DNA from: Leucoraja erinacea | Lineage: Eukaryota | Assembly: GCF_028641065.1 (NCBI RefSeq) | Contig: NC_073414.1 | Span: 8,246,001 to 8,310,000, forward strand | DNA: 64,000 bases | Reading direction: 5' to 3' | In this document: one piece after another, positions 1 to 64,000 of the stretch | How the letters are laid out: each line of letters begins with the position of its first letter | Numbering within the stretch: the first letter of the stretch is position 1 | Position numbers and translations under genes: made by a program | The notes under the pieces: generated by a model | Told to the model about the DNA's origin: nothing | Databases searched by the model: none | The model's input: only the letters and a program-made list of their open reading frames with translations

Positions 1-805
1 GACTGAAGAAGGGTCTCGACCCAAAACGTCACCAATTCCTTCTCTCCAGAGATGCTGCCTGTCCCGCTGAGTTACTCCAGCATTTTGTGTCTATCTTCAG
101 TTTAAACCAGCATTGTTGGCTATATTTAAGAGGGAGTTAGATGTGGCTCTTGTGGCTAAAGGGATCAGGGGGTATGGAGAGAAGGCAGGTACAGGATACT
201 GAGTTGGATGATCAGCCATGATCACATTGAGTGCAGGCTCGAAGGGCCGAATGGCCTACTCCTGCACCTGTTGTCTATTGTCTATTGACATAATCACCTG
301 AAAAAAACTTCACCAAGGAGAGAGGTTGTCAGCTTCTTGGACGACCAGGAAACGGTTGCTGAGGTCCAGAGCAGGGTCAATCCAGCAACTAGAGTGTTCC
401 TTGTAGGTAGGGTCCGGAGGGCAAGGAGCACGCACTGCCACTCCACTCCAGTAGGGGGAGGAGCGGCTCAGGTATCATTGACCCTGGTGATGGGGTCCAG
501 GGAGTGGAGTGGTCAGGGCTGAAGATGTCCTGGTCGGGTTGCTCCTCGCCCTGGCCAAGCCGGCCATCCATCCATCCGCCAGTCACAGCGCCAGGCGGAA
601 GAGGGCTTTGCCCGAGACAAGTTCAAGTACGTTTATTGTCATGTGTCCCTGATAGGACAATGAAATTCTTGCTTTGCTTCAGCACACAGAACATAGTAGG
701 CATTTACTACAAAACAGATCAGTGTGTCCATATACCATAATATAAATATATACACACATGAATAAATAAACTGATAAAGTGCAAATAACAGATAATTGGT
801 TATTA

Positions 806-1458
806 TCTGAACAGATAATATTTAGAGCATACTGCACACCACTCTACACTGCACACCTGTGGTCGAACTATGGAAACAAGTTTGCAGAGACTAAAGGTGG
901 CATATAACAATGCCATGAGAACACTGCTAAGGAAACCTAGATGGTGTAGTGCCAGTAATATGTTTGTGGCTGCAGGAGTCAGTACTTTAGAAGCTATCCT
1001 AAGACATCACATGTATAAATTCATTTGCAGGATAAATTACTCTAAAAATGTGCTTATTGTGGCCTTGACAAACATAAGGGTTAGCACTACATGCTACGAA
1101 TCCCAGCTGTGGAGACACTGGTATCGTTGTCTCGTTGTAGGACATTGATCATTCTTTTAATCTGGATTTTTAACATGTATTGTGTTTTTAAAAATATATA
1201 TAAATTATGATGTTTTTGAATGCATGAATGAATGAATGATGAATGAATGAAATGAATGAATGAATGATGAATGAATGAATGACGAATGAATGAATGATGA
1301 ATGAATGAATGAAAACTTTATTGTCATATCACTTTTTATAAGTGATATACCAAGATTTTATATGTATTTATGATATTTGATATGCAATGCATTTTTAATG
1401 TAATGTTGCCCCTTGTCTGGACCTTGAGTCCGAAATAAAGTATATTATTATTATTATT
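806..1458 (+). mobile_element. RTE-X-like LINE 3' fragment (RT C-terminal region plus 3' UTR)
   Basis: ORF 870-1148 'LQRLKVAYNNAMRTLLRKPRWCSASNMFV' resembles RTE-X C-termini. It ends in AATAAA plus (TAT)n and is flanked by the 14-bp direct repeat ataattggttatta (792-805, 1459-1472). Confidence 0.6.
1225..1312. repeat. (GAAT)n microsatellite
   Basis: Direct tandem gaat/gat units. Confidence 0.95.
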
Positions 1459-3289
1459 ATAATTGGTTATTAATAATCAGAGTTTTGTCCGAGCCAGGTT
1501 TAATAGCCTGATGGCTGTGGGGAAGTAGCTATTCCTGAACCTGGTTGTTGCAGTCTTCAGGCTCCTGTACCTTCTACCTGAAGGTAGCAGGAAGATGAGT
1601 GTGTGGCCAGGATGGTGTGGGTCTTTGATGATGCTGCCAGCCTTTTTGAGGCAGCGAGTGCGATAGATCCCCTCGATGGAAGGAAGGTCAGAGCCGATGA
1701 TGGACTGGGCAGTGTTTACTACTTTTGCTTACCAGATGCCTGCCCCTTTTCCGGGGTTACGTCCACGCCCAGGTAGTGTTAGAGATGGACATCGTTGTAT
1801 ACTAGTTGTTTAGTATATTTGTAAGGATTGTAAGATGGTTGTTTGAGAATGTCATGGCGAGATAATTTGGTGATGTTGTACTATGGTGGTGGGTGTGAGA
1901 ACACCGTTTTGGTTTTGTATCGTCATCCTAATGAAATAAATTATTTTGATATGAGAAAAAGGAAGGAGAGGGAGGGAGACGGGTGGGGGGGGGGGGAGAG
2001 GGAGGGGGGNNNNNNNNNNNNNNNNNNNNNNNNNNNNNNNNNNNNNNNNNNNNNNNNNNNNNNNNNNNNNNNNNNNNNNNNNNNNNNNNNNNNNNNNNNN
2101 NNNNNNNNNNNNNNNNNNNNNNNNNNNNNNNNNNNNNNNNNNNNNNNNNNNNNNNNNNNNNNNNNNNNNNNNNNNNNNNNNNNNNNNNNNNNNNNNNNNN
2201 NNNNNNNNNNNNNNNNNNNNNNNNNNNNNNNNNNNNNNNNNNNNNNNNNNNNNNNNNNNNNNNNNNNNNNNNNNNNNNNNNNNNNNNNNNNNNNNNNNNN
2301 NNNNNNNNNNNNNNNNNNNNNNNNNNNNNNNNNNNNNNNNNNNNNNNNNNNNNNNNNNNNNNNNNNNNNNNNNNNNNNNNNNNNNNNNNNNNNNNNNNNN
2401 NNNNNNNNNNNNNNNNTATGTTTCTATAAGATACCCCCTCATCCTTCTAAACTCCAGTGAATACAAGCCTAGTCTTTTCAATCTTTCCTCATATGACAGT
2501 CCCGCCACCCCAGGGATCAATCTCGTGAACCTACGCCGCACTGCCTCAATCACAAGGATGCTGCCTCAATCCAGGGAAATGGGGAGAAAGCAGGAATGGG
2601 GTACTGATTGTGGATGATCAGCCATGGTCATATTGAACGGCGGTGGTGGCTCGAAGGACTAAATGGCCTACTCCTGCACCTATGTTTCGGGGCAGGTTGG
2701 TTTGGAGGTTATTTCTGGTGTTGCTGGAGTGACAGGGCAGGTTAGGGGCGTGTTGGTTTATTATCTTCCTGGCAAGGTTTGCTCCGCCTCTCTCTGCCAG
2801 TGGAGAGACACAGAGACACAGAGACAGAGACATGATGCAGCAGCGAGCGGTAAGTGGAGACCCGGCGCTTCCCCAAACCACAAATATCCAAACGAACTAT
2901 GTGATCACAGGCGCCCCCGAACCTTCCCAACCCCGCACCGCCCACCAGTCTGTCCCGGCCGGACCCTGCGCCATCCCGGCGTGAATTGCCACTGGAGCCG
3001 GCCTTCATCTCCAGTCTCCATCAGCTGGTGGTTTTGTGCAGAGCCGGGCAGGATGCAGGCAGGCAGGCAGGCAGTCCATGCATATGGGCATGAGGTGGAA
3101 NNNNNNNNNNNNNNNNNNNNNNNNNNNNNNNNNNNNNNNNNNNNNNNNNNNNNNNNNNNNNNNNNNNNNNNNNNNNNNNNNNNNNNNNNNNNNNNNNNNN
3201 NNNNNNNNNNNNNNNNNNNNNNNNNNNNNNNNNNNNNNNNNNNNNNNNNNNNNNNCTGGAGTAACTCAGCGGGTGAGGCAGTATGAAGG

Positions 3290-3684
3290 AATGGGTGTGT
3301 ATGTGTGTTTGCGTGTATGCTGCCTTATGTATTATATATATGCATGTATGTGTTTACGTGTGCATGCATGCTTGTGTGCATATTTGCAGATGTGTGTATG
3401 TTTACATGTGTGCATTTGCGTGCGTATGTGTGTGGTTGCATGACACGTACACACGCAAACACACACACACACATAAACAAATACTGTGTCTGTATGTGTG
3501 CATGTGTGTAGGTAGGTATATGCATGTATGTATTTGCGTGTTTGTGTGCAAGTGTGTGCATTTACTGTGTATGTGCGTGTACATGTCTATGTGTTTGCAT
3601 GTGTGCGTATGCATATGTGCGTGTATGTATGTGTGTATGTATGTGCATATGTGTGAGTGTGTGTACATGTCTATGTGTTTGCAT
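3290..3684. repeat. Degenerate (TG)n/(CA)n low-complexity tract
   Basis: Alternating TG-rich sequence running into an N gap; it produces spurious Cys/Val-rich ORFs. Confidence 0.9.
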
Positions 3685-4339
3685 NNNNNNNNNNNNNNNN
3701 NNNNNNNNNNNNNNNNNNNNNNNNNNNNNNNNNNNNNNNNNNNNNNNNNNNNNNNNNNNNNNNNNNNNNNNNNNNNNNNNNNNNNNNNNNNNNNNNNNNN
3801 NNNNNNNNNNNNNNNNNNNNNNNNNNNNNNNNNNNNNNNNNNNNNNNNNNNNNNNNNNNNNNNNNNNNNNNNNNNNNNNNNNNNNNNNNNNNNATGTGGT
3901 GTCCGGGTTGTGAAGCGGCCAGCCCCGGTGGGCAGAGGCAGGGAGTGTGAGACCCGGCAGAGTCTGGGGTCAGTGACAGGTGAGCGGTGCAACAGAGCGG
4001 GCTGTAGCGTCCCATTCACACTGATACTGACACCGACACCGACACAAAAGGCCTCTCCATTCATCCACCCGGCCTGGTAAATATTGCATAGCGTTGCCGG
4101 GGAGTCACGAACAGGACTATCAGTGTGTGTGTGTGTTGTCCAACAGTGGCCTGTAAGGAGATCACGTTTTGTTAAATGATAGTTTTTACAAAAAAAATGT
4201 AAGCTGCAATTAATTGTAGTGAGAGGCTGTGTCTTTGCTGTTGTGAATGTGATTGAACTGTGTGGAGAGAGAGAGAGACTTTGTGCATGCGTGTTGGTGA
4301 ACGCGCATTGCGCGTCCCCGCACTGGTGCATAGTTGTGT

Positions 4340-5570
4340 ACATAGAAACATAGAAATTAGGCCATTCGGCCCTTCGAGCCAGCACCGCCATTCAATGTGA
4401 TCATGGCTGATCATCCCCAATCAGTACCCCGTTCCTGCCTTCTCTCCATATCCCCTGACTCCGCTATCTTTAAGAGCCCTATCTAACTCTCTCTTGAAAG
4501 CATCCAGAGAACCTGCCTCCACCACCCTCTGAGGCAGAGAATTCCACAGACTCACCACTCTCTGTGAGAAAAAGTGTTTCCTCGTCTCCGTTCTAAATGG
4601 CTTACTCCTTATTCTTAAACTGTGTGGCCCCTGGTTCTGGACTCCCCCAACTTCGGGAACATGTTTCATAGAAACATAGAAATTAGGTGCAGGAGTAGGC
4701 CATTCGGCCCTTCGAGCCTGCACCGCCATTCAATATGATCATGGCTGATCATCCAACTCAGTATCCCGTACCTGCCTTCTCTCCATACCCCCTGATCCCC
4801 TTTAGCCACAAGGGCCACATCTAACTCCCTCTTAAATATAGCCAATGAACTGGCCTCAACTACCCTCTGTGGCAGAGAGTTCCAGATGTTTCCTGCCTCT
4901 AGTGTGTCCAAGCCCTTAACAATCTTATATGTTCCAATTAGATCCCCTCTCATCCTTCCAAACTCCAGAGTGTACAAGCCCAGCCGCTCCATTCTCTCAG
5001 CATATGACAGTCCCGCCATCCCGGGAATTAACCTTGTAAACCTGCGCTGCACTCCCTCAATAGCAAGAGGCGCGACTCTTCTTCAGACCACCATCCAGCA
5101 TCTTCCTCACACCCAGCAGCTGATTCATAACCTATATAACCATATAACAATTACAGCATGGAAACAGGCCATCTCGACCCTTCTAGTCCGTGCCGAACAC
5201 ATATTCTCCCCTAGTCCCATATACCTGCGCTCAGACCATAACCTTCCATTCCCTTCCCATCCATATAACTATCCAATTTATTTTTAAATGATAAAAACGA
5301 ACCTGCCTCCACCACCTTCACTGGGAGCTCATTCCACACCGCTACCACTCTCTGAGTAAAGAAGTTCCCCCTCATGTTACCCCTAAACTTCAGTCCCTTA
5401 ATTCTCAAGTCATGTCCCCTTGTTTGAATCTTCCCTACTCTCAGTGGGAAAAGCTTTTCCACGTCAACTCCGTCTATCCCTCTCATCATTTTAAAAACCT
5501 CTATCAAGTCCCCCCTTAACCTTCTGCGCTCCAAAGAATAAAGCCCTAACTTGTTCAACCTTTCTCTGTA
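4340..5570 (-). mobile_element. Cluster of CR1/HER1-type LINE 3' fragments
   Basis: Minus-strand ORFs encode 'QRRFTRLIPGMAGLSY...FFSQRVVSLWNSLP', a typical CR1 RT C-terminus, with catagaaa and catataac tails. Confidence 0.9.
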
Positions 5571-5598
5571 ACCTCATCCGCCATTGCAAGCCATCTCA

Positions 5599-5905
5599 GG
5601 GGCAGCACGGTGGCGCAGCGGTAGCGTTGCTGCCTCACGGCGCCAGAGACCCGGGTTGGATCCTGACCATGGGCAGCGTCTGTACGGAGTTTGTACGTTC
5701 TCCCCGTGACCGCGTGGGTTCTCTCCAGGTGCTCCAGCTTCCTCCCACATCCCAAAGACGTGCGGGTTTGCAGGCTTATTGTCCCTCTGTAAACGGTACC
5801 AAGAGAATGGTGAGATATTGTAGAACTGGTGTGAACAGTTCACGGATATTCGGCGTGGTATCTGTGGGCTGAAGCAGCTGTTTCCATGCTGCGTCTCGAA
5901 ACTAA
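5599..5905 (+). mobile_element. HE1-type tRNA-derived V-SINE
   Basis: tRNA-like head (tggcgcagcggtag...gggttggatcc), V-domain 'gtgggttctctccaggtgctccagcttcctcccaca', and a CR1-like tail. Confidence 0.8.
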
Positions 5906-6756
5906 AAGATCTCTTCGAAAAAGGGAAATGTTGTATCTGCCAAACTGACTCAAAAATAGTTCTGACGTGACAACAAGGCTGTACACAGGTCAGGTGTTTG
6001 TAAGTTGGGGAGGTTCTGCATGAGGATGTAGACACAAGGAACTGCAGATGCCGGATTATAATTAAGGGCACAAAGTGCTGGAGTAACTCAGCGAGTCAGG
6101 CAGCATCTCTGGAGGACATGGATAGGTGGACGTTTCGGGTCAGGACCCTTCTTCAGGCTGATTGATGCAGGGGGAAGAAAGCAGGAAGAGAGGAGGGGGC
6201 AAAGCCCGGCGAGTGATAGGTGGATACAGGCGGGCTGGGGTTTGTTGGGTGGACAAGGGCCAGAGATGAGAGGAAGCCAAAGGACTGGAAGACAAAAATG
6301 CTGGAGAATCTCAGCGGGTGAGGCAGCATCTATGGAGCGAAGGAAATACGCAACTTTTCGGGAACTCTCTGCCACAGAAGGTAGTTGAGGCCACAGTTCA
6401 TTGGCTATATTTAAGAGGGAGTTAGATGTGGCCCTTGTGGCTAAATGGATCAGGGGGTATGGAGAGAAGGCAGGTACAGGATACGGAGTTGGATGATCAG
6501 CCATGTTCATATTGAATGGCGGTGCAGGCTCGAAGTGCCGAATGGCCTACTCCTGCACCTATTTTCTTCACAAAACCCTTCTTCACTGTGGGATGTGTCT
6601 GAGAGCTAATATTTAGCAGGTTCTGAGGATGTCCCTTACCCTAAACCCTAAAACATTGACGAGATCCTTTACCACAGAGGCTGCTTGACTGCCTGGATTC
6701 TTCCATCATTTTCCCATTTGCTTTTAGTTTCTAGATGATACCAGCATCCTGCATTT

Positions 6757-7177
6757 TATGTATGTGTGTGTGTGTTTGTCTGAGTGTGTGCGTGTGCACA
6801 CACGTTAGTGTACGGGCATGTGTGTGCGCGTGCACGTGTGCACACCTATTTGTGTGCACGCATTTGTGTGTGCGCGTACGTGTGCACACTTGTTTGTGTG
6901 CGTGCGTATGTGTGTGCGTTTGCCCGTGCGTCTGTGTATGTGTGTGTGTGTGTGTTCCTGCATGCGTGTGTGTGTGTGTTTGCCTGAGTGTGTGCTTGTG
7001 CACACATGTTTGTGTACGTGCATGTGTGTGTGTGTGTGTGCGCACATGTGCACACTTGTTTGTGCGTGCATTTGTGTGTGCGTTTGCCTGTGTGTATGTG
7101 TTTCTGCATGCATGTGTGTGTGTGTGCCCATGAGCCGTGTGTGCATATGCATCCATGTGTTTGTGTGTATGTGTGTT
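6757..7177. repeat. Degenerate (TG)n tract
   Basis: TG/CA low-complexity sequence adjacent to a gap. Confidence 0.9.
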
Positions 7178-7872
7178 CNNNNNNNNNNNNNNNNNNNNNN
7201 NNNNNNNNNNNNNNNNNNNNNNNNNNNNNNNNNNNNNNNNNNNNNNNNNNNNNNNNNNNNNNNNNNNNNNNNNNNNNNNNNNNNNNNNNNNNNNNNNNNN
7301 NNNNNNNNNNNNNNNNNNNNNNNNNNNNNNNNNNNNNNNNNNNNNNNNNNNNNNNNNNNNNNNNNNNNNNNNNNNNNNNNNNNNNNNNNNNNNNNNNNNN
7401 NNNNNNNNNNNNNNNNNNNNNNNNNNNNNNNNNNNNNNNNNNNNNNNNNNNNNNNNNNNNNNNNNNNNNNNNNNNNNNNNNNNNNNNNNNNNNNNNNNNN
7501 NNNNNNNNNNNNNNNNNGAAGAAGGAATTTGGCGTGAAAGCCAGCCCAAGGCTGTCCTAAGGAAAGGATACTGAAGGCTACTACAGTTCAACATGGACAC
7601 AGTGTGTGCAGAGATTACCAGGAACTGAAACAAAATCTTGTGCTCAAACAGAACAACAGAACACTGTTCTTACCAGATTAAGAGGTTAATGTGTTGCGTT
7701 AATATGGACAATGAGCTAATCAGGAGATGAAGAGGTTAAAGGGTTCACTAGATTGGTAATCGGGATTGACGGGTTAGGCCGACACTAAACTGGGCCACTT
7801 GTTGGGCAGGGGAGTGAAGGGGCAAAGTGGACGTTGTGTCGGGCAGCGCGATGAGGGGGTGGGGCAGGATTA

Positions 7873-8250
7873 TTTTCAACTCTCCCTCCCATTCCGAATC
7901 CGACCTTTCTGTCCTGGGCCTCCTACATGGCCAGAGTGAGTCCCACCGCAAATTGGAGGAGCAGCACCTCATATTTCGCTTGGGTAGTTTGCACCCCAGC
8001 GGTATGAACATTGACTTCTCTAATTTCAGGTAGTCTCTGCTGTCTCCTCCTCTTCTCTGCTCTTCCTCAGCCCACTTTCTCCGCATCTTCCTTTCTTCTT
8101 TCCCCCCCACCCTCACATCAGTCTGAAGAAGGGTCTCAACCCGAAACGTTGCCTATTTCCTTCGCTCCATAGATGCTGCCCCACCCGCTGAGTTTCTCCA
8201 GCATTTTTGTCCACCTTCGATTTTCCAGCATCTGCAGTTCTTTCTTAAAC
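7873..8250 (+). mobile_element. Penelope-like element 3' end (GIY-YIG C-terminus plus terminal repeat)
   Basis: 'FNSPSHSESDLSVLGLLHGQSESHRKLEEQHLIFRLGSLHPSGMNIDFSNF', followed by a pyrimidine tract and 'cagtctgaagaagggtctcaacccgaaacgtt'. Confidence 0.8.
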
Positions 8251-10704
8251 GGATTATTTCCTCTGATCAGTTGGTTTGAATCTCGCTCCAGGGATCCACA
8301 ATATCCAGGCTGATAATTCGGACCATCGCTGAGGCTGGTGTTAGGATAAGACATCAAACAGAAGTCCTGGTGATGGGCACTAAATGCTGAAGTGACTCAG
8401 CGGGACAGGCAGCAACTCTGGAGAGTCGAGTCTCCACCCAAAACTAAAATTTGAGGAAGGACATTCTTGCAATTGAGGGAGTGCAGCGTAGTATGTTCAC
8501 AAGGTTAATTCCCGGGATGGCGGTACTGTCATAATAGACAATAGACGCAGGAGTAGGCCATTCGGCCCTTCGAGCCATTCAATGTGATCATGGTTGATCA
8601 TCCCCAATCAGTACCCCGTTCCTGCCTTCTCCCCATATCCCCCGACTCCACTATCTTTAAGAGCCCAATCTAGCTCTCTCTTGAAAGCATCCAGAGAACC
8701 GGCCTCCACCTCCCTCCGAGGCAGAGAATTCCACAGACTCACAATTCTCTGTGTGAAAAAGTGTTTCCTCATCTCCATTCTAAATGGCTCAAATCTTATT
8801 CATAAACTGTGGCCCTGGTTCTGGACTCCCCCAACATCGGGAACATGTTTCCTGCCTCTAGCGTTTCCAAACCATTAACAATCTTATATGTTTCAATATG
8901 TTGATAAAGTGGAGCTGCTGGGCTTGTATTCTGGAATTTAGAAGCATGAGAGGGTAATTTCAAGAGAGAGAGTCAAGGGTGTTTCATTGACATATGTCCC
9001 AGATAGGACAATGAAATTCATTGTCTTATTGAAACATATAAGATTATTAAGGGATGAGACACACTAGAGGCAGGAAACATGTTCCCGATGTTGGGGGAGT
9101 CCAGAACCAGGGGTCCACAGTTTGAGAATAAGGGGTCGGCCATTTAGAACGGAGACGAGGAAACACTTTTTCACGCAGAGGGTTGTGAATCTGTGGAATT
9201 CTCTGCCTCAGGGGGCAGTGGAGGTCAATTCTTTGGATACTTTCAAGAGAGAGTTAGATCGAGCTCTTAAAGATAGCGGAAGTCAGGGGATATGGGGAGA
9301 AGACAGGAATAGGGTACTGATTGTGGATGATCAGCCATGATCACAGTGAATGGTGGTGCTGGCTCAAAGGGCTGAATGGCCTATTCCTGCACCTATTGTC
9401 TATTGTCACCCATTCCTTCTCTCCAGAGATGCTGCCTGAGCCGCTGAGTTACTCCAGCATTTTGTGTCTATGGTTTATCTGCAGTTCCTTCCTGCACAAG
9501 AATAGGTGACGTTTCGGGTCGAGACCTTTCTTCTGATAGGTCCCGACCCGAAACGTCACCTAGCCAATTTCTCCAGCGATGCTGCCTGACCCACTGAGTT
9601 ACTCCATCATTTTGTGTCTACCTTTGTATTTATATACTTATCTACTTGTGTTAATATACTTCTATCTGACCTTCCTTCAACCTCTGGTGCTGCCGAGAAA
9701 GAATGCAAGTCTGTCCAGTCTCTCTGTGCCAGGCAGTATAATGGCAGGTTCTCTGGATGCTTTCAAGAGAGAGCTTGATAGGGCTCTTAAAAATAGCGGA
9801 GTCAGGGGATATGGGGAGAAGGCAGGAACGGGGTACTGATTGGGGATGATCAGCCATGATCACATTGAATGGCGGTGCTGGCTCGAAGGGCCAAATGGCC
9901 TACTCCTGCATCTTCTATCTTTGGTTTCCTTCCACACTCCATAGACGTACAGGTTTGTAGGTTAATTGGCTTGGGAGAGTGTAAAAATGTCCCTAGTGTG
10001 TGTAGGATAGCATTAGTGTGCGGGGATCGCTGGTCGGTGTGGGCTTGATGGTACGAAGGGCCTGTTTCCGCGCTGTATCAAATCTAAACAGAAAAGAATA
10101 AGGGATATTTCTGGGTCGAGACACTTCTTTAGACAGAGTCAAAGGAGAGGGAAACAAGAGATATGAAAAGGCACAAAGAAAAAGATATGCACAGCCAGAT
10201 GATCAAGGATAGGTGGAGCCCACAATGGTCCGTTGTTGGCTGTGGAGAAGGGATAATGAGTGGATAAAAACAGTGAAACTAAGCAGGACTCAGGATGACG
10301 TCCTGACCCTTATACTCACTGCCCCGACTGATGAAAGCGGACATACCAAACGCCTTCTTTGCCACTCTACTTTCTTGGACACCATTGCTGGTATTAGCGA
10401 TTTAATGTAAGAATTTATTTCATTAACGGAATTTAAACCCACTGCCTGTCGTGGGATTTGAACACTAATCTTTGGATTACTAAAGCAGATTTTGGAAACC
10501 TAGTCAACAAAGAGAAGCAGCGTGGCATGTGGAATGTTAATTAGTCCCTTTTTAAAGGGGATCAGAGATCAGATTTTTTACACAGAACCAGACTCTAACC
10601 TGTTCAGTCTGAAGAAAGGTCTCGACCTGAAACATCACCCATTCCTTCTCTCCAGAGATGCTGCCTGTCCCGCTGAGTTACTCCAGCATTTTGTGTCTGT
10701 CTCC

Positions 10705-10995
10705 AGTGTGGAAATACAGTGCAGAAACAGGCCCACCGAGTCCGCACCGACCAGCGATCCCCGCACATTAACACCACTCCGACACACACTAGGGGCAATT
10801 TGTACATTTACACCAAGCGAATTAACCTACAAACTTGTATGTCTTTGGAGTGTGGGAGGAAACCGAAGATCTTGGAGAAAACCCACGCAGGTCACGGGGA
10901 GAACGTGCAAACTCCGTACAGACAGCACCCATAGTCCGTATCGAACCTGGGTCTCTGGCGCTGTGAGGCAGCAACTCTACTCCTGCGCCACCGTG
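10705..10995 (-). mobile_element. HE1-type V-SINE
   Basis: Near full-length reverse complement of the HE1-type head, V-domain and tail seen at 5599 and 62846. Confidence 0.8.
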
Positions 10996-12447
10996 TCTCG
11001 CGTAAGAAGGAACTGCAGATGCTGGTTTACACCGAAGATAGACACAAAATGCTGGAGTAACTCAGCGGGTCAGGCAGCATCTCTGGGGAAAAGGGATAAA
11101 GACATTTCAGATCAGGCGGAGTGTCAAGGAGGGGGACACTGGAGGTGTGGGAAGGTACAGGTACAGAGCAAAGCAGAGCCTGCATCGATGGCTCAGGAAA
11201 TGTGGAGCCCACAATGGTCCATTGTTGGCTGGTGGCAAGGTGATAGCGAATGAATACAAACGGTGCAATTAGCAAGTAGACTAGGGTGGGGGGAGGAGGA
11301 TGGAGAGAGGGAATGGAGGGCTTACTTGAAGTTGTGGTTCTAGACCTGACCATGAAGGCCCGTTGCCATGACGACGTTGCAGGGTGGGCCTGGCCAAGCC
11401 TAGCCGTGGTGTCCTCTGCCGCGTGCGGTCCACGTGCTCGGCTTCTTGGAGCAGCGTCCGGGTCCAGCAGATCCCCAGGCTGCTGCAGGGCTTCCAGCAG
11501 CCCACTCCCCCGGTGGGTTTCTGTGGGGCCCAGCTCTGTGGTGGGCGAGCCGGAAATCTGTGTTCATGTGAGCTGGCCAAGCGAAATACCAGGCACACTT
11601 TCCTGCCTTACCTGTCTTCCTCTGTTCAGTTCTACAGAGGGACCCCTGTGTTGGCGTACAACATCACTCCTTCCTTCAACAGCACCGCACATGGGTCGGA
11701 AAGATCGGATTAACCCCCCCCAGCGCTCTGGCAATCGGACTGAAGAACAAGGTTCAAGTGATTTCCAGAGGCTAAGCTCTCTCCCCCACCCTCCCACTGG
11801 TGGTTTGAGTAGCTGAGGATCGAGGATACCGCTGGATTGGAGTTTTACCGTTGGTGTAGGCTTAAGAGGTTCCGTAGGCCAAGGTAAAGGGCAGCCATCT
11901 TGGGGGGAGTAGCAATCCCCGCTCATTAACACTGCCTTACACACACTAAGGAACAACGATCACATTTACACCATGCCAATTCGGCCCTTCGGCCCAACTC
12001 TGCCCATGCTGACCCAAATGTCCCATCCAAGCTAGGCCAACCATTTGGCCCATATCACACTAAACCTTTCCTATCCATTATCTATCTTTTAAATGGTAAT
12101 CAGTGACTTTTAATTTGTACCTGTCTCAAATACCTCCTTTGGCAGCTCGTTCCATACACCCACCACCCTCTGAGTGAAATATTTGCCCTTTAGGGGCCTT
12201 TTAAATCTTTTCTCCCCCCTCCTCACCTACTAGTCCACTGGTTATTGATCACCCTATTCAGGGTAAGAGACCCTATCTATCCCCCTCATGATTTTGAGCA
12301 TCTCCGCTAGATCACCCCTCAGCCTCCTGCTGTCCAAGGAATAAGGTCCTTGGCTGGCCAACTTGCCCCTCTAGTTCGGGCCCTTGAGTCCTGGCAACAT
12401 CAGAGGGGGGAGGATGGGGTTTCAGCGGCTTTAGTTGGAGAGGGGGG

Positions 12448-13984
12448 ATGGATATGATGTTGTCAGGCCCCCAGGTCTATGGTGCCAGCTGCCTGCTCTC
12501 TGGCACTGGGGACTTGGTGACCAGGCTGCCCCCCGCCAGGAGCTGCTGCTGGGGACGGGGTGCATTGGGCCCGGCTGAGGACGGGGCCCGGCAGCTGGGG
12601 CCGAGCCAGGAGGCGGTGGGGCCCACCGGCCGTGAGAGGGTGCAGCAAGGTGGCGAGGCAGCACCCGGAGAGGGAGCTCCGGCCGGCGAGGACGCAGAGG
12701 GCGAGTCCTGTCACGGAGCTGGTCTCCTCGCAGAGCTAGAGGGTGGCTCCTGCCATGGAGCAGGTCCCACTGTGGAGGTGGAGGGTTGGCCCTGTCATGG
12801 AGTTTGTCCCCTCGCTGAGCTGGATGATGGGTCCTGTCATGGAGCTGGTCCCCCCCTGGAGGCAGAGGGTGGGTCCTGTCATGGAGGTGGTCCTCCTGTG
12901 GAGCTAGAGGGTGTGCCCTATCATGGAGATAGCCAGGAGAATGGACCCATTGATGGAGCTGGCCTGATAGTGGAGAAGGGGAGGGGGCCCCCTGATGGAG
13001 CTGACCCCAGTTTGGAGGCGGTTGATGGGCCCTACCGTGGAGCCAGCGGGGAAACTGGTGGCCCCCCTCATGGAGCAGGCCACACCGTGGAGTTACAGTG
13101 TAGGCCCTGTCACGGAGCTGGCCAGCTGGGAGGCCCACGGGACTGTGGTGATGGCGATGGCAAAGATGGTGCCTTTACAGAGGAGATGGAACTCCAGCGG
13201 CGAGAGTGTGCCCGTCGGAGAACCCAGGCGGGCAAAGAGAGCGCGGCGGAAATGAGAGGCGTGTTGAAAACCCATCGCCATGTATCCCGGGAGCTCTCTG
13301 GTCCCATCTCTGTGGCTCCCACAAGGCCGGTAACCATGACGATGGACGCCATTGATGGTCAGGCCTATGGATCCTGGGAGTTCTCCGGTTCCACCTCAGT
13401 TGCTGCCAAAAGCCCAGTAACCACAGCGGTGGGGGCCATGGAGGATCGGGCCTATGTATGCTGTTCCACCTCAGCTGCTCCAAAAGGCCCAGTAACCACG
13501 GCGATGGGTGCCATGGAGGATCGGGCCTATGGATCCTGTTCCACCTCAGCTGCTCCAAAAGGCCCAGTAACCACGGCGATGGGCACCATGGAGGATCGGG
13601 CCTATGTATCCTGTTCCACCTCAACTGCTCTAAAAGGCCCAGTAACCACAGCGATGGGGGCCATGGAGGATCGGGCCTATGGATCCAGGGAGTTCTCCGG
13701 TCCGACCTCAGTTGCTCCCACAAGCCCAGTAACCACGACGACGGCCCCCGGGCCTGACATCGGGCTCCGGGAGGACCAGAGGCCCGAGGAAACGGACGAT
13801 GACTTTGGGACGTTCGAGCAGGCGGGGAACCTGGTGGTGTGGGCCGCGGAGGCGGGGCCCGTGTGGCTGGAGGACGAGGATGGGATCGGCGGCTGCGGGA
13901 ACCAGGAGGACAAGGCGCAAGACGGAACGTGGGCACCGTGGCCTGAGGAACTTGCAGAAACTGTACAGCACGGAGCAAGTCACG
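12448..13984 (+). CDS. Aftiphilin/CLBA1-family gene, coding exon 1 (start codon provisional)
   Basis: 512-codon GC-rich open frame. ATG in strong context (gggATGG). Acidic 'DDDFGTF' adaptor-ear-type motif and WAPW. Donor CACG|GTAAAC in phase 1 matches the next exon. Confidence 0.75.
12697..13123 (+). repeat. Coding 42-bp (14-aa) tandem repeat, EGxSCHGAGPxxEL
   Basis: About 10 progressively degenerate copies within exon 1. Confidence 0.85.
13288..13740 (+). repeat. Coding 75-bp (25-aa) tandem repeat, STSAAPKGPVTTAMGAMEDRAYGSC
   Basis: About 5-6 copies; the central ones are nearly identical at DNA level. Confidence 0.9.
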
Positions 13985-14099
13985 GTAAACAGGGGAATCA
14001 ACATTGGAGAGGTGGGGGGGGGGGATAGAACATAAAACAGTACCGCACAGGGAACTTCGGCCCACTATGTTCAGTTTAGTTTATGATTGTCATGTGTGT

Positions 14100-14660
14100 A
14101 ATTTAGAGATACAGCACGGAAACAGGCCCGAGTCCGCACCACCCAGCGATCCCCGCATCTTAACGCTATCCTACACACACTGGGGAAAATTTACATTTAT
14201 ATTTACCTCAAGCCAATTAACCAGCAAACCTGGACGTTTCTGGAGTGTGGGAGGAAACCAGAGCACCCGGAGAAAACCCACGCAGGTCACGGGGAGAACG
14301 TGCAAACTCCGTACAGACAGCACCCGTGGGCAAGATTGAACCTGGGTCTCTGGTGCTATGAGGCAGCGACATTATCTCTGTGCCACCGTGCTATCCAGCC
14401 AGAGAAAAGACCATCGATGAACAGTGGGCGGCACAGTGGTGCAGCGGTAGAGTTGCTGCCTCACAGTGCCAGAGACCCGGGTTCGATCCTGACAATGGCT
14501 GCACGGAGTTTGTGCGTTCTCCCTGCGACTGTGTGGGTTTTCTCCGGGTGCTCTGGTTTCCTCCCACGCACTCCAAAGACGTACAGGTTTGTTGGTTAAT
14601 TGGCTTCTGAAAAATTGTAAATTGGCCCGCGTGTGTGCGGGATAATGCTAGTGTGATCGT
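14100..14660. mobile_element. Two HE1-type SINEs head-to-head (14100-14392 on -, 14427-14660 on +)
   Basis: tRNA-like heads and V-domains in opposite orientations. Confidence 0.8.
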
Positions 14661-14661
14661 G

Positions 14662-15060
14662 GATTGTCACCTTGTCATGGTGGAGAAGCTTGTGTGGTCC
14701 TGAGATCCTGAGAGCGATGCCGTCTGGAGCTATACTCCTGGTAGGGCCACCCATGGCGGTAAGGTCGAGGGGGAGGTCTCTGACAAAGAGCAATCCAACC
14801 AAGACCTCAACGGTGGAACCGGCGGAGGACGATGGCTGACCTTAGTGGAAGGAGGATGAAGGCTGCGGCAGAAAAGGGTCTCCGGTCGTCTTGGACTCCA
14901 TGCCACTGGATCCTGACCCAGATCTGTCAAGGACCTTGTGGTGGCTGTCTATGCACCAGTGTCCCCATGTTAAACAAAGTCACACACCTGTAGGCGTCCT
15001 CCATATAGGAAATAGCCCCTTGGAGACACCCATGGTCACCCATGGTCACCCATAGCCAAA
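14662..15060 (+). mobile_element. RTE (Expander/BovB-like) LINE 5'-end fragment
   Basis: 'caccttgtcatggtggagaagcttgtgtggtcc...ctggtagggccacccatggcggtaaggtc...gacaaagagc' matches the RTE-clade 5' UTR pattern. The host SINE resumes near 15082 after a repeated gtgatcg. Confidence 0.6.
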
Positions 15061-15440
15061 GGGGGCCTAAGAAGGAGATGGCGTGATCGCTGTTCAGTGC
15101 AGCATTACAGGTATATTGTTTTGTTCTGCATATATTTTTTTCGGTTTATCAAATGAAATCTTTGTATGTTATGCTGAGGGTCAGAGGCCAAATCTTTGTA
15201 TGTTTGTTTAGGGTCAGAGGCCAAAGGGGACTGGTCACGTGTGTGACGTTTCGGTTCACTTTCCAAAGAATGGGCCTCCTGTGGCGAGCATGCAAATGGC
15301 CGCTTGGGTTGGACGCCATCTTGAATGAGCGTCCGCTTCCTGTGCTGTACTGTTGTATGGTGAGGTTGGTTTGGAGGGATGGGGGGGGGGGGGAATCGAG
15401 GGCAGCGTGTGTTTTACCGGGTGTCTGTTTGTGTCTCCAG

Positions 15441-15637
15441 GGTTCGGTGACGGAGTGGCGGAGAGCTGGGAGAGCACGAGTCCTCGCGGCAGCCCCGGCC
15501 CCACCCCCACCTCCAGCGGTGCCTGGCAACCCTTCCAGCGGGGCAGTCTGGGCAGCGGCTTCGGTGCTTTCCCGCTGAGCGAGCGGCAGGCGGCGCGGTG
15601 TGGCCTCGGACAGCCCTGGTGGCCCGCCGGCAAGCCG
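15441..15637 (+). CDS. Aftiphilin/CLBA1-family gene, coding exon 2 (alternative in-frame donor at 15688)
   Basis: Acceptor gtgtctccAG, phase 1 in. Encodes GFGDGVAESW..WQPF..GFGAF..WW (WxxF/FGxF motifs). Phase-0 donors CCG|GTGCGT and AGA|GTAAGT. Confidence 0.75.
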
Positions 15638-16217
15638 GTGCGTACAACCTTCCCAACGAAGGGGTCTTCAGAGTCCACGCGGGGCAGAGTAAGTGAAGAT
15701 AGACACAAAACGCTGGAGTAACTCAGCGGGACGGGCAGCATCTCTGGAGAGAAGGAATGGGCGACATTTCGGGTCGAGACCCTTCTTCAGAATGAGGGAC
15801 AACGGTCAAGGGGAGAGGGAGGCACAGAGATAGGGAAGGGTAAGGTGTGAAAACGAGAGATCAAAGTGAATCTTCAGGTGTGAGTTACACTTCTGTACCT
15901 CTTGCTCGATGGGAGAGGGGAGAAGAGGGAGTGACTGGGGTGAGACTGATAGTACAGTGCATGAGGGCAGTGTAACTTGGCATCATGCTCAGCACCGACT
16001 CTGTGGGCTGAAGGGCCTGTTCCTGTGCTGTACTGTTCTACGGACACAAAAAGCTGGAGTAACTCAGCGGGAGAGGCAGCATCTCTGGAGAGAAGGAATG
16101 GGTGACGTTTTGGGTCGAGACCCTTGAAGAGACAGGTCTGAAGAAAGGTCTCACCCATTCCTTCTCTCCAGAGATGCTGCCTGTCCCGCTGAGTTACTCC
16201 AGCTTTTTGTGTCTATC

Positions 16218-16940
16218 TTCAGAATCAGAATCACACTTTATGCGGCAAGTATGTTTTGCAACATATGAGGAATTTCACTGGCCAGGTCAGTCATTCAATT
16301 AAAAGCAACAGATCACTCAAAAACACATTTTAACATGAACATCCACCACAGTGACTCCTCCACATTCCTCACTGTGATGGAAGGTGAAATAAAGTTCAAG
16401 TCCTTCCTTATGTTCTTCCTCGGTCGTGGGCCTGACGGGACGGTCTTGACTCACGTAGTCGGCGGCATTCAGGCCCTCTGCGTCGAGGCGATCAGCTCCC
16501 GCATCGGGGGGATGTCAGCTCCCCCGTGCCGGGCGATCCAACCTCGTGTCGGGGCTGGTCAAACCTTCCGCTGCGTGGAGCTCCCTACTTGCCTCTCCCG
16601 GGACTGCGAACCCTTGATGGTAAGTCCGCAGTGGTCGCGGTGGGTGCGATCCCAGGCAAGGGACCCGCTCCGATGTTAAGTCCGCTGGGGCTCACGACAG
16701 TCCGAGGAGACGTCCACCTCCACCGATGATGGTAGGCCGCAGAGCCCGGAGAATGTGATCCGAAACTTGATCACATCTCCGGGAAGGTAAAAACCTGAAA
16801 AAAAGTTTCCCCCGATCCCCCCCCTCCCCCCACATAAAACAAACCGAAGAACATTCAAACAAACTTTGAGTGCATTAAAAATAACAAATAAAACAAACAG
16901 ACTGCCGGCAGGGCAGCCATCTCCCCGGCGCCCCTGGTGG
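16218..16940 (-). mobile_element. Non-autonomous GC-rich retroelement (unclassified family)
   Basis: Shares the block 'catccaccacagtg...cacattcctcactgtgatggaagg' and the GC-rich body and head with 50900-51562; short (TCTGAT)n-type tail. Confidence 0.55.
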
Positions 16941-16973
16941 TCTTATGGTGTAAACCAGCACCTGTAGTTCTGC

Positions 16974-17815
16974 GATGGCGGACTGCAGGGGTGATGCGCC
17001 GTTGTGTATGGCTGCTCCTCCTGCAGTCCGTCCTTTCACCCTTTTTTTATTTTTATTTTTAGTCCTGTCCGTACAAAATGTTTATTGGAAGTCTTCTTTT
17101 ATGTGGTGGGTGGGGGGGAGGGGAAGGGGGAAACTGTTTTAATCCCAGTCCTACCTGGTCGGAGATGCGGTTTTCTTCCGAACCGCTTCTTCGTCCTCTC
17201 TGTGCGGCCTACCATCGAGCTGGAGCAGCGCTGGAGCGGCGTTTCCTGCCAGGACTGCAGCTTCGCCGGCGGTGCAGATGCTGGGACACCAACATCGTTG
17301 AGCTGCGGCTGCAGAGCGTCCAGCCGCGGGCGAGCGGCACTGGATTTCAACACCGTGGGGCCTGGTGTCCGAGTTCGCCAGAGTCGGAGGTCCGGCCAGC
17401 GCGGCCTGAGAACTTTGGACATTGCAGTCTTCAGGGAGGAAGCGGCCGCTTCAGTCCAGGCCGCTGAAAAATGTTCACCCGACGCCGATGATCCAGCTTC
17501 GCGGCAGAGGGCCTGAGAACATCGGGTTGGCTGAGGAGGCCACATATAGACCCCGACCTCGGGTGGACTGTGAGGGGGAGAACTGGGTATTTTTAGTGCC
17601 TTCCCTCACAGTGAATTCTGCTGTGGGGGGACGTTTTTTGTTGATTTCTATAGTGTACTGTTCTGTGTCTTTTTTTCTTTTTCTCTTTTTTGTTTTGTAT
17701 GGATTTATTGACATTTAATCTGTTCAATTAGTTTAATCAATCTCTGTAAAGCACTTTGGTTCAAATTGATTTTGTTGAAAAGTGCTATATAAATAAACAT
17801 TATTATTATTATTAT
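16974..17815 (+). mobile_element. Related non-autonomous retroelement with L2-type tail
   Basis: Same head and body layout as the adjacent copy. Ends 'tgtaaagcactttg...gaaaagtgctatataaataaa(tta)n', an L2-like 3' end. Confidence 0.55.
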
Positions 17816-17890
17816 TCATAGGCAGTAATGTTCTATGTTCTGTGTGTAACCGCTAATCTGTGTCCTGACTCGCCTCTGCTTGGTTTCCAG

Positions 17891-18021
17891 GGTGACGTGG
17901 AGTCCGTGTTGTGCTCCTGTTTCCCCGCCGTCCCCTGCAGCAGCGGCACATGCGACGCATGCCCAACTCTGGAATGCATTCTGGACTGCACTGATGTAAC
18001 CGGGGAGGAAGGAGCCGCCAG
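17891..18021 (+). CDS. Aftiphilin/CLBA1-family gene, coding exon 3
   Basis: Acceptor ggtttccAG, phase 0. Encodes GDVESVLCSCFPAVPC...; donor CAG|GTAATG, phase 2. Confidence 0.8.
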
Positions 18022-18734
18022 GTAATGTTGTCCCCACGGCCCGCTATTCGGCACGCCACACGGGGGTCATAAGGTCATGTGATAGGAGCAGAAATAGGCC
18101 ATTCGGCCCATCGTGTCTACTCCACCATTCAATCATGGCTGATCTCTCTCTCCCTCCTAACCCCACCCTCCCGCCTTCTACCCCATAATCCCTAAAATAG
18201 ACACGTACTATTTACAATTTACCAAGCCAATTAACCTACAAACCCGCACGTTTTTAGTTTAGTTTAGAGAAATCAGGGCTTTCGGCCTACTGAGTCCGTG
18301 CCGACCAGCGATCCCCGCACATTAACAACTGGGTACAATTTACAATATTAACCAAAACCAATTAACCTACACGTCTTTGGAGTGTGGGAGGAAACTGGAG
18401 CACCCGGAGAAAACCCACGCAGGTCACAGGGAGAACATACAAACTCCGTACAGACTGCACCCATGGTCAGGATCGAACCTGTCTCTAGCGCTGTGAGGCA
18501 GCAACTCTACCGCTGCACCATAATTTATATTAAACCATCTCATGTTTGCCGTTCACAGGCTGTGTCCTCACTGGAGCCTATTCCATTGTCCAGACTTGTC
18601 CTCATATTTTGTTTCATTTCACCTTGCTACGTACGTAGAGGCCATTAGGCCCATCAAATCCATGCTAGCTCTCAGAGAAGTCCAAGGTATCCCATTCCCC
18701 CATTTATTTCCCTGGTACCCTGGTACCCATTTAC

Positions 18735-19490
18735 ATGGTAAATGGTAGGGAATTGAAGAATGCAGGTGAACAGAGGGATCTGGGAATAACTGCACAGTTC
18801 CCTGAAAGTGGAATCTCATGTAGATAGGGTGGTAAAGAAAGCTTTTGGTGTGCTGGCCTTTATAAATCAGAGCATTGAGTATAGAAGTTGGGATGTAATG
18901 TTAAAATTGTACAAGGCATTGATGAGGTCAATTCTGGAGTATGGGGTACAATTTTGGTCGCCTAATTATAGGAAGGATGTCAACAAAATAGAGAGTACAG
19001 AGGAGATTTACTAGAATGTTGCCTGGGTTTCAACAACTAAGTTACAGAGAAAGGTTGAATAAGTTAGGGCTTTATTCTTTGGAGCGCAGAAGGTTAAGGG
19101 GGGACTTGATAGAGGTCTTTAAAATGATGAGAGAGATAGACAGAGTTGATGTGGATAAGCTTTTCCCACTGAGAGTAGGGAAGATTCAAACAAGGGGACA
19201 TGACTTGAGAATTAAGGGACAGAAGTTTAGGGGTAACATGAGGGGGAACTTCTTTACTCAGAGAGTGGTGGCTGTGTGGAATGAGCTTCCAGAGAAGGTG
19301 GTGGAGGCAGGTTCGTTTTTATCATTTAAAAATAAATTGGATAGTAATATGGACGAGAAAGGAATGGAGGGTTATGGTCTGAACGTAGGTATATGGGACT
19401 AGGGGAGAATACGTGTTCGGCACGGACTAGAAGGGCCGAGGTGGCCTGTTTCCATGCTGTAATTGTTATATGGTTATATGGTATATGGTT
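18735..19490 (+). mobile_element. CR1/HER1-type LINE 3' fragment
   Basis: Frameshifted ORFs 18808-19014 and 19016-19402 encode a CR1 RT C-terminus; (gttatatg)n tail. Confidence 0.9.
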
Positions 19491-19997
19491 ACCCATCCCT
19501 TCAGGATCAAATAAAAAGGAATTGCAGGTGCTGGTTTACATTGAAGATAAATACAAAATGCTGGAGTAACTCAGCGGGACGGGCAGCATCTCTGGATAGA
19601 ATGGAATGGGTGACGTTTTGGGTCTGAAGAAGGCTCTCGACCCGAAAGGTCACCCACTCCTTCTCCCCAGAGATGCTGCCCGTCCCGCTGAGTTACTCCA
19701 GCATTTTGTGCCCACCCTCGGGATGGAACCGCTGTAAGTGAGCAGCTCCACCCGCTGCACCACCGTCCCACCTTGAACCAGATCTTCCACCCAGGATGTG
19801 TAGAGGCAGTAGGACTCAGCAGTCGGGGTGTGTAGGAAGGAACTGCAGATGCTGGTTTACACCAAAGATAGACACAAAATGGCCGCTCCTTCTACCCAGA
19901 GATGCTGATCGATCTAATTCGATCATCCGCCCTCCCGGGCGTATGTGCTGCTCTGGTGCGTGTTTCACCCCCTCTTCCCCCCCCCGTTGTGTTGCAG

Positions 19998-20124
19998 GGG
20001 CCGGGCCAGCGAGTTGTGGGCGACTCTGCGGGACGTGGATGAGGCCGTCGGCCTGAAGCAGCGACACGGGTGCCGGAGTCACGGGCTGCTGCTGGCGGCA
20101 CTGAGCGTGGATCCTGCCCTCACG
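19998..20124 (+). CDS. Aftiphilin/CLBA1-family gene, coding exon 4 (conserved aftiphilin C-terminal clathrin-binding domain)
   Basis: Acceptor gttgcAG, phase 2. 'ELWATLRDVDEAVGLKQRHGCRSHGLLLAALSVD' matches the aftiphilin/CLBA1 LW..LQD...A.GL......S...LL..L.ID pattern. Donor ACG|GTGAGT, phase 0. Confidence 0.85.
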
Positions 20125-21015
20125 GTGAGTCCCGGCTCGCCCCGCCCCACCCCACACCGCCCTCGGGTGCTTGCATGGGATTAGGAGGCCATTCGGCCCA
20201 TCCTCGCCACGCCAGACCTCATCGCAGGCCCATTGCATTAGTGGCCAACACGCCGAGTCCTGGCTCACTCCGCCCGGCCCTCTGGGTACTTGTCGATGCC
20301 CTTTCTGTGGCCACTCTTCGCATACCTTGAGTGTGAATATCCCCGTAACAATGAAGTATCATTCATTCATCTGGTGTCGGCATGGCAGGAGGAGGCCACT
20401 CGGCCCATCGAGACTATGCCAGATCTCAGTGCAAGCCAGCTTAATTGGTAGATACAAGGAACTGCAGGTGCTAGTTTACTACGAAGGGCACAGAGTGCTG
20501 GAGTAACTCAGCGGTTCGGGCAGCATCTCTAGGGAACATGGTTTGGTAATATTTCGGGACGAGGCCCTTCTTCAGTACAGTACAGGAAAAATATAACCCA
20601 TCCGTACTGAAGAAGGATCTCGACCTGAAACATCACCTAACCATGTTCTCCAGAGATGCTGCCTGCCCAACAGAGTTATTCCAGCACTTTGTATCCCGCT
20701 GTATTGGTAATGTTTAGTTTTGAGATACAGCATGGAAACAGGCCCTTTGGCCCATCCAATCCACGCCGACCATCGATCACAATAGTAGTATGTATTCCCA
20801 TTTACTCACGCACCAGGGGGCCAATTAACTTACAAACCCGCATGCGTTTGGGATGTGGGAGGAAACCGGAGCACCCGGAGGAAACCTGCCCCTCTCCGCA
20901 TGTATTCCCTTCCCCATTCAGGTCCCTCCCCTTTATTTGCAGCCCATTTATTTTCTCTTGCATGTCTGCCTCGCTTTACGTCCTCTGTCGATGGCTTTGT
21001 CTCTGCTTCCTCCAG

Positions 21016-21141
21016 GACCCCGCGCTGGGCGGCATGACAGCGCTGGACCCATCCCCGCTGTCCGCCAGGGACAACAAGCTGGAGTCGTTCCCGTCTCCGG
21101 TCAGCTCCGGCTGGGATCCCCGGGATTTAACGTTGATCAAG
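21016..21141 (+). CDS. Aftiphilin/CLBA1-family gene, coding exon 5
   Basis: Long pyrimidine tract and ctccAG. Encodes DPALGGMTALDPSP...LTLIK; donor AAG|GTAGGC; phase 0/0. Confidence 0.8.
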
Positions 21142-21403
21142 GTAGGCCGGAGTGGGCAAGCCAACCATGTCACCCCGTTAAAATCTCTCTCGAGGACTAT
21201 TGATATAGACAATAGACAATATAGATTGATATAGACAATAGACAATAGGTGCAGGAGTAGGCCATTCAGCCCTTCGAGCCAGCACCGCCATTCAATGTGA
21301 TCATGGCTGATCATCCCCAATCAGTACCCCGTTCCTGCCTTCTTCCCCTATCCCCTGACTCCGCTATTTTTAAGAGCCCTATCTAGATCTCTCTTGAAAG
21401 CAT

Positions 21404-21465
21404 GAATTGAATTAGACTGAATTGATTTGAATTGAATGAGATTGAATTGAACTGAACTGAATTAG
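21404..21465. repeat. (TTGAA)n microsatellite
   Basis: Tandem gaatt/gaact pentamers. Confidence 0.85.
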
Positions 21466-22139
21466 ATTTAGACATTACTTTAGACATACTGTGCCGAAAC
21501 AGGCCCTTCGGCCCATCGGGTCTGCACTGACTACCGTTCACCTCATACACTCACATTATCCTACACACACTAGGGATAATTTTGCAATTTTACTAAAGTA
21601 ATTCACCTACAAACCTGTACGTCTTTGGAGTGTGAGAGGAAACCGGAGCACCCCGGAGAAAATCACAGGGAGAACGTGCGAACTCCATACAGACAGCACC
21701 CTTAGTAAGGATCGAACCCGTGTCTCTGGCGCTGTGACGCAGTAGCTCTACCGCCAGGCCATATTTGGATTGAATTGAAACATACAGGAAGGAAGCAGGC
21801 CCTTCGGCCCACCATGTCCATGCCGACCATCGATCGCCCGTTCACGCTAGTTCCATGTTATCCCTATGTTTCACATCCACTACCTATGCACTGGGGGCAA
21901 TTTACAGAGGGATGATTAACATCCAAACCCGCACATCTTTTAGGATGTGCGAAGGAAGACAGAGCACCCTTGCGTTCACAGGGAAAACATGCAAACTCCG
22001 CACAGACAGCATCTGAGGTCAGGATCGAATCTGGATCTATGGTCAAGTCAAGTCAAGAGAGTTCATAGTCATGTGTCCCAGATAGGACAATGAAATGTGC
22101 TGTGAGGCACCATGCCACCTGGTTTGAAATCTGTTTATA

Positions 22140-22668
22140 GAAACATAGAAAATAGGTGCAGGAGTAGGCCATTCGGCCCTTCGAGCCTGCACCGCCATTC
22201 AATATGATCATGGCTGATCATCCAACTCAGTATCCCATCCCTACCTTCTCTCCATACCCCCTGATCCCTTTAGCCACAAGGGCCACATCTAACACCTTCT
22301 TAAATATAGCCAATGAACTGGCCTCATCTACCTTCTGTGGAATTCCAGAGATTCACCACTCTCTGTGTAAAAAATGATTTGCTCATCTCAGTCCTAAAAG
22401 ACTTCCCTCTTATCCTTAAACTGTGACCCTTAGTTCTGGACTTCCCCAACATCGGGAATAATCTTTCTGCATCTAGCCTGTCCAACCCCTTAAGAATGTT
22501 GTTAGTTTCTATAAGATCCCCCCTCAATCTTCTAAATTCTAGCGTGTACAAGCCGAGTATATCCAGCCTTTCTTCATATGAAAGTCCTGCCATCCCAGGA
22601 ATCAGTCTGGTGAACCTTCTCTGTACTCCCTCTATGGCAAGAATGTCTTTCCTCAGATTAGGAGACCA
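22140..22668 (-). mobile_element. CR1/HER1-type LINE 3' fragment
   Basis: Minus ORF 'AGLSYEERLDILGLYTLEFRRLRGDLIET...'; catagaaa tail. Confidence 0.9.
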
Positions 22669-22884
22669 TATATCCTGAAGGAAATGCTGGATGTGTTGTC
22701 AATGTGCGGGGGGGGAAACAAATAATCTTAAGGTAAAGGGGTTGGACACGGAGGGAAGGGGCAGCTAAACTGTGCTGTCGTGCTCCGCTGACAGGGTGTA
22801 GGAAGTGCCCTGGTTAGACACAGAGTCAAGTTCCCTCTGCATGCACCTGCCTCACCCTCTGCCTGCCCTTGTGCTCTGTTGCAG

Positions 22885-23022
22885 GACTCGCTCCCCCAGC
22901 ACCAGGTGAACGGCCTCAGTCCCAGCCATCGCCTCCAGGCCTTCTTTTACCAGTGGGCGCAGGCCGACAGGAACGGGAGGAACAAGAGTGCCTGTGACGT
23001 CAACAAGAACCACATGGCCTAG
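22885..23022 (+). CDS. Aftiphilin/CLBA1-family gene, terminal coding exon 6
   Basis: Acceptor gctctgttgcAG, phase 0. Encodes DSLPQHQVNGLSPSHRLQAFFYQWAQADRNGRNKSACDVNKNHMA, then TAG at 23020-23022. Not in the ORF track because it is short. Confidence 0.75.
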   Translation, partial: DSLPQHQVNGLSPSHRLQAFFYQWAQADRNGRNKSACDVNKNHMA

Positions 23023-23399
23023 AGACCCAGGGGGGAGGGAGCGGCCCTCTCCGTCTCTCAGGGAACTCTTTTACATGGACTTCTAACTCCAAGTTGTGAC
23101 ATCCAGGACAGTTTCACAAGTTATCGGAGTAGAATTAGGCCATTCGGCCCATTGAGTCTACTCCGCCATTCAATCATAGCTGATCTCCGCCTCCTAATCC
23201 CATTTTCCTGCCTTCTCCCCATAACCCTTGACGCGCGTTCTAATCAAGTTTTCTCTTGGAAAAGGTATAAGGCAATGGGGATGGGACCTAAGGGGTGGGG
23301 AATTGTAGAAATGTAGATATTCCCGAAGGATTGGAGCAATATTCCTGAGACCATCATTGTTTTTCCTGCATTTCAGAATGCCAAGAGCAAATCCAGCTG

Positions 23400-23780
23400 T
23401 TTAGTTTAGTTTAGTTTAGAGATACAGCGTGGAAACAGGCCCTTCGGCCCACCGAGTCTGTGCCGACCAGCGATCACCCCATACACTAATACTATCCTAC
23501 ACACCAATTAACCTACAAACCTATGGTACACAAAAAAGCTGGAGAAACTCAGCGGGTGCAGCATCATCTATGGAGCGAGGGAAATAGGCAACGTTTCGGG
23601 CCGAAACCCAACCTACAAACCTATATGTCTTTGGGATGTGTGAGGAAACCGGAGCACCCGGAAAAACCCCACGGGGAGAACGTAACAAACTCCGTACAGA
23701 CGGCACCCGTAGTCAGGATCGAACTTGGGTCTCTGGGGCTGTGAGGCAGCAACTCTACCGCTGCGCCACCGTGCTGCCCC
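23400..23780 (-). mobile_element. HE1-type V-SINE with nested Penelope terminal fragment
   Basis: (TTTAG)n tail, V-domain and tRNA head. An insert at ~23524-23609 is flanked by the repeated aacctacaaacctat. Confidence 0.75.
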
Positions 23781-24507
23781 GCTCCTGCTCCACGTCCGAT
23801 GCAGATGCCTCGGTTGTATTTGAGTGCAGAAAGTCAAGGGAGACAGAAACATAAAAACATAGAAAATAGGCGCAGGAGTAGGCCATTCGGCCCTTCGAGC
23901 CAGCACCGCTATTCAATATGATCATGGCTGATCCTACCCCTTCCTGCTTTCTCCCCCATATCCCTCGATATTCAACGAGAGGTGCAGGGTATAATGGATT
24001 GGGGAAACAGAGGCTAACATTGGCATGGGGTTTGACAGGGCAGAGAGAGATGTAAGATATCGCAGGGAGAGGGGCGGGGATGTGACAGAACCCTCGTCTG
24101 ACCAGAGAGTGGTTCTGATCTGGAGCTCTCTGTCTGTGGAGCTGCTGGACACTACCTCCAACGGGAGCTTGGAAAGGAGTTGGAGGGGATTGAATTGGGA
24201 GAGCAATGGGGAAAGAGGGCAGAATGGGGAATGCATGTGGCTGTATGGGTCTCGATGGGCTGAATGGCCTCCTTGTTTGCACTGTGATTTTCCATCAACA
24301 TGTAGGTTGCAGATTGTGAGTGGTCGCCCACCTTAACCACAGGGCGGGGATTCAATGAACCTCACATATACCTGGGTAATGTGGAATTATTTGATTTTGC
24401 ATATAATCCGGTAAAGCTCTGATGGGAGTTATATTGAATTGAGACAGGGTTGATTGTTGAAGAGATTCCCCCCCCCCATTATTTGGGTATCAAACATGAA
24501 TACAATT

Positions 24508-25238
24508 GAACAGAGGGATCTGGGTATAACCGTGCATAGTTCCTTGAAGGTGGAATCTCATATAGATAGGGTGGTAAAGAAAGCTTTTGGTATGCTGGCC
24601 TTTATAAATCAGAGCATTGAGTATAGAAGCTGGGATGTAATGTTAAAATTGTACAAGGCATTGGTGAGGCCAAATCTGGAGTATGGTGTACAATTTTGGT
24701 CGCCAAATTATAGGAAGGATGTCAACAAAATAGAGAGAGTACAGAGGAGATTTACTAGAATGTTGCCTGGGTTTCAGCAACTAAGTTACAGAGAAAGGTT
24801 GAACAAGTTAGGGCTTTATTCTTTGGAGCGCAGAAGGTTAAGGGGGGACCTGATAGAGGTCTTTAAAATGATGAGAGGGATAGACAGAGTTGATGTGGAC
24901 AAGCTTTTCCCTTTGAGAATAGGGAAGATTCAAACAAGAGGGCATGACTTCAGAATTAAGGGACAGAAGTTTAGGGGTAATATGAGGGGGAACTTCTTTA
25001 CGCAGAGAGTGGTGGCGGTGTGGAATGAGCTCCCAGTGGAAGTGGTGGAGGCAGGTTCATTGGTATCATTTAAAAATAAATTGGATAGGCATATGGATGA
25101 GAAGGGAATGGAGGGTTATGGTACGAGTGCAGGCAGGTGGGACTAAGGGGAAAAAAATTTGTTCGGCATGGACTTGTAGGGCCGAGATGGCCTGTTTCCG
25201 TGCTGTAATTGTTATATGGTTATATGTTATATGGTTAT
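24508..25238 (+). mobile_element. CR1/HER1-type LINE 3' fragment with uninterrupted RT C-terminal frame
   Basis: ORF 'EQRDLGITVHSSLK...LVRPNLEYGVQFWSP...FFTQRVVAVWNELP' runs to a stop at 25146; (gttatatg)n tail. Confidence 0.92.
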
Positions 25239-25970
25239 GAAAGGGCTTAGTTATATGGTGACAGGGATGAGTTTTATCTCATGTTCATACATTATAGGAG
25301 CAGAATTAGGCCATTTGGCCCATTGGGTTCTTCCTATCATTCATTCGTGGCTGATCTATCTATCCCTCTCATTGAGTCATAGAGTTATACAGTGCGCAAA
25401 CAGGCCCAATTCGCCCACACCAGCTAACATATCCCAGCTACACTCCTCCCACCTGCCCATATCCCTCCAAACATGTCCTATCGATGTACCTGTCTAACTG
25501 TTTCTTAAACGTTGGGATAGTCCCAGCCTCAACTGCCTCCTCTGGCAGCTTGTTCCATACACCCACCACCCTCTGTGTGAAAAAGTTACCCTTCAGATTC
25601 CTATTAAATCTTTTCCCCTTCACCTTGAACCTGTGTCCTCTGGTCCTCGATTCCCCTACTCTGGGGCAAGAGGCTCTGTGGATCTACCCGATCTATTCCT
25701 CTCATGATTCTCAACGCCATTCTCCCCAAATTAAAATCATCTTTTCCTCTAATCCTATTTTACAGAGGATCGGAGGGATAAGTTTTCCACGGAGAGACGT
25801 GGAATTCGCTACCAGAGGAAGTGGCGGAGTCAGATACAATCGGAATGTTGAAGAGACAATTAGAAAGGCATTTAAATGAGCAGGGCTTCGAAGGATAGAT
25901 ACAAAATGCTGGAGTAACTCAGCGGGTCAGACTGTGCCTCTGGAGAAAATGGATGGGTGACGTTTTGGAT

Positions 25971-26730
25971 CATAGAAACATAGAAATTAGGTGCAGGAGT
26001 AGGCCATTCGGCCCTTCGAGCCTGCACCGCTATTCAATATGATCATGGCTGATCATCCAACTCAGTATCCTGTACCTGCCTTCTCTCCATACCCCCTGAT
26101 CCCCTTAGCCACAAGGGCCACATCTAACTCCCTCTTAAATATAGCCAATGAACTGGCCTCAACTACCCTCTGTGGCAGAGAGTTCCAGAGATTCGCCACT
26201 CTCTGTGTGAAAAAAGTTCTCCTCATCTCGGTTTTAAAGGATTTCCCCCTTATCCTTAAGCTGTGACCCCTTGTCCTGGACTTCCCCAACATCAGGAACA
26301 ATCTTCCTGCATCTAGCCTGTCCAACCCCTTAAGAATTTTGTAAGTTTCTATAAGATCCCCTCTCAATCTCCTAAATTCTAGAGAGTATAAACCAAGTCT
26401 ATCCAGTCTTTCTTCATAAGACAGTCCTGACATCCCAGGAATCAGTCTGGTGAACCTTCTCTGCACTCCCTCTATGGCAATAATGTCCTTCCTCAGATTT
26501 GGAGACCAAAACTGCACGCAATACTCCCAGGTGTGGTCTCACCAAGACCCTGTACAACTGCAGTAGAACCTCCCTGCTCCTATACTCAAATCCTCTTGCT
26601 ATGAAAGCCAACATACCATTCACTTTCTTTACTGCCTGCTGCACCTGCATGCCTACCTTCAATGACTGGTGTACCATGACACCCAGGTCTCGCTGCATCT
26701 CCCCCTTTCCCAATCGGCCACCATTTAGAT
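25971..26730 (-). mobile_element. CR1/HER1-type LINE 3' fragment
   Basis: Minus ORFs 26414-26713 and 26062-26517 encode a CR1 RT C-terminus with one frameshift. Confidence 0.92.
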
Positions 26731-28926
26731 AATAAATCTAAAGATTAGAAGGGGCAGAACCCTTCAGACTGGAATGGATGGGGGGGGGAGGGAGGAGTGG
26801 GGAGAAAGTATAACCAAGATAAGACCAGGACAAATTGGGGCCAGCAATGGATAACCTCAGACAGGATAGTTTCCTGAAGGGCTGATTGTTGACAGGGGAT
26901 AGTGTGATTCCAAGATGGATTCATCTTGGTGCGAACTGTGGAACTGGTGAAACACCTTCTACGTACACTCCCCACTCGTCTCCCCTCACTTTCTCCTCGG
27001 GGGTGGGGGGTGGGGAGGGTGGAGGAAAATGGTGTGAGTATAGAGGGGAGTGGATGTGGAAGTCAGTGAACCAGTTCCACAGTCTCCCAACCCACCATAT
27101 CATCAGTCTGAAGAAGGGTCCCGACCCAAAACGTCATCTATTCCTTTTCTCCAGAGACGCTGCCTTTGTTTTCCTCCCCTCCCCCTTGCTGAGTCACTCC
27201 AGCAGTTTCCTCCTCCTCCCCCCCCCCCCCCACACAGCTGAGTCACTCGAGCAGTTTCCTCTCCCCCCCCCCCACACACACACACACACAGCTGAGTCAC
27301 ACCAGCAATTTGTGTCCATCTCTGATATAAACAAGCATCTGCAGTTCATTTTCATTACTAAGGATGAGAAGGATTTAGTCTCAGGTAAGCGGGATTAGTG
27401 TCAATGGGCAAAAGGGTTAGCATGGACAATATGGGCCGAAGGGCATCTTAATGCCACTTAATGTAAGAAACCCTCGATGTATGAAATCCAAGCAGTGACA
27501 GGGAGAATGTGCAAACTCCACACAGACAGTACCGGAGGTTAGGGTTGATGCAGCGTTGAAGTAGCAGCACTACCTGCTGTGCCTCAGAGCCGCTATTAAA
27601 AACCTTCTGTAATCTTTGCTGTACCTCCCTATCGCACGAGGGTTAAGCATCTTTGGTTTGAACACATTGATAAAATCAGAAACCATTCACCCATTGATAG
27701 ACACAAACAATGCTGGAGTAACTCAGCGGGACAGGCAGCATCTCTGGAGAGAAGGAATGGACGACGTGAATATTTTCCTTATACCCTTCCATATCTAGTT
27801 CCCCTCTCACCTGACTCTCAGTCTGAAGAAGGGTCTCGACCCAAAACGTCACCCATTCCTTCTCTCCAAAGATGATGCTGTCTGTCCCGCTGAGTCACTC
27901 CAACATTTTGTGTCTCTTTTGATTCTTGATTGGTGTGAGTGTCAGGGGTTATGGGGAGAAGGCAGGTGTTAGGTGGGAGAGATAGATCAGCCATGATCGA
28001 ATGGCGGAGGAGACTTGATGGGCTGAATGGCCTAATTCTGCTCCTATCACATATGAACGGTCTTTGGTGTTAAGCAGCATCTATAGTTCCTACCTACACC
28101 AGTCACCCATTAAGTCTCTGACATCTCTCAGCACTCTATACTGAAGCTCGCAGCACTGGTATAATAAAACATATATTAATACTGATATTTACAATAAAGA
28201 ACTTGAGAAGTTTATACATTCTTTGACAAATTTGTTATCAATTATACTTCATTTAAAAAATCACCCTCCCCCAAATATACAGTGTTCCCAGCTATCAAGA
28301 ATTAACAGAGGGTCTAATTAAAAAGGACAGAAGTTTCTTTTCACATACACGTTGGACATTGTTTCTAGAGAACGGTTCCATTTTGTATCCCTGGATAGAC
28401 TCATAATGCTGGAGTAACTCAGCGGGATGGGCAGCATCTCTGGAGAGAAGGAATGGGTGACGTTTTGGGCTGAGACCCTTCTTCAGACCTTGGATACCTC
28501 TGCGGACACAACAACGGAAACAACATGGGACATTTTGAAGGATTAAAAAAATAAATTATTGGCATAAAATATAGTGTAGGTCAGAGTCTCTTGCCCATAG
28601 TAGGGGAATCGAGGACCAGAGGACAGGTTTAAGATGAAGGGGGAAAGATGTAATCGGAATATGAGGGGTAACTTTTTCACACACAGGAGCAGAGGTGGGT
28701 GTATGGAACGAGCTGCCAGAGGAGGTAGCCGAGGCTGGGACTATCCCAACGGTTAAGAAACAATTAGACAGGTACATGGATAGGACAGGTTTAGAGGGAT
28801 ATGGACCAAACGCAGGCAGGTGGGACTAGTGTGGATGGGACATGTTGGACAGTGTGGGCAAGTTGGGCCGAAGGGCCTGTTTCCACGCTGTACGACTGAC
28901 TATGAGGTTGAAAATACAAACAAGTA

Positions 28927-29236
28927 CAGGTACACCACCGATTTTCCCGGCCACTGGTTGTCCAGCCCCATGTGGACAAATCCGGACAAGGTTACGAGAG
29001 CGCACTTGGAAATGTGGCGCCTCGGCCGGGTTCTCGACCTCATCAGGACTTCCGCGGTCGATCGGCGGGTCGGATTTGCCCCCTGCGGCCGGGGCAGTGG
29101 AACTCCGGCCCGGCTGGAGCTGGCAGATCCGAGCCGGCTTCCGAGGCCGACTTTGCATTGACCTCTGTTGGTCGGACAAAACGGATAATATGGCATAACT
29201 GGAAACAAGGGTGCAGGAAAATCAGTGGTGAACCTA
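28927..29236. mobile_element. Tc1/mariner-superfamily MITE
   Basis: Imperfect TIRs caggtacaccaccgattttcc / ggaaaatcagtggtgaaccta, preceded by TA. Confidence 0.6.
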
Positions 29237-29387
29237 CATTATATATATAGTATATTGATTTTATAGTACACTGATTTTATATTGTATAGTATTGTATATT
29301 GATAGTATAATGATTTTATAGTACACTGATATATAGTTCTCTGATTTTCCGGCACCCTTGCTTCCAGAGTATGTGTATATATATGTT

Positions 29388-29432
<45 letters not shown>

Positions 29433-30354
29433 ATATATACATACTCTGGAACCAAGGGTGCCGNNNNNNNNNNNNNNNNNNNNNNNNNNNNNNNNNNNNN
29501 NNNNNNNNNNNNNNNNNNNNNNNNNNNNNNNNNNNNNNNNNNNNNNNNNNNNNNNNNNNNNNNNNNNNNNNNNNNNNNNNNNNNNNNNNNNNNNNNNNNN
29601 NNNNNNNNNNNNNNNNNNNNNNNNNNNNNNNNNNNNNNNNNNNNNNNNNNNNNNNNNNNNNNNNNNNNNNNNNNNNNNNNNNNNNNNNNNNNNNNNNNNN
29701 NNNNNNNNNNNNNNNNNNNNNNNNNNNNNNNNNNGCCGGAAAATCAGTGTNNNNNNNNNNNNNNNNNNNNNNNNNNNNNNNNNNNNNNNNNNNNNNNNNN
29801 NNNNNNNNNNNNNNNNNNNNNNNNNNNNNNNNNNNNNNNNNNNNNNNNNNNNNNNNNNNNNNNNNNNNNNNNNNNNNNNNNNNNNNNNNNNNNNNNNNNN
29901 NNNNNNNNNNNNNNNNNNNNNNNNNNNNNNNNNNNNNNNNNNNNATAAATACATACATATAGCCCTCCCTCACTTTATCAAACCAATTAACCTACAAACC
30001 TCCAGCATTTTTATCTACCTTCGATTTTCCAGCATCTGCAGTTCCTTTTTAAACCTACAAACCTGTACGTCTTTGGAGTGTGGGAGGAAACTGAAGATCT
30101 CGGAGAAAACCCACCCAGGTCACGGGGAGAACGTGCAAACTCCGTACAGACAGCACCCGTAGTTGGGATCGAACCCGGGTGTCCGGCGCTGTAAGGCAGT
30201 AACAAAGATACTAGAGGTGTTCAAGCAGGAACTGCAGATGCTGGAAGATCGATGGTACACAACAAAGATACTAGAGGGGCAGCAACTGTACCACCGTGCT
30301 ACCCGCCCTGTAGTTCCTTGCGCCTCGCCGGAGACACAATGTTGCCCCTTCTCC

Positions 30355-30400
30355 ATCATTGGTAGCCACCATTAATAGCCAATGAGAAATTAAATAATAG
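30355..30400 (+). promoter_or_regulatory. Putative promoter of thioredoxin-like gene 1 (two CCAAT boxes plus AT-rich TATA-like element)
   Basis: ATTGG at 30358, AGCCAATGAG at 30377, and aattaaataatag at 30388, about 90-130 bp upstream of the ATG. Confidence 0.45.
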
Positions 30401-30485
30401 CGGTTGACGCGGCTTGTCGTCAGAATGGGTTAGGAGTTGAGAGCGGCGTCAGTGGGTGGGATCCGGAGGCGGGGAAGAAGCAGCA

Positions 30486-30803
30486 ATGGTGGTGAAACAT
30501 GTAGTGGACGCCAAGCAGCTCCAGCACCTGTTCAGCCAGACCGAGAACCTGGTGGCGGTCATGTACTCTGCCGAGTGGTGCAACAACTGCCGCATGATCC
30601 GCCCGCACTTCTACAACCTGGCCGAGCAGATGCCCAACGTGACCTTCGTGGAGGTGGACGTGGACGACGCCGAGCCGCTGGCCCGCTCGGCCGGCATCAC
30701 CTGCATGCCCACCTTCCACTTCTTCAAGCGCTCCACCAAGATGGGCGAGTTCTCGGGGACCAAGAGGGACAAGCTGGAACATCTGATCGATGAGCTGCAG
30801 TGA
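30486..30803 (+). CDS. Intronless thioredoxin-like protein 1 (105 aa, WCNNC)
   Basis: Colinear with vertebrate cytosolic TXN over its full length (W-CxxC..I.P.F..L....NV.F.EVDVDD...CMPTF.FFK...K.GEFSG..K.KLE..I.EL). Kozak gcaATGG. Intact stop. AATAAA at 30924. Confidence 0.9.
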   Translation: MVVKHVVDAKQLQHLFSQTENLVAVMYSAEWCNNCRMIRPHFYNLAEQMPNVTFVEVDVDDAEPLARSAGITCMPTFHFFKRSTKMGEFSGTKRDKLEHLIDELQ

Positions 30804-30989
30804 GCGGCCTGTTAAAACACTTGGGAGGGTTTTGGGTGGGGGGGTGGGGTGGGGGAGTGAAAAACAAAGAAAGGAAAAAAGAATTAAACTGAGGTTTGTC
30901 TGCCTTGTGTAGAAAAGCCCCAGAATAAATAAACCCACAACTAAAAGAATTGCAACCCGTGAAGGTCTTCTTCAGGCAAAATATCTTGA

Positions 30990-31268
30990 CATGTTCAAGA
31001 AGGAACTGCAGGTGCTAGCAGAATCCAAGGTAGACAAAAATGCTGGAGAAACTCAGCGGGTGAGGCAGCATCTATGGAGCGAAGGAAATAGGCAACGTTT
31101 CAGGTCAAAACACTTCTTCAGACTTGATGTGTTTCCGTCTGAAGAAGGGTCTCGCCCCAAAACATCGCCTATTTCCTTCGCTCCATAGATGCTGCCTCAC
31201 CCGCTGAGTTTCTCCAGCATTTTTGTCTACCTTTGTTTAAACCAGCATCTGCAGTTCCTTCCTACACA
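30990..31268. mobile_element. Palindromic pair of Penelope terminal repeats
   Basis: 'aaggaactgcag..ctcagcgggtgaggcagcatc..cttcttcagac' followed by its reverse complement; flanked by the repeated tatcttga. Confidence 0.7.
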
Positions 31269-31584
31269 AAGTATCTTGATGTTTGAGGAGCTATGAAGAT
31301 GGACACAAAATGCTGGAGTAACTCAGAGGGACAGGCTGGGAGAACTCAAGAGAGAAGGGATGGATGGGTGACAATTTGGGTCGAGACCTTGGTTTACTAA
31401 AAAAAACAAGCATATGGTGCAGGAGTAACTGGTCTCCCAACACCATCTCTCTCAATTACTATCCCTCTGTGATTCCCACTACTTTCCTGCTCTTCGATCA
31501 ACTCGGAGATGAGGAAAAACGTTTTCACACCCAGAGAGTTGTGAATCTGTAATTCTCTGCCGCAGAAGGCAGTGGAGGCTTTTA

Positions 31585-32440
31585 AGGCCCTGTCCCACTT
31601 TCCCGAGTTACATAGAAAATAGGTGCAGGACTAGGCCATTCGGCCCTTCGAGCTTGCACCGCCATTCAATGTGATCATGGCTGATCATCCCCAATCTGTA
31701 CCCCGTTCCTGCCTTCTCTCCATATCTCCTGACTCCACTATCTTTAAGAGCCCTATCTAGCTCTCTCTTGAAAACACCCTGAGAGGCAGAGAATTCCACA
31801 GCCAAATCCGCCATTCAATCGTGGCTGATCTATCTATCTTTGCCTTAAAAATATCCATTGACTTGGCCTCCACAGCCTTAGAAACATAGAAACATAGAAA
31901 ATAGGTGCAGGAGAAGGCCATTCGGCCCTTCGAGCTTGCACCGTCATTCAATATGATCATGGCTGATCATCCAACTCAGTATCCTGCACCTGCCTTCTTC
32001 TCCATACCCCCTGATCCCTATAGCCACAAGGGCCACAACTAACTCCCTCTTAAATATAGCCAATGAACTGGCCTCAACTACCTTCTGTGGCAGAGTATTC
32101 CAGAGATTCACCACTCTCTGTGTGAAAAATGTTTTTCTCATCTCGGTCCTAAAAGATTTCCCCCTTATCCATAAACTATGACCCCTTGTTCTGGACTTCC
32201 CCAACATCGGGAACAATCTTCCTGCATCCTACTCACGTATTCTCCCGAGTTTTCCCCTTGATTCAAACTCGGAGAATTACGGTAAAAACCAGCCGTAGGT
32301 ACCCAAGGCTATTTTGTTGTACTCGTGGACATTTTTCAACATGCTGAAAAAACGTCCCGACTTTACCCGATGCCCCGAGTACCAACGGCTGGCATTACGA
32401 GCTGCTACAAAATATCTACGGCCTCCTACGGACTCTTTGG
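31585..32440. mobile_element. PIF/Harbinger-like MITE interrupted by CR1 fragments
   Basis: Terminus aggccctgtcccact; internal 'ttctcccgagttttccccttgattcaaactc' resumes at ~32230, as in the copy at 42651. Confidence 0.6.
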
Positions 32441-32924
32441 GCTAAGGGAAGCAAGGGATATGGGGGGGAATGCCGGAAAAGGGTACTGATTCTGCATTGA
32501 CTGGCGGTGCTGGCTCGAAGGCGGTGCACCTACTTTCTATGTTTCTATGTCCTGACCTCCAGAGATGCTGCCAGACCCTGTGAGTTACTCCAGCACTGTG
32601 TGTCTTTTGATGTGTGAGCATCAGCAGTTGTTGCCCACTGATGGAATCACCAAGGGTTATTGATGGTGGGCGACATCTTGAATACAATTGTGGGCGTTTT
32701 GGTTCAGTCCTGTGACCTCCTTAGCCAATGTAAGAATCAATGGTTTTGATTTACGGGTGACAACCGGTATGTTGAAAGGATGAGAGACTTAAATACTAGT
32801 ACTTGTGTTTTTTTTAAAGAAAATTTTGAAATGAAAGAAAAGTGCTGTCATGAACTGAAATGAAAGAAAAAGCAAGTCAGCCACATTCTCAGGAGGCAGA
32901 CTCAACAATAACTAAAAAGTTTCT

Positions 32925-33235
32925 CCAAAATCCACAAACTTGACTGTCCTGGCAGACCCATTGTTTCTGCCTGTTCGTGTCCCACTGAACTTATTTCCAC
33001 ATACCTCGACTCCATCCTATCCCCCCTGGTTAAATCCCTCCCCACCTATGCTCAAGACACCTCCCATCTACTCCATGACATCCGTTTTCCAGGCCCCCAT
33101 TCCCTCATCTTCACCACGGATGTCCAGTCACTCTACACCTCCATCCCCCACCAGGAGGGTCTTAAGGCCCTCCGATTATTCCTCGACCGCAGAACCAACC
33201 AATCCCCGTCTACTGATACTCTCCTCCGCCTAGCG
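32925..33235 (+). mobile_element. Penelope-like reverse transcriptase fragment
   Basis: Reads 'KIHKLDCPGRPIVSACSCPTELISTYLDSILSPLVKSLPTY', then 'IFTTDVQSLYTSIPHQEGLKAL'; these are PLE RT motifs (KIHK...RPIVS, DV.SLYT.IP). Confidence 0.8.
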
Positions 33236-34142
33236 GAAAAAAAAAGATTTCCCAGCATCTGCAGTTCCTTCTTAAACACTGTAACTAAATTGTTAACTGC
33301 TTCCTCCAGGACAAGGGGTCACAGCTTAAGGATAAGGGGGAAATCCTTTAAAACCGAGATGAGAAGAACTTTTTTCACACAGAGAGTGGTGAATCTCTGG
33401 AACTCTCTGCCGCAGAGGGTAGTCGAGGCCAGTTCATTGGCTATATTTAAGAGGGAGTTAGATGTGGCCCTTGTGGCTAAAGGGGATCAGGGGGTATGGA
33501 GAGAAGGCAGGTACAGGATACTGAGTTGGATGATCAGCCATGATCATATTGAATGGCGGTGCAGGCTCGAAGGGCCGAATGGCCTACTCCTGCACCTAAT
33601 TTCTATGTTTCTATGTTTCTTAATACACAGAATGCTGCTTGACCTGTTGAGGACTTTGTATTTGTGATACAGTGTGGAAACAGGCCCTTCAGCCCAACCT
33701 GCCCACATCGGCCAACATGTCCCATCTACACTAGTCCCAACTGCCCACGTTTGGTCCATATCCCTCCAAACCTGTCCTATCCATGTACCTATCTAACTGT
33801 TTCGTAAATGTTAGGATAGTCCCTTGCCTCAACTACTTCCTCTGGCAGCTTGTTCCATACACCCACTACCCTTTGAGTGAGAGTTATCCCTCAGATTCCT
33901 ATTAAAATGTTAGTAGGCATAGAGTTATGCAGCACAGAAACAGGCCCTTCAGCACAACCATGCCGACCTCGATGCTTCATCTACACTAGTCCTACCTGCC
34001 TGTGCTTGGCCCATATATCCGTCTAAACCTTATCATGTCCATGTACTTGTCCAAATATCTATCCAACTGTCTGAAGAAGGGTCTCGACACGAAACATTAC
34101 TCGTTCCTTTTCACCAGAGATGTTCCCTGACCCGCTGAGTTA

Positions 34143-34412
34143 AGGGTCTGTCCCACTGTACGAAGTAATTCAAGAGTTCTCCCGAGTTTCCCCTGATTCG
34201 AACTCGGGAGAATTACGGGAATAGCCGGCCGTAGGTACTCGGAGCTCTCGTGGACATTTTTCAACATGTTGAAAAATCTCCACGAGACTTCACGAGCTTA
34301 CCGTTTCCCCAGTGTCTGCCATTAGCGTTATAAGCCGCTAAGAGACGTCCCCGAGCACCGACGTACCCGCTACGTACATTCTACGTGCTTCCAGGAGTTT
34401 GATTTTTTTTTA
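34143..34412. mobile_element. PIF/Harbinger-like MITE (partial)
   Basis: Terminus agggtctgtcccact; the body is the reverse complement of 42804-43130. Confidence 0.6.
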
Positions 34413-36265
34413 AATTTTGTTCTATATGTCAACCACCCTCTGTGTACAAACCCTTCTTCTCAGGTTCCTGTTAAATCGTTCTATAATTTCAAAAATCTAC
34501 AATTTCTTTTAAAAATCTATGATTGTTTGATAACCGTATAGTATGGATTATAGAAGAGATTAGGAATAGGTCTGAATTTTGTTCACATTCCCAGAAGGTC
34601 CCAATGTATACTTTCCGCAGTGGTTTGTCTATCAGAAGTGAATGCCAATCCAAAAAAATCTAGACCAGTAATTAAGCCATGTTGAGTAGAAATCAAAAAC
34701 TACAGGTGCTGGAAATTTAACTACAGATTTGGCCCGACCTGAGAATATTTCCAGCATTGCTGAGAGAATGGAGCAGCTGGGCTTGTACACTCTGGAGTTT
34801 AGAAGGATGAGAGGAAATCTCATTGAAACATATAAGATTGTTAAGGGCTTGGACATGCTAGAGGCAGGAAACATGTTCCCGATGTTGGGGGAGTCCAGAA
34901 CCAGGGGCCACACAGTTTAAGAATAAGGGGTAAGCCAATTAGAACGGAGACGAGGAAACAATTTTTCTCACAGAGAGTGGTGAGTGTGGAATTCTCTGCC
35001 TCAGAGGGCGGTGGAGGCAGGTTCTCTGGATACTTTCAAGGGAGAGCTAGATAGGGCTCTTAAAAATAGCGGAGTCCGTGGATGAGGGGAGAAGGCAGGA
35101 ACGGGGTACTGATTGGGGATGATCAGCTGTGAACACATTGAATGGCGGTGCTGGCTCGAAGGGCCGAATGGCCTACTCCTGCACCTATTGTCTATTGTCT
35201 ATTATTTGAGGCATGTACTGCAACTCATCAATAACCGACTCTTTAATCTTGCCAACATTGAGGGACAGGTTATTGTCTTGACACATAGAGGATCTAATTG
35301 TCACACATACCTACAAGGGAACAATGAAACTCCTTCTTGCAGCAGCTTACGAACCTGTAAATGGAATAGTATGCAGATAATATGTCATCAAAAATATGAT
35401 AAATCAGTAACCATGTACTAGGTAACTCAGGTGCATGAACCAAAGTCCATGGTGCAACCAAGGACACTGTCCATGGAAGATTATGGCTGTTGAGGTTAGT
35501 GTTATGTAGTGTTCAAGACCCTTGCTGGCAAGGAGCCGTTCTTGAACCCGATGGTCAGGGTCCTGTAGTACATTCCCGATAGAAGGGGTGAAATGAGAAT
35601 ATGGCCAGGGTGGTGTGGACCTTTAGCCCAGTTAGTCCATACTGACTGTCAACCACTCATTCTCCTTAACTATTATCAGATTCCTGTAATGTCTCCCCTC
35701 TCACACACCAGGGGCAATTTGCAGTGTGCAATTCACCTGTGCATCTTTGGGGACATGGGAAGAAAACCAAAACAACGAGAGGAAACACTCACAGTCACAG
35801 GGAGAATATGCAAACTCCACACAGACAGCACTGGAGATCAGCATTGAACCCAGGTTACTGGAGCTGTGAGGCAGCAGCTGTGTTTTGACCCCACACACAG
35901 CTACCAACGGCCTGTTTCCTTTATCATCGTTACTTTTTTGCATATCTTTCATTCGTTATTCTTTATCTCTCCACATCATCGTCTGTATCTCTCGTTTCCC
36001 TTGTTTCTAACCAGTGTGAAGAAGGGTCTCAACCCGAAACGTCACCCATTCCTTCTTTCCAGAGATGCTGCCTGTCCCGCTGAGTTACTCCAGCTTTTTG
36101 TGTCTATCTTCGGTTTAAACCAGCATCTGCAGTTCCTTTTTATGCATTTTGTCGTGCCACTGTGCACTCCGAGACATTTAAATCCTATACACAGGAGCTC
36201 CACTACTAACCACTCCATTTGATCAGACCTTTTAGTTATCCCTTTCCAATATCTGCTTTGGCCGA

Positions 36266-37355
36266 TGAAATTGATAAAGCCGAATTTTGGTTAAAAATAT
36301 AAGAAGATATTAAATTGGCCTCTGGGCTAGCTTACAGCTTATATTTAGTCTCAGATTAGGCTTGCCTCAGGTTGCGGTGGGTGAGATAATAAATACTATA
36401 ACATTGTCTCCCAAGTGACAAGCAGAGAAGGAGCTAGATAGGTCTCTTTGATGTATTGGAAAAGTAAGATGTTGTAAACCAAATGTCCTATGTTTATGAG
36501 GGAGGAGGTGACGAGAGAGGAAGCAGAGAAGGAGCTAGAGTGATCTCTTTGATGTAAGATGCCTGGCACCAAGTGGCCTATGTTTATGAGGGAGGAGGTG
36601 ACGAGAGAGGCTAGATCTCTTTGATGTATTTGAAAAGTAAGATGTTGTAAACCAAGTGTCCTATGTATATGAGGGAGGAGGTGACGAGAGAGGAACCAGA
36701 GAAGTAACTAGATCTCTTTGTTTAAGAGGGAACTGCAGATGCTGGAGAATCGAAGGTTACACAAAAAAGCTGGAGAAACTCAGCGGGTGCAGCAGCATCT
36801 GTGGAGCGAAGGAAATAGGCAACGTTTCGGGCCAAAACCCTTCTTCAGACTGAAGGAAATAGGCAACGTTTTGGGCCGAAACCCTTCCGGGTTTCGGCCC
36901 GAAACGTTGCCTATTTCCTTCGCTCCATAGATGCTGCTGCACCCGCTGAGTTTCTCCAGCTTTTTTGTGTAACTAGATCTCTTTGATGTATTTGAAAACT
37001 AAGATGACATAAACCAAATGGCCAATGTTTTTAATTTATCCTGTACCATGTGACAAAATGCCTTTGATGTGATGCATTCTGTAGAAACCTTTTCCTGTAC
37101 CTCTGACCATGACTAATGTCTATCGAATGTGCTAAGGTGACAAAAAACCCCACTATGTAATGCAATGTAATTCTGTTGTTCAGAGAAGTGGACTGAGGAC
37201 AGTGAAGTGTCTACATTGATCACTTGACTGGAGTTCTCCCTCCCTTCCATCGGCCGATAATAAGTAAAGTTTTGAACTGGTCTACCAAACAGTTTGTGTG
37301 TTGTCTGTTTATTAAGAAGCGAACCTGTTTAGTTGTTATAAAAGTAACTTTTTCA
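36266..37355 (+). mobile_element. Possible solo LTR with internal tandem repeats and a nested Penelope palindrome
   Basis: TGAAA...TTTCA ends; three copies of 'tatgtttatgagggaggaggtgacgagagagg'; U5-like GT-rich end. No TSD seen. Confidence 0.35.
36721..36968. mobile_element. Palindromic Penelope terminal-repeat insertion
   Basis: Inverted copies of the terminal repeat flanked by the exact 17-bp duplication gtaactagatctctttg (36704-36720, 36969-36985). Confidence 0.8.
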
Positions 37356-37924
37356 AAATGATTTGTCTCATGCTCCTGTGAAGCTACGGGAGCGCATCCT
37401 TCATTGAAGTTGCTTCTATATGTAAAGGAAATTATCTACAACAATCTCACCAATTATTATTTGTATTGGCAAAGCAGGTATCTGCTGATGGACCCTTGTT
37501 GAAAGGCCGTCATAGACTCGAGATATCCTAAACTGATTTATCACCTCTCTAGGCCCGTCTGCGATTTGTGGACCATCTCAAACACGTCAATTGGATATAA
37601 TCCTGAAGAGCTCCAAACTAAACCTACTACAAAAACACAAGGTAGACAAAAATGCTGGAGAAACTCAACAGGTGAGGCAGCATTTATGGAGCGAAGGAAA
37701 ATAGGTGATGTTTTGGGTCGAGACCCTTCTTCAGGTTTTCCAACATCTGCAGTTCCTTCTTAAACAAAAACACAATGAACTATTTATCAGGACCTCAACC
37801 ATTCTGTTGTTAACATTTAAATATCTGATCAGCCTATGATTTCAATGTCACATTATTATCCTATATTGTGCCCTGTACTTTATATTTAATCTGCAGCCTT
37901 TCACCTATCATATATTCAGTCTTA

Positions 37925-38092
37925 TGAATGAAGGAATGAAGGATTGATGAATTAATGAAGGAATGAATGGAGGATGAAATGAAGGAATGAATGAATTAAT
38001 GAAGGGATGAATGGAGGATGAAATGAAGGAATGAATGAATTAATGAAGGAATGAATGGAGGAATGAAGGAAGGAACAAATGAATGAAAATGA
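37925..38092. repeat. (GAAT/GGAA)n low-complexity repeat
   Basis: Tandem gaat/gaag units running into a gap. Confidence 0.9.
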
Positions 38093-39799
38093 NNNNNNNN
38101 NNNNNNNNNNNNNNNNNNNNNNNNNNNNNNNNNNNNNNNNNNNNNNNNNNNNNNNNNNNNNNNNNNNNNNNNNNNNNNNNNNNNNNNNNNNNNNNNNNNN
38201 NNNNNNNNNNNNNNNNNNNNNNNNNNNNNNNNNNNNNNNNNNNNGAATGATACTGTATTGTCACATCCGATAGGTCACAGTGATATGTTTGTTTTACACA
38301 CTCAAGGTATACAAAGAGTCGCAACATAAAGGGCGCTAACAAAGTATTCCATTTATAACACAATTTGTGGTCCCCATTAGTTCTCAGCAGCAAGTCTGAC
38401 CCCCGGCACGCATGCGGGCCCGTCCTCGACTGCCGCTCCCGAGGCCTCGACCGCCTTTGCGCGCCCTCGAGCTTGTCCTCACCGCCGGCGCCGTCCTCGA
38501 CCTCGACCCGACCAGACCGCTCTTGACGACACGACTTCAACCGCTAGCCCCCTCATTGACCGCCAGACCAACCTCCCCGATGACCATCGGCCCATCCTCG
38601 GCCACCGGCACCTTCTTGACCGCGAGGACCAACGGCTCCGCGGCGTTGACCCAGTCTAGCCACCGGCGACCTACTGCCCAGCTCATGGCCTCCTGGGGTT
38701 CCCCGCTCTTCCTCTTTGCTTGTGTACTTGTTTAAAATCTCTTCTATTTTTATGTTTGTTTTCAGATAGAACGTTTGTGGAATTCTCTGCCACAGAAGGC
38801 AGTGGAGGCCAATTCACAGGATGTTTTCAAGAGAGAGTTAGATATAGTTCTTCGGGCTAATGGGAATCAAGGGATATAGGGAGAAAACAGGAATTGGTTA
38901 TTGATTTTGGATGATCAGCCATGATCATATTGAATGGCGGTGCTGGCTCAAAGGGCTGAATGGTGTACACCTATTTTCTATGTTTCTTTTTCTTAAATGT
39001 TTCTCTCCAAACATTATCCGAGTATTTCCAGCGTTTATTCCTGATGCTTCACCATTCATGATATTTGCCTTTGGATTTAAGCTGTAATGCAATGTCAGGA
39101 ATGCCCATCTTATCGATCTGCCAACACTTCTAATGCCACCCCTTCCTCTCTCTCGCAAGATCACTCTGCAAATTTCCCCAATCTCCACGTTCCACTCCAT
39201 TGGACTCCATTCAGGGAATCATCTTCTGTTCTCTCTGGTATCTGCTTGTGATGTAATGCCTTCTTTACCACTCAGTCATGTTGCAACTAACAGGGTGCTA
39301 TGGACATGGACCCCAAGATCCCTCTGTACATAAATGCTGTTCATAAGGTTCCTGTCATTGACTCCATGCTTTCCCCTTACATTGAAACCAACCTCAGCTT
39401 GCGTCCTGATGGCATGAACGTTGAATTCTCCCAGTTTTGCTAGCCCTTGCTGTCTCCTCCCCTTCCTTAACCCTCGAGCTGTCTCCTCCCATCCCCCTGC
39501 CCCTCGGGCTCTTCCTCCTCCATTTTTCCTTCCTTCTCCCCCCCATCAGTCTGAAGAAGGGTTTCGGCCCGAAACGTCACCTATTTCCTTCGCTCCATAG
39601 ATGCTGCTGCACCCGCTGAGTTTCTCCAGCATTTTTGTGTACCCTAACATCTCAGACTAGCCTGGATTAAACTCCATCTGCCATTTCTCTAGTCAAGAGA
39701 GTTTATTGTCATGTGTCCCAGATAGGGCAATGAAATTCTTGCTTGCTGCAGCACAACAGAGTATTGTAAGCAAAAATACAGAACCGTTCACAAAAAATA

Positions 39800-40180
39800 C
39801 AGAAACTTACAAAATTCTTAAGGGGTTGGACATGCTAGATGCAGAAAGATTGTTCCCGATGTTAGGGAATTCCAGGACAAGCGGTCACAGCTTAAGGATA
39901 AGGGGGAAATCCTTTAAAACCGAGATGAGAAGAACTTTTTTCACGCAGAGAGTGGTGAATCTCTGGAACTCTCTGCCACAGAGGGTAGTTGAGGCCAGTT
40001 CATTGGCTATATTTAAGAGGGAGTTAGATGTGGCCCTTGTGGCTAAGGGGATCAGGGGGTATGGAGAGAAGGGCAGGTACGGGATACTGAGTTGGATGAT
40101 CAGCCATGATCATATTGAATGGCGGTGCAGGCTCGAAGGGCCGAAAGGCCTCCTCCTGCACCTAATTTCTATGTTTCTAA
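39800..40180 (+). mobile_element. CR1/HER1-type LINE 3' fragment
   Basis: 'ETYKILKGLDMLDAERLFPMLG...FFTQRVVNLWNSLP' plus the tail. Confidence 0.9.
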
Positions 40181-40494
40181 TATACACATAAATAAGCAGA
40201 TAAAGTGTGATATTTATTGTCTTTCAAAGTTTTGGTTTGAATAAAATTGCGTACCTTGCAGTTATGACAGAGAATAAAATAACTGAACACACACTTAACA
40301 CAGTTTAACATCCACCACCGGAGTCTACCAGGCACCTCTCATTGTGATGGAAGGCAAATGTCTTAACGTCCTTGTCTCTTCCTTCCTTGTTCTCCCTCTG
40401 CGTTGAGGCATCCCTCATCCCAATTCAATCCACCTCCAGTTGAAATTCCATTTGGAATATTTTGGAGGACCAAGAAACCAAAACTAAAAGCGTA

Positions 40495-40962
40495 TTCCCG
40501 GGATGGCAGGACTATCAGATGCTGAGAGAATGGAGCGGCTGGGCTTGTACACTCTGGAGTTTAGAAGGATGAGAGGGTATTTCATTGAAACATATAAGAT
40601 TGTTAAGGGTTTGGACACGCTAGAGGCAGGAAACAAGTTCCCGATGTTGGGGGAGTCCAGAAACAGGGGCCACACACAGTTTAAGAACAAGGAGTAAGCC
40701 ATTTAGAACAGAGATGAGGAAACACTTTTTCTCACAGTGAGTGGTGAGTCTGTGGAATTCTCTGCCTCAGAGGGCGGTGGAGGCGGGTTCTCCGGATGCT
40801 TTCAAGAGAGAGCTAGACAGGGCTCTTAAAAATAGTGGAGTCGGGGATTTGGGGAGAAGGCAGGAACGGGGTACTGATTGGGGATGATCAGCCATGATCA
40901 CATTGAATGGTGGTGCTGGCTCGAAGGGCCGAATGGCCTACTCCTGCACCTACTGTCTATTG
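40495..40962 (+). mobile_element. CR1/HER1-type LINE 3' fragment
   Basis: 'IPGMAGLSDAERMERLGLYTLEFRRMRG' through to the ctcctgcacc tail. Confidence 0.88.
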
Positions 40963-42168
40963 GGATTATAGATATTCCAGGTTTTTGTCGCTGTAATTCT
41001 TTGCCCCGGTTCTATTCTGAGCCTGGATTGTGCCCGTAAAACAATGCCAATGCAAGTTTCCACAAAGGTGGTAGAGCTGCTGCCTCACGTTCGCCAGGGA
41101 CCCGGGTTCGATCCTGACCACGGGCGCTGTGTCTGTGTGGAGTTTGCACGTTCTCCCCGTGACCTGCGCGGGTTTTCTCCGGGTGCCCCTGTTTCCTCCC
41201 ACACTCCATAAGGCCGACAGGTTAATTGACTTGGGTAAAATTGTCAATTGTCCCTAGTGTGTGTAGGGTAGTGTTACGAACATTCTGCTAGTTTGAAGGG
41301 AGGGGGAAACTCGGGAGAATTCGTGAAAAACCTCGGGAAAGTGGGACAGGCCCTTCGGCGTGGGCCGAAGAGCCTGTTTCTGCGCTGTATCTAAAATCAA
41401 ATCATTTCTTTGTACCTACTTTCCAGACGTCCCTCCTTGGTCTAAACTTGTTTTTATTTGGGTCCTCCCATTCTCTCCACCAACAAAGTCCCTCGGCTGC
41501 CGAGGACGTTTCAGACGTTTGAGAGACCAGATAGACAGGATCAAATATCTTACTCCGCTCTAAGATCTTCGGACAGGATGTTTTTCGCTCCTTGCTGGAT
41601 CTTTCAGGCTCTGAACCGCTCCCTTCCCCTCCCGAGAGTGGGTGGCCCGCTCCGAGGAGAGGTTGGTGTGGGTGTAGGTGGAGGAAGGAACCGCAGAGGC
41701 TGGGTTAAACCGAAGGTAGATATTGCTAAAAGCTGGAGTAACTCAGCGGGACAGGCAGAGAAGGAATGGATCCACCAATGGGTCCACTCAGCCCGAAACG
41801 TTGCCCATTTCCTTCGCTCCATAGATGCTGCTGCACCCGCTGAGCTTCTCCAGCTTTTTTGTGTACCTTCGATTTTCCAGCATCTGCAGTTCCTTCTTGA
41901 GCACCAATTCCTTCTCTCCAGAGATGCTGCCTGTCTCGCTGACTGGGTTACTCCAGCTTTTAGCAGTGTCTATAGGTTCTTTGGTGTGTGTCTATGTTCG
42001 GGTGAGGTTCAACGTGTGTAATTCGTTCTGTTGATACCAGAGGTGGTGATGTACAAGAGTTGGACTTGGTTTGCAATGACGGCCCTGGACGTCACTATCG
42101 GCTAGAGGTTGCACCAGGGGGCAGCCCGGGGACGTGGACATTGCACAAAGTGTTACCATCGCGGCAGG

Positions 42169-42489
42169 ATGGTGTTGAGACCCATCAGGACCAGGCGGCA
42201 GCTCGCCACGCTGCTGGAGGAGGAAGAGGAGTCCCTGGTGGTGGTCTTCTTCGGGGCCAAATGGTGCAACAACTGCGCTAGCATCAAACCCTACTTCAAG
42301 ATGAAATCCGACCAGAACCGCGACGTCATCTTCGCCGAGGTGGACGTGGATGAGTCGGAGGATTTGGCCAGGGCTGTGGGCATCACCTGCATGCCCACCT
42401 TCCACTTCTATAGATGCCAGGAGAAGGCTGGAGAGTTCTCTGGGACCAAGAGGGAGAAATTGGACCGCCTGATAGCGCAGTTGAAATAA
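42169..42489 (+). CDS. Intronless thioredoxin-like protein 2 (106 aa, WCNNC)
   Basis: Full TXN-fold sequence 'LVVVFFGAKWCNNCASIKPYF...VIFAEVDVDESEDLARAVGITCMPTFHFY...GEFSGTKREKL'. ATG in aggATGG. ATTAAA at 42518. Confidence 0.9.
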   Translation: MVLRPIRTRRQLATLLEEEEESLVVVFFGAKWCNNCASIKPYFKMKSDQNRDVIFAEVDVDESEDLARAVGITCMPTFHFYRCQEKAGEFSGTKREKLDRLIAQLK

Positions 42490-42650
42490 CACCGCCGCGT
42501 TTTAATCTTCAAAAATGATTAAATGGACTTGTCCAATTACCCTAGGAAGGAATTCGGCTCATCGAGTCTATGCCAGCTCACAGAGCCAAGCATCCCCACT
42601 CCTTTATCATTTCCTCTATAACTGAAGATAGACACTAAACGCTGGAGTAA

Positions 42651-43363
42651 AGGGCCTGTCCCACTTTCACGAGTTATTCACGAATTCTCCCGAGTTTTCC
42701 CCTTGATTCAAACTCGCAGAATGTTCGTAACGAGTCTGTAGGAGTTTGTAGATATATCGTAGCGCCCGTTATGCCAGTCGTAGGTACTCGTGGCATCAGT
42801 TAATAGCCCTGTCCCACTATGCAAGTTCATTCAAGAGCTCTCCAGAGTTTAAAAAAAAATCAAACTCGTGGTAAGCACGGAGAATGTACGTAGCGGGTAC
42901 GTCGGAGCTCGGGGACATCTCTTAGCGGCTCGCAACGCTAACGGCAGGTACTCGGGAAGACTCGCTAACGGCAGGTAAGCTCGGGAAGACTCGTGAAGAT
43001 TTTTCAACATGTTGAAAAATGTCCACGAGAGCCCTGAGTACCGACGAGTGGCCATTACCGTAAATCTCCGAGTTCGAATCAGGGCAAACTCGGGAGAACT
43101 CTTTGAATGAAATTGTACAGTAGGGGACAGTCGGGACGTTTTTTCAAGCCCACAAGTAAAAAAAAAGTAAAAAGCAACTTTTTACTCGTAAGGAGGGCAT
43201 CGAAATAGTCGTGGGAATTCGTAGACATACTCATAGGAGTTCGTGAACATAGTCGTGGAAGGTCGTAGGAGTTCGTAGATTACCACAATCTTGATTTTTT
43301 TTTTTTAGGTCCTTTAAACTCGGCAGAGGTTTTGAATTAAGTCGTGAAAGTGGGACACGCTCT
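42651..43363. mobile_element. PIF/Harbinger-like MITE with a second related MITE nested inside (~42804-43130)
   Basis: TIRs agggcctgtcccactttcacg / cgtgaaagtgggacacgctct. TAA target duplication splits a Penelope terminal repeat (gctggagTAA ... TAActcagcggg). Confidence 0.8.
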
Positions 43364-45925
43364 TAACTCAGCGGGACGGGCAGCATCTCTGGAGAGAAGG
43401 AATGGGCGACGTTTCGGGTCGGGACTCGAGACCCTTCTTCAGTCGCCCGAGATTCTACATAAGGATATCTGGGGCACCAGGGCCAATTAAACTAACACAT
43501 CCAGATGTGAGGGAGGATTCAGGGGTCACAATCAGAATGGGCGAACTCCACACAAGGTAGGTATCCGAGGTAAGGATTGAACCTGGGTCACTGCGGTTGT
43601 GAGGCGGCAACTCTCCTGGGCAGCCCCTTGCACATAGACTCGCATTTCACAGACTTGTACCCAGGGAAGTCTGTGCAGATTCTTTGAAAGCCATTCATTA
43701 GTTATAAGTTGTAGAAACAAAGAACTGCAGATGCTGGTTTATACCAAAGATAGACACAAAGAGCTGGAGTAATTCAGCCGGTCAGGCAGCATCTCTGAAG
43801 GAAAGGAATAGGTGACATTTTGGGTCGCGACCGTTTGTCAGAATTCATGAACTATTTGCAAGTTCTCGCTCCTTTCCACTAAAGTCTTTTTTGTTTATCC
43901 ACTCTAAGCTAATATCTAGATTCCATTCTGAAAGCTACTACAGGCAGTGGATGTCAGACGTTAACTTGCAACATTCTCTGGCAAGAACCAAAACGCTGAA
44001 AGACCTCAGCCGGACAGTATCGGTGGAGGGAATGGGACAAGCAACGTTTCGGGTTGGGACCCTTCTTCTGTTTTTTTCACACAGAGAGTGGTGAATCTCT
44101 GGAACTCTCTGCCACAGAGGGTAGTTGAGGCCAGTTCATTGGCTATATTTAAGAGGGAGTTAGATGTGGCCCTTGTGGCTAAGGAGATCAGGGGGTATGG
44201 AGAGAAGGCAGGTACGGGATACTGAGCTGGATGATCAGCCATGATCATATTGAATGGCGGTGCAGGCTCGAAAGGCCGAATGGCCTACTCCTACTCCTAA
44301 TTTCTATGTTTCTATGTTTCTATGTATGATTGAGGAGAGGCGAGACAACTGTGGGGGGGGGGGGGGGGGGGAGATAGGTTGGGGCAAGAGGTAGATAGCA
44401 AGTGACAGGTGGATCCAGGTGAGGAGGGTGGGGAAAATAAAATAATTAAAATGGTGAAATCTGAAAAGGAAGGAAAGTGGGGAATGAAATGTAGACAATA
44501 GGCAATAGACAATAGGTGCAGGAGTAGGCCATTCGGCCCTTCGAGCCAGCACCATCATTCAATGTGATCATGGCTGATCATCCCCAATCAGTATCCCGTT
44601 CCTGCCTTCTCCCCACATCACCTGACTTCACTTTCTTTAAGCCCTATCTAGCTCTCTAGTGAAAGTATCCAGAGAACCGGCCTCAGACTAACACAGGTCT
44701 CTGTGAGAAAAAAAGTGTTTCCTCATCTCCGTCAGTCCATCAGTCTTTTCAGTTGAGTTGAGTTGAGTTTATTTTCATGTGTCCATGTGTACAGTGAAAA
44801 GCTTTTGTTCAACTGAACCATAGGGAGGGATAGTGGGTACAAGGGAATGTGTGTGTTGTGAGGAGGGAGAGAGAAGAACAAATGAAGACCTGGGTAGGAA
44901 GATGAGCAGACGGGGAGGTAGATGAAGGGAGCTAGAGTCAGGAAACATGTTACTGATGTTGGGGGAGTCCAGAACCAGGGGCCACAGTTTGAGAATAATG
45001 GGGAAGGCCATTTATAAAGTAGAGGAATAACTTTTTCACCCAGAGAGTTGTGAGTCTGTTGAATCCTTTGCCTCAGAAGGTGATGGATGACAATTCTCTT
45101 GATGCTTTCAAGAGAGTTTGATAGAGTTCTTACAGACAGCAGAGTCGGGGCATATGGGGAGAAGGTAAGAACAGCGAACTGATTTTGGATGATCAGCCAT
45201 GATCACATTGATTGTGGTGCTGGCTCGAAGGGCCGAATGGCCTACTCTTGCACCTATTGTCTATTGAAAGGAATGGGGTGATGGGGCAGGAGGAATGGAA
45301 ATTAAGTTGTGTGCAGGTGAGGAGAAGGTGAGAGGTGGGGGGTTACATAAGGTTGGATATGTTGCAATGTTGATGCCATTGTGGAGTAGCCAAAGCACAA
45401 GCAAAATATGAGACGCTGTCCTTTCAGCTTGTGCGAGGCCCCATTCTGAAACATTTTGGAAGCCGAGGACATGTTCGATGATTCACTGCAAAATGTTTTG
45501 GAAGAATTGTATGATTTTAGAATACCTGCTTCTTAATTTCGAATACAAAAACACTGTGTTTGTGCAGCGTAGAGTTGCTGCCTCACAGCGCCAGAGACCC
45601 AGGCTCGATCCTGACAATGAGTGCTGTCTGTGCGACTTTTGTACCTTCTCCCCTTGACTGCGTAGGTTTCCTCCATGTGCTCTGTGTCCTCCCACATTTC
45701 AAAGACGTGCAGGTTTGTAATTTCTCAGCATATTGTAATTGGCATCTAAATTGCCCCTGGTGAGAGACATGCACAATAGGCAATAGACAATAGGTGCAGG
45801 AGGAGGCCATTCGGCCCTTCGAGCCAGCACCGCCATTCAATGTGATCATGGCTGATCATCCCCAATCAGTACCCCGTTACTGCCTTCTCCCCATATCCCC
45901 TGACTGCTATTTTTAAGAGCCCTAT

Positions 45926-46664
45926 CATTGAGGATAAATGGGGATACTGTGGATAGGGTGAGCGGTTTTAAATACCTGGGAGTCCACATCTCTGAGGATA
46001 TGACATGGACATCACACGCCGCAGCACTCGTGAGTAAGGCAAGGCAGCGCCTTAACCACCTTAGGCAATTGAGGAAATTCAGAGTGTCTCCGAGGATCCT
46101 CCAGTGCTTCTACTCAGCGGCTGTGGAAAGCATCTTGTCCAGAAATATTACCATCTGGTTTGGGGATTGCTCTGCCCAGGACAAGAAGGCTCTGCAGAGA
46201 GTAGTGCGTTCAGCCGAACGCACTATGGGAACTTCACTCGCCCCCCTGCAGGAACTATACATCAGAAGGTGCAACTCCAGAGCAAATAAAATCATGGGAG
46301 ACCCCTTCCACCCCTGCAACGGACTGTTCCAGCTGCTATGGTCAGGCAAACGCCTCCGTTGCCATGCTGTGAGAACGGAGAGGTTGAGAAGGAGTTTCTT
46401 CCAAGCGGCCATTAGGACTGTAAACTCCTATCTCACCAGGGACTAACTTTACTGAACCACTCTACTGCTTTTTTTTTATTTGCTGTCCCTTAATTTTCCC
46501 TTTTTCCTTCCGCCCACAATACTTAATATGTAAAATATGTGATTCTGTTTGTAGTTTGTTTGTTTGTTTGTTTTGTTTGCACAAAGTCCGCGAGCATTGC
46601 CACTTTTCATTTCACTGCACATCTCGTATGTGTATGTGATGAATAAACTTGACTTGACTTGACT
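45926..46664 (+). mobile_element. Rex1/Babar LINE 3' fragment inserted in a CR1 fragment
   Basis: ORF 45928-46446 'FKYLGVHISEDMTWTSH...KARQRL..LRQLRKF...ESILS..ITIWFG'. (CTTGA)n tail. The host 'gagccctatc|tagctctctc' is split. Confidence 0.88.
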
Positions 46665-48136
46665 TAGCTCTCTCTTGAAAGCACCCAGAGAACCAGCCTC
46701 CACTGCCCTCTAAGGCAGAGAATTCCACAGACAAAAGTAGGATAACATGGAACTATTATACAGATGATGGTTGGTCGATGCGGACTCAGTCGGCCAAAGG
46801 GCCTGTTTCTATGCTGTATTTCCATGTCTGAACTAAAATACCCTTTCATGACTTAACTGTTCACACTATTCCAAACAAGTCTTCTTAAAGACTCGTCTAT
46901 CACCAAAACCAGTTTCCTTCCCACTTTCAGTCATCCTGGCATCATCAAACCTATTATAGAGTGAATGTGTAAGAAAGAACTGCTGATGCTGGAAAAATCG
47001 ATGGTCGACAAAAATGCTGGAGTAACTCAGCGGGTGAGGCAGCATAAATGCTGCCTCACCCGTTCAGTTACTCCAGCATTTCTGTCTATTATAGAGTGAG
47101 GGCCTCTTCTGCTTATGCTCCACCTGATTATGCTCCACCTAAATGCATTGACAGTATATCTCAAAACCACCTACCCGCCTTGTTTCTATGTTTAAGAAGG
47201 AACTGCAGATGCTGGAAAATCAAAGGTAGACAAAAATGCTGGAGTAACACAGCGGGTGAGGCAGCATCTATGGAGAGAAGGAAATAGGCAACGTTTCGGG
47301 TCGAGACCCTTCTCCAGACTCTATCACAGAGGGGGTGGGGGGGCAGTGAGGGAGGAGGTTGTTGAACTGTCTTCGGAGGGAGGAGAACTTCAAAGTAGGC
47401 ATACCTTGAAGAGATATCGCAGTGGAGCAGACAAAATGTTTAAGAAGGAACTACAGATGCTGGAAAATTGAAGGTAGACAAAAATGCTGGAGAAACTCAG
47501 CGGGTGAGGCAGCATCTATGCAGCGAAGGAAGTTGGTAACGTTTCGGGTCGAAACCTTTCTTCAGACTACTTTCATTTACATGACATTGCTCTTTCCCAG
47601 AAGGTTGAGTCTGAAGGTGGGTCTCGACCCAAAACGTTGCCTATTTCCTTCGCTGCATAGATGCTGCCTCACCCGCTGAGTTTCTCCAGCATTTTTGTCT
47701 GCCTTCATTCTCTAATCCTTTACAGTATTTAATCAATCCTAGTCTTGAAGGTTTTAAAGAACTTCGCCACAACTGAGGGTTATAGATTTACATTTTTGTA
47801 CTTTTTCATTGTCCACACTCGAAGTCTGCCTCGTTCTGATACCCTCCAGCAGAAATCGTTTCAAAGATTGCTTACTGACAATAGCCCCAAATCTCATTTT
47901 AAGCCATGGTATAAAGTATTAATTCAAAAACTAATTTCGACTTCTTTAGGAATATGCAGTGCCCTCCATAATGTTTGGGACAAAGACCCATAATTTATTT
48001 ATTTGCCTCTATACTCCACAATTTGAGATTTGTAACAGAAAAAAATCACACGTGGTTAAAGTGTACATTGTCAGATTTTAATAAAGGCCATTTTTATACA
48101 TTTTGGTTTCACCATGTAGAAATTACAGCTGTGTTT

Positions 48137-48985
48137 AGAAACATAGAAACATAGAAATTAGGTGCAGGAGTAGGCCATTCGGCCCTTCGAGCCTGGCACC
48201 GCCATTCAATATGATCATGGCTGATCATCCAACTCAGTATCCCGTACCTGCCTTCTCTCCATACCCCCTGATCCCCTTAGCCACAAGGGCCACATCTAAC
48301 TCCCTCTTAAATATAGCCAATGAACTGGCCTCAACTACCCTCTGTGGCAGAGAGTTCCAGAGATTCACCACTCTCTGTGTGAAAAAAGTTCTTCTCATCT
48401 CTGTTTTAAAGGATTTCCCCCTTATCCTTAAGCTGTGACCCCTTGTCCTGGACTTCCCTAACATCGGGAACAATCTTCCTGCATCTAGCCTGTCCAACCC
48501 CTTAAGAATTTTGTAAGTTTCTATAAGATCCCCTCTCAATCTCCTAAATTCTAGAGCGTATAAACCAAATCTATCCAGTCTTTCTTCATAAGACAGTCCT
48601 GACATCCCAAGAATCAGTCTGGTGAACCGTCTCTGCACTCCCTCTATGGCAATAATGTCCTTCCTCGGATTTGGAGACCAAAACTGTACGCAATACTCCA
48701 GGTGTGGTCTCACCAAGACCCTGTACAACTGCAGTAGAGTTGCCTATTTCCTTCGCTCCATAGATGCTGCTGCACCCGCTGAGTTTCTCCAGCTTTTTTT
48801 AATTTTTTTTTATGTAACCTGCAGTAGAACCTCCCTGCTCCTATACTCAAATCCTTTTGCAATGAAAGCTAACATACCATTCGCTTTCTTTACTGCCTGC
48901 TGCACCTGCATGCCTACCTTCAATGACTGGTGTACCATGACACCCAGGTCTCGCTGCATCTCCCCCTTTCCCAATCGGCCACCAT
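48137..48985 (-). mobile_element. CR1/HER1-type LINE inserted in the Tc1 left TIR
   Basis: ORF 48234-48728 encodes a CR1 RT C-terminus. The TIR sequence resumes at ~48995. A Penelope fragment is nested at ~48739-48815. Confidence 0.9.
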
Positions 48986-49072
48986 ACACTGGTTTATACA
49001 TAGACCCCCCCCATTTCAGGGCACCATAATGTTTGGGACACAGTAATGTCATGTAAATGAAAGTAGTCATGT

Positions 49073-50000
49073 TTAGTATTTTATTGCATATCCTTTGCAT
49101 GCAATGACTGCTTGAAGTCTGTGATTCATGGACATCACCAGTTGCTGGGTGTCTTCTCTGGTGATGCTCTGCCAGGCCTGTATTGCAGCCACCTTTAGCT
49201 TATGCTTGTTTTGGGGACTAGTCCCCTTCAGTTTTCTCTTCAGCATATAAAAAAACATGCTCAATTGGGTTCAGATCAGGTGATTGACTTGGCCACTCAA
49301 GAATTTATCATTTTGTAGCTTTAGCAGTATGTTTGTGATCATTGAACCACTAGCCAATGAGTTTTGAGGCATTTGTTTGAACTTGAGTAGATAGGATGTG
49401 TCCATACACTTCAGAATTCATTATGCTACTGCCATCAGCAGTTGTATCATCAATGAAGATAAGTGAGCCAGTGCCTTCAGCAGCCATACATGTCCAGGCC
49501 ATATCACCTCCACCACCAGCGTGTTTCACAGATGTTATGCTTTGGATCTTGGGCAGTTCCTTCTCTCCTCCATACTTTGCTCTTGCCATCACTCTGATAT
49601 AAGTTAATCTTCGTCTCATCTATCCACAAGACATTTTTCCAGGTCATCCTATTTTTGCAGCTAACCAGTGGTTTGCATCTTGCAGTGTAGCCTCTGTATT
49701 TCTGTTCATGAAGTCCACACCTGACTCCTGAAGAGTGGTTTCGATCTGTTGGACAAGTGTTTGGTGATTTTTCTTTATTATAGAAATAATTCTTCTGTCA
49801 TCAGCTGCGGAGGTCTTCCTTGGCCTGCCAGTCCCCTTGCAATTCACAAGCTCACCAGTGCTCTCTTTCTTCTCAATGATGTTCCAAACAGTTGATTTTG
49901 GTAAGCCTATGGTTTGGCTGATGTCTCTAACAGATTTATTCTTGTTTCTCAGTCTCATAATGGTATCTTTGACTTTCATTGGCACAACTTTGGCCCTCAT
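49073..50000 (-). pseudogene. Tc1 transposase pseudogene
   Basis: Fragments 'MRAKVVPMKVKDTIMRL..ISQTIGLPKSTVWNII..GRPRKTS', '[20 protein letters not shown]' and 'QAWQSI..LVMSMNHRLQAVIACKGYAIKY' lie in different frames. Confidence 0.88.
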
Positions 50001-50899
50001 GTTGATAAACAGCAATAAAAGTTTCCAAAGGTGATGGAAAGACTGGAGGAAAGACTAGGTGCTGAGAGCTCTCTTATACCTGCATTAAGGAGGCATTTAA
50101 ACACACCTGAGCAATTACAAACGCCTGTGAAGCCATGTGTCCCAAACATTATGGTGCCCTGAAATGGGGGGACTATGTTTAAACACAGCTGTAATTTCTA
50201 TATGGTGAAATAAAAATGTATAAAAATGGCCTTTATTGAAATGCCCGTCGGAAACCAGCACCACTGGGTCACAAATGTTTTGAACGATTTAATAATAATA
50301 ATAATAATAATAATTTATTAAAATCTATCAATGTGTACTTTAACCACATGTGATTTTTTTTTTCTATTACAAATCTCAAATTGTGGAGTACAGAGGCACA
50401 TAAATAAATGACGGGTCTTTGTCCCAAACATTATGGAGGGCGCTGTAAGTCTGAAAAACAGCAAAGAAATTCAGACCTGAAAAAACTGGTTCGCCTGCTC
50501 CGATCGCGGGAGAATAAAGAGGAAAGAAGTTGGACTTTATTGCCTTCCATCACAGTGAGGAACGTGAGGAATACGCTGTGATGGATGTTTATTTAACTTT
50601 TATGTAGTTCAAAGGTTTCAAATGTCTTTTATTGTCACGTGTACCAATTAAGGTACTGTGGCGGCTTTTGTGCCTCTGGTTCTGGGGGGGGGGGTCCTGT
50701 GGCGGCTCCTAAGGGTCGTCCCATTATACTGCCGAACCCCTCGGCACAGGAGTGGTGCAGTCCGGAGGCGGTCCTTAGCCGGAGGGTATAAAAGGCAGGG
50801 TTTGGGTGCCATCTTTTCCTGGTTTCGTCTTCCCCTGAACCGGGAGGAATTAAAGTAAAGTGCTTCTCAAACTTCGGACTACTTGCCTCATTTTGAGAC

Positions 50900-51562
50900 C
50901 CACGCACTACAGTACAGTGATATGCGAATTACCATACAGCCATACTAAAAAAAACAGCAAGACACACATCTACATGAAAGTTAACATAAACATCCACCAC
51001 AGTGGATTCCCCACATTCCTCACTGTGAAGGAAGGCAATAAAGTCTAATCTTCTTCCCTCATGTTTCTCCCGCGGTCGGGACAGTTGAACCATGCATTGG
51101 GGCAGTCAAACCATGCGTCGGGGCAGTCAAACCTCCTGTGTCGGGGCAGTCGAAGTTCCTGCGGCTTGGAGTTCCCGAAGTCGGTCTCTGACCAGAGACC
51201 GCGAGCTCCATGATGTTAAAGTCCGCAGGCACCTGCGGTGAAGCTCAGAGGTCGATCCCTGGCAAAGGGATCGCGGGCTCCGGGATGTTAAAGTCCCGCC
51301 GTTGAGCTCTCGAAGTCGGTCTCCGGCAAAGGCCGCCAACTCCTCGATGTTAGGCCGCAGTGCGGTCGGAGATACGACACGGGGAAAAAAAATCACATCT
51401 CCTTTGAGGTAAGAGACTCAAAAAAGTTTCCCCCACCCCCACATAAAACAAGCTAAAAAAACACTAAAAACAGACATTTAACACCATACTAAAACAAAAA
51501 CCAACGAAGAAGAAAGGGACAGACAGACTGTTGGCGGGGCAGCCATTGCTGGCGCCACCTGG
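50900..51562 (-). mobile_element. Non-autonomous GC-rich retroelement, same family as 16218-16940
   Basis: Shared conserved block and head (...gacagactgttggcggggcagccat...ggcgccacctgg). Confidence 0.55.
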
Positions 51563-52467
51563 TTGTGTAACTTGTTGCTTTTTAAAATATTATGGCTTTA
51601 TGGTAATTCAAATTTCACTGTACCTTAATTGGTACATGTACCAATAAACTGATCTTGAAACCTTAACTTGTAGTAAGGAGAATGAATAGTGCATTTCAAA
51701 AACTAGCTTGATCAAAAATAATGGCATTTGTGGACATTAAAAACCAACGCCTCCACTTCCTTAAAAGGCTTAGGAAGTTCAGCATGTCCCCCAACAACTC
51801 TCACCAACTTCTACAGATGCACCACCGCCAGCTTTGGGAGTCAGCTCCATCCAAAACATGCACCAAACCTCAGAGAGTTGCGGAAGTAACCCAGACTTCC
51901 ACACAGACCAGCCTCCCTTCCATGGACTCCATCTACGCTACATGCTCACTGGGTAAGGCCAACAGCGTGATCAAGGACCAGTCTCACCTCGGTCATTCCA
52001 TCTTCTCCCCTCTCCCATCAGGTGGCAGATACAGACGTTTGCAAACACATACCTCCAGATTCAGGAACAGTTTCTTCCCATCAGGCAACTGAATGGTCCT
52101 CTCATCAGCTAGAGTGCGGTCCTGACTTCCCATCTATATCAGTCTGAAGATGGGTCTCGACCCGTAAGGTCACCAATTCAATCTCTCCAGAGACGCTGCC
52201 TGTCCCGCTGAGTTACTCCAGCATTTTGTGTCTATCCTCCCATCTGCCTCTTTGGAAACATTTAAGCTTCATTGAAATGGACTTTATCGTACTTCATTGT
52301 TATATCTTGGCACTAAATGTTGTATCATTTGACTGTGCACTGTGTACAGCTGGTTGTGTACATGTAGTCTTTTCTCTGCCCGGACAGTACACATACAAAA
52401 TGGTTTTCACTGTATCTTGGTACACGATACAATAATAAACTAAACTAAATATCCAGACCAGACTAAA

Positions 52468-52920
52468 TATCTTCGCCCAACACCTTCGCTCAGTTCGCAA
52501 TAACCAACCTGATCTCCCGGTGGCTCAGCACTTCAACTCCCCCTCCCATTCCGAATCCGACCTTCCTGTCCTGGGCCTCCTCCATGGCCAGAGTGAGGCC
52601 CACAGTAAATTGGACGAGCATCACCTCATATTTCACTTGCGTAGTTTACACCCCAGCGGTATGAACATTAACTTCTCCAATTTCAGGTAGTCCCTGCTTT
52701 CTCCCTCTTTCCCCTCCCCTTCCCAGCTCTCCCACAGCCCACTGTCTTTGCCTCTTCCTTTCTTCTTCCTGCCCCCACCACCCCCACATCAGTCTGAAGA
52801 AGGGTCTCGACCCGAAACGTCACCGTTTCCTTCGCTCCATAGATGCTGCCTCACCCGCTGAGTTTCTCCAGCATTTTTATCAACCTTAAATTTTTCCAGC
52901 ATCTGCAGTTCCTTCTTAAA
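52468..52920 (+). mobile_element. Penelope-like element 3' end
   Basis: 'F..HLRSVRNNQPDLPVAQHFNSPSHSESD...' GIY-YIG C-terminus plus terminal repeat. Confidence 0.8.
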
Positions 52921-55084
52921 TATCCAGAGTAGCTCGATTCATTATGAACATTGCTGCCTAGAATCAGAATCTACTCAAGATACGATTGCTCAGTTTGACC
53001 CGCGGACTTCGTTTCTTGAGGTTAGTAAAGTTAGTAAAGTACATTCACCAAGCCAAGATTCTCCCAGCAGATGTAGTCAGTGGCTAAACACTAAACGCTC
53101 AAAGGTAAGATGAAAGATAACTGCTGTTCTTGGAACGATTTGGTGTGCATTGAAACTTCACGTGTGTGGCCACTGAAGAAGGAAAGACAACAGCGACTAA
53201 GTGGGAGGGATGAGATTGACTGGAACAACAAGAGCTTTGCCGCACATATATATGCCACACTTGGTCAACCACAACTTGCAGCTAGATCCTTTAATATCGT
53301 AAAGGATTCAATAAATTGAATAAATAATAAATAATGGTTGACAAGTGGGGGTTAATGTTTGTCTATTGCTTTACAATTGTTTACTTATGTTTGGTTACTT
53401 AATATATGAAGTTTGTATGTGTATAATAGTTGTATGTATATATATGTCTGTAGGTATTATGGGAAATTGCCTGGGGTATTATTATTAATTAATTGCTCCA
53501 TAACAAATTTGATTTTTAAATATGGTAGAAGTGTTGGGGAAAAGTGGTGAGATTTAATAAGTTATTCTTCTTCTCACTCCTTTTCGAGCTTGTACAGACA
53601 CAGAGTTGGACATTGGAAATTTGCTTTTTGTTCTTTTCATTGCTTATAAATATTGATTGTAATGTCCAATTGTTTGATAATTTCGATTTTGTTACTATTA
53701 ATGTCTTTAATGTTTTTACTTGTTCGGAATAAATAAAATAAATAAACAAACAGATAAATAAATAAATAAATAAATGATCCACAAATAAATCAAGCAAAAT
53801 TTCACCCATTCCTTCTCTCTAGAGATGCTGCCTGTACCGCTGAGTTACTCCAGCTCAGATGGGAGATGGGTGTATGGAACAAGCTGCCAGAGGAGGTAGT
53901 AGAGGCAGAGACTATCCCAGCGTTTAAGAAACAATTAGACAGGTATATGGGTAGAACAGGTTTGGAGGGATATGGACACCGCAGACCGGTGGGACTAGTG
54001 TAGCTGGGACATGTTGGATGGTGTGGGCAAGTTGGGCAGAAGGCCCTGTTTCCGCACTGTATCGCTCCATAACAAACTGTATGGATACCGTTCTGCATTG
54101 CATCCCAATTGCTCTTCCAAATAGACACAAAATGCTGGAGTAACTCAGCGAAACAGGCGAGACTCATCTCTATCCAGAGATGCTGCCTGTCCCACTGAAT
54201 TACTCCAGCATTTTGTGTCTATCTTCGGTGTGTAACCAGCATCACGTACAGTTCCTTCCTACACAAATTACTTGTCCAAAATGCACTGTAATTCACAATG
54301 TAATACGCGAGTTTAGAAACAGGCCCTTCGGCCCACCGGGTCCGCGCCGACCAGCGACCCCCGCACATTAACGCCATCCTACACCCACTAGGGACATTTT
54401 GTTTTACATGTACCAAGCTAATTAACCTACAAACCTGTACGGCTTTGGAGTGTGGGAGGAAAATCGAAGATTTCGGAGAAACCCACAAAGATCATGGGGA
54501 GAGCGTACAAACTCCGTAAAGACAGCACCCATAGTCGGGATCAAACTCGGGTCTCCGGCGCTATCAGGCAGCAACTCCACCGTGACCGAGTTATAATCGA
54601 TGTGACATATCTGCATCTCCTGAGTTACCTTTGTCTTTCACAGCCTGGGCTCGCCGCTGACCTCTCACCCGCCGTCTCCGGCCACCATCTTAACGCTCGC
54701 TGGTCTCCACGACGAAGCCATGTCACAGTGGGAGGGGGGGGGGGGTGGGGGAACGGAGCAGCCGCACGTGCGCAGGCCCAGGCCCGGCTAGTTCCCGCTT
54801 GTCTGTCCTGCGCCTGGGATGAGGCGGGAAACCTCAGGATCTGGTGACCCGACACCAGCGCACACTCGCCCTAGTGTCACCCCCCCTCCTTGCCCCAAGA
54901 GGCTGACTGACCGCACCAATGATTCACCTTCAACCAGTCCAACTCGACAGGTCACGGCTCCCTCATCTTTTTCACTGGCACCTCCAACGGGACCCCACCA
55001 CTGGCCACATCTACCCATCTCCACCCCTCTCTGCTTTCCGCAGAGACCCCCTCCCTCCATAACTCCCAGTCCAACTCGTCCCTT

Positions 55085-55690
55085 CCCACCCAAACCAGCC
55101 CCTCCCCGGGTACTTGCCCCTGCAACCTGCGGCAGGAGATGCAACACCTGTCCCTTTACCTCCCCCTCCCTCGACTCCATCCAAGGATCTAAACAGTCTT
55201 TCCAGGTGAAGCAGAGGTTCACCACCACCTCCTCCAACCTCATCCACTGTTCTAGGTGTGGACTCCTGTATATCGGCGAGACCAAGTGCAGGCTCGGCGA
55301 TCGTTTCGCTGAACACCTCCACTCAATCCGCCTAAATCTTCTGGTGTCCCAGCACTTCAACTCCCCCTCCCATTCCCACACTGACCTTTCTGTCCTGGGC
55401 CTCCTCCACTGTCAGAGTGAGGCCCAGCGCAAATTGGAGGAATAGCACCTCGTATTTAACTTGGGTGTGAACATTGACTTCTCTAACTTCAAGTAACCCT
55501 TGCTTTCCCTCTCTCTCCATCCCCAGTTCTCCCACCTGTCTGACCGTCTCCAACTACATTCAATCTCTGTCCTGCCAACTCCCATGCCATCAGCTTGAAG
55601 AAGGGTCTCGACCCGAAACATCGCCCATTCCCTCTCTCCAGAGATGCTGCCTGTCCCGCTGAGTTACTCCAGCATTGTGTGTCTACCTGC
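55085..55690 (+). mobile_element. Penelope-like element GIY-YIG endonuclease remnant plus terminal repeat
   Basis: 'CGRRCNTCPF...SSNLIHCSRCGLLYIGETKCRLGDRFAEH', with a premature TAG at 55443. Confidence 0.85.
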
Positions 55691-55811
55691 AGAAGTCAAG
55701 GCGCCTTTCTTTCATTAAAATCGACGCGGGGGGGGGGGGGTGGAAGGTAGGAACAGGCCGCCTCACGGACAAGGTTCTAGTTTCATTCATTGTGCGGTTT
55801 TAGCAGTGGAA

Positions 55812-56492
55812 TTGGGCCTGAGGGTGACGTCACAGGGGCGGCAAGGGGGCCTGTGCGTGACGTCACAAGGGGGCAAGTGGGCCTGCGCGTGATGTCACAG
55901 GGGGGCAAGAGGGCCTGCGGGTGATGTCACAGGGGGGCAGACGGGAGGGAAGTGGGGCCTGAGCGTGATGTCACAGGGGGGCAAGAGGGCCTGAGCGTGA
56001 TGAAGAGGGCCACGTCACAGGGGGCAAGAGGGCCTGTGCGTGACGTCACAAGGGGGCAAGAGGGCCTGCGCGTGATGTCACAGGGGGCAGACGGGAGGGA
56101 AGTGGGGCCTGAGCGTGATGTCACAAGGGGGCAAGAGGGCCTGAGCGTGATGTCACAAGGGGGCAAGAGGGCCTGAGCGTGATGTCACAGGGGGGCAAGA
56201 GGGCCTGCGCGTGACCTCACAAGGGGGCGGGCCGGAGGGAAGTGGGCCTGCGCCTGACGTCACAAGGGGGCGGGCCGGAGGGGAGTGGGCCTGCGCGTGA
56301 CGTCACAAGGGGGCGGGCCGGAGGGAAGTGGGCCTGCGCGTGACGTCACAACAAGGGGGCGGGCCGGAGGGAAGTGGGGCCTGAGCGTGACGTCGCGGGG
56401 AACGGGCGGGGCGGAAATGTCCATGCGCCTGACGTCACAAAGGGCGTGGCGGCGGAAGCGGGGCCTGCGCACGACGTCACAAGGGGGCCTGG
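55812..56492 (+). repeat. GC-rich minisatellite (~31-45 bp units, core gggcctg(a/c)gcgtga(c/t)gtcaca(a)ggggg) forming the upstream region of thioredoxin-like gene 3
   Basis: About 17-18 tandem units; 7 perfect TGACGTCA and ~7 TGATGTCA. Proximal units add GGGGCGG and GGAAGT. Confidence 0.9.
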
Positions 56493-56549
56493 TTGGGCCG
56501 GGCCGGGCAGCACCGGCGGGGCGGAAGTGATCCGGACCGAGCCGAGCAC

Positions 56550-57164
56550 ATGGCGGGGGCGGGCAGCACGCTGGGCAAGCCCAAGAAGGGGCAGGGCAAG
56601 AGTGCGGAGAAGATCGCCACACAGAAGGGGCCGGCGGGCACGGCGGGAACGGCGTCGTCGACAGTGGCGGCAGCCGCGTCCCGCTCTCCCGACGCCGGCA
56701 CTTCCCGCGGCAAAGCGGGCAAAGCTCCTCCTCCGCCCAAGGCCGAGTCGCTGCCGGCCACCAAGAGCGACGAGGCGGCCAAGGCCCCGAAGGCGGCGGA
56801 GAAGACGGCGCCAGAGCCGGTGGCCAAGGCAGGGGAGGGGGTGCCGCTGAGGAAGATCAGCAGCAAGACTCAGCTGGACAAGTTCATCAAGGACGCGGGC
56901 GAGAAGCTGGTGGTCATCTTCTTCTCGGGCACCTGGTGCGAGACGTGTCAGAGCCTCAAGCCATACATGAGGGAGATGGCCCAGGTGAACACCAACGTCG
57001 TCTTCTTCTGTGAGGTGAACGTGGACGATTCGGAGGACACGGCAGAGGCTTGCGACATCGTGCACATCCCCACCTTCCAGTTCTACAAACAGGGGAAGAA
57101 AATAGCCGAGGTGCAGGATGACAACAAGGCATCGGTAGAGGACAAAATCAAGGAATTGAAGTAG
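56550..57164 (+). CDS. Intronless thioredoxin-domain protein 3 (204 aa; Lys/Ala/Pro-rich N-terminal tail, WCETC)
   Basis: C-terminal ~105 aa is colinear with TXN ('KISSKTQLDKFIKDAGEKLVVIFFSGTWCETC..LKPY..EVNVDD..CDIVHIPTFQFYKQGKKI'). Lies in a CpG-rich region. AATAAA at 57435. Confidence 0.9.
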   Translation: MAGAGSTLGKPKKGQGKSAEKIATQKGPAGTAGTASSTVAAAASRSPDAGTSRGKAGKAPPPPKAESLPATKSDEAAKAPKAAEKTAPEPVAKAGEGVPLRKISSKTQLDKFIKDAGEKLVVIFFSGTWCETCQSLKPYMREMAQVNTNVVFFCEVNVDDSEDTAEACDIVHIPTFQFYKQGKKIAEVQDDNKASVEDKIKELK

Positions 57165-58114
57165 ACGTTTCTCTTAAGTAAACACCCCCCCCCTTATATG
57201 TCATTAGAATTAATTCTGATTCAGAAACGTTCACTCGAGTGTTGCTTATTTTACGTGCAGCCAAACCCAACTACATTGAACGCTCCACAACCTCCTCTTC
57301 AAAGCATCAATGGAGTGGAACCAAACCTCCCATTAAGATTCAAGGCGAGGTGTTCGCTATACCGTGAGACTGTGCCCAAATAACTTTTTTTTCAGACATT
57401 GAGAACGTGAGAATCGGCATCGATTAGACATTGCAATAAACTGTCATTGCTCATCATAATCATTGCTTCTCTCCAAACATATTGCACAGAGAAAAGGTCA
57501 AGTTTTTCTCTTCCAAGACCGATTGGTAAAGAAAATGGTTTCTGCTTTCTTTGTCTCGCCATCTGTCACTGTACAGACCCCACTAGCAGGGTCAACATGA
57601 GGATTTCTCAACCCATCTTTTCTGTATATATTGTGTTAAATCTGCAAGGTACAGTAAATGGTGGCCAGGGCATATTAGAAAAGACATTCATTCTTTACAA
57701 TATTTCTGTGGGATTGGGTATTTTGCTACACATTACTTGTTAGATATTTATTTCCAGAGATAAATATTAAATTATTTTTTTATTGGAGATAGATAATTCA
57801 GTTTGTTCCTATCTGGAATATAAATAGAAACATCTTCGTCATATCTGATGGAAGATATTCTCATAAAATATACTCTAGATTGCATTATTATATAGTGAGG
57901 CAAGAATGGGTGAATTTGTACCATCCTCTATCCTATTATTGCATCAGTAATTAGTATGACAACATTCCTACTTAGACCAGTTTTGATTAAAGTTTTTAAT
58001 TTAAAATATTCAGATGCTTCTCTCTCGTCTGTGTGTACCAGAACTACTCCCCCTATCTTCAACTTCACACAGCAAGTTCTCATGCAGTCATAGTTTCAAT
58101 ACCTTCCATTTTAC

Positions 58115-58592
58115 AATAGACAATAGGTGCAGGAGTAGGCCATTCGGTCCTTTGAGCCAGCACCGCCATTCAATGTGATCATGGCTGATCATCCTCAATC
58201 AGTACCCCGTTCCTGCCTTCTCCCCATATCCCCTGACTCTGCTATTTTAAGAGCCCATCTAGCTCTCTATTGAAAGCATCCAGAGAACCTGCCTCCCACC
58301 ACCCTCTGAGGCAGAGAATTCCACACTCACCACTCACTGTGAGAAAAAGTGTTTACACGTCTCCGTTCTAAACGACTTACTCCTTATTCTTAAAACTGTG
58401 GTCCCTGGTTCTGGACTCCCCCAACATCGGGAACATGTTTCCCACCTAAACCCTTAACAATCTTATATGTTTCAATTAGATCCCCTCTCATCCTTCTAAA
58501 CTCCAGAGTGTACAAGCCCAGCTGCTCCATTCTCTCAGCATATGACAGTCCCGCCATCCCGGGAATTAACCTTGTAAACCTACGCTGCACTG
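58115..58592 (-). mobile_element. CR1/HER1-type LINE 3' fragment
   Basis: 'VQRRFTRLIPGMAGLSYAERMEQLGLY...' and caataga tail. Confidence 0.88.
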
Positions 58593-59268
58593 CCATTCAT
58601 CCCATGAATTCTGCTCCACCATTCGATCATGGCTGATCTATTTTTTACCCTCTCCTGCCTTCTCCCCATAACCTTTGACACCTTTATAAATCAGGACCTT
58701 GTCAATCTCTGCTTTAAATACACCCAATGACTTGGCCTCCACAGCCACCTGCGGCAACGAATTCCACAGATTTATCATCCTCTGGCTAAAGAAATTCCTC
58801 CTCAACTTGTCATTTGGACTCTTCCTTCAGTCTGCCTGTCTTTATCCATCCTTTCACTGAATGCATAAAATCTTGACTGATTTGCTACAGCCGTTTATAT
58901 TAGTCTATTTTTTAATAAAGTTTAAATTTTTTAATAATGTTTCCATCCATTGGACCTCTCTATCTTTCAGTCTGAAGAATTTCGACCTAAAAATGTCACC
59001 TCTCCCCTTTCTCCAAAGATGCTGCTGATCCACTGAGCTACTCCAGCACTTTGTGTCCGTCATCAGTATTTCCCGTCCAACTGGATTCTGATCAATTTCT
59101 CTGCCAAGAAGTAATGTTCACTATACCTGTACATCGGTAAATTTTAAGAATAGAGATTCTGTTGCCTGTAATTTCAACGATAATTGCATTAATAATGACG
59201 ATTATTGCATTTATAATCAAGTATATGTCACAGTGTGAGCATTGCTGGAAAGGCCAGTATTTAAGGGC

Positions 59269-59572
59269 CACTTAACTCGATTTTTTCAGCGACTTGCCGG
59301 CACCCGTCATAGTCGCAGCAGGTCTCCGAAAATTTCCAACCTGTTGAAAATCCAGTGGCGACCAGAAAAGGGTACGACTCTGTGGGCTGCTACTCACGAG
59401 CATACAGGCGTCACCCCGCAACATGTCACCTGTATGGTCGTGAGTAGTCGCCCAAAGAGTCGTACCTTTTTCTGGTCGCCACTGGATTTTCAACATGTTG
59501 AACATTTTCTGCCACCTGCTGCCGCGAGTATGACGTGTGCCGGCAAATTGACGAAAAAAATCACGTTAAGTG
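59269..59572. mobile_element. Palindromic MITE (Harbinger-like)
   Basis: Nearly the whole element is an imperfect inverted repeat (cacttaac...ttgccggcac ... gtgccggcaa...gttaagtg; aaaatccagtggcgaccagaaaagggtacgactc and its reverse complement). Confidence 0.75.
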
Positions 59573-59844
59573 ATTTGAAGTGGTGACAGATCCTTGAAGT
59601 GTGGCAGTTGCTTCTGAGAGTGCACCCCACCCCAGTGTTGGTGGATAGTGAGTTTGAGGATTAAGATCCAGCAATCGCCTAACGTGACAAAGTCAACGTC
59701 TTTAATAAGACTAAAGGTCTCTTCTAATTAACCATCAGCAGTGGGTTTTACTTGCACAAGGGGAGACGTGTCCCAGTCAAAGGCTGTGTGTTTAAGTCTG
59801 TCATTGTTCATACCGCTGGGGTGTAAACTACCCAAGCGAAATAT

Positions 59845-60325
59845 GAAGGTAGTTAAAAATGCTGGAGAAACTCAGTGGATGAGGCAGCATCTACGGAGTG
59901 AAGGAATAGGTGACGTTTTGGGTCGAGACCCTTCTTCAGACTGATGTGGGGGTGGGAAGAAGAAAGGAAGAGGCGGAGACAGTGGGTTGTGGGAGAGCTG
60001 GGAAGGGGAGGGGAACGAGGAAGAAAGCAGGGACTGCATGAAATTGGAGAAGTCAATGTTCATACCGCTGGGGTGTAAACTACCCAAACAAAATATGAGG
60101 TGCTGCTCCTCCAATTTACGGTGGGACGCACTCTGGCAATGGAGGAGGCCCAGGACAGAGAGGTCGGATTCGGAATGGGAGGGGGTTGAAGTGCTGAGCC
60201 ACCGAGAGATCAAGTTGGTTATTGCGAACCGAGCGGAGGTGTTGGGGGCGAAGTGATCGCCAAGCCTACGCTTGGTCTCACCGATGTAGAGCAGCTGACA
60301 CCTAGAGCAGCGGATGCAATAGATG
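59845..60325 (-). mobile_element. Penelope-like element 3' end
   Basis: Minus ORF 'SHSESDLSVLGLLHCQSASHRKLEEQHLIFCLGSLHPSGMNIDFSNF' plus terminal repeat. Confidence 0.8.
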
Positions 60326-60663
60326 ATTTATCTTAAATAAGCAAAATATGAGTGAGTTCCTCCAATTTGTGCTGGGCCTCACTCTGGCAATGTTCGTACC
60401 GCTAGGTGGGGAACTGAATCCAGGGCCAAGACCTGGAGATTCATGGTCACCATCACTGAAACCAGCCTAGAATTTAAACTCCCTGCATCTGGTATCAAAG
60501 CTCATGTCCCCAGATTATACTCAGGTTGCCGCAGCACTCAGGTTGCCGCAGCATGGCTTTCTCCCTCCTTCCCCTCCCCCTTCCCAGCTCTGCCACAAGC
60601 CTCCTGTCTCCGCCTCTTCCTTTCCTTTCCTTTTCCCGTCCCCCCCCCGGACATCAGTTTGAC

Positions 60664-61038
60664 CCAAAGATCCTATAGCGAGCAAGATAGCCCACTCGAT
60701 GAAAAAGACGTAGTACGGTCATGGGCAGATTCATGGGTCATTTTCGGCCCCATTTCCGTAACCGGCTTCCGTCTCCGCACCAAAGATCCCGTAGCGGAGC
60801 AAAGATACTAGTGCGGAGACGGAAGCCGGTTACGGAAACATCCTCGTAAAAATCTTCTCCTCATTTTCAGAATTTTAATTTATTAACACAAACTGTTCCC
60901 CCGCAACGTTGATTACACTGCGAGTCAGGTCGGGTCGGGTCGGGTTACTGAAATGGATGAAAAAAGGCCCACGTTCCGCTTCGTTGCGTACTACACGTCA
61001 GCCCATTGCATTTAGCAGGAGTGGTCTAGGATCTTTGG
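60664..61038. mobile_element. Unclassified TIR element with a perfect internal 28-bp hairpin
   Basis: 12-bp TIR ccaaagatccta / taggatctttgg. Internal inverted repeat 60753-60780 / 60811-60838. Splits a Penelope 'catcagt|ctgaagaagg' site. Confidence 0.6.
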
Positions 61039-61690
61039 TCTGAAGAAGGGTGTCGACACGAAACGTCGCCTGTTCCTTCTCTGTTCCAGAGATGCTGCCT
61101 CACCCGCTGAGTTTCTCCTTGCTTTTTGTCTGTAGTCAAAGGCTGTGACCACAACTCCAAATTTAATTCGGGACAGTCGGATGATGTGTGTTTGTACATT
61201 TCGCAAGCTGGCGAGGACCTGGAGATTCATGGGCATGGGCACCATTGCCAGCATTTTTCCGCTGATTGGTTAGCACGCAACAAAAACTTTTCATGTACAC
61301 GTGACAATGAACTAAACTGAAACTAGGGCCTGAAGATTCATGGTCACCGCACACTGATGATTTCCACACTCAGAGACAAAAACATCCAGTGAGATCGGCG
61401 GATTAGAGATTTTTTTATTGATAATTTCTGTCGAGAGGTGTGAACAGCTCCTCCCCTGCGTGCTGGTGTCTAAACAAGGAGAGGATTCAGATATTGAGTG
61501 GTGCAGATCCAGCCCCAGGCCTGGGAGTGCTGGTGCAGGATTCCCAAAAGGTTCATTTGCAGTGTAGGAAAGAACTGCAGATGTTGGGTTAAATCGAAGA
61601 TAGACACAAAATGCTGGAGTAACTCAGCGGGACAGGCAGCATCTCTGGAGAGAAGGAATAGATGACATTTCGGGTCGAGACCCTTCCTAA

Positions 61691-61894
61691 AGGGCCTGTC
61701 CCACTTTCATGACCTCTGCTGAGTTTGCCCTTGACTCATACTCACAGCATGGTCGTCACGAGGGCCTAGCAGGCCGTGATGCTAGTCGTAGGTACTCGTG
61801 GCATCAAGTAGGTCGGGTCGTTTTTCTAGCCTGATGAAAAATGTCCACGAGTAAAAAAGGTTGTGAATTAGGTCGTGAAAGTGGGACAGACCCT
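61691..61894. mobile_element. PIF/Harbinger-like MITE
   Basis: TIRs agggcctgtcccactttca / tgaaagtgggacagaccct, flanked by TAA and TTA. Confidence 0.75.
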
Positions 61895-62171
61895 TTAGAC
61901 TCCAGCTTTTTGTGCTTCTCAAAGTTTAGAAGGAAGTTCTGGAGTTGAGTCTGAAGAAGGGTCTCGACCAGAAATGTCACCCACTCCTTCTCTCCAGAGA
62001 TGCTGGACCATGCCTGTCCTGCTGAGTTACTGCAGGTTAATTTGCAGGTTGTGTCGACAGGTACGAAAGGCAAATGCAATGCTATCATTCATTTCGAGAG
62101 GAGTAGAATGTAAAAGGATGTAATGCAGCCTTAGAGGCTTGCAACGTTGAGGAGACTGCGTGCTGGAGTCA

Positions 62172-62329
62172 CTAGGACTGGTAGGTGCCGGAAACGCAGA
62201 CAAATTTCCCGTCGTACTCTGAGGTAGTCAGGCACTTGAGGAAGAAGTGGCCCAGGTCGTGTTTGGAGATGACTCGGCCTCCCCTTTCACCGACTGCCAC
62301 GGCGTAGTTCTCCGTCAGCGGCAACGCAT
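62172..62329 (-). CDS. BLVRB: Biliverdin reductase B / flavin reductase (NADPH), last coding exon
   Basis: On the minus strand, acceptor ctctattcctctgacAG is followed (phase 1) by [55 protein letters not shown]. This matches the BLVRB C-terminus ([19 protein letters not shown]). Candidate AATAAA on the minus strand at 61414-61419. Confidence 0.92.
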
Positions 62330-62845
62330 CTGTCAGAGGAATAGAGTCACGTTAAATAAACCACAGCGCAGAAGTACTCATTTTTATTCTCTGGCTTTCA
62401 ACACTGGCTGAGACATTGCTCCTGTTTTTAGTGCTTTTAATGTCTTTTAATTTTTACTGTTTTATAGTACTTTGTTTTACGGTTTTTAATGGTTGTAATA
62501 ACTTCTTGTCCATCCATGAGTTCTCATGTACAGCACTTTGTGGCAACTGCAGTTGTTTAAAGTGCTTTATAAATAAAGTTATTATTATTATTATTATGTA
62601 GTAAATGCGAATAAGGAGCACATAAATAGGATCGTCAGGATGTTGGAAACATAGAAAAATAGGTGCCGGGGTAGGCCATTCGGCCCTTTGGGCCAGCACC
62701 ACCATTCGAGATGATCATGGCTGATCATCCAATATCAGTACCCCGTTCCTGCTTTGGTGTTGCACAGAAAGCATCCTATTGGCAAAGGAAGACAAAGTGC
62801 TGGAGTAACTCGGGGTCAGGCAAGCAGCTCTGGAGAACATGGATA

Positions 62846-63140
62846 GGGCAGCACGGTGACACAGCGGTAGAGTTGCTGCCTCACACCGCCAGAGACCCGG
62901 TTTCGATCCTGATTATGGGCACCGTCTGTACGGAGTTTGTAATTTCTCCCTGTGACAGCGTGGGTTTTCCCCGGGTGCTCCGGTTTCCTCCCACACTCCA
63001 AAGACGTACAGGTTTGTAGGTTAATTGGCTTTGGTAAAATTGTTAATTGTCCCTAGTGTTAGTGTAAGGAGTGATCGCTGGTCGGCATGGACTCGGTGGG
63101 CCGAAGGGCCTGTATCCAAGCTGTATCTCGAAAGTCTAAA
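62846..63140 (+). mobile_element. HE1-type V-SINE
   Basis: Full tRNA head, V-domain 'gtgggttttccccgggtgctccggtttcctcccaca', and ggccgaagggcctgt tail. Confidence 0.85.
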
Positions 63141-63221
63141 ATCGGTACTCTGTATTTTTCTCTTCTCTCTCTACGTATTGTACTTGACCGTTTGGTTTGA
63201 TTTTATTCATGTATAATATAA

Positions 63222-63722
63222 AACATAGAAAATAGGTGCAGGAAGAGACCATTTGGCCCTTCGAGCTAGCACTGCCATAAATTGTGATCATGGTCCACAA
63301 TCAGTACCCCGTTCCTGCCTTCTCCCCATATCCCTTAATTCTGCTAGCCCCTAGAGCTCTATCCAACTTTTAAATTCATCCAGTGAATTGGCCTCCACTG
63401 CCCTCTGTGGCAGAGAATTCCACAAATTCACAACTCTCTGGGTGAAAACGTTTTTTCTCACCTCTGTTTTAAATGGCCTCCCCTTTATTCTTAGACTGCA
63501 GCCCCTGGTTCTGGACTCCCCCAACATTGGGGACATGTTTCCTGCATCTAGCTTGTCCAGTCATTTTATAATTTTATACGTTTCTATAAGATCCCCCTCA
63601 TCCTTCTAAATTCCAGTGAATACAAGCCCAGTCTTTCCAATCTTTCCTCATATGACAGTCCCGCCATCCCGGGGATTAAACTGGTGAACCTACGCTGCAC
63701 TGCCTCAATAGCAAGGATGTCC
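63222..63722 (-). mobile_element. CR1/HER1-type LINE 3' fragment (in BLVRB intron)
   Basis: CR1 RT C-terminus on the minus strand with catagaaa tail. Confidence 0.88.
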
Positions 63723-64000
63723 TAGTATCAGATCGGATAGTGTCAGATTTGCTTGGACAGCATGCAAAGCAAAACGTTTCACTGCACCTCGGTACAGGTG
63801 ACAATAATAATCCTCAACCTGGAAATTCATGCAAAACTCATTTGGGAGAGGGATGGAAAGGAAAAATGGATTGTCCCGGAAAGGATGGGGGGGTAAACAC
63901 AATTCTTGCTCACTCATGATGCAGCTTTTTTTTAACTTGAGCCAGCTCCTGGACATGTCCCCAGTTGTGAAGAAGGAGCACAGATATCATGTAACAGTGT

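What the first reader, a model, noticed from the sequence alone, without database searches (positions are those of the whole stretch)
30486..57164. Cluster of three intact, intronless, divergent thioredoxin genes
Seen: three same-strand, uninterrupted TXN-fold ORFs within 27 kb. Each has a G at +4 after the ATG, an intact stop and a downstream AATAAA/ATTAAA, and each lies in otherwise heavily decayed transposon DNA. Established: canonical vertebrate cytosolic TXN is multi-exon with a WCGPC site, and the mammalian BLVRB region is not known to me to hold a TXN cluster. Inference: one retrocopy was tandemly duplicated and kept under selection, giving a lineage-specific thioredoxin subfamily. It may be germline or testis-biased, analogous to mammalian TXNDC2/TXNDC8.
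Basis: partly seen in the sequence, partly recalled or inferred. Interest (0 to 1): 0.82.

Follow-up and report, generated by a model that had tools for sequence, protein, structure and literature searches.

The report
Ancient shark-and-ray atypical thioredoxin gene trio
Three intron-free genes for unusual thioredoxin-like redox proteins sit in a row in this skate-like genome and are conserved in sharks and rays, suggesting a specialised and still unstudied disulfide-handling job, possibly in sperm formation.

Summary
Observation confirmed: three intact, uninterrupted thioredoxin ORFs on the + strand (A 30486-30803, WCNNC; B 42169-42489, WCNNC; C 56550-57164, WCETC with a disordered basic N-terminal tail), between an aftiphilin-like exon and the last exon of BLVRB. 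They are neither recent copies nor pseudogenes. A, B and C are three ortholog groups found together on one contig in 7 other sharks and rays, with B and an A-like half also in Callorhinchus. Batoid-shark identity (72-85%) matches or exceeds canonical TXN (73-80%). All 41 members examined lack Asp26 and Gly-Pro but keep Trp-CxxC and the cis-Pro position. New here: A and B share a TGACG-N8-CGTCA element about 80-90 nt upstream (its only two occurrences in 64 kb; traces in bamboo shark and manta models), and C lies behind an array holding 7 of the window's 8 full CREs. Best reading: a stem-chondrichthyan TXN retrogene, tandemly triplicated and retuned into CRE-driven specialised thiol-disulfide catalysts, plausibly for spermatids. 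Retro-origin is indirect, the parent is unresolved in trees, and expression and activity are untested. RefSeq labels them 'thioredoxin-like'; no paper on them turned up. New variant of a known kind.

The parts
30486..30803 (+). Gene A CDS, 105 aa single-domain thioredoxin-like; WCNNC; Met at position 26, Arg36, Cys73, Pro75
   Evidence: orthologs 81-97% identical
30405..30422 (.). TGACG-N8-CGTCA inverted pair of CRE half-sites, 81 nt upstream of the A start codon
   Evidence: 2 matches in window, 0.12 expected; compatible with the 5' extension of the C. punctatum A model at -80
30883..30933 (+). Candidate poly(A) signals of A (ATTAAA 30883; AATAAA 30924 and 30928)
   Evidence: weak against chance
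42169..42489 (+). Gene B CDS, 106 aa single-domain thioredoxin-like; WCNNC; Phe at position 26, acidic run in helix 1, extra Cys in YRCQE
42077..42094 (.). TGACG-N8-CGTCA element 92 nt upstream of the B start codon; begins a 58-nt block 33/58 identical to the A upstream block
   Evidence: same element compatible in the Mobula birostris B model at -119 with matching flank
42518..42523 (+). Candidate poly(A) signal of B (ATTAAA)
55813..56488 (.). GC-rich tandem array (32-44 nt units) upstream of C: 7 TGACGTCA, 7 TGATGTCA, 4 GGGGCGGG boxes; CpG-island-like at its proximal end
   Evidence: proximal two units also read through in the Amblyraja C model
56550..56840 (+). Gene C N-terminal extension (97 aa; Ala/Lys/Pro/Gly/Ser 73%; pI 10; predicted disordered; head MAGAGxxLGK conserved in 11 of 11 full-length orthologs)
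56841..57164 (+). Gene C thioredoxin domain; WCETC (12 of 12 orthologs); Phe26, Gln36, His73, Pro75; Asp-Asp replaces the Gly91-Ala92 loop
57435..57440 (+). Candidate poly(A) signal of C (AATAAA)
62172..62329 (-). Neighbour: last coding exon of BLVRB, tail-to-tail with gene C (context, not part of the cluster)

Best explanation
A, B and C are functional, intronless thioredoxin-like genes forming a cluster specific to cartilaginous fishes. SHOWN: three separate ortholog groups, kept in the order A-B-C and conserved as strongly as housekeeping TXN; they retain the fold, Trp31-Cys32-x-x-Cys35 and Pro75, and have all lost Gly33-Pro34 and the buried Asp26. INFERRED (about 0.7): a spliced TXN mRNA was retroposed next to BLVRB in an early chondrichthyan, gained a CRE-type promoter, and was duplicated in tandem as DNA (C versus A/B, then A versus B, which still share a promoter element). 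INFERRED (about 0.65): they remain CxxC thiol-disulfide catalysts, but without Asp26 and Gly-Pro they should be slower, less reducing and narrower in substrate than TXN. A keeps the positive residues at 36 and 94 and the Asp58/60/61 patch that human Trx1 needs for TrxR1, so it may still be recycled by TrxR. C has an acidic active-site face and a basic disordered tail that could tether it to chromatin, microtubules or membranes. INFERRED (about 0.5): the CRE elements drive CREB/CREM-type expression in post-meiotic germ cells, where the proteins control disulfide formation in maturing sperm structures, working like mammalian Sptrx proteins without being their orthologs.
For: Intact ORFs and fold: pLDDT 94.5; TM 0.95 to human Trx. 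All three types on one contig in 7 other species, with locus tags in A-B-C order in two. Identity to sharks: A 81-85%, B 72-74%, C 74-81%, canonical TXN 73-80%. Asp26 and GP absent in 41 of 41 cluster proteins, present in 5 of 5 chondrichthyan TXN; in other named hits Asp26 in 71 of 76 and WCGPC in 75 of 76. Long stem branches followed by short crown branches. Canonical TXN lies on a different, larger contig in the two species where both were seen (Mobula birostris, Hypanus). Fused amniote models and chondrichthyan TXN isoforms switch sequence near codon 9, implying an intron in the parent. Promoter elements. TrxR1 contact residues from PMC8189816. Spermatid thioredoxins in mammals from PMC4492044 and PMC11276731.
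Against: No expression or activity data were obtained; the catshark tissue atlas supplement could not be read. CRE plus GC-box plus ETS sites in a CpG island are just as typical of ubiquitous or cAMP-inducible promoters (recalled). The C array is a tandem repeat, so its CREs are not independent, and half are the TGATGTCA variant. Trees do not resolve the parent: ABC as one clade 82/73, 75/75, 43/53; ABC with chondrichthyan TXN 84/88 and 80/82 but lost in the third tree; ABC plus TXNDC8-like units not rejected. A-versus-B dN/dS was 0.42/0.79 (NG86), uninformative because GC3 is 0.84-0.93. No type C was found in Callorhinchus. The effects of losing Asp26 and GP are recalled from other thioredoxins, not measured here.
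Confidence: 0.45

Rival explanations
1. Same genes and same origin, but somatic: CREB-driven, broadly expressed or stress-inducible redox proteins (for example in blood, liver or gill), unrelated to sperm.
For: CpG-island-like promoters with GC boxes and an ETS site at C; conservation as tight as housekeeping TXN, whereas sperm proteins often evolve fast (recalled); the neighbour BLVRB is a somatic redox enzyme.
Against: Canonical TXN is retained separately in these species. Retrogenes and divergent TXN paralogs in vertebrates are often testis-expressed (recalled; mammalian examples). Half of the array CREs show CpG-to-TpG decay, which implies methylation at some stage (inference).
Confidence: 0.27
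2. The proteins are redox-poor adaptors or scaffolds that use the thioredoxin fold for binding; the CxxC is structural or forms a stable disulfide.
For: Loss of Asp26 and Gly-Pro in 41 of 41 members. C replaces the Gly91-Ala92 groove loop with Asp-Asp and loses Lys36; K36E lowers TrxR1 efficiency to 21% in human Trx1. TXNDC8 is absent from the list of confirmed TrxR1 substrates in PMC8189816.
Against: Trp31, both cysteines and Pro75 are invariant across all aligned cluster members; scaffold-type thioredoxin folds usually lose one or both cysteines (Txnl4A DPTC, Txndc9 TFRC in the table).
Confidence: 0.15
3. Not a chondrichthyan retrogene but an older jawed-vertebrate paralog, possibly sharing ancestry with amniote TXNDC8, lost or unrecognised in bony vertebrates.
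For: AU tests do not reject ABC, C or A+B grouping with TXNDC8-like units (p 0.37, 0.39, 0.37). The dog unit also lacks Asp26.
Against: TXNDC8-like units keep WCGPC and are joined to TXN in fused gene models, so they lie beside TXN and are multi-exon. No CxNC or CETC single-domain protein among 79 named non-chondrichthyan hits; 1 WCENC three-domain protein among 139 further representatives. The free tree does not join them.
Confidence: 0.11
4. Recent processed pseudogenes or chance-intact copies.
For: Single-exon structure in repeat-rich DNA.
Against: One-to-one orthologs across sharks and rays at 72-97% identity with invariant active sites; only 40-45% identity to skate TXN; flanks share no similarity beyond CDS and promoter.
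Confidence: 0.02

Closest known systems
Vertebrate cytosolic thioredoxin TXN/Trx1
   Same: Length (105-106 aa for A and B), fold (TM 0.95), Trp31, Cys32/35, Asp60, Pro75, and Cys73 in A and B; best PDB match.
   Different: CxNC or CETC instead of CGPC, no Asp26, 40-45% identity to skate TXN, uninterrupted coding sequence, different chromosome in two species.
Mammalian TXNDC2 (Sptrx-1)
   Same: Gene C has the same layout: long low-complexity N-terminal part and C-terminal thioredoxin domain; RefSeq labels several C orthologs 'TXNDC2-like'; repeats have expanded in the tail in Pristiophorus and Heptranchias.
   Different: TXNDC2 has CGPC and is reported only in mammals. The C tail here is 97 aa with no internal repeat found; the TXNDC2 15-residue repeats are recalled. 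No TXNDC2 sequence was placed in a tree.
Amniote TXNDC8 (Sptrx-3)
   Same: Single-domain, fast-diverged TXN paralog; the dog unit also lacks Asp26; expressed in spermatocytes and spermatids.
   Different: Keeps CGPC; lies beside TXN and is multi-exon (inferred from fused models); not joined to A, B or C in the free tree.
Plant thioredoxins with N-terminal extensions (Trx h9 type)
   Same: Feature-space look-alikes of C at 0.91-0.92; extension plus thioredoxin domain.
   Different: Unrelated lineage, so a lead only. h9 is lipid-anchored via Gly2 (recalled), whereas C has Ala2-Gly3.

Membership tests
Thioredoxin fold / PF00085 | Profile score above the curated cut-off | tested here: met
   77.3, 66.7, 66.7 bits vs 23.5
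Thioredoxin fold / PF00085 | Thioredoxin strand-helix order with CxxC at the start of helix 2 and the cis-Pro position | tested here: met
   AlphaFold models; TM 0.95, rmsd 0.9 to 3m9j; Pro75 invariant. The cis geometry itself was not inspected.
Canonical TXN/Trx1 | WCGPC active site | tested here: not met
   0 of 41 cluster proteins; 5 of 5 chondrichthyan TXN
Canonical TXN/Trx1 | Buried Asp26 (role recalled) | tested here: not met
   Met in A, Phe in B and C, 41 of 41
Canonical TXN/Trx1 | Multi-exon coding sequence (five exons recalled) | tested here: not met
   uninterrupted ORFs
Canonical TXN/Trx1 | Reduced by thioredoxin reductase; reduces protein disulfides | not testable with these tools
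   only residue-level comparison with PMC8189816
TXNDC2 (Sptrx-1) | CGPC site | tested here: not met
   WCETC in 12 of 12 C proteins; TXNDC2 CGPC in the table of PMC6928294
TXNDC2 (Sptrx-1) | Long N-terminal repeat region before the domain | tested here: inconclusive
   disordered 82-128 aa tail in the orthologs; exact internal repeats in 3 of 11, none in the window copy
TXNDC2 (Sptrx-1) | Orthology by phylogeny | not tested
   no named TXNDC2 sequence was returned by the searches
TXNDC2 / TXNDC8 | Spermatid-restricted expression | not testable with these tools
   catshark expression tables unreadable
TXNDC8 (Sptrx-3) | CGPC site; multi-exon gene next to TXN | tested here: not met
   the cluster lies next to BLVRB
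TXNDC8 (Sptrx-3) | Orthology by phylogeny | tested here: inconclusive
   two partial TXNDC8-like units (label inferred); p-AU 0.37-0.39
Retrogene | No introns where the parent has them | tested here: inconclusive
   no introns here (met); parent introns shown only indirectly by isoform and fused-model breakpoints near codon 9
Retrogene | Dispersed away from the parent locus | tested here: met
   TXN and cluster on contigs of different length in 2 of 2 species where both were seen
Retrogene | Poly(A) remnant and target-site duplication | tested here: inconclusive
   none seen by eye after the poly(A) signals; not expected at this age
Processed pseudogene | Disablements and neutral decay | tested here: not met
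   intact in all orthologs read; conservation equal to or above TXN

The most novel reading that the evidence does not exclude
Cartilaginous fishes independently evolved their own spermatid thioredoxin kit some 400 million years ago: a retroposed TXN under a CREM-type promoter, triplicated and retuned (CxNC, CETC, no Asp26) into disulfide-forming or isomerising catalysts for cysteine-rich protamines or tail structures, with gene C converging on the tail-plus-domain layout of mammalian Sptrx-1. The conserved TGACG-N8-CGTCA element would be a paired half-site code for that expression.
Probability: 0.25. Interest if true: 0.72.

Novelty: new variant of a known kind. Interest (0 to 1): 0.5.

Why it matters
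If the germ-line reading holds, two internally fertilising vertebrate lineages with cysteine-containing sperm proteins separately built spermatid thioredoxins from TXN. That would make it testable why such proteins recur, given that the mouse Sptrx1/Sptrx2 double knockout is mild. Independently of tissue, A, B and C are natural, long-conserved variants lacking both Gly-Pro and Asp26, useful for studying how thioredoxin redox potential and reductase recognition are tuned. It also corrects annotation: the 'TXNDC2-like' label on C is architectural, not demonstrated orthology. If the genes prove somatic and TXN-like, this is a modest lineage-specific family expansion.

Tried and rejected
Fourth copy or fragments in the window: none. 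Recent segmental duplication: rejected, since blastn finds A-B and B-C similarity only in the CDS at 67-70%. Selenocysteine read-through of A's TGA (next codons would give Ala-Ala-Cys-stop): no Rfam family in the window at gathering score, the 3' UTR folds no better than shuffles (z 0.49), and orthologs end differently; rejected. dN/dS between paralogs A and B: distorted by GC3, YN00 failed; ortholog dN/dS impossible because no eukaryote DNA collection is available. Pfam scan of 299 of 313 non-repeat stop-free frames for other genes (14 left out, mostly overlapping the three genes or adjacent repeats): only transposon domains, two weak unrelated hits and a weak aftiphilin clathrin-box hit; it missed the BLVRB exon, found later by motif. 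The ESM Atlas added only generic thioredoxin clusters. The representative search was dominated by multi-domain thioredoxins. Literature: six accession numbers, 0 papers; thioredoxin + spermatogenesis + S. canicula + testis, 0; scylliorhinine terms, 0; searches returned nothing on this cluster in their listings. Subscription journals are mostly outside the library. No complex prediction was run because no binding claim is made.
Full report
OBSERVATION. A six-frame scan finds exactly three thioredoxin-type WCxxC ORFs on the + strand: A 30486-30803 (105 aa, WCNNC), B 42169-42489 (106 aa, WCNNC) and C 56550-57164 (204 aa, WCETC). All pass the Pfam PF00085 cut-off, and tblastn shows no further copy. 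The AlphaFold model of A has mean pLDDT 94.5 and superposes on human thioredoxin with TM 0.95. C has a confident domain from about residue 100 and an unstructured N-terminal part. The last coding exon of BLVRB lies tail-to-tail at 62172-62329. A weak aftiphilin clathrin-box exon lies upstream near 20000 (E 0.007, below cut-off). The species is hidden; A is 97% identical to its Amblyraja radiata ortholog, so a skate is inferred.

AN ANCIENT CLUSTER. All three proteins are in the public collection, each clustered with an Amblyraja protein of consecutive accession (XP_032870228, 227, 226). Searches with A, C and an alignment and cluster look-ups show all three types on a contig of the same length in 7 other species: Amblyraja, Pristis, Hypanus, Mobula hypostoma, M. 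birostris, Scyliorhinus torazame (one 102-kb contig, scyTo_0016845/44/43) and Chiloscyllium punctatum (chiPu_0009870/69/67). The locus tags give the order A-B-C in the last two. Two of the three types share a contig in S. canicula, Carcharodon, Heptranchias, Stegostoma, Hemiscyllium and C. plagiosum. Callorhinchus has a B ortholog (XP_042202698) and a UniProt model whose first half is A-like and whose second half is identical to B, probably a chimeric model. No Callorhinchus C was returned. In three trees A, B and C each form a group, and A+B are sisters at 98/94-98/95. The A/B split therefore appears older than the chimaera-elasmobranch split (about 400 million years, recalled). Window-versus-shark identity over the domain is 81-85% (A), 72-74% (B) and 74-81% (C), against 73-80% for canonical TXN between batoids and sharks.

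RANGE AND ORIGIN. One search listed the best 120 of 403 hits. Of 79 named non-chondrichthyan rows, 76 had a WCxxC, 75 of them WCGPC and none CxNC or CETC (18 rows, 16 unnamed and 2 doubtful, were left out). Among 139 further representatives one three-domain protein had WCENC and was not followed. No ortholog outside Chondrichthyes was seen, within these limits. The parent is not resolved. ABC formed one side of a branch at 82/73, 75/75 and 43/53. ABC with chondrichthyan TXN was 84/88 and 80/82, but dissolved when two partial TXNDC8-like units were added, and grouping with those units was not rejected (p-AU 0.37-0.39). Retroposition rests on three indirect points: the ORFs are uninterrupted; canonical TXN lies on a different, larger contig in M. 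birostris and Hypanus; and amniote fused models and chondrichthyan TXN isoforms change sequence near codon 9, implying an intron there (the five-exon structure of vertebrate TXN is recalled, and one search gave no paper for it).

PROTEIN ANATOMY. Trp31, Cys32, Cys35, Pro40, Asp60 and Pro75-Thr-Phe are invariant across 68 aligned sequences. In 41 of 41 cluster proteins Gly-Pro is replaced (xN in A and B, ET in C) and Asp26 is replaced by Met or Phe; 5 of 5 chondrichthyan TXNs keep both (duplicate and isoform models P0010, P0011, P0134, P0135, P0140, P0142 were not counted). From established thioredoxin chemistry (recalled), Asp26 assists proton transfer at the resolving cysteine and the inner dipeptide sets the redox potential, so slower, less reducing catalysts are expected; the kept proline argues against a metal site. 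PMC8189816 (passages and section 3.2 read) shows that TrxR1 needs positive residues at 36 and 94 and the Asp58/60/61 patch. A keeps Arg36, Arg94 and the patch. B has a small residue at 36. C has Gln36, Asn58, Glu33 and Asp-Asp at 91-92, a much more acidic face. C's tail is 73% Ala/Pro/Gly/Lys/Ser with pI 10 and variable length (82-128 aa), but begins MAGAGxxLGK in 11 of 11 full-length orthologs, suggesting a targeting signal.

7 of the 8 TGACGTCA palindromes in the window (0.67 expected) and all 7 TGATGTCA lie in a tandem array at 55813-56488, directly upstream of C, with GC boxes and an ETS-like site. The units are not independent. The proximal two are also read through in the over-long Amblyraja C model. 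TGACG-N6..10-CGTCA occurs twice in 64 kb (0.12 expected; 0 of 100 shuffles reach 2), both times with an 8-nt spacer, at -81 of A and -92 of B. It starts a 58-nt ungapped block with 33 identities (2 of 2000 shuffles and 4 of 2000 random windows reach this; the length was chosen after seeing the alignment). Over-long gene models allow an independent look. The 28-aa extension of C. punctatum A is compatible with the element at exactly one place, -80 (33 of 20000 random stretches are compatible at -84..-75). The 146-aa extension of M. birostris B is compatible at one place, -119, and aligns there to the window's B upstream region (2 of 2000 random windows score as high). The 18-aa Callorhinchus extension is too short to reach it, and the Amblyraja C extension lacks it. 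These are back-translation compatibilities, not DNA. They indicate that A and B duplicated with their promoter and that the element has been kept across sharks and rays.

HOW IT MOST LIKELY WORKS. Shown: a conserved three-gene cluster of retuned thioredoxins with CRE-type upstream elements. Inferred: retroposition, tandem triplication, a burst of change on the stems, then fixation; CxxC catalysis with altered potential and partners; CREB/CREM-driven expression. The tissue is the weakest step. CRE-driven post-meiotic expression through CREM is recalled. Mammals have several spermatid thioredoxins (PMC4492044, passages), and Sptrx-1 is linked to disulfide control in tail assembly and reported as mammal-only (PMC11276731, passages). 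Cysteine-containing sperm basic proteins in vertebrates are cited to a dogfish study in PMC11607694 (passages), and the disulfide-linked dogfish protamines themselves are recalled. But CRE, GC-box and ETS sites in a CpG island fit ubiquitous genes equally well. The catshark atlas PMC11979771 holds the needed tables in a supplement that could not be read; its main text does not mention thioredoxin (passages).

COMPARISON AND NOVELTY. These are members of the thioredoxin fold family, but not canonical TXN, and they fail the CGPC feature of TXNDC2 and TXNDC8 (table in PMC6928294, passages). RefSeq already predicts them as 'thioredoxin-like' or 'TXNDC2-like', so the genes are annotated but, in ten library searches, not described; PMC13134290 (passages) was irrelevant and PMC3316567 was seen only as a listing. 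Subscription journals, bioRxiv supplements and eukaryote genome DNA were outside reach, so intron structure, synteny and dN/dS in other species stay unchecked. Verdict: a real, old, selected, chondrichthyan-restricted thioredoxin subfamily with a conserved promoter signature; new variant of a known kind; interest 0.5.

Noticed in passing
window 12448-14028 (+) and about 19998-20124 (+): A 526-aa low-complexity ORF with internal tandem repeats (42-nt and 75-nt units) and acidic DDFGTF-type words, plus a spliced exon with a weak aftiphilin clathrin-box match (E 0.007): probably an aftiphilin/CLBA1-like gene upstream of the cluster.
   Followed up: partly
window 30801-30815: A's TGA is followed by codons for Ala-Ala-Cys-stop, which would give a UxxC motif if read through; no SECIS support, probably chance.
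   Followed up: yes
P0011 (UniRef A0A4W3GY17, Callorhinchus): The model has an A-like first half and a second half identical to the B ortholog P0027: likely a chimeric gene model, or gene conversion.
   Followed up: partly
window 42110-42128: A CTCF-like word (consensus recalled) inside B's conserved upstream block.
   Followed up: no
window 56550-56588: C begins Met-Ala-Gly-Ala-Gly-Ser-Thr-Leu-Gly-Lys, resembling an N-myristoylation motif shifted by one residue, followed by lysines; plant Trx h9 appears among feature look-alikes.
   Followed up: no
P0010 (Heptranchias A isoform X2): The annotated isoform continues past A's last residue, hinting at a splice donor overlapping the stop codon; the window has a GTGAG at that position.
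   Followed up: no
P0016, P0134, P0284: Over-long N-termini in the Amblyraja C, C. punctatum A and M. birostris B models appear to be promoter or 5' UTR read as protein, i.e. wrong start codons.
   Followed up: yes
window 49353-50054 (-); 45904-46443 and 51712-52089 (+): A Tc1/Sleeping Beauty-like transposase remnant, and two retroelement-type fragments matching the ALKBH8_N profile, lie between B and C.
   Followed up: no
P0025, P0029, P0030: Turtle, camel and dog models fuse a divergent upstream thioredoxin unit to TXN from codon 9; the turtle one is mislabelled inositol-trisphosphate 3-kinase B.
   Followed up: partly

Follow-up and report, generated by a model that had tools for sequence, protein, structure and literature searches.

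Nearly all cytosolic thioredoxins carry Asp26 and the WCGPC active site, and the work considered here on what these features do relies on engineered mutants. Asp26 activates Cys35, and its replacement by Ile (D26I) in one engineered ancestral thioredoxin lowered insulin reduction by 72%, leaving about 28% of the activity, and raised the Tm by 10 °C; a single surface Lys (A39K) restored the activity of this mutant (PMC9601870). Loss of Asp26 therefore does not abolish reductase activity, and the D26I result together with its rescue predicts slower rather than inactive enzymes. Swaps of the dipeptide between the two active-site cysteines move the redox potential only in part (PMC2665069, which also treats the role of the residue before the cis-Pro), and the rheostat model, in which the CxxC dipeptide alone sets the potential, is disputed (PMC4395160), so that the direction of a redox shift is unreadable from the dipeptide. 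Mutations of K36, D58/60/61, Q63 or K94 in human Trx1 lower the efficiency of TrxR1 (PMC8189816). Atypical thioredoxins are common across life (PMC2757866). Mammals possess sperm-specific thioredoxins, which are tied to the building of the tail and the acrosome (PMC4492044, PMC11276731) and are found in association with the fibrous sheath of the tail or with the acrosome as it develops (PMC4492044, PMC11276731, PMC3667087).

The window, meaning the whole stretch of 64,000 nucleotides of Leucoraja erinacea DNA analysed here, contains three intronless thioredoxin paralogs (Table 1), each a single open frame with a GC3 of 0.83-0.92 and a match to Pfam PF00085 (E 1e-21 to 2e-18). A search of the skate's own genome places a fourth gene 40 kb past gene 3, and the four score 62-77 bits against this profile, for which the cut-off is 23.5. 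The gene set of the first-pass annotation of the window was correct for its three genes, but it overlooked the fourth and the germline context described below.

Table 1. Thioredoxin genes of the cluster and associated features. Positions refer to the window, except for gene 4, which lies beyond it.
Feature	Position	Strand	Description
Paired half-CRE TGACG-N8-CGTCA before gene 1	30405..30422	+	81 bases ahead of the ATG
Gene 1	30486..30803	+	Intronless 105-aa thioredoxin paralog; Met26, WCNNC, TCMPTF
WCNNC active site of gene 1	30576..30590	+	Read from the window translation
Paired half-CRE TGACG-N8-CGTCA before gene 2	42077..42094	+	92 bases ahead of the ATG
Gene 2	42169..42489	+	Intronless 106-aa paralog; FFGAKWCNNC, Phe26, TCMPTF; sister group of gene 1
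GC-rich tandem array upstream of gene 3	55813..56488	+	Periods of 32-43 bp; 7 full CRE octamers (TGACGTCA)
Gene 3	56550..57164	+	Intronless 204-aa paralog; FFSGTWCETC, Phe26, HIPTF, Asp at Gly91
Last coding exon of the flavin reductase (BLVRB-like) gene between genes 3 and 4	62172..62351	-	RNA control; upstream exon matches PF13460
Gene 4	G000:C38:8342699-8343067 (L003:1453-1821)	-	Intronless, 122 aa; WCEFC, Leu26, WFPTF, without Pro40

The window translation reads MYSAEWCNNC at 30561-30590 (+). Gene 1 aligns with human Trx (PDB 1auc) without gaps over residues 15-104 (E 1.6e-27), and its Met26 therefore occupies the position of Asp26. From the letters alone, the first pass had read the active sites as WCNNC in genes 1 and 2 and WCETC in gene 3, with Met, Phe and Phe respectively at the Asp26 position and with the Trp, both catalytic cysteines and the cis-Pro retained. 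The translations bear out the motifs, and the alignments agree on the residues at position 26 and on Trp31, both Cys and Pro75 in genes 1-3, the last as regards position and not cis geometry. According to its AlphaFold model (mean pLDDT 92.2), gene 1 adopts the standard Trx fold, which superposes on human Trx1 (PDB 3m9j) with a TM score of 0.97 and an rmsd of 0.7 Å (Foldseek). In gene 3, the Trx domain is predicted to be folded from about residue 100 onwards, behind an Ala/Lys/Gly/Pro-rich N-terminal tail of about 97 aa with a net charge of +8, modelled at low confidence and hence predicted to be disordered. Because AlphaFold folds gene 1 and the gene 3 domain, failure to fold, which had been put forward as a refutation of unusual redox chemistry, appears unlikely. 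The tail of gene 3 begins with a conserved MAGAGS(T)LGKPKK-type start. The Amblyraja gene-3 model (P0016) carries a 45-aa N-terminal extension that falls at 56418-56549 and is out of frame in the skate window; this type of extension is missing from the other eight gene-3 orthologs aligned, and the true start of gene 3 is probably MAGAGS.

Orthologs of these genes are found in sharks and rays, and the chimaera has a single protein of gene 1/2 type (WCANC, Phe26). Gene 1 shares 97% identity with an Amblyraja radiata (skate) protein and 66% with the chimaera protein, skate-catshark identities for genes 1-4 are 84, 74, 80 and 68%, and the gene 4 orthologs of sharks and rays are 67-97% identical. 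The catshark Scyliorhinus torazame carries the four orthologs under consecutive gene numbers (scyTo_0016843-46), and the contig bearing each of them is 102,270 bases long. Across the alignment, whose rows include near-duplicates, all 33 cluster rows carry M, F or L at position 26 and lack Pro34, and W31, C32, C35 and P75 are invariant among them. The dipeptide is fixed by paralog: N34 in 14/14 rows of gene 1, gene 2 and the chimaera protein, ET in all 11 of gene 3 and EF in all eight of gene 4. The seven gene-1 rows show N, S, G or T at position 33 and the chimaera shows A, which makes WCxNC rather than WCNNC the conserved motif. The same 14 rows that share N34 also keep Cys73, which is missing from genes 3 and 4, where Cys69 is kept instead. 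By comparison, Asp26 is retained in 11/11 vertebrate-type TXN rows, in both TXN copies of the skate's own genome and in seven of eight TXNDC2-like rows. One of the sperm thioredoxins, a primate TXNDC2 (P0152), has lost Asp26 independently: its active site is still WCGPC, but Val takes the place of the Asp. As judged from the alignments, the pattern in the cluster fits purifying selection on the altered active sites.

No protein of this type from outside cartilaginous fishes emerged among the matches inspected, so that the genes may, but need not, be missing from bony vertebrates. Word-based homolog searches, in which 12 of 13, nine of 19 and seven of seven candidates passed (the window's own protein included), gave named matches solely from sharks, rays and chimaera; in a profile search, the cluster motifs occurred only in shark proteins among the 40 single-domain or short matches from the best 150 of 51,666, the majority of these 150 being multi-domain; and the ESM Atlas returned generic thioredoxin clusters only. 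The possibility that these are processed pseudogenes drifting from TXN, with odd motifs as signs of decay, draws on their intronless state, on an identity to mammalian TXN of only 37-46% (46% for gene 1) and on the lack of coding reads for gene 1. Intact frames, skate-shark identities of 68-84%, paralog-fixed motifs, a promoter element that genes 1 and 2 have in common and a gene-3 ortholog detected as protein run against this idea, which we regard as almost certainly wrong; the intact frames, conserved orthologs and detected protein likewise rule out an artefact.

The cluster is not the only source of thioredoxin in this genome. A Pfam search (47 matches among 72 scored candidates) located two canonical WCGPC/Asp26 genes on contig C3, so the housekeeping role is covered outside the cluster. 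Their introns fall between residues 43/44, 63/64 and 85/86, none of which occurs in the cluster genes, and the intronless cluster therefore points to retroposition followed by tandem duplication. The two canonical genes stand in tandem (G000:C3:38665002-38680600 and 38722274-38726074; L042-L043, L045) and show identities to mammalian TXN of only 45% and 53% across 97 positions; in copy A, which has a long branch in the tree, Cys69 and Cys73 are missing. The multi-exon gene between genes 3 and 4 is one that we take to be BLVRB-like, and a SERTA-domain gene comes next after gene 4. At human 19q13.2, BLVRB and SERTAD genes are presumably adjacent, with no thioredoxin in between. Elsewhere in the window, a 546-codon open frame at 12388-14028 (+) with short repeats, a DDDFGTF...WAA motif and no Pfam match presumably resembles an aftiphilin/CLBA1-type clathrin-adaptor-binding protein. 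Upstream of the window (L012-L015, G000:C38:8206001-8246000) lie exons that we take to be like those of a peptidase-S28-type serine protease and of the leucine-rich-repeat protein DMAC2/ATP5SL; two stretches of them were scanned and gave no Pfam match.

In the phylogenetic tree, genes 2, 3 and 4 form one clade each (support 100/99-100) and the chimaera protein joins genes 1 and 2 (99/93), and the gene 1/2 lineage is on this account older than the split between sharks and chimaeras. This split took place about 400 million years ago. The backbone of the careful tree leaves the deep branching without resolution, including a single origin of the four genes and the relation to TXNDC2. Quick AU tests, which left out fifteen rows including the long-branch outgroups and skate TXN copy A, rejected none of the arrangements compared, namely the cluster alone (p 0.63), gene 3 with TXNDC2 (0.50), the cluster with TXNDC2 (0.57) and TXNDC2 with mammalian TXN (0.63). 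The differences between genes 1 and 2 by codon position (0.34/0.30/0.42) are uninformative.

With regard to chemistry, the skate genes carry Arg or Lys at position 39 (human numbering). At the positions contacting TrxR1, gene 1 has R36, D58, D60, D61, E63 and R94; gene 2 has A36 (A/S in orthologs) and has lost the charge there; gene 3 has Q36 and N58; and gene 4 has Q36 and N60, the changes in genes 3 and 4 amounting to K36Q plus D58N or D60N/G. Away from these positions, gene 3 has Asp at Gly91 and gene 4 is without Pro40 in eight of eight rows. The contact residues therefore describe a gradient in which gene 1 is the most TXN-like, and the suggestion of the first pass that these proteins might be non-substrates of TrxR is doubtful for gene 1 and more plausible for genes 3 and 4. 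Its proposal of oxidases or isomerases finds little support in the residues concerned. The residue preceding Pro75 is Met, Ile or Phe in the cluster rather than one of the oxidase type. The cluster also lacks the buried Glu that PDI-type oxidases carry at the Asp26 position (PMC3961690). The more general statement that these are not standard reductases finds backing in the fixed motifs, in the presence of canonical TXN elsewhere and in the 72% loss caused by D26I (PMC9601870). On these grounds, the four genes are probably not standard housekeeping reductases.

The loss of Pro34 also bears on metal binding. Genes 1 and 2 might encode Trx-fold proteins that bind Fe-S (or Zn), for instance as homodimers bridged by a cluster through Cys32 and Cys73, and act as redox or iron sensors. 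A human Trx1 with a CSYC site, in which Pro34 is lost and the cis-Pro kept, bound Fe-S in a manner for which Cys32 and Cys73 mattered, and natural atypical thioredoxins such as IsTRP (NCFAC), PDI-A (WCKHC) and Arabidopsis TRXo bind clusters (PMC6210436); the 14 rows with N34 (genes 1, 2 and chimaera), all without Pro34 and with Cys73, show a permissive pattern of this kind. The cis-Pro has, however, been proposed to exclude metal from CxxC thiols (PMC2757866) and Pro75 is present in all 33 rows; moreover, Cys73 is simply inherited from TXN and is absent from genes 3 and 4. Metal binding by genes 1 and 2 is a minor possibility.

The upstream regions of the genes contain CRE-type elements. The paired half-CRE of Table 1 has just two copies in 174 kb, one each before genes 1 and 2, and eight of the ten full CRE octamers in the same 174 kb lie before genes 3 and 4. 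Genes 1-4 have, respectively, 3, 2, 4 and 4 half-sites within 200 bp of the ATG, counts that were matched in 11, 168, 0 and 2 of 2000 shuffles, that of gene 2 by itself not being significant; among control CpG-rich windows, nine of 134 had at least two half-sites. CREM controls spermatid genes, and CRE sites are also used by CREB/ATF in somatic cells. The array at 55813-56488 lies in a CpG island immediately 5' of gene 3 and represents an unusually repeat-amplified candidate promoter.

Transcription was followed in RNA runs. In four of four runs from as many studies (tissue of origin not given; 1.1-1.9 Gb read per run), the coding bins of gene 1 (30484-30791) had zero depth. The last exon of the BLVRB-like gene was covered at about 16x in two of them, X12 and X16, by reads that match the window save at one site; because the control-exon reads differ at a single site, these two runs hold the skate species or a very close one and count as validated, X10 and X19 being without organism confirmation. 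At position 62220 of this exon, all X12 and X16 reads have G where the window has T, which may reflect allelic variation, divergence between species or a mistake in the assembly. A few reads at 30792-30901, which match only in part and over a G-rich tract, were disregarded as evidence for gene 1. A look-up of sequencing runs listed no RNA run carrying gene 1, which counts neither for nor against its expression. For gene 3, run X16 gave sense reads at 0.4-1.4x over the coding region and 3.7x right past the stop, and X12 gave 0-0.09x across the coding region. A run of a related species (X9) had 1.4-3.1x at the 3' part of gene 3, with the control exon without depth and the strand unreadable; contigs of a relative (X1), which share a small part of the gene 1 words and were compared with gene 3 only, showed nothing there. 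Given the low reads in X16, gene 3 may not be strictly germline.

Protein evidence comes from catshark semen. The S. torazame ortholog of gene 3 is UniProt A0A401PZS9, which a semen proteome study lists in its Table S2 among the proteins of spermatozoa and not on the sheet for seminal plasma; its mean signal in the aquarium group is 481,624, with about 20 of 233 inspected rows higher (PMC11083954). In the main text of that paper this protein is not highlighted, and the thioredoxin discussed there has a different accession. In the same study, the sperm pellet received a single wash and the peptide matching ran across species. No ortholog of gene 1, 2 or 4 turned up on the sheets for sperm or seminal plasma, as far as these were available, under the prefixes A0A401PZ, A0A401SL, A0A401SM and A0A4W3GY, and thioredoxin is not named in the main text of a catshark testis proteome (PMC13052469). 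Support from the sperm proteome covers one of the four genes, and presence in sperm does not amount to sperm specificity.

These data bear on whether the four proteins are instead ordinary TrxR-coupled reductases, with a somewhat lower turnover compensated by surface charge, that are expressed in a small number of somatic tissues or respond to cAMP or stress via CRE. The A39K rescue of D26I (PMC9601870) alongside the Arg/Lys39 of the skate genes is in keeping with this, as are the positive residues 36 and 94 and D58/D60/D61 of gene 1 at positions where mutation lowers TrxR1 efficiency (PMC8189816), the near-identity of its model to human Trx and the low gene 3 sense reads in a sample without tissue label. 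Such enzymes would not be expected to retain four different non-GP dipeptides across sharks and rays despite the presence of canonical TXN, and the lack of K36 and of D58 or D60 in genes 3 and 4, the lack of Gly91 in gene 3, the silence of gene 1 in the two validated RNA runs and the finding of the gene-3 ortholog in sperm (PMC11083954) speak against them as well. We consider this explanation unlikely.

The explanation we favour, which we hold to be evenly poised between right and wrong, is that the cluster consists of four intact intronless Trx paralogs of the male germline that carry out slow, target-dedicated thiol-disulfide exchange, like mammalian Sptrx/TXNDC2, and do not serve as general reductases. 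A TXN mRNA would have been retroposed in an early cartilaginous fish and then duplicated in tandem beside BLVRB. Within a normal Trx fold, Cys32 would still attack target thiols or disulfides; a buried hydrophobic residue in place of Asp26 would leave Cys35 less deprotonated, lowering turnover and prolonging the life of mixed disulfides, and would also make the fold more stable. The paralog-specific dipeptides (xN, ET, EF) and altered surfaces may tune each protein to its own partners, for which disulfide-cross-linked sperm structures are candidates, and the basic disordered tail of gene 3 may serve as an anchor, as is thought for the extension of mammalian Sptrx-1/TXNDC2. Gene 1 is probably still fed by TrxR, and genes 3 and 4 probably poorly so. 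We infer that all four genes are expressed in the germline.

The joint loss of Asp26 and Pro34, both of which are catalytic helpers, could also mean that the proteins are redox-silent and have a structural or adaptor role, with the CxxC as a fixed disulfide or as a cross-link made once with structures of the sperm or cytoskeleton. The basic low-complexity tail of gene 3 with its conserved start, its lost Gly91 and the loss of Pro40 in all rows of gene 4 would suit such a role. Trp31, both cysteines and Pro75 are nonetheless invariant in 33 of 33 rows, as retained chemistry predicts, and a redox-silent role is very unlikely. Returning to catalytically active sperm thioredoxins, a bolder version would have cartilaginous fishes possess their own set of four, derived from one TXN retrocopy independently of mammalian Sptrx and going beyond the mammalian ones in the loss of both Asp26 and Pro34 from a Trx1 scaffold, with a different chemistry, either as cytosolic catalysts of disulfide formation or shuffling or, for genes 1 and 2, as Cys32/Cys73 Fe-S dimers, that cross-links sperm structures; this is put forward tentatively and is on balance doubtful. 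In the literature searched, where most subscription papers were out of reach, neither the cluster nor its motifs were found to be described, and databases name the proteins merely 'thioredoxin-like' or 'TXNDC2-like'.

From the perspective of thioredoxin function, the locus supplies four natural Trx1-derived proteins that have been without Asp26 and WCGPC for the whole of shark and ray evolution, the dipeptide being fixed separately in each, and lets the encoding of redox potential, TrxR recognition and metal exclusion be tested directly. If the reading as four sperm thioredoxins is true, these are natural experiments on the purpose of the GP dipeptide and of Asp26 that have run since the shark-chimaera split. 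Should the proteins be enzymes of the germline, sperm-specific thioredoxins either arose at least twice in jawed vertebrates or far predate mammals, either origin bearing on the evolution of disulfide-cross-linked sperm structures in internally fertilising lineages, and the proteins could be tried as sperm markers in the breeding of elasmobranchs. Should they be merely slightly slower reductases, the value is chiefly one of annotation.

Compared with known systems, the cluster shares with vertebrate TXN/Trx1 the fold, the length (105 aa in gene 1), W31, C32, C35 and P75; genes 1 and 2 further have Cys73 in common with it, and genes 3 and 4 have Cys69. The cluster differs in the absence of the GP dipeptide, Asp26 and introns, in its location on a different chromosome and, for gene 1, in going undetected in RNA runs that show the neighbouring control gene; the classical WCGPC is replaced by WCNNC, WCNNC, WCETC and WCEFC in genes 1-4, respectively. 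PDI/DsbA oxidases and isomerases have in common with it a CxxC Trx fold and a non-GP dipeptide, but the cluster lacks the CxHC motif (no His34), has a hydrophobic residue at position 26 in place of the buried Glu six residues before Cys32 and, by inspection of genes 1-3, has N-termini without a signal peptide. The Fe-S atypical thioredoxins (Echinococcus IsTRP, plant PDI-A, TRXo and human Trx1-CSYC) resemble it in combining a non-GP CxxC with a single Trx domain, and Cys73 is available in genes 1 and 2; they belong to other lineages and have other motifs, and the likeness of genes 1 and 2 to them lies in permissive features of the sequence.

Finally, Sptrx-1/TXNDC2 and Sptrx-3/TXNDC8 are TXN-derived paralogs linked to sperm, as the cluster proteins probably are, and Sptrx-1 reportedly has oxidizing activity. 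The layout of gene 3, alone among the four, is that of TXNDC2, with a low-complexity N-terminal extension and a C-terminal Trx domain; several orthologs are named 'TXNDC2-like' by NCBI, and the change of Q63 to E and the loss of K72 seen in TXNDC2-like rows recur in the cluster. In contrast, seven of the eight TXNDC2-like rows keep Asp26, and human TXNDC2 and TXNDC8 keep CGPC according to Table 1 of PMC6928294, while gene 3 has CETC in 11/11 rows. The likeness to TXNDC2 may be one of convergence, and it is to the mammalian sperm thioredoxins that the cluster proteins are likely to be most similar in the way they work.

What the first reader, a model, noticed from the sequence alone, without database searches (positions are those of the whole stretch)
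55812..56549. Promoter apparently built from a minisatellite of CRE, GC-box and ETS motifs
Seen: ~680 bp of tandem units ending ~60 bp before the gene 3 ATG. They hold 7 perfect TGACGTCA palindromes (55825, 55858, 56041, 56255, 56298, 56341, 56430) and ~7 TGATGTCA variants, all in the distal two-thirds. Proximal units carry GGGGCGG and (C)GGAAGT. Established: TGACGTCA binds CREB/CREM/ATF, and CREM drives post-meiotic spermatid genes. Inference: a retrogene gained a strong promoter by VNTR expansion of a transcription-factor module, so copy number could tune expression. A CRE-like GGACGTCA also lies ~80 bp upstream of gene 2.
Basis: partly seen in the sequence, partly recalled or inferred. Interest (0 to 1): 0.7.

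Follow-up and report, generated by a model that had tools for sequence, protein, structure and literature searches.

The report
Repeated promoter of skate sperm thioredoxin
In a skate genome, a short on-switch sequence in front of an old thioredoxin gene has been copied about 19 times; the gene's shark counterpart is found in sperm, but nothing yet shows that the extra copies raise its output, and such repeated switches are already known from human genes.

Summary
There are 19 tandem units (55815-56485), 7 with TGACGTCA and 7 with TGATGTCA, ending 64 bp before the ATG of an intronless thioredoxin in a skate. The spermatid link gains support: the catshark orthologue is in a published sperm proteome, and RNA-like contigs begin 8 bp before the ATG and do not enter the array. 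The 'retrogene gained a promoter by VNTR expansion' story is weak. The gene is conserved across sharks and rays, and its two paralogues carry unrepeated half-CRE pairs at the same distance from their ATGs. So the array is best read as amplification of an existing promoter module. The proximal units form a CpG island (o/e 0.99) and are nearly unchanged in two other DNA data sets. The distal units are CpG-decayed (0.53), mostly lack the GC box, and carry the weaker CRE variant. Unit order differs between genomes. Polymorphism, factor binding and a dosage effect are untested. It works like the human TRIB3 promoter VNTR: a new member of a known kind.

The parts
55815..56201 (+). Distal array: 12 units, mostly 32 bp (two of 43-44 bp, one split pair). 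3 perfect CREs, 7 TGATGTCA, a GC box in only 1 of 12 units. CpG-depleted.
   Evidence: (CpG o/e 0.53)
56202..56377 (+). Four near-identical 43-47 bp units (87-98% alike), each with a CRE core (3 perfect, 1 TGACCTCA) and GGGGCGG; GGAAGT in 3 of 4
56378..56485 (+). Three older, diverged proximal units (TGACGTCG, TGACGTCA, CGACGTCA; GC boxes; CGGAA). Present in order in DNA runs X15 and X18.
   Evidence: 64-77% to other long units
56486..56549 (+). Non-repeated tail with GGGGCGGAAGTG (GC box overlapping a canonical ETS site, 56518-56529); likely start region and short 5' UTR
   Evidence: X1 contigs begin at 56542; no difference listed at 56518-56529 in X15 or X18; compatible with the A. radiata translation
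56550..57164 (+). Gene 3: intronless thioredoxin-like ORF of 204 aa, with a basic Ala/Lys/Pro/Gly-rich N-extension and a WCETC active-site motif
   Evidence: (PF00085, 2e-18)
57435..57440 (+). AATAAA polyadenylation signal; X1 contigs end at 57460
42169..42489 (+). Gene 2: intronless thioredoxin-like paralogue of 106 aa, WCNNC
42077..42094 (.).
30486..30803 (+). Gene 1: intronless thioredoxin-like paralogue of 105 aa, WCNNC
30405..30422 (.). TGACG-N8-CGTCA half-CRE pair 81 bp before the gene 1 ATG

Best explanation
The array is a tandem amplification of gene 3's own, older proximal promoter module (CRE core + GC box + ETS-like GGAA). SHOWN: the position, the unit anatomy, the CpG gradient, the age of the gene, and the sperm presence of the shark orthologue. 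INFERRED: a single CRE about 80 bp before the ATG was ancestral in this three-gene cluster. It triplicated early (the diverged units at 56378-56485). A 43-bp unit then expanded, and a shortened 32-bp derivative spread distally by slippage or unequal exchange, helped by G-quadruplex-prone G runs. The proximal ~350 bp act as an unmethylated CpG-island promoter where CREB-family bZIP dimers (CREM-tau in spermatids, by analogy with mouse), Sp/KLF and ETS factors start transcription just downstream of the array. The distal units were methylated in the germ line at least at times. One or two C-to-T events there gave the weaker TGATGTCA, which duplication spread, so these units add at most modest activity. 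The extra copies probably boost output but did not create the promoter.
For: (1) X1 contigs tile 56542-57460 with no joints and zero depth on both flanks, which DNA runs X15 and X18 cover. This is the pattern of a one-exon mRNA starting after the array, though contigs cannot fix a start. (2) The orthologue A0A401PZS9 (scyTo_0016843) is listed in the spermatozoa sheet, not the seminal-plasma sheet, of PMC11083954 Table S2. About 20 of about 230 rows in the part I read had a higher aquarium mean (counted by eye). (3) Orthologues occur in 8 named sharks and rays among 9 hits, in a 100/100 clade, and the cluster has consecutive locus tags in S. torazame. (4) Half-CREs lie at -81/-68/-39 (gene 1), -92/-79 (gene 2) and -75 (gene 3). 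TGACG-N8-CGTCA occurs twice in the window, before genes 1 and 2, against 0.013 expected per spacing, 21 spacings scanned. (5) CpG o/e is 0.99 proximal and 0.53 distal. PMC1796609 describes TGATGTCA as the deamination product and a lower-affinity CRE, and finds CREs enriched within 150 bp of vertebrate starts. (6) X15 and X18 keep the three proximal units with no listed change at the 56430 CRE or at 56518-56529, and in X18 the last unit's core is a perfect CRE. (7) 7 of 23 top-strand G4 patterns in the window fall in 55932-56507.
Against: No binding, methylation, start-site or reporter data exist. The A. radiata RefSeq model begins at the ATG matching 56417, so that annotation places transcribed sequence inside the last units, and its translation reads E-V-T where the 56430 CRE would give D-V-T, so that CRE is not perfect there. 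Gene 3 lacks the TGACG-N8-CGTCA pair of its paralogues, and its upstream DNA aligns weakly with gene 2 (4 of 300 shuffles as good) and not with gene 1 (131 of 300); the N8 pair was found after the fact. The sperm evidence is from a shark whose upstream DNA I could not see, and a 535-protein sperm pellet also holds housekeeping proteins. The gene 1 and gene 2 orthologues were not found in that table. [quoted passage not shown] The distal array in other genomes was not examined directly.
Confidence: 0.55

Rival explanations
1. Neutral passenger. The array was seeded from the promoter, but only the last one or two units and the GC/ETS tail work. The rest is an unstable G-rich minisatellite with no effect on expression.
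For: Distal CpG decay and GC-box loss. The CRE's central C is the most variable core position, T in 7 of 17 aligned units. The 56430 CRE is imperfect in A. radiata. Other GC-rich minisatellites occur in the window. PMC3486850 links G4s to minisatellite instability (title and abstract start in the search listing only).
Against: Unit pieces upstream in X15 and X18 that could be laid still carry intact CRE cores, although the laid stretch favours such units. Multiplying a bZIP site raised activity stepwise at TRIB3 (PMC7425993). Four full CRE-type plus GC-box units lie within 350 bp of the ATG in a CpG island.
Confidence: 0.27
2. First reader's strong version. A retrogene with no effective promoter acquired one by VNTR expansion, and copy number is a selected dial for CREM-driven spermatid expression.
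For: Intronless CDS. Sperm presence of the orthologue. Many CREs with Sp1 sites, which matches mouse CREM loci (PMC3091680). Different unit order between genomes. CpG-free CRE variants are reported as enriched in testis promoters (PMC2853129).
Against: The gene is conserved across sharks and rays, so it has long been expressed. The paralogues carry CRE-type sites without repeats. No within-species length variation was shown.
Confidence: 0.12
3. The unit comes from a dispersed satellite, a transposon or a viral LTR enhancer, or it serves another transcription unit such as a divergent gene starting near 54600-54850.
For: The whole genome could not be searched. A GIY-YIG retroelement-like fragment and a SINE-like repeat lie 0.1-0.9 kb upstream. 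An unexplained CpG-rich patch sits at about 54500-54850.
Against: There is no second copy in the 64-kb window and no match in viral contigs. The array grades into single-copy DNA that abuts the ATG. No host-gene exon was found among 231 translated unique segments (139 of 168 minus-strand; 92 plus-strand, 91 of them from the 169 listed).
Confidence: 0.06

Closest known systems
Human TRIB3 promoter 33-bp VNTR (PMC7425993; abstract and Discussion read)
   Same: A bZIP-factor site in a proximal promoter, multiplied by a 30-45 bp tandem repeat in one lineage and single-copy elsewhere (here: single-copy in the paralogues).
   Different: TRIB3 has 1-5 identical copies of a C/EBP-ATF site with proven polymorphism and dosage effect. 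This array has 19 mixed units with CRE, GC box and ETS-like sites, a CpG-decay gradient, and no functional or population data.
Vertebrate CpG-island promoters with CRE, Sp1 and ETS sites, including mouse CREM-bound loci (PMC3091680, PMC3464117, PMC1796609; passages)
   Same: The same motif set, no TATA found in the last 220 bp, CREs within about 150 bp of the likely start, and the TGATGTCA variant outside the island.
   Different: The module is repeated. It is not the overlapping ETS-CRE CGGAAGTGACG: ETS and CRE are spaced apart.
Mammalian spermatid thioredoxins TXNDC2/Sptrx-1 and TXNDC8/Sptrx-3 (listing only; details recalled)
   Same: Thioredoxin domain, a low-complexity N-extension in gene 3, and sperm presence of the shark orthologue. 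NCBI names several orthologues 'TXNDC2-like'.
   Different: The active site is WCETC, not WCGPC. All close homologues found are cartilaginous-fish proteins. Orthology to TXNDC2 was not tested and the name is automatic.

Membership tests
Functional promoter VNTR (TRIB3 type) | Tandem units of 10-60 bp containing a transcription-factor site | tested here: met
Functional promoter VNTR (TRIB3 type) | Lies directly upstream of the transcription start | tested here: inconclusive
   X1 contigs begin at 56542 and avoid the array, but contigs cannot fix a start; the A. radiata model starts at the ATG matching 56417
Functional promoter VNTR (TRIB3 type) | Copy number varies between individuals | tested here: inconclusive
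   Unit order differs in X15 and X18, which are labelled as other organisms; short-read contigs can collapse repeats
Functional promoter VNTR (TRIB3 type) | Copy number changes expression | not testable with these tools
   needs reporters or paired genotype and expression data
CREM-tau target promoter | Full or half CRE within about 150 bp of the start, often with Sp1 sites | tested here: met
   criterion from PMC3091680
CREM-tau target promoter | Product expressed in haploid male germ cells | tested here: inconclusive
   shark orthologue in a sperm proteome; no stage-resolved or skate testis data
CREM-tau target promoter | CREM occupancy and dependence | not testable with these tools
   needs ChIP or loss of function
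CpG-island promoter | GC above 55% and CpG o/e above 0.65 over at least 500 bp | tested here: met
   300-bp windows from 56101 to 57000 have GC 0.65-0.74 and o/e 0.77-1.03; the distal array (o/e 0.53) fails
Retrogene | Intronless copy of an intron-bearing parent gene | tested here: inconclusive
   CDS is one ORF and X1 contigs show no joints; that vertebrate TXN has introns is recalled, and no parent locus was examined
Retrogene | Young insertion with a poly(A) remnant, target-site duplication and a newly recruited promoter | tested here: not met
   orthologues across sharks and rays and a conserved three-gene cluster show it is old; I did not search for poly(A) or TSD remnants
Dispersed satellite or mobile-element repeat | Copies at unrelated loci | tested here: inconclusive
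   none elsewhere in the window or in viral contigs; whole genome not held

The most novel reading that the evidence does not exclude
The array is a selected, skate-specific dosage amplifier for a sperm redox protein. A CRE module more than 300 million years old was multiplied, and the methylation-proof TGATGTCA/TGACCTCA copies were kept as germ-line-active CREM sites, so that allele length sets sperm thioredoxin level and, through it, sperm quality. Together with the paralogues' TGACG-N8-CGTCA pair, this would point to CRE-driven spermatid transcription conserved from cartilaginous fish to mammals.
Probability: 0.15. Interest if true: 0.65.

Novelty: new member of a known kind. Interest (0 to 1): 0.4.

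Why it matters
Promoter repeats that multiply a factor site are a known route to expression change, but proven cases are few and mostly human. This locus offers a natural series in one place: two paralogues with an unrepeated CRE module, one with 19 copies, and a gradient from intact to deaminated CRE. It could test whether CRE copy number and CpG loss tune expression, and whether CREM-type spermatid control exists in cartilaginous fish. It also flags a cartilaginous-fish thioredoxin cluster with non-canonical active sites, one member of which is in shark sperm. I found no paper on that cluster.

Tried and rejected
Own-genome search: no genome is held, so dispersal of the unit is untested outside the window. 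Viral origin: 0 matches to a 20-nt unit pattern in viral contigs. Rfam: 0 matches in 53500-58500. RNA run search: no RNA holder is on record as RNA; 14 holders are guessed to be RNA, and only X1 of these was laid. Single-cell run X23: about 1 in 100 of the run was read (17.6 million records) and no read fell on the gene; the tissue is unknown and reads may be filtered, so this is not used as evidence. X-linkage: the small contig sizes suggested it, but the orthologue contigs of Mobula hypostoma (135.9 Mb), Carcharodon (30.05 Mb) and Hemiscyllium (30.04 Mb) fall outside the X size ranges in bioRxiv 2025.02.26.637739 (its Table 2 and supplements were not seen), so I dropped it, without excluding it. 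Upstream extension of the ORF: the ATG at 56417 is out of frame and closes after 37 codons in this genome, and all other gene 3 orthologues aligned start at MAGAG. Divergent host gene: Pfam found only a transposase HTH piece and an ALKBH8_N match among 231 segments. Literature: no elasmobranch or CRE-unit minisatellite case among the 20 papers listed of 708; 0 papers with all five CRE-VNTR terms; 0 papers naming six orthologue accessions. Earlier findings of this scan: none. The first supplement search by locus tag gave 0 because the table uses UniProt ids; it was repeated with those ids.

Full report
OBSERVATION. The array is real. My cut gives 19 head-to-tail units over 55815-56485 (TRF). 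Cores: TGACGTCA in 7 units at the stated coordinates, TGATGTCA in 7, one each of TGACCTCA, TGACGTCG and CGACGTCA, and one split pair. The last unit ends 64 bp before the ATG at 56550. The copies descend from one another, so seven CREs are not seven coincidences. At unit level, 12 of 20000 shuffles held a CRE and 0 of 20000 held CRE, GC box and GGAAG together. The seed unit was therefore very probably a real promoter module. Canonical CGGAAGT occurs once, at 56522, in the non-repeated tail.

THE GENES. The window is skate DNA: its three thioredoxin-like ORFs (30486, 42169, 56550; all plus strand, each a single ORF) cluster at 90% identity with the consecutive Amblyraja radiata proteins XP_032870228, 227 and 226. 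Gene 3 has a thioredoxin domain (PF00085, 2e-18) with WCETC and a basic low-complexity N-extension. Of 9 hits at E <= 1e-20, one is the window's own protein and 8 are named sharks and rays. All start MAGAG and keep WCETC. The three paralogues form three well-supported clades (27 rows). S. torazame has them as scyTo_0016843, 0016844 and 0016845 on one scaffold, and Callorhinchus has relatives of genes 1 and 2. Gene 3 is thus older than the shark-ray split, for which PMC12318234 (passages) implies roughly 300 million years. An ancient retroposition is likely from the missing introns, but the intron-bearing parent is recalled, not examined.

EXPRESSION. In PMC11083954 Table S2 (supplement search and part 3 of 6 read) the gene 3 orthologue A0A401PZS9 appears in the spermatozoa sheet and not in the seminal-plasma sheet. 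The orthologues of genes 1 and 2 do not appear. This supports a male germ-cell role, but it is a different species, and sperm pellets contain housekeeping proteins. In run X1 (RNA by guess) three contigs tile 56542-57460 without joints, stop 20 bp after AATAAA, and leave both flanks empty, while DNA runs X15 and X18 cover those flanks. That is the pattern of a one-exon mRNA with the array upstream. Contigs cannot prove a start or a level, and nothing here shows a strong promoter. Against a start this late, the A. radiata model begins 45 codons earlier, at the ATG matching 56417. In this genome that ATG is out of frame, so I take it as an annotation extension.

POLARITY AND HISTORY. Two units nearest the gene (56378, 56420) are only 64-77% alike to the other long units; the four units at 56202-56377 are 87-98% alike; the distal 32-mers are 85-100% alike. 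CpG o/e is 0.99 in 56202-56485 and 0.53 in 55815-56201. A GC box survives in 5 of 7 proximal units and 1 of 12 distal units. All seven variants changed in the same direction, which suggests one or two deaminations spread by duplication (inference). [quoted passage not shown] The top strand is G4-prone (7 of 23 window patterns).

OTHER GENOMES. I laid only 56331-57750, so the distal array was not compared directly. X15 and X18 (labelled organisms C and D) both carry the three proximal units in order, with no listed change at the 56430 CRE or the GC/ETS tail. X18 differs by 26 letters over about 1350, and its last unit has a perfect CRE. Both have further units upstream in a different order: one X15 piece reads as two short units with intact CREs followed by two 43-bp units, where the window has four long units preceded by TGATGTCA short units. 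The X18 contig runs 373 letters further upstream. The array is therefore shared among related genomes and turns over. Contig collapse limits any copy count, and within-species polymorphism is not shown. Against constraint on each site, the A. radiata translation implies an imperfect core at the 56430 position.

PARALOGUE PROMOTERS. Genes 1 and 2 have no array but have half-CREs at -81/-68/-39 and -92/-79; gene 3's last one is at -75. A half-CRE in -90..-70 arises in 2.6% and 5.3% of composition-matched shuffles. TGACG-N8-CGTCA occurs twice in 64 kb, both times before these ATGs (0.013 expected per spacing; 21 spacings scanned; found after the fact). This suggests that CRE-type control predates the array. 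Gene 3 itself lacks the N8 pair.

MECHANISM. Best reading (0.55): an existing CRE/GC/ETS promoter module was amplified; the proximal island drives transcription through CREB-family, Sp and ETS factors, probably CREM in spermatids; the distal copies are weaker. Mouse CREM sites cluster near -150 and co-occur with Sp1 motifs (PMC3091680, passages). However, consensus CREs are reported as more somatic than testis-specific, whereas CpG-free variants are testis-enriched (PMC2853129, passages), so the motif set alone does not name the tissue. Rivals: neutral passenger (0.27), promoter gained de novo with a selected dial (0.12), dispersed or mobile origin or another gene's element (0.06).

COMPARISON AND VERDICT. 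It works like the TRIB3 promoter VNTR (PMC7425993, abstract and Discussion), but two defining features, polymorphism and dosage effect, are unproven. I found no report of this locus; the library lacks most subscription journals, and bioRxiv supplements were not seen. Verdict: a real, probably functional repeated promoter on an old sperm-associated thioredoxin; a new member of a known kind; interest 0.4.

Noticed in passing
window 30405-30422 and 42077-42094: The spaced palindrome TGACG-N8-CGTCA lies before both short thioredoxin paralogues and nowhere else in the window; it may be a very old conserved cis-element.
   Followed up: partly
window 30486-30803, 42169-42489, 56550-57164: A cartilaginous-fish cluster of three intronless thioredoxins with non-canonical WCNNC or WCETC sites and a conserved N-terminal MAGAGSxLGKPKK in gene 3; I found no paper describing it.
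   Followed up: partly
window 54954-55442 (+): Fragment resembling a GIY-YIG endonuclease (atlas score 0.94, family on 40% of cluster members; Pfam itself gave no hit), probably a Penelope-like retroelement remnant (label recalled) just upstream of the array.
   Followed up: partly
window 54580-54850: Single-copy CpG-rich patch with, on the minus strand, a YY1-like AAGATGGTGG, donor-like sites and a 13-bp stretch matching the start of the last array unit (motif names recalled); no coding exon was linked to it.
   Followed up: partly
window 12448-14028 (+): A 526-aa ORF with internal 42-bp and 75-bp coding repeats and a DDDFGTF motif recalling aftiphilin/CLBA1-type clathrin-adaptor motifs (recalled); no Pfam or NCBIfam hit and no exact database match.
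   Followed up: partly
window 49647-50054 (-) and 45904-46443 (+): A Tc1/Sleeping Beauty-like HTH fragment (below the Pfam cut-off) and an ALKBH8_N match that is probably the end of a LINE (inference).
   Followed up: no
window 56498-56504 and 56536: X15 and X18 share a 9-base insertion relative to the window, and X18 has a 12-base deletion in the likely 5' UTR; both spare the GC/ETS motif.
   Followed up: no
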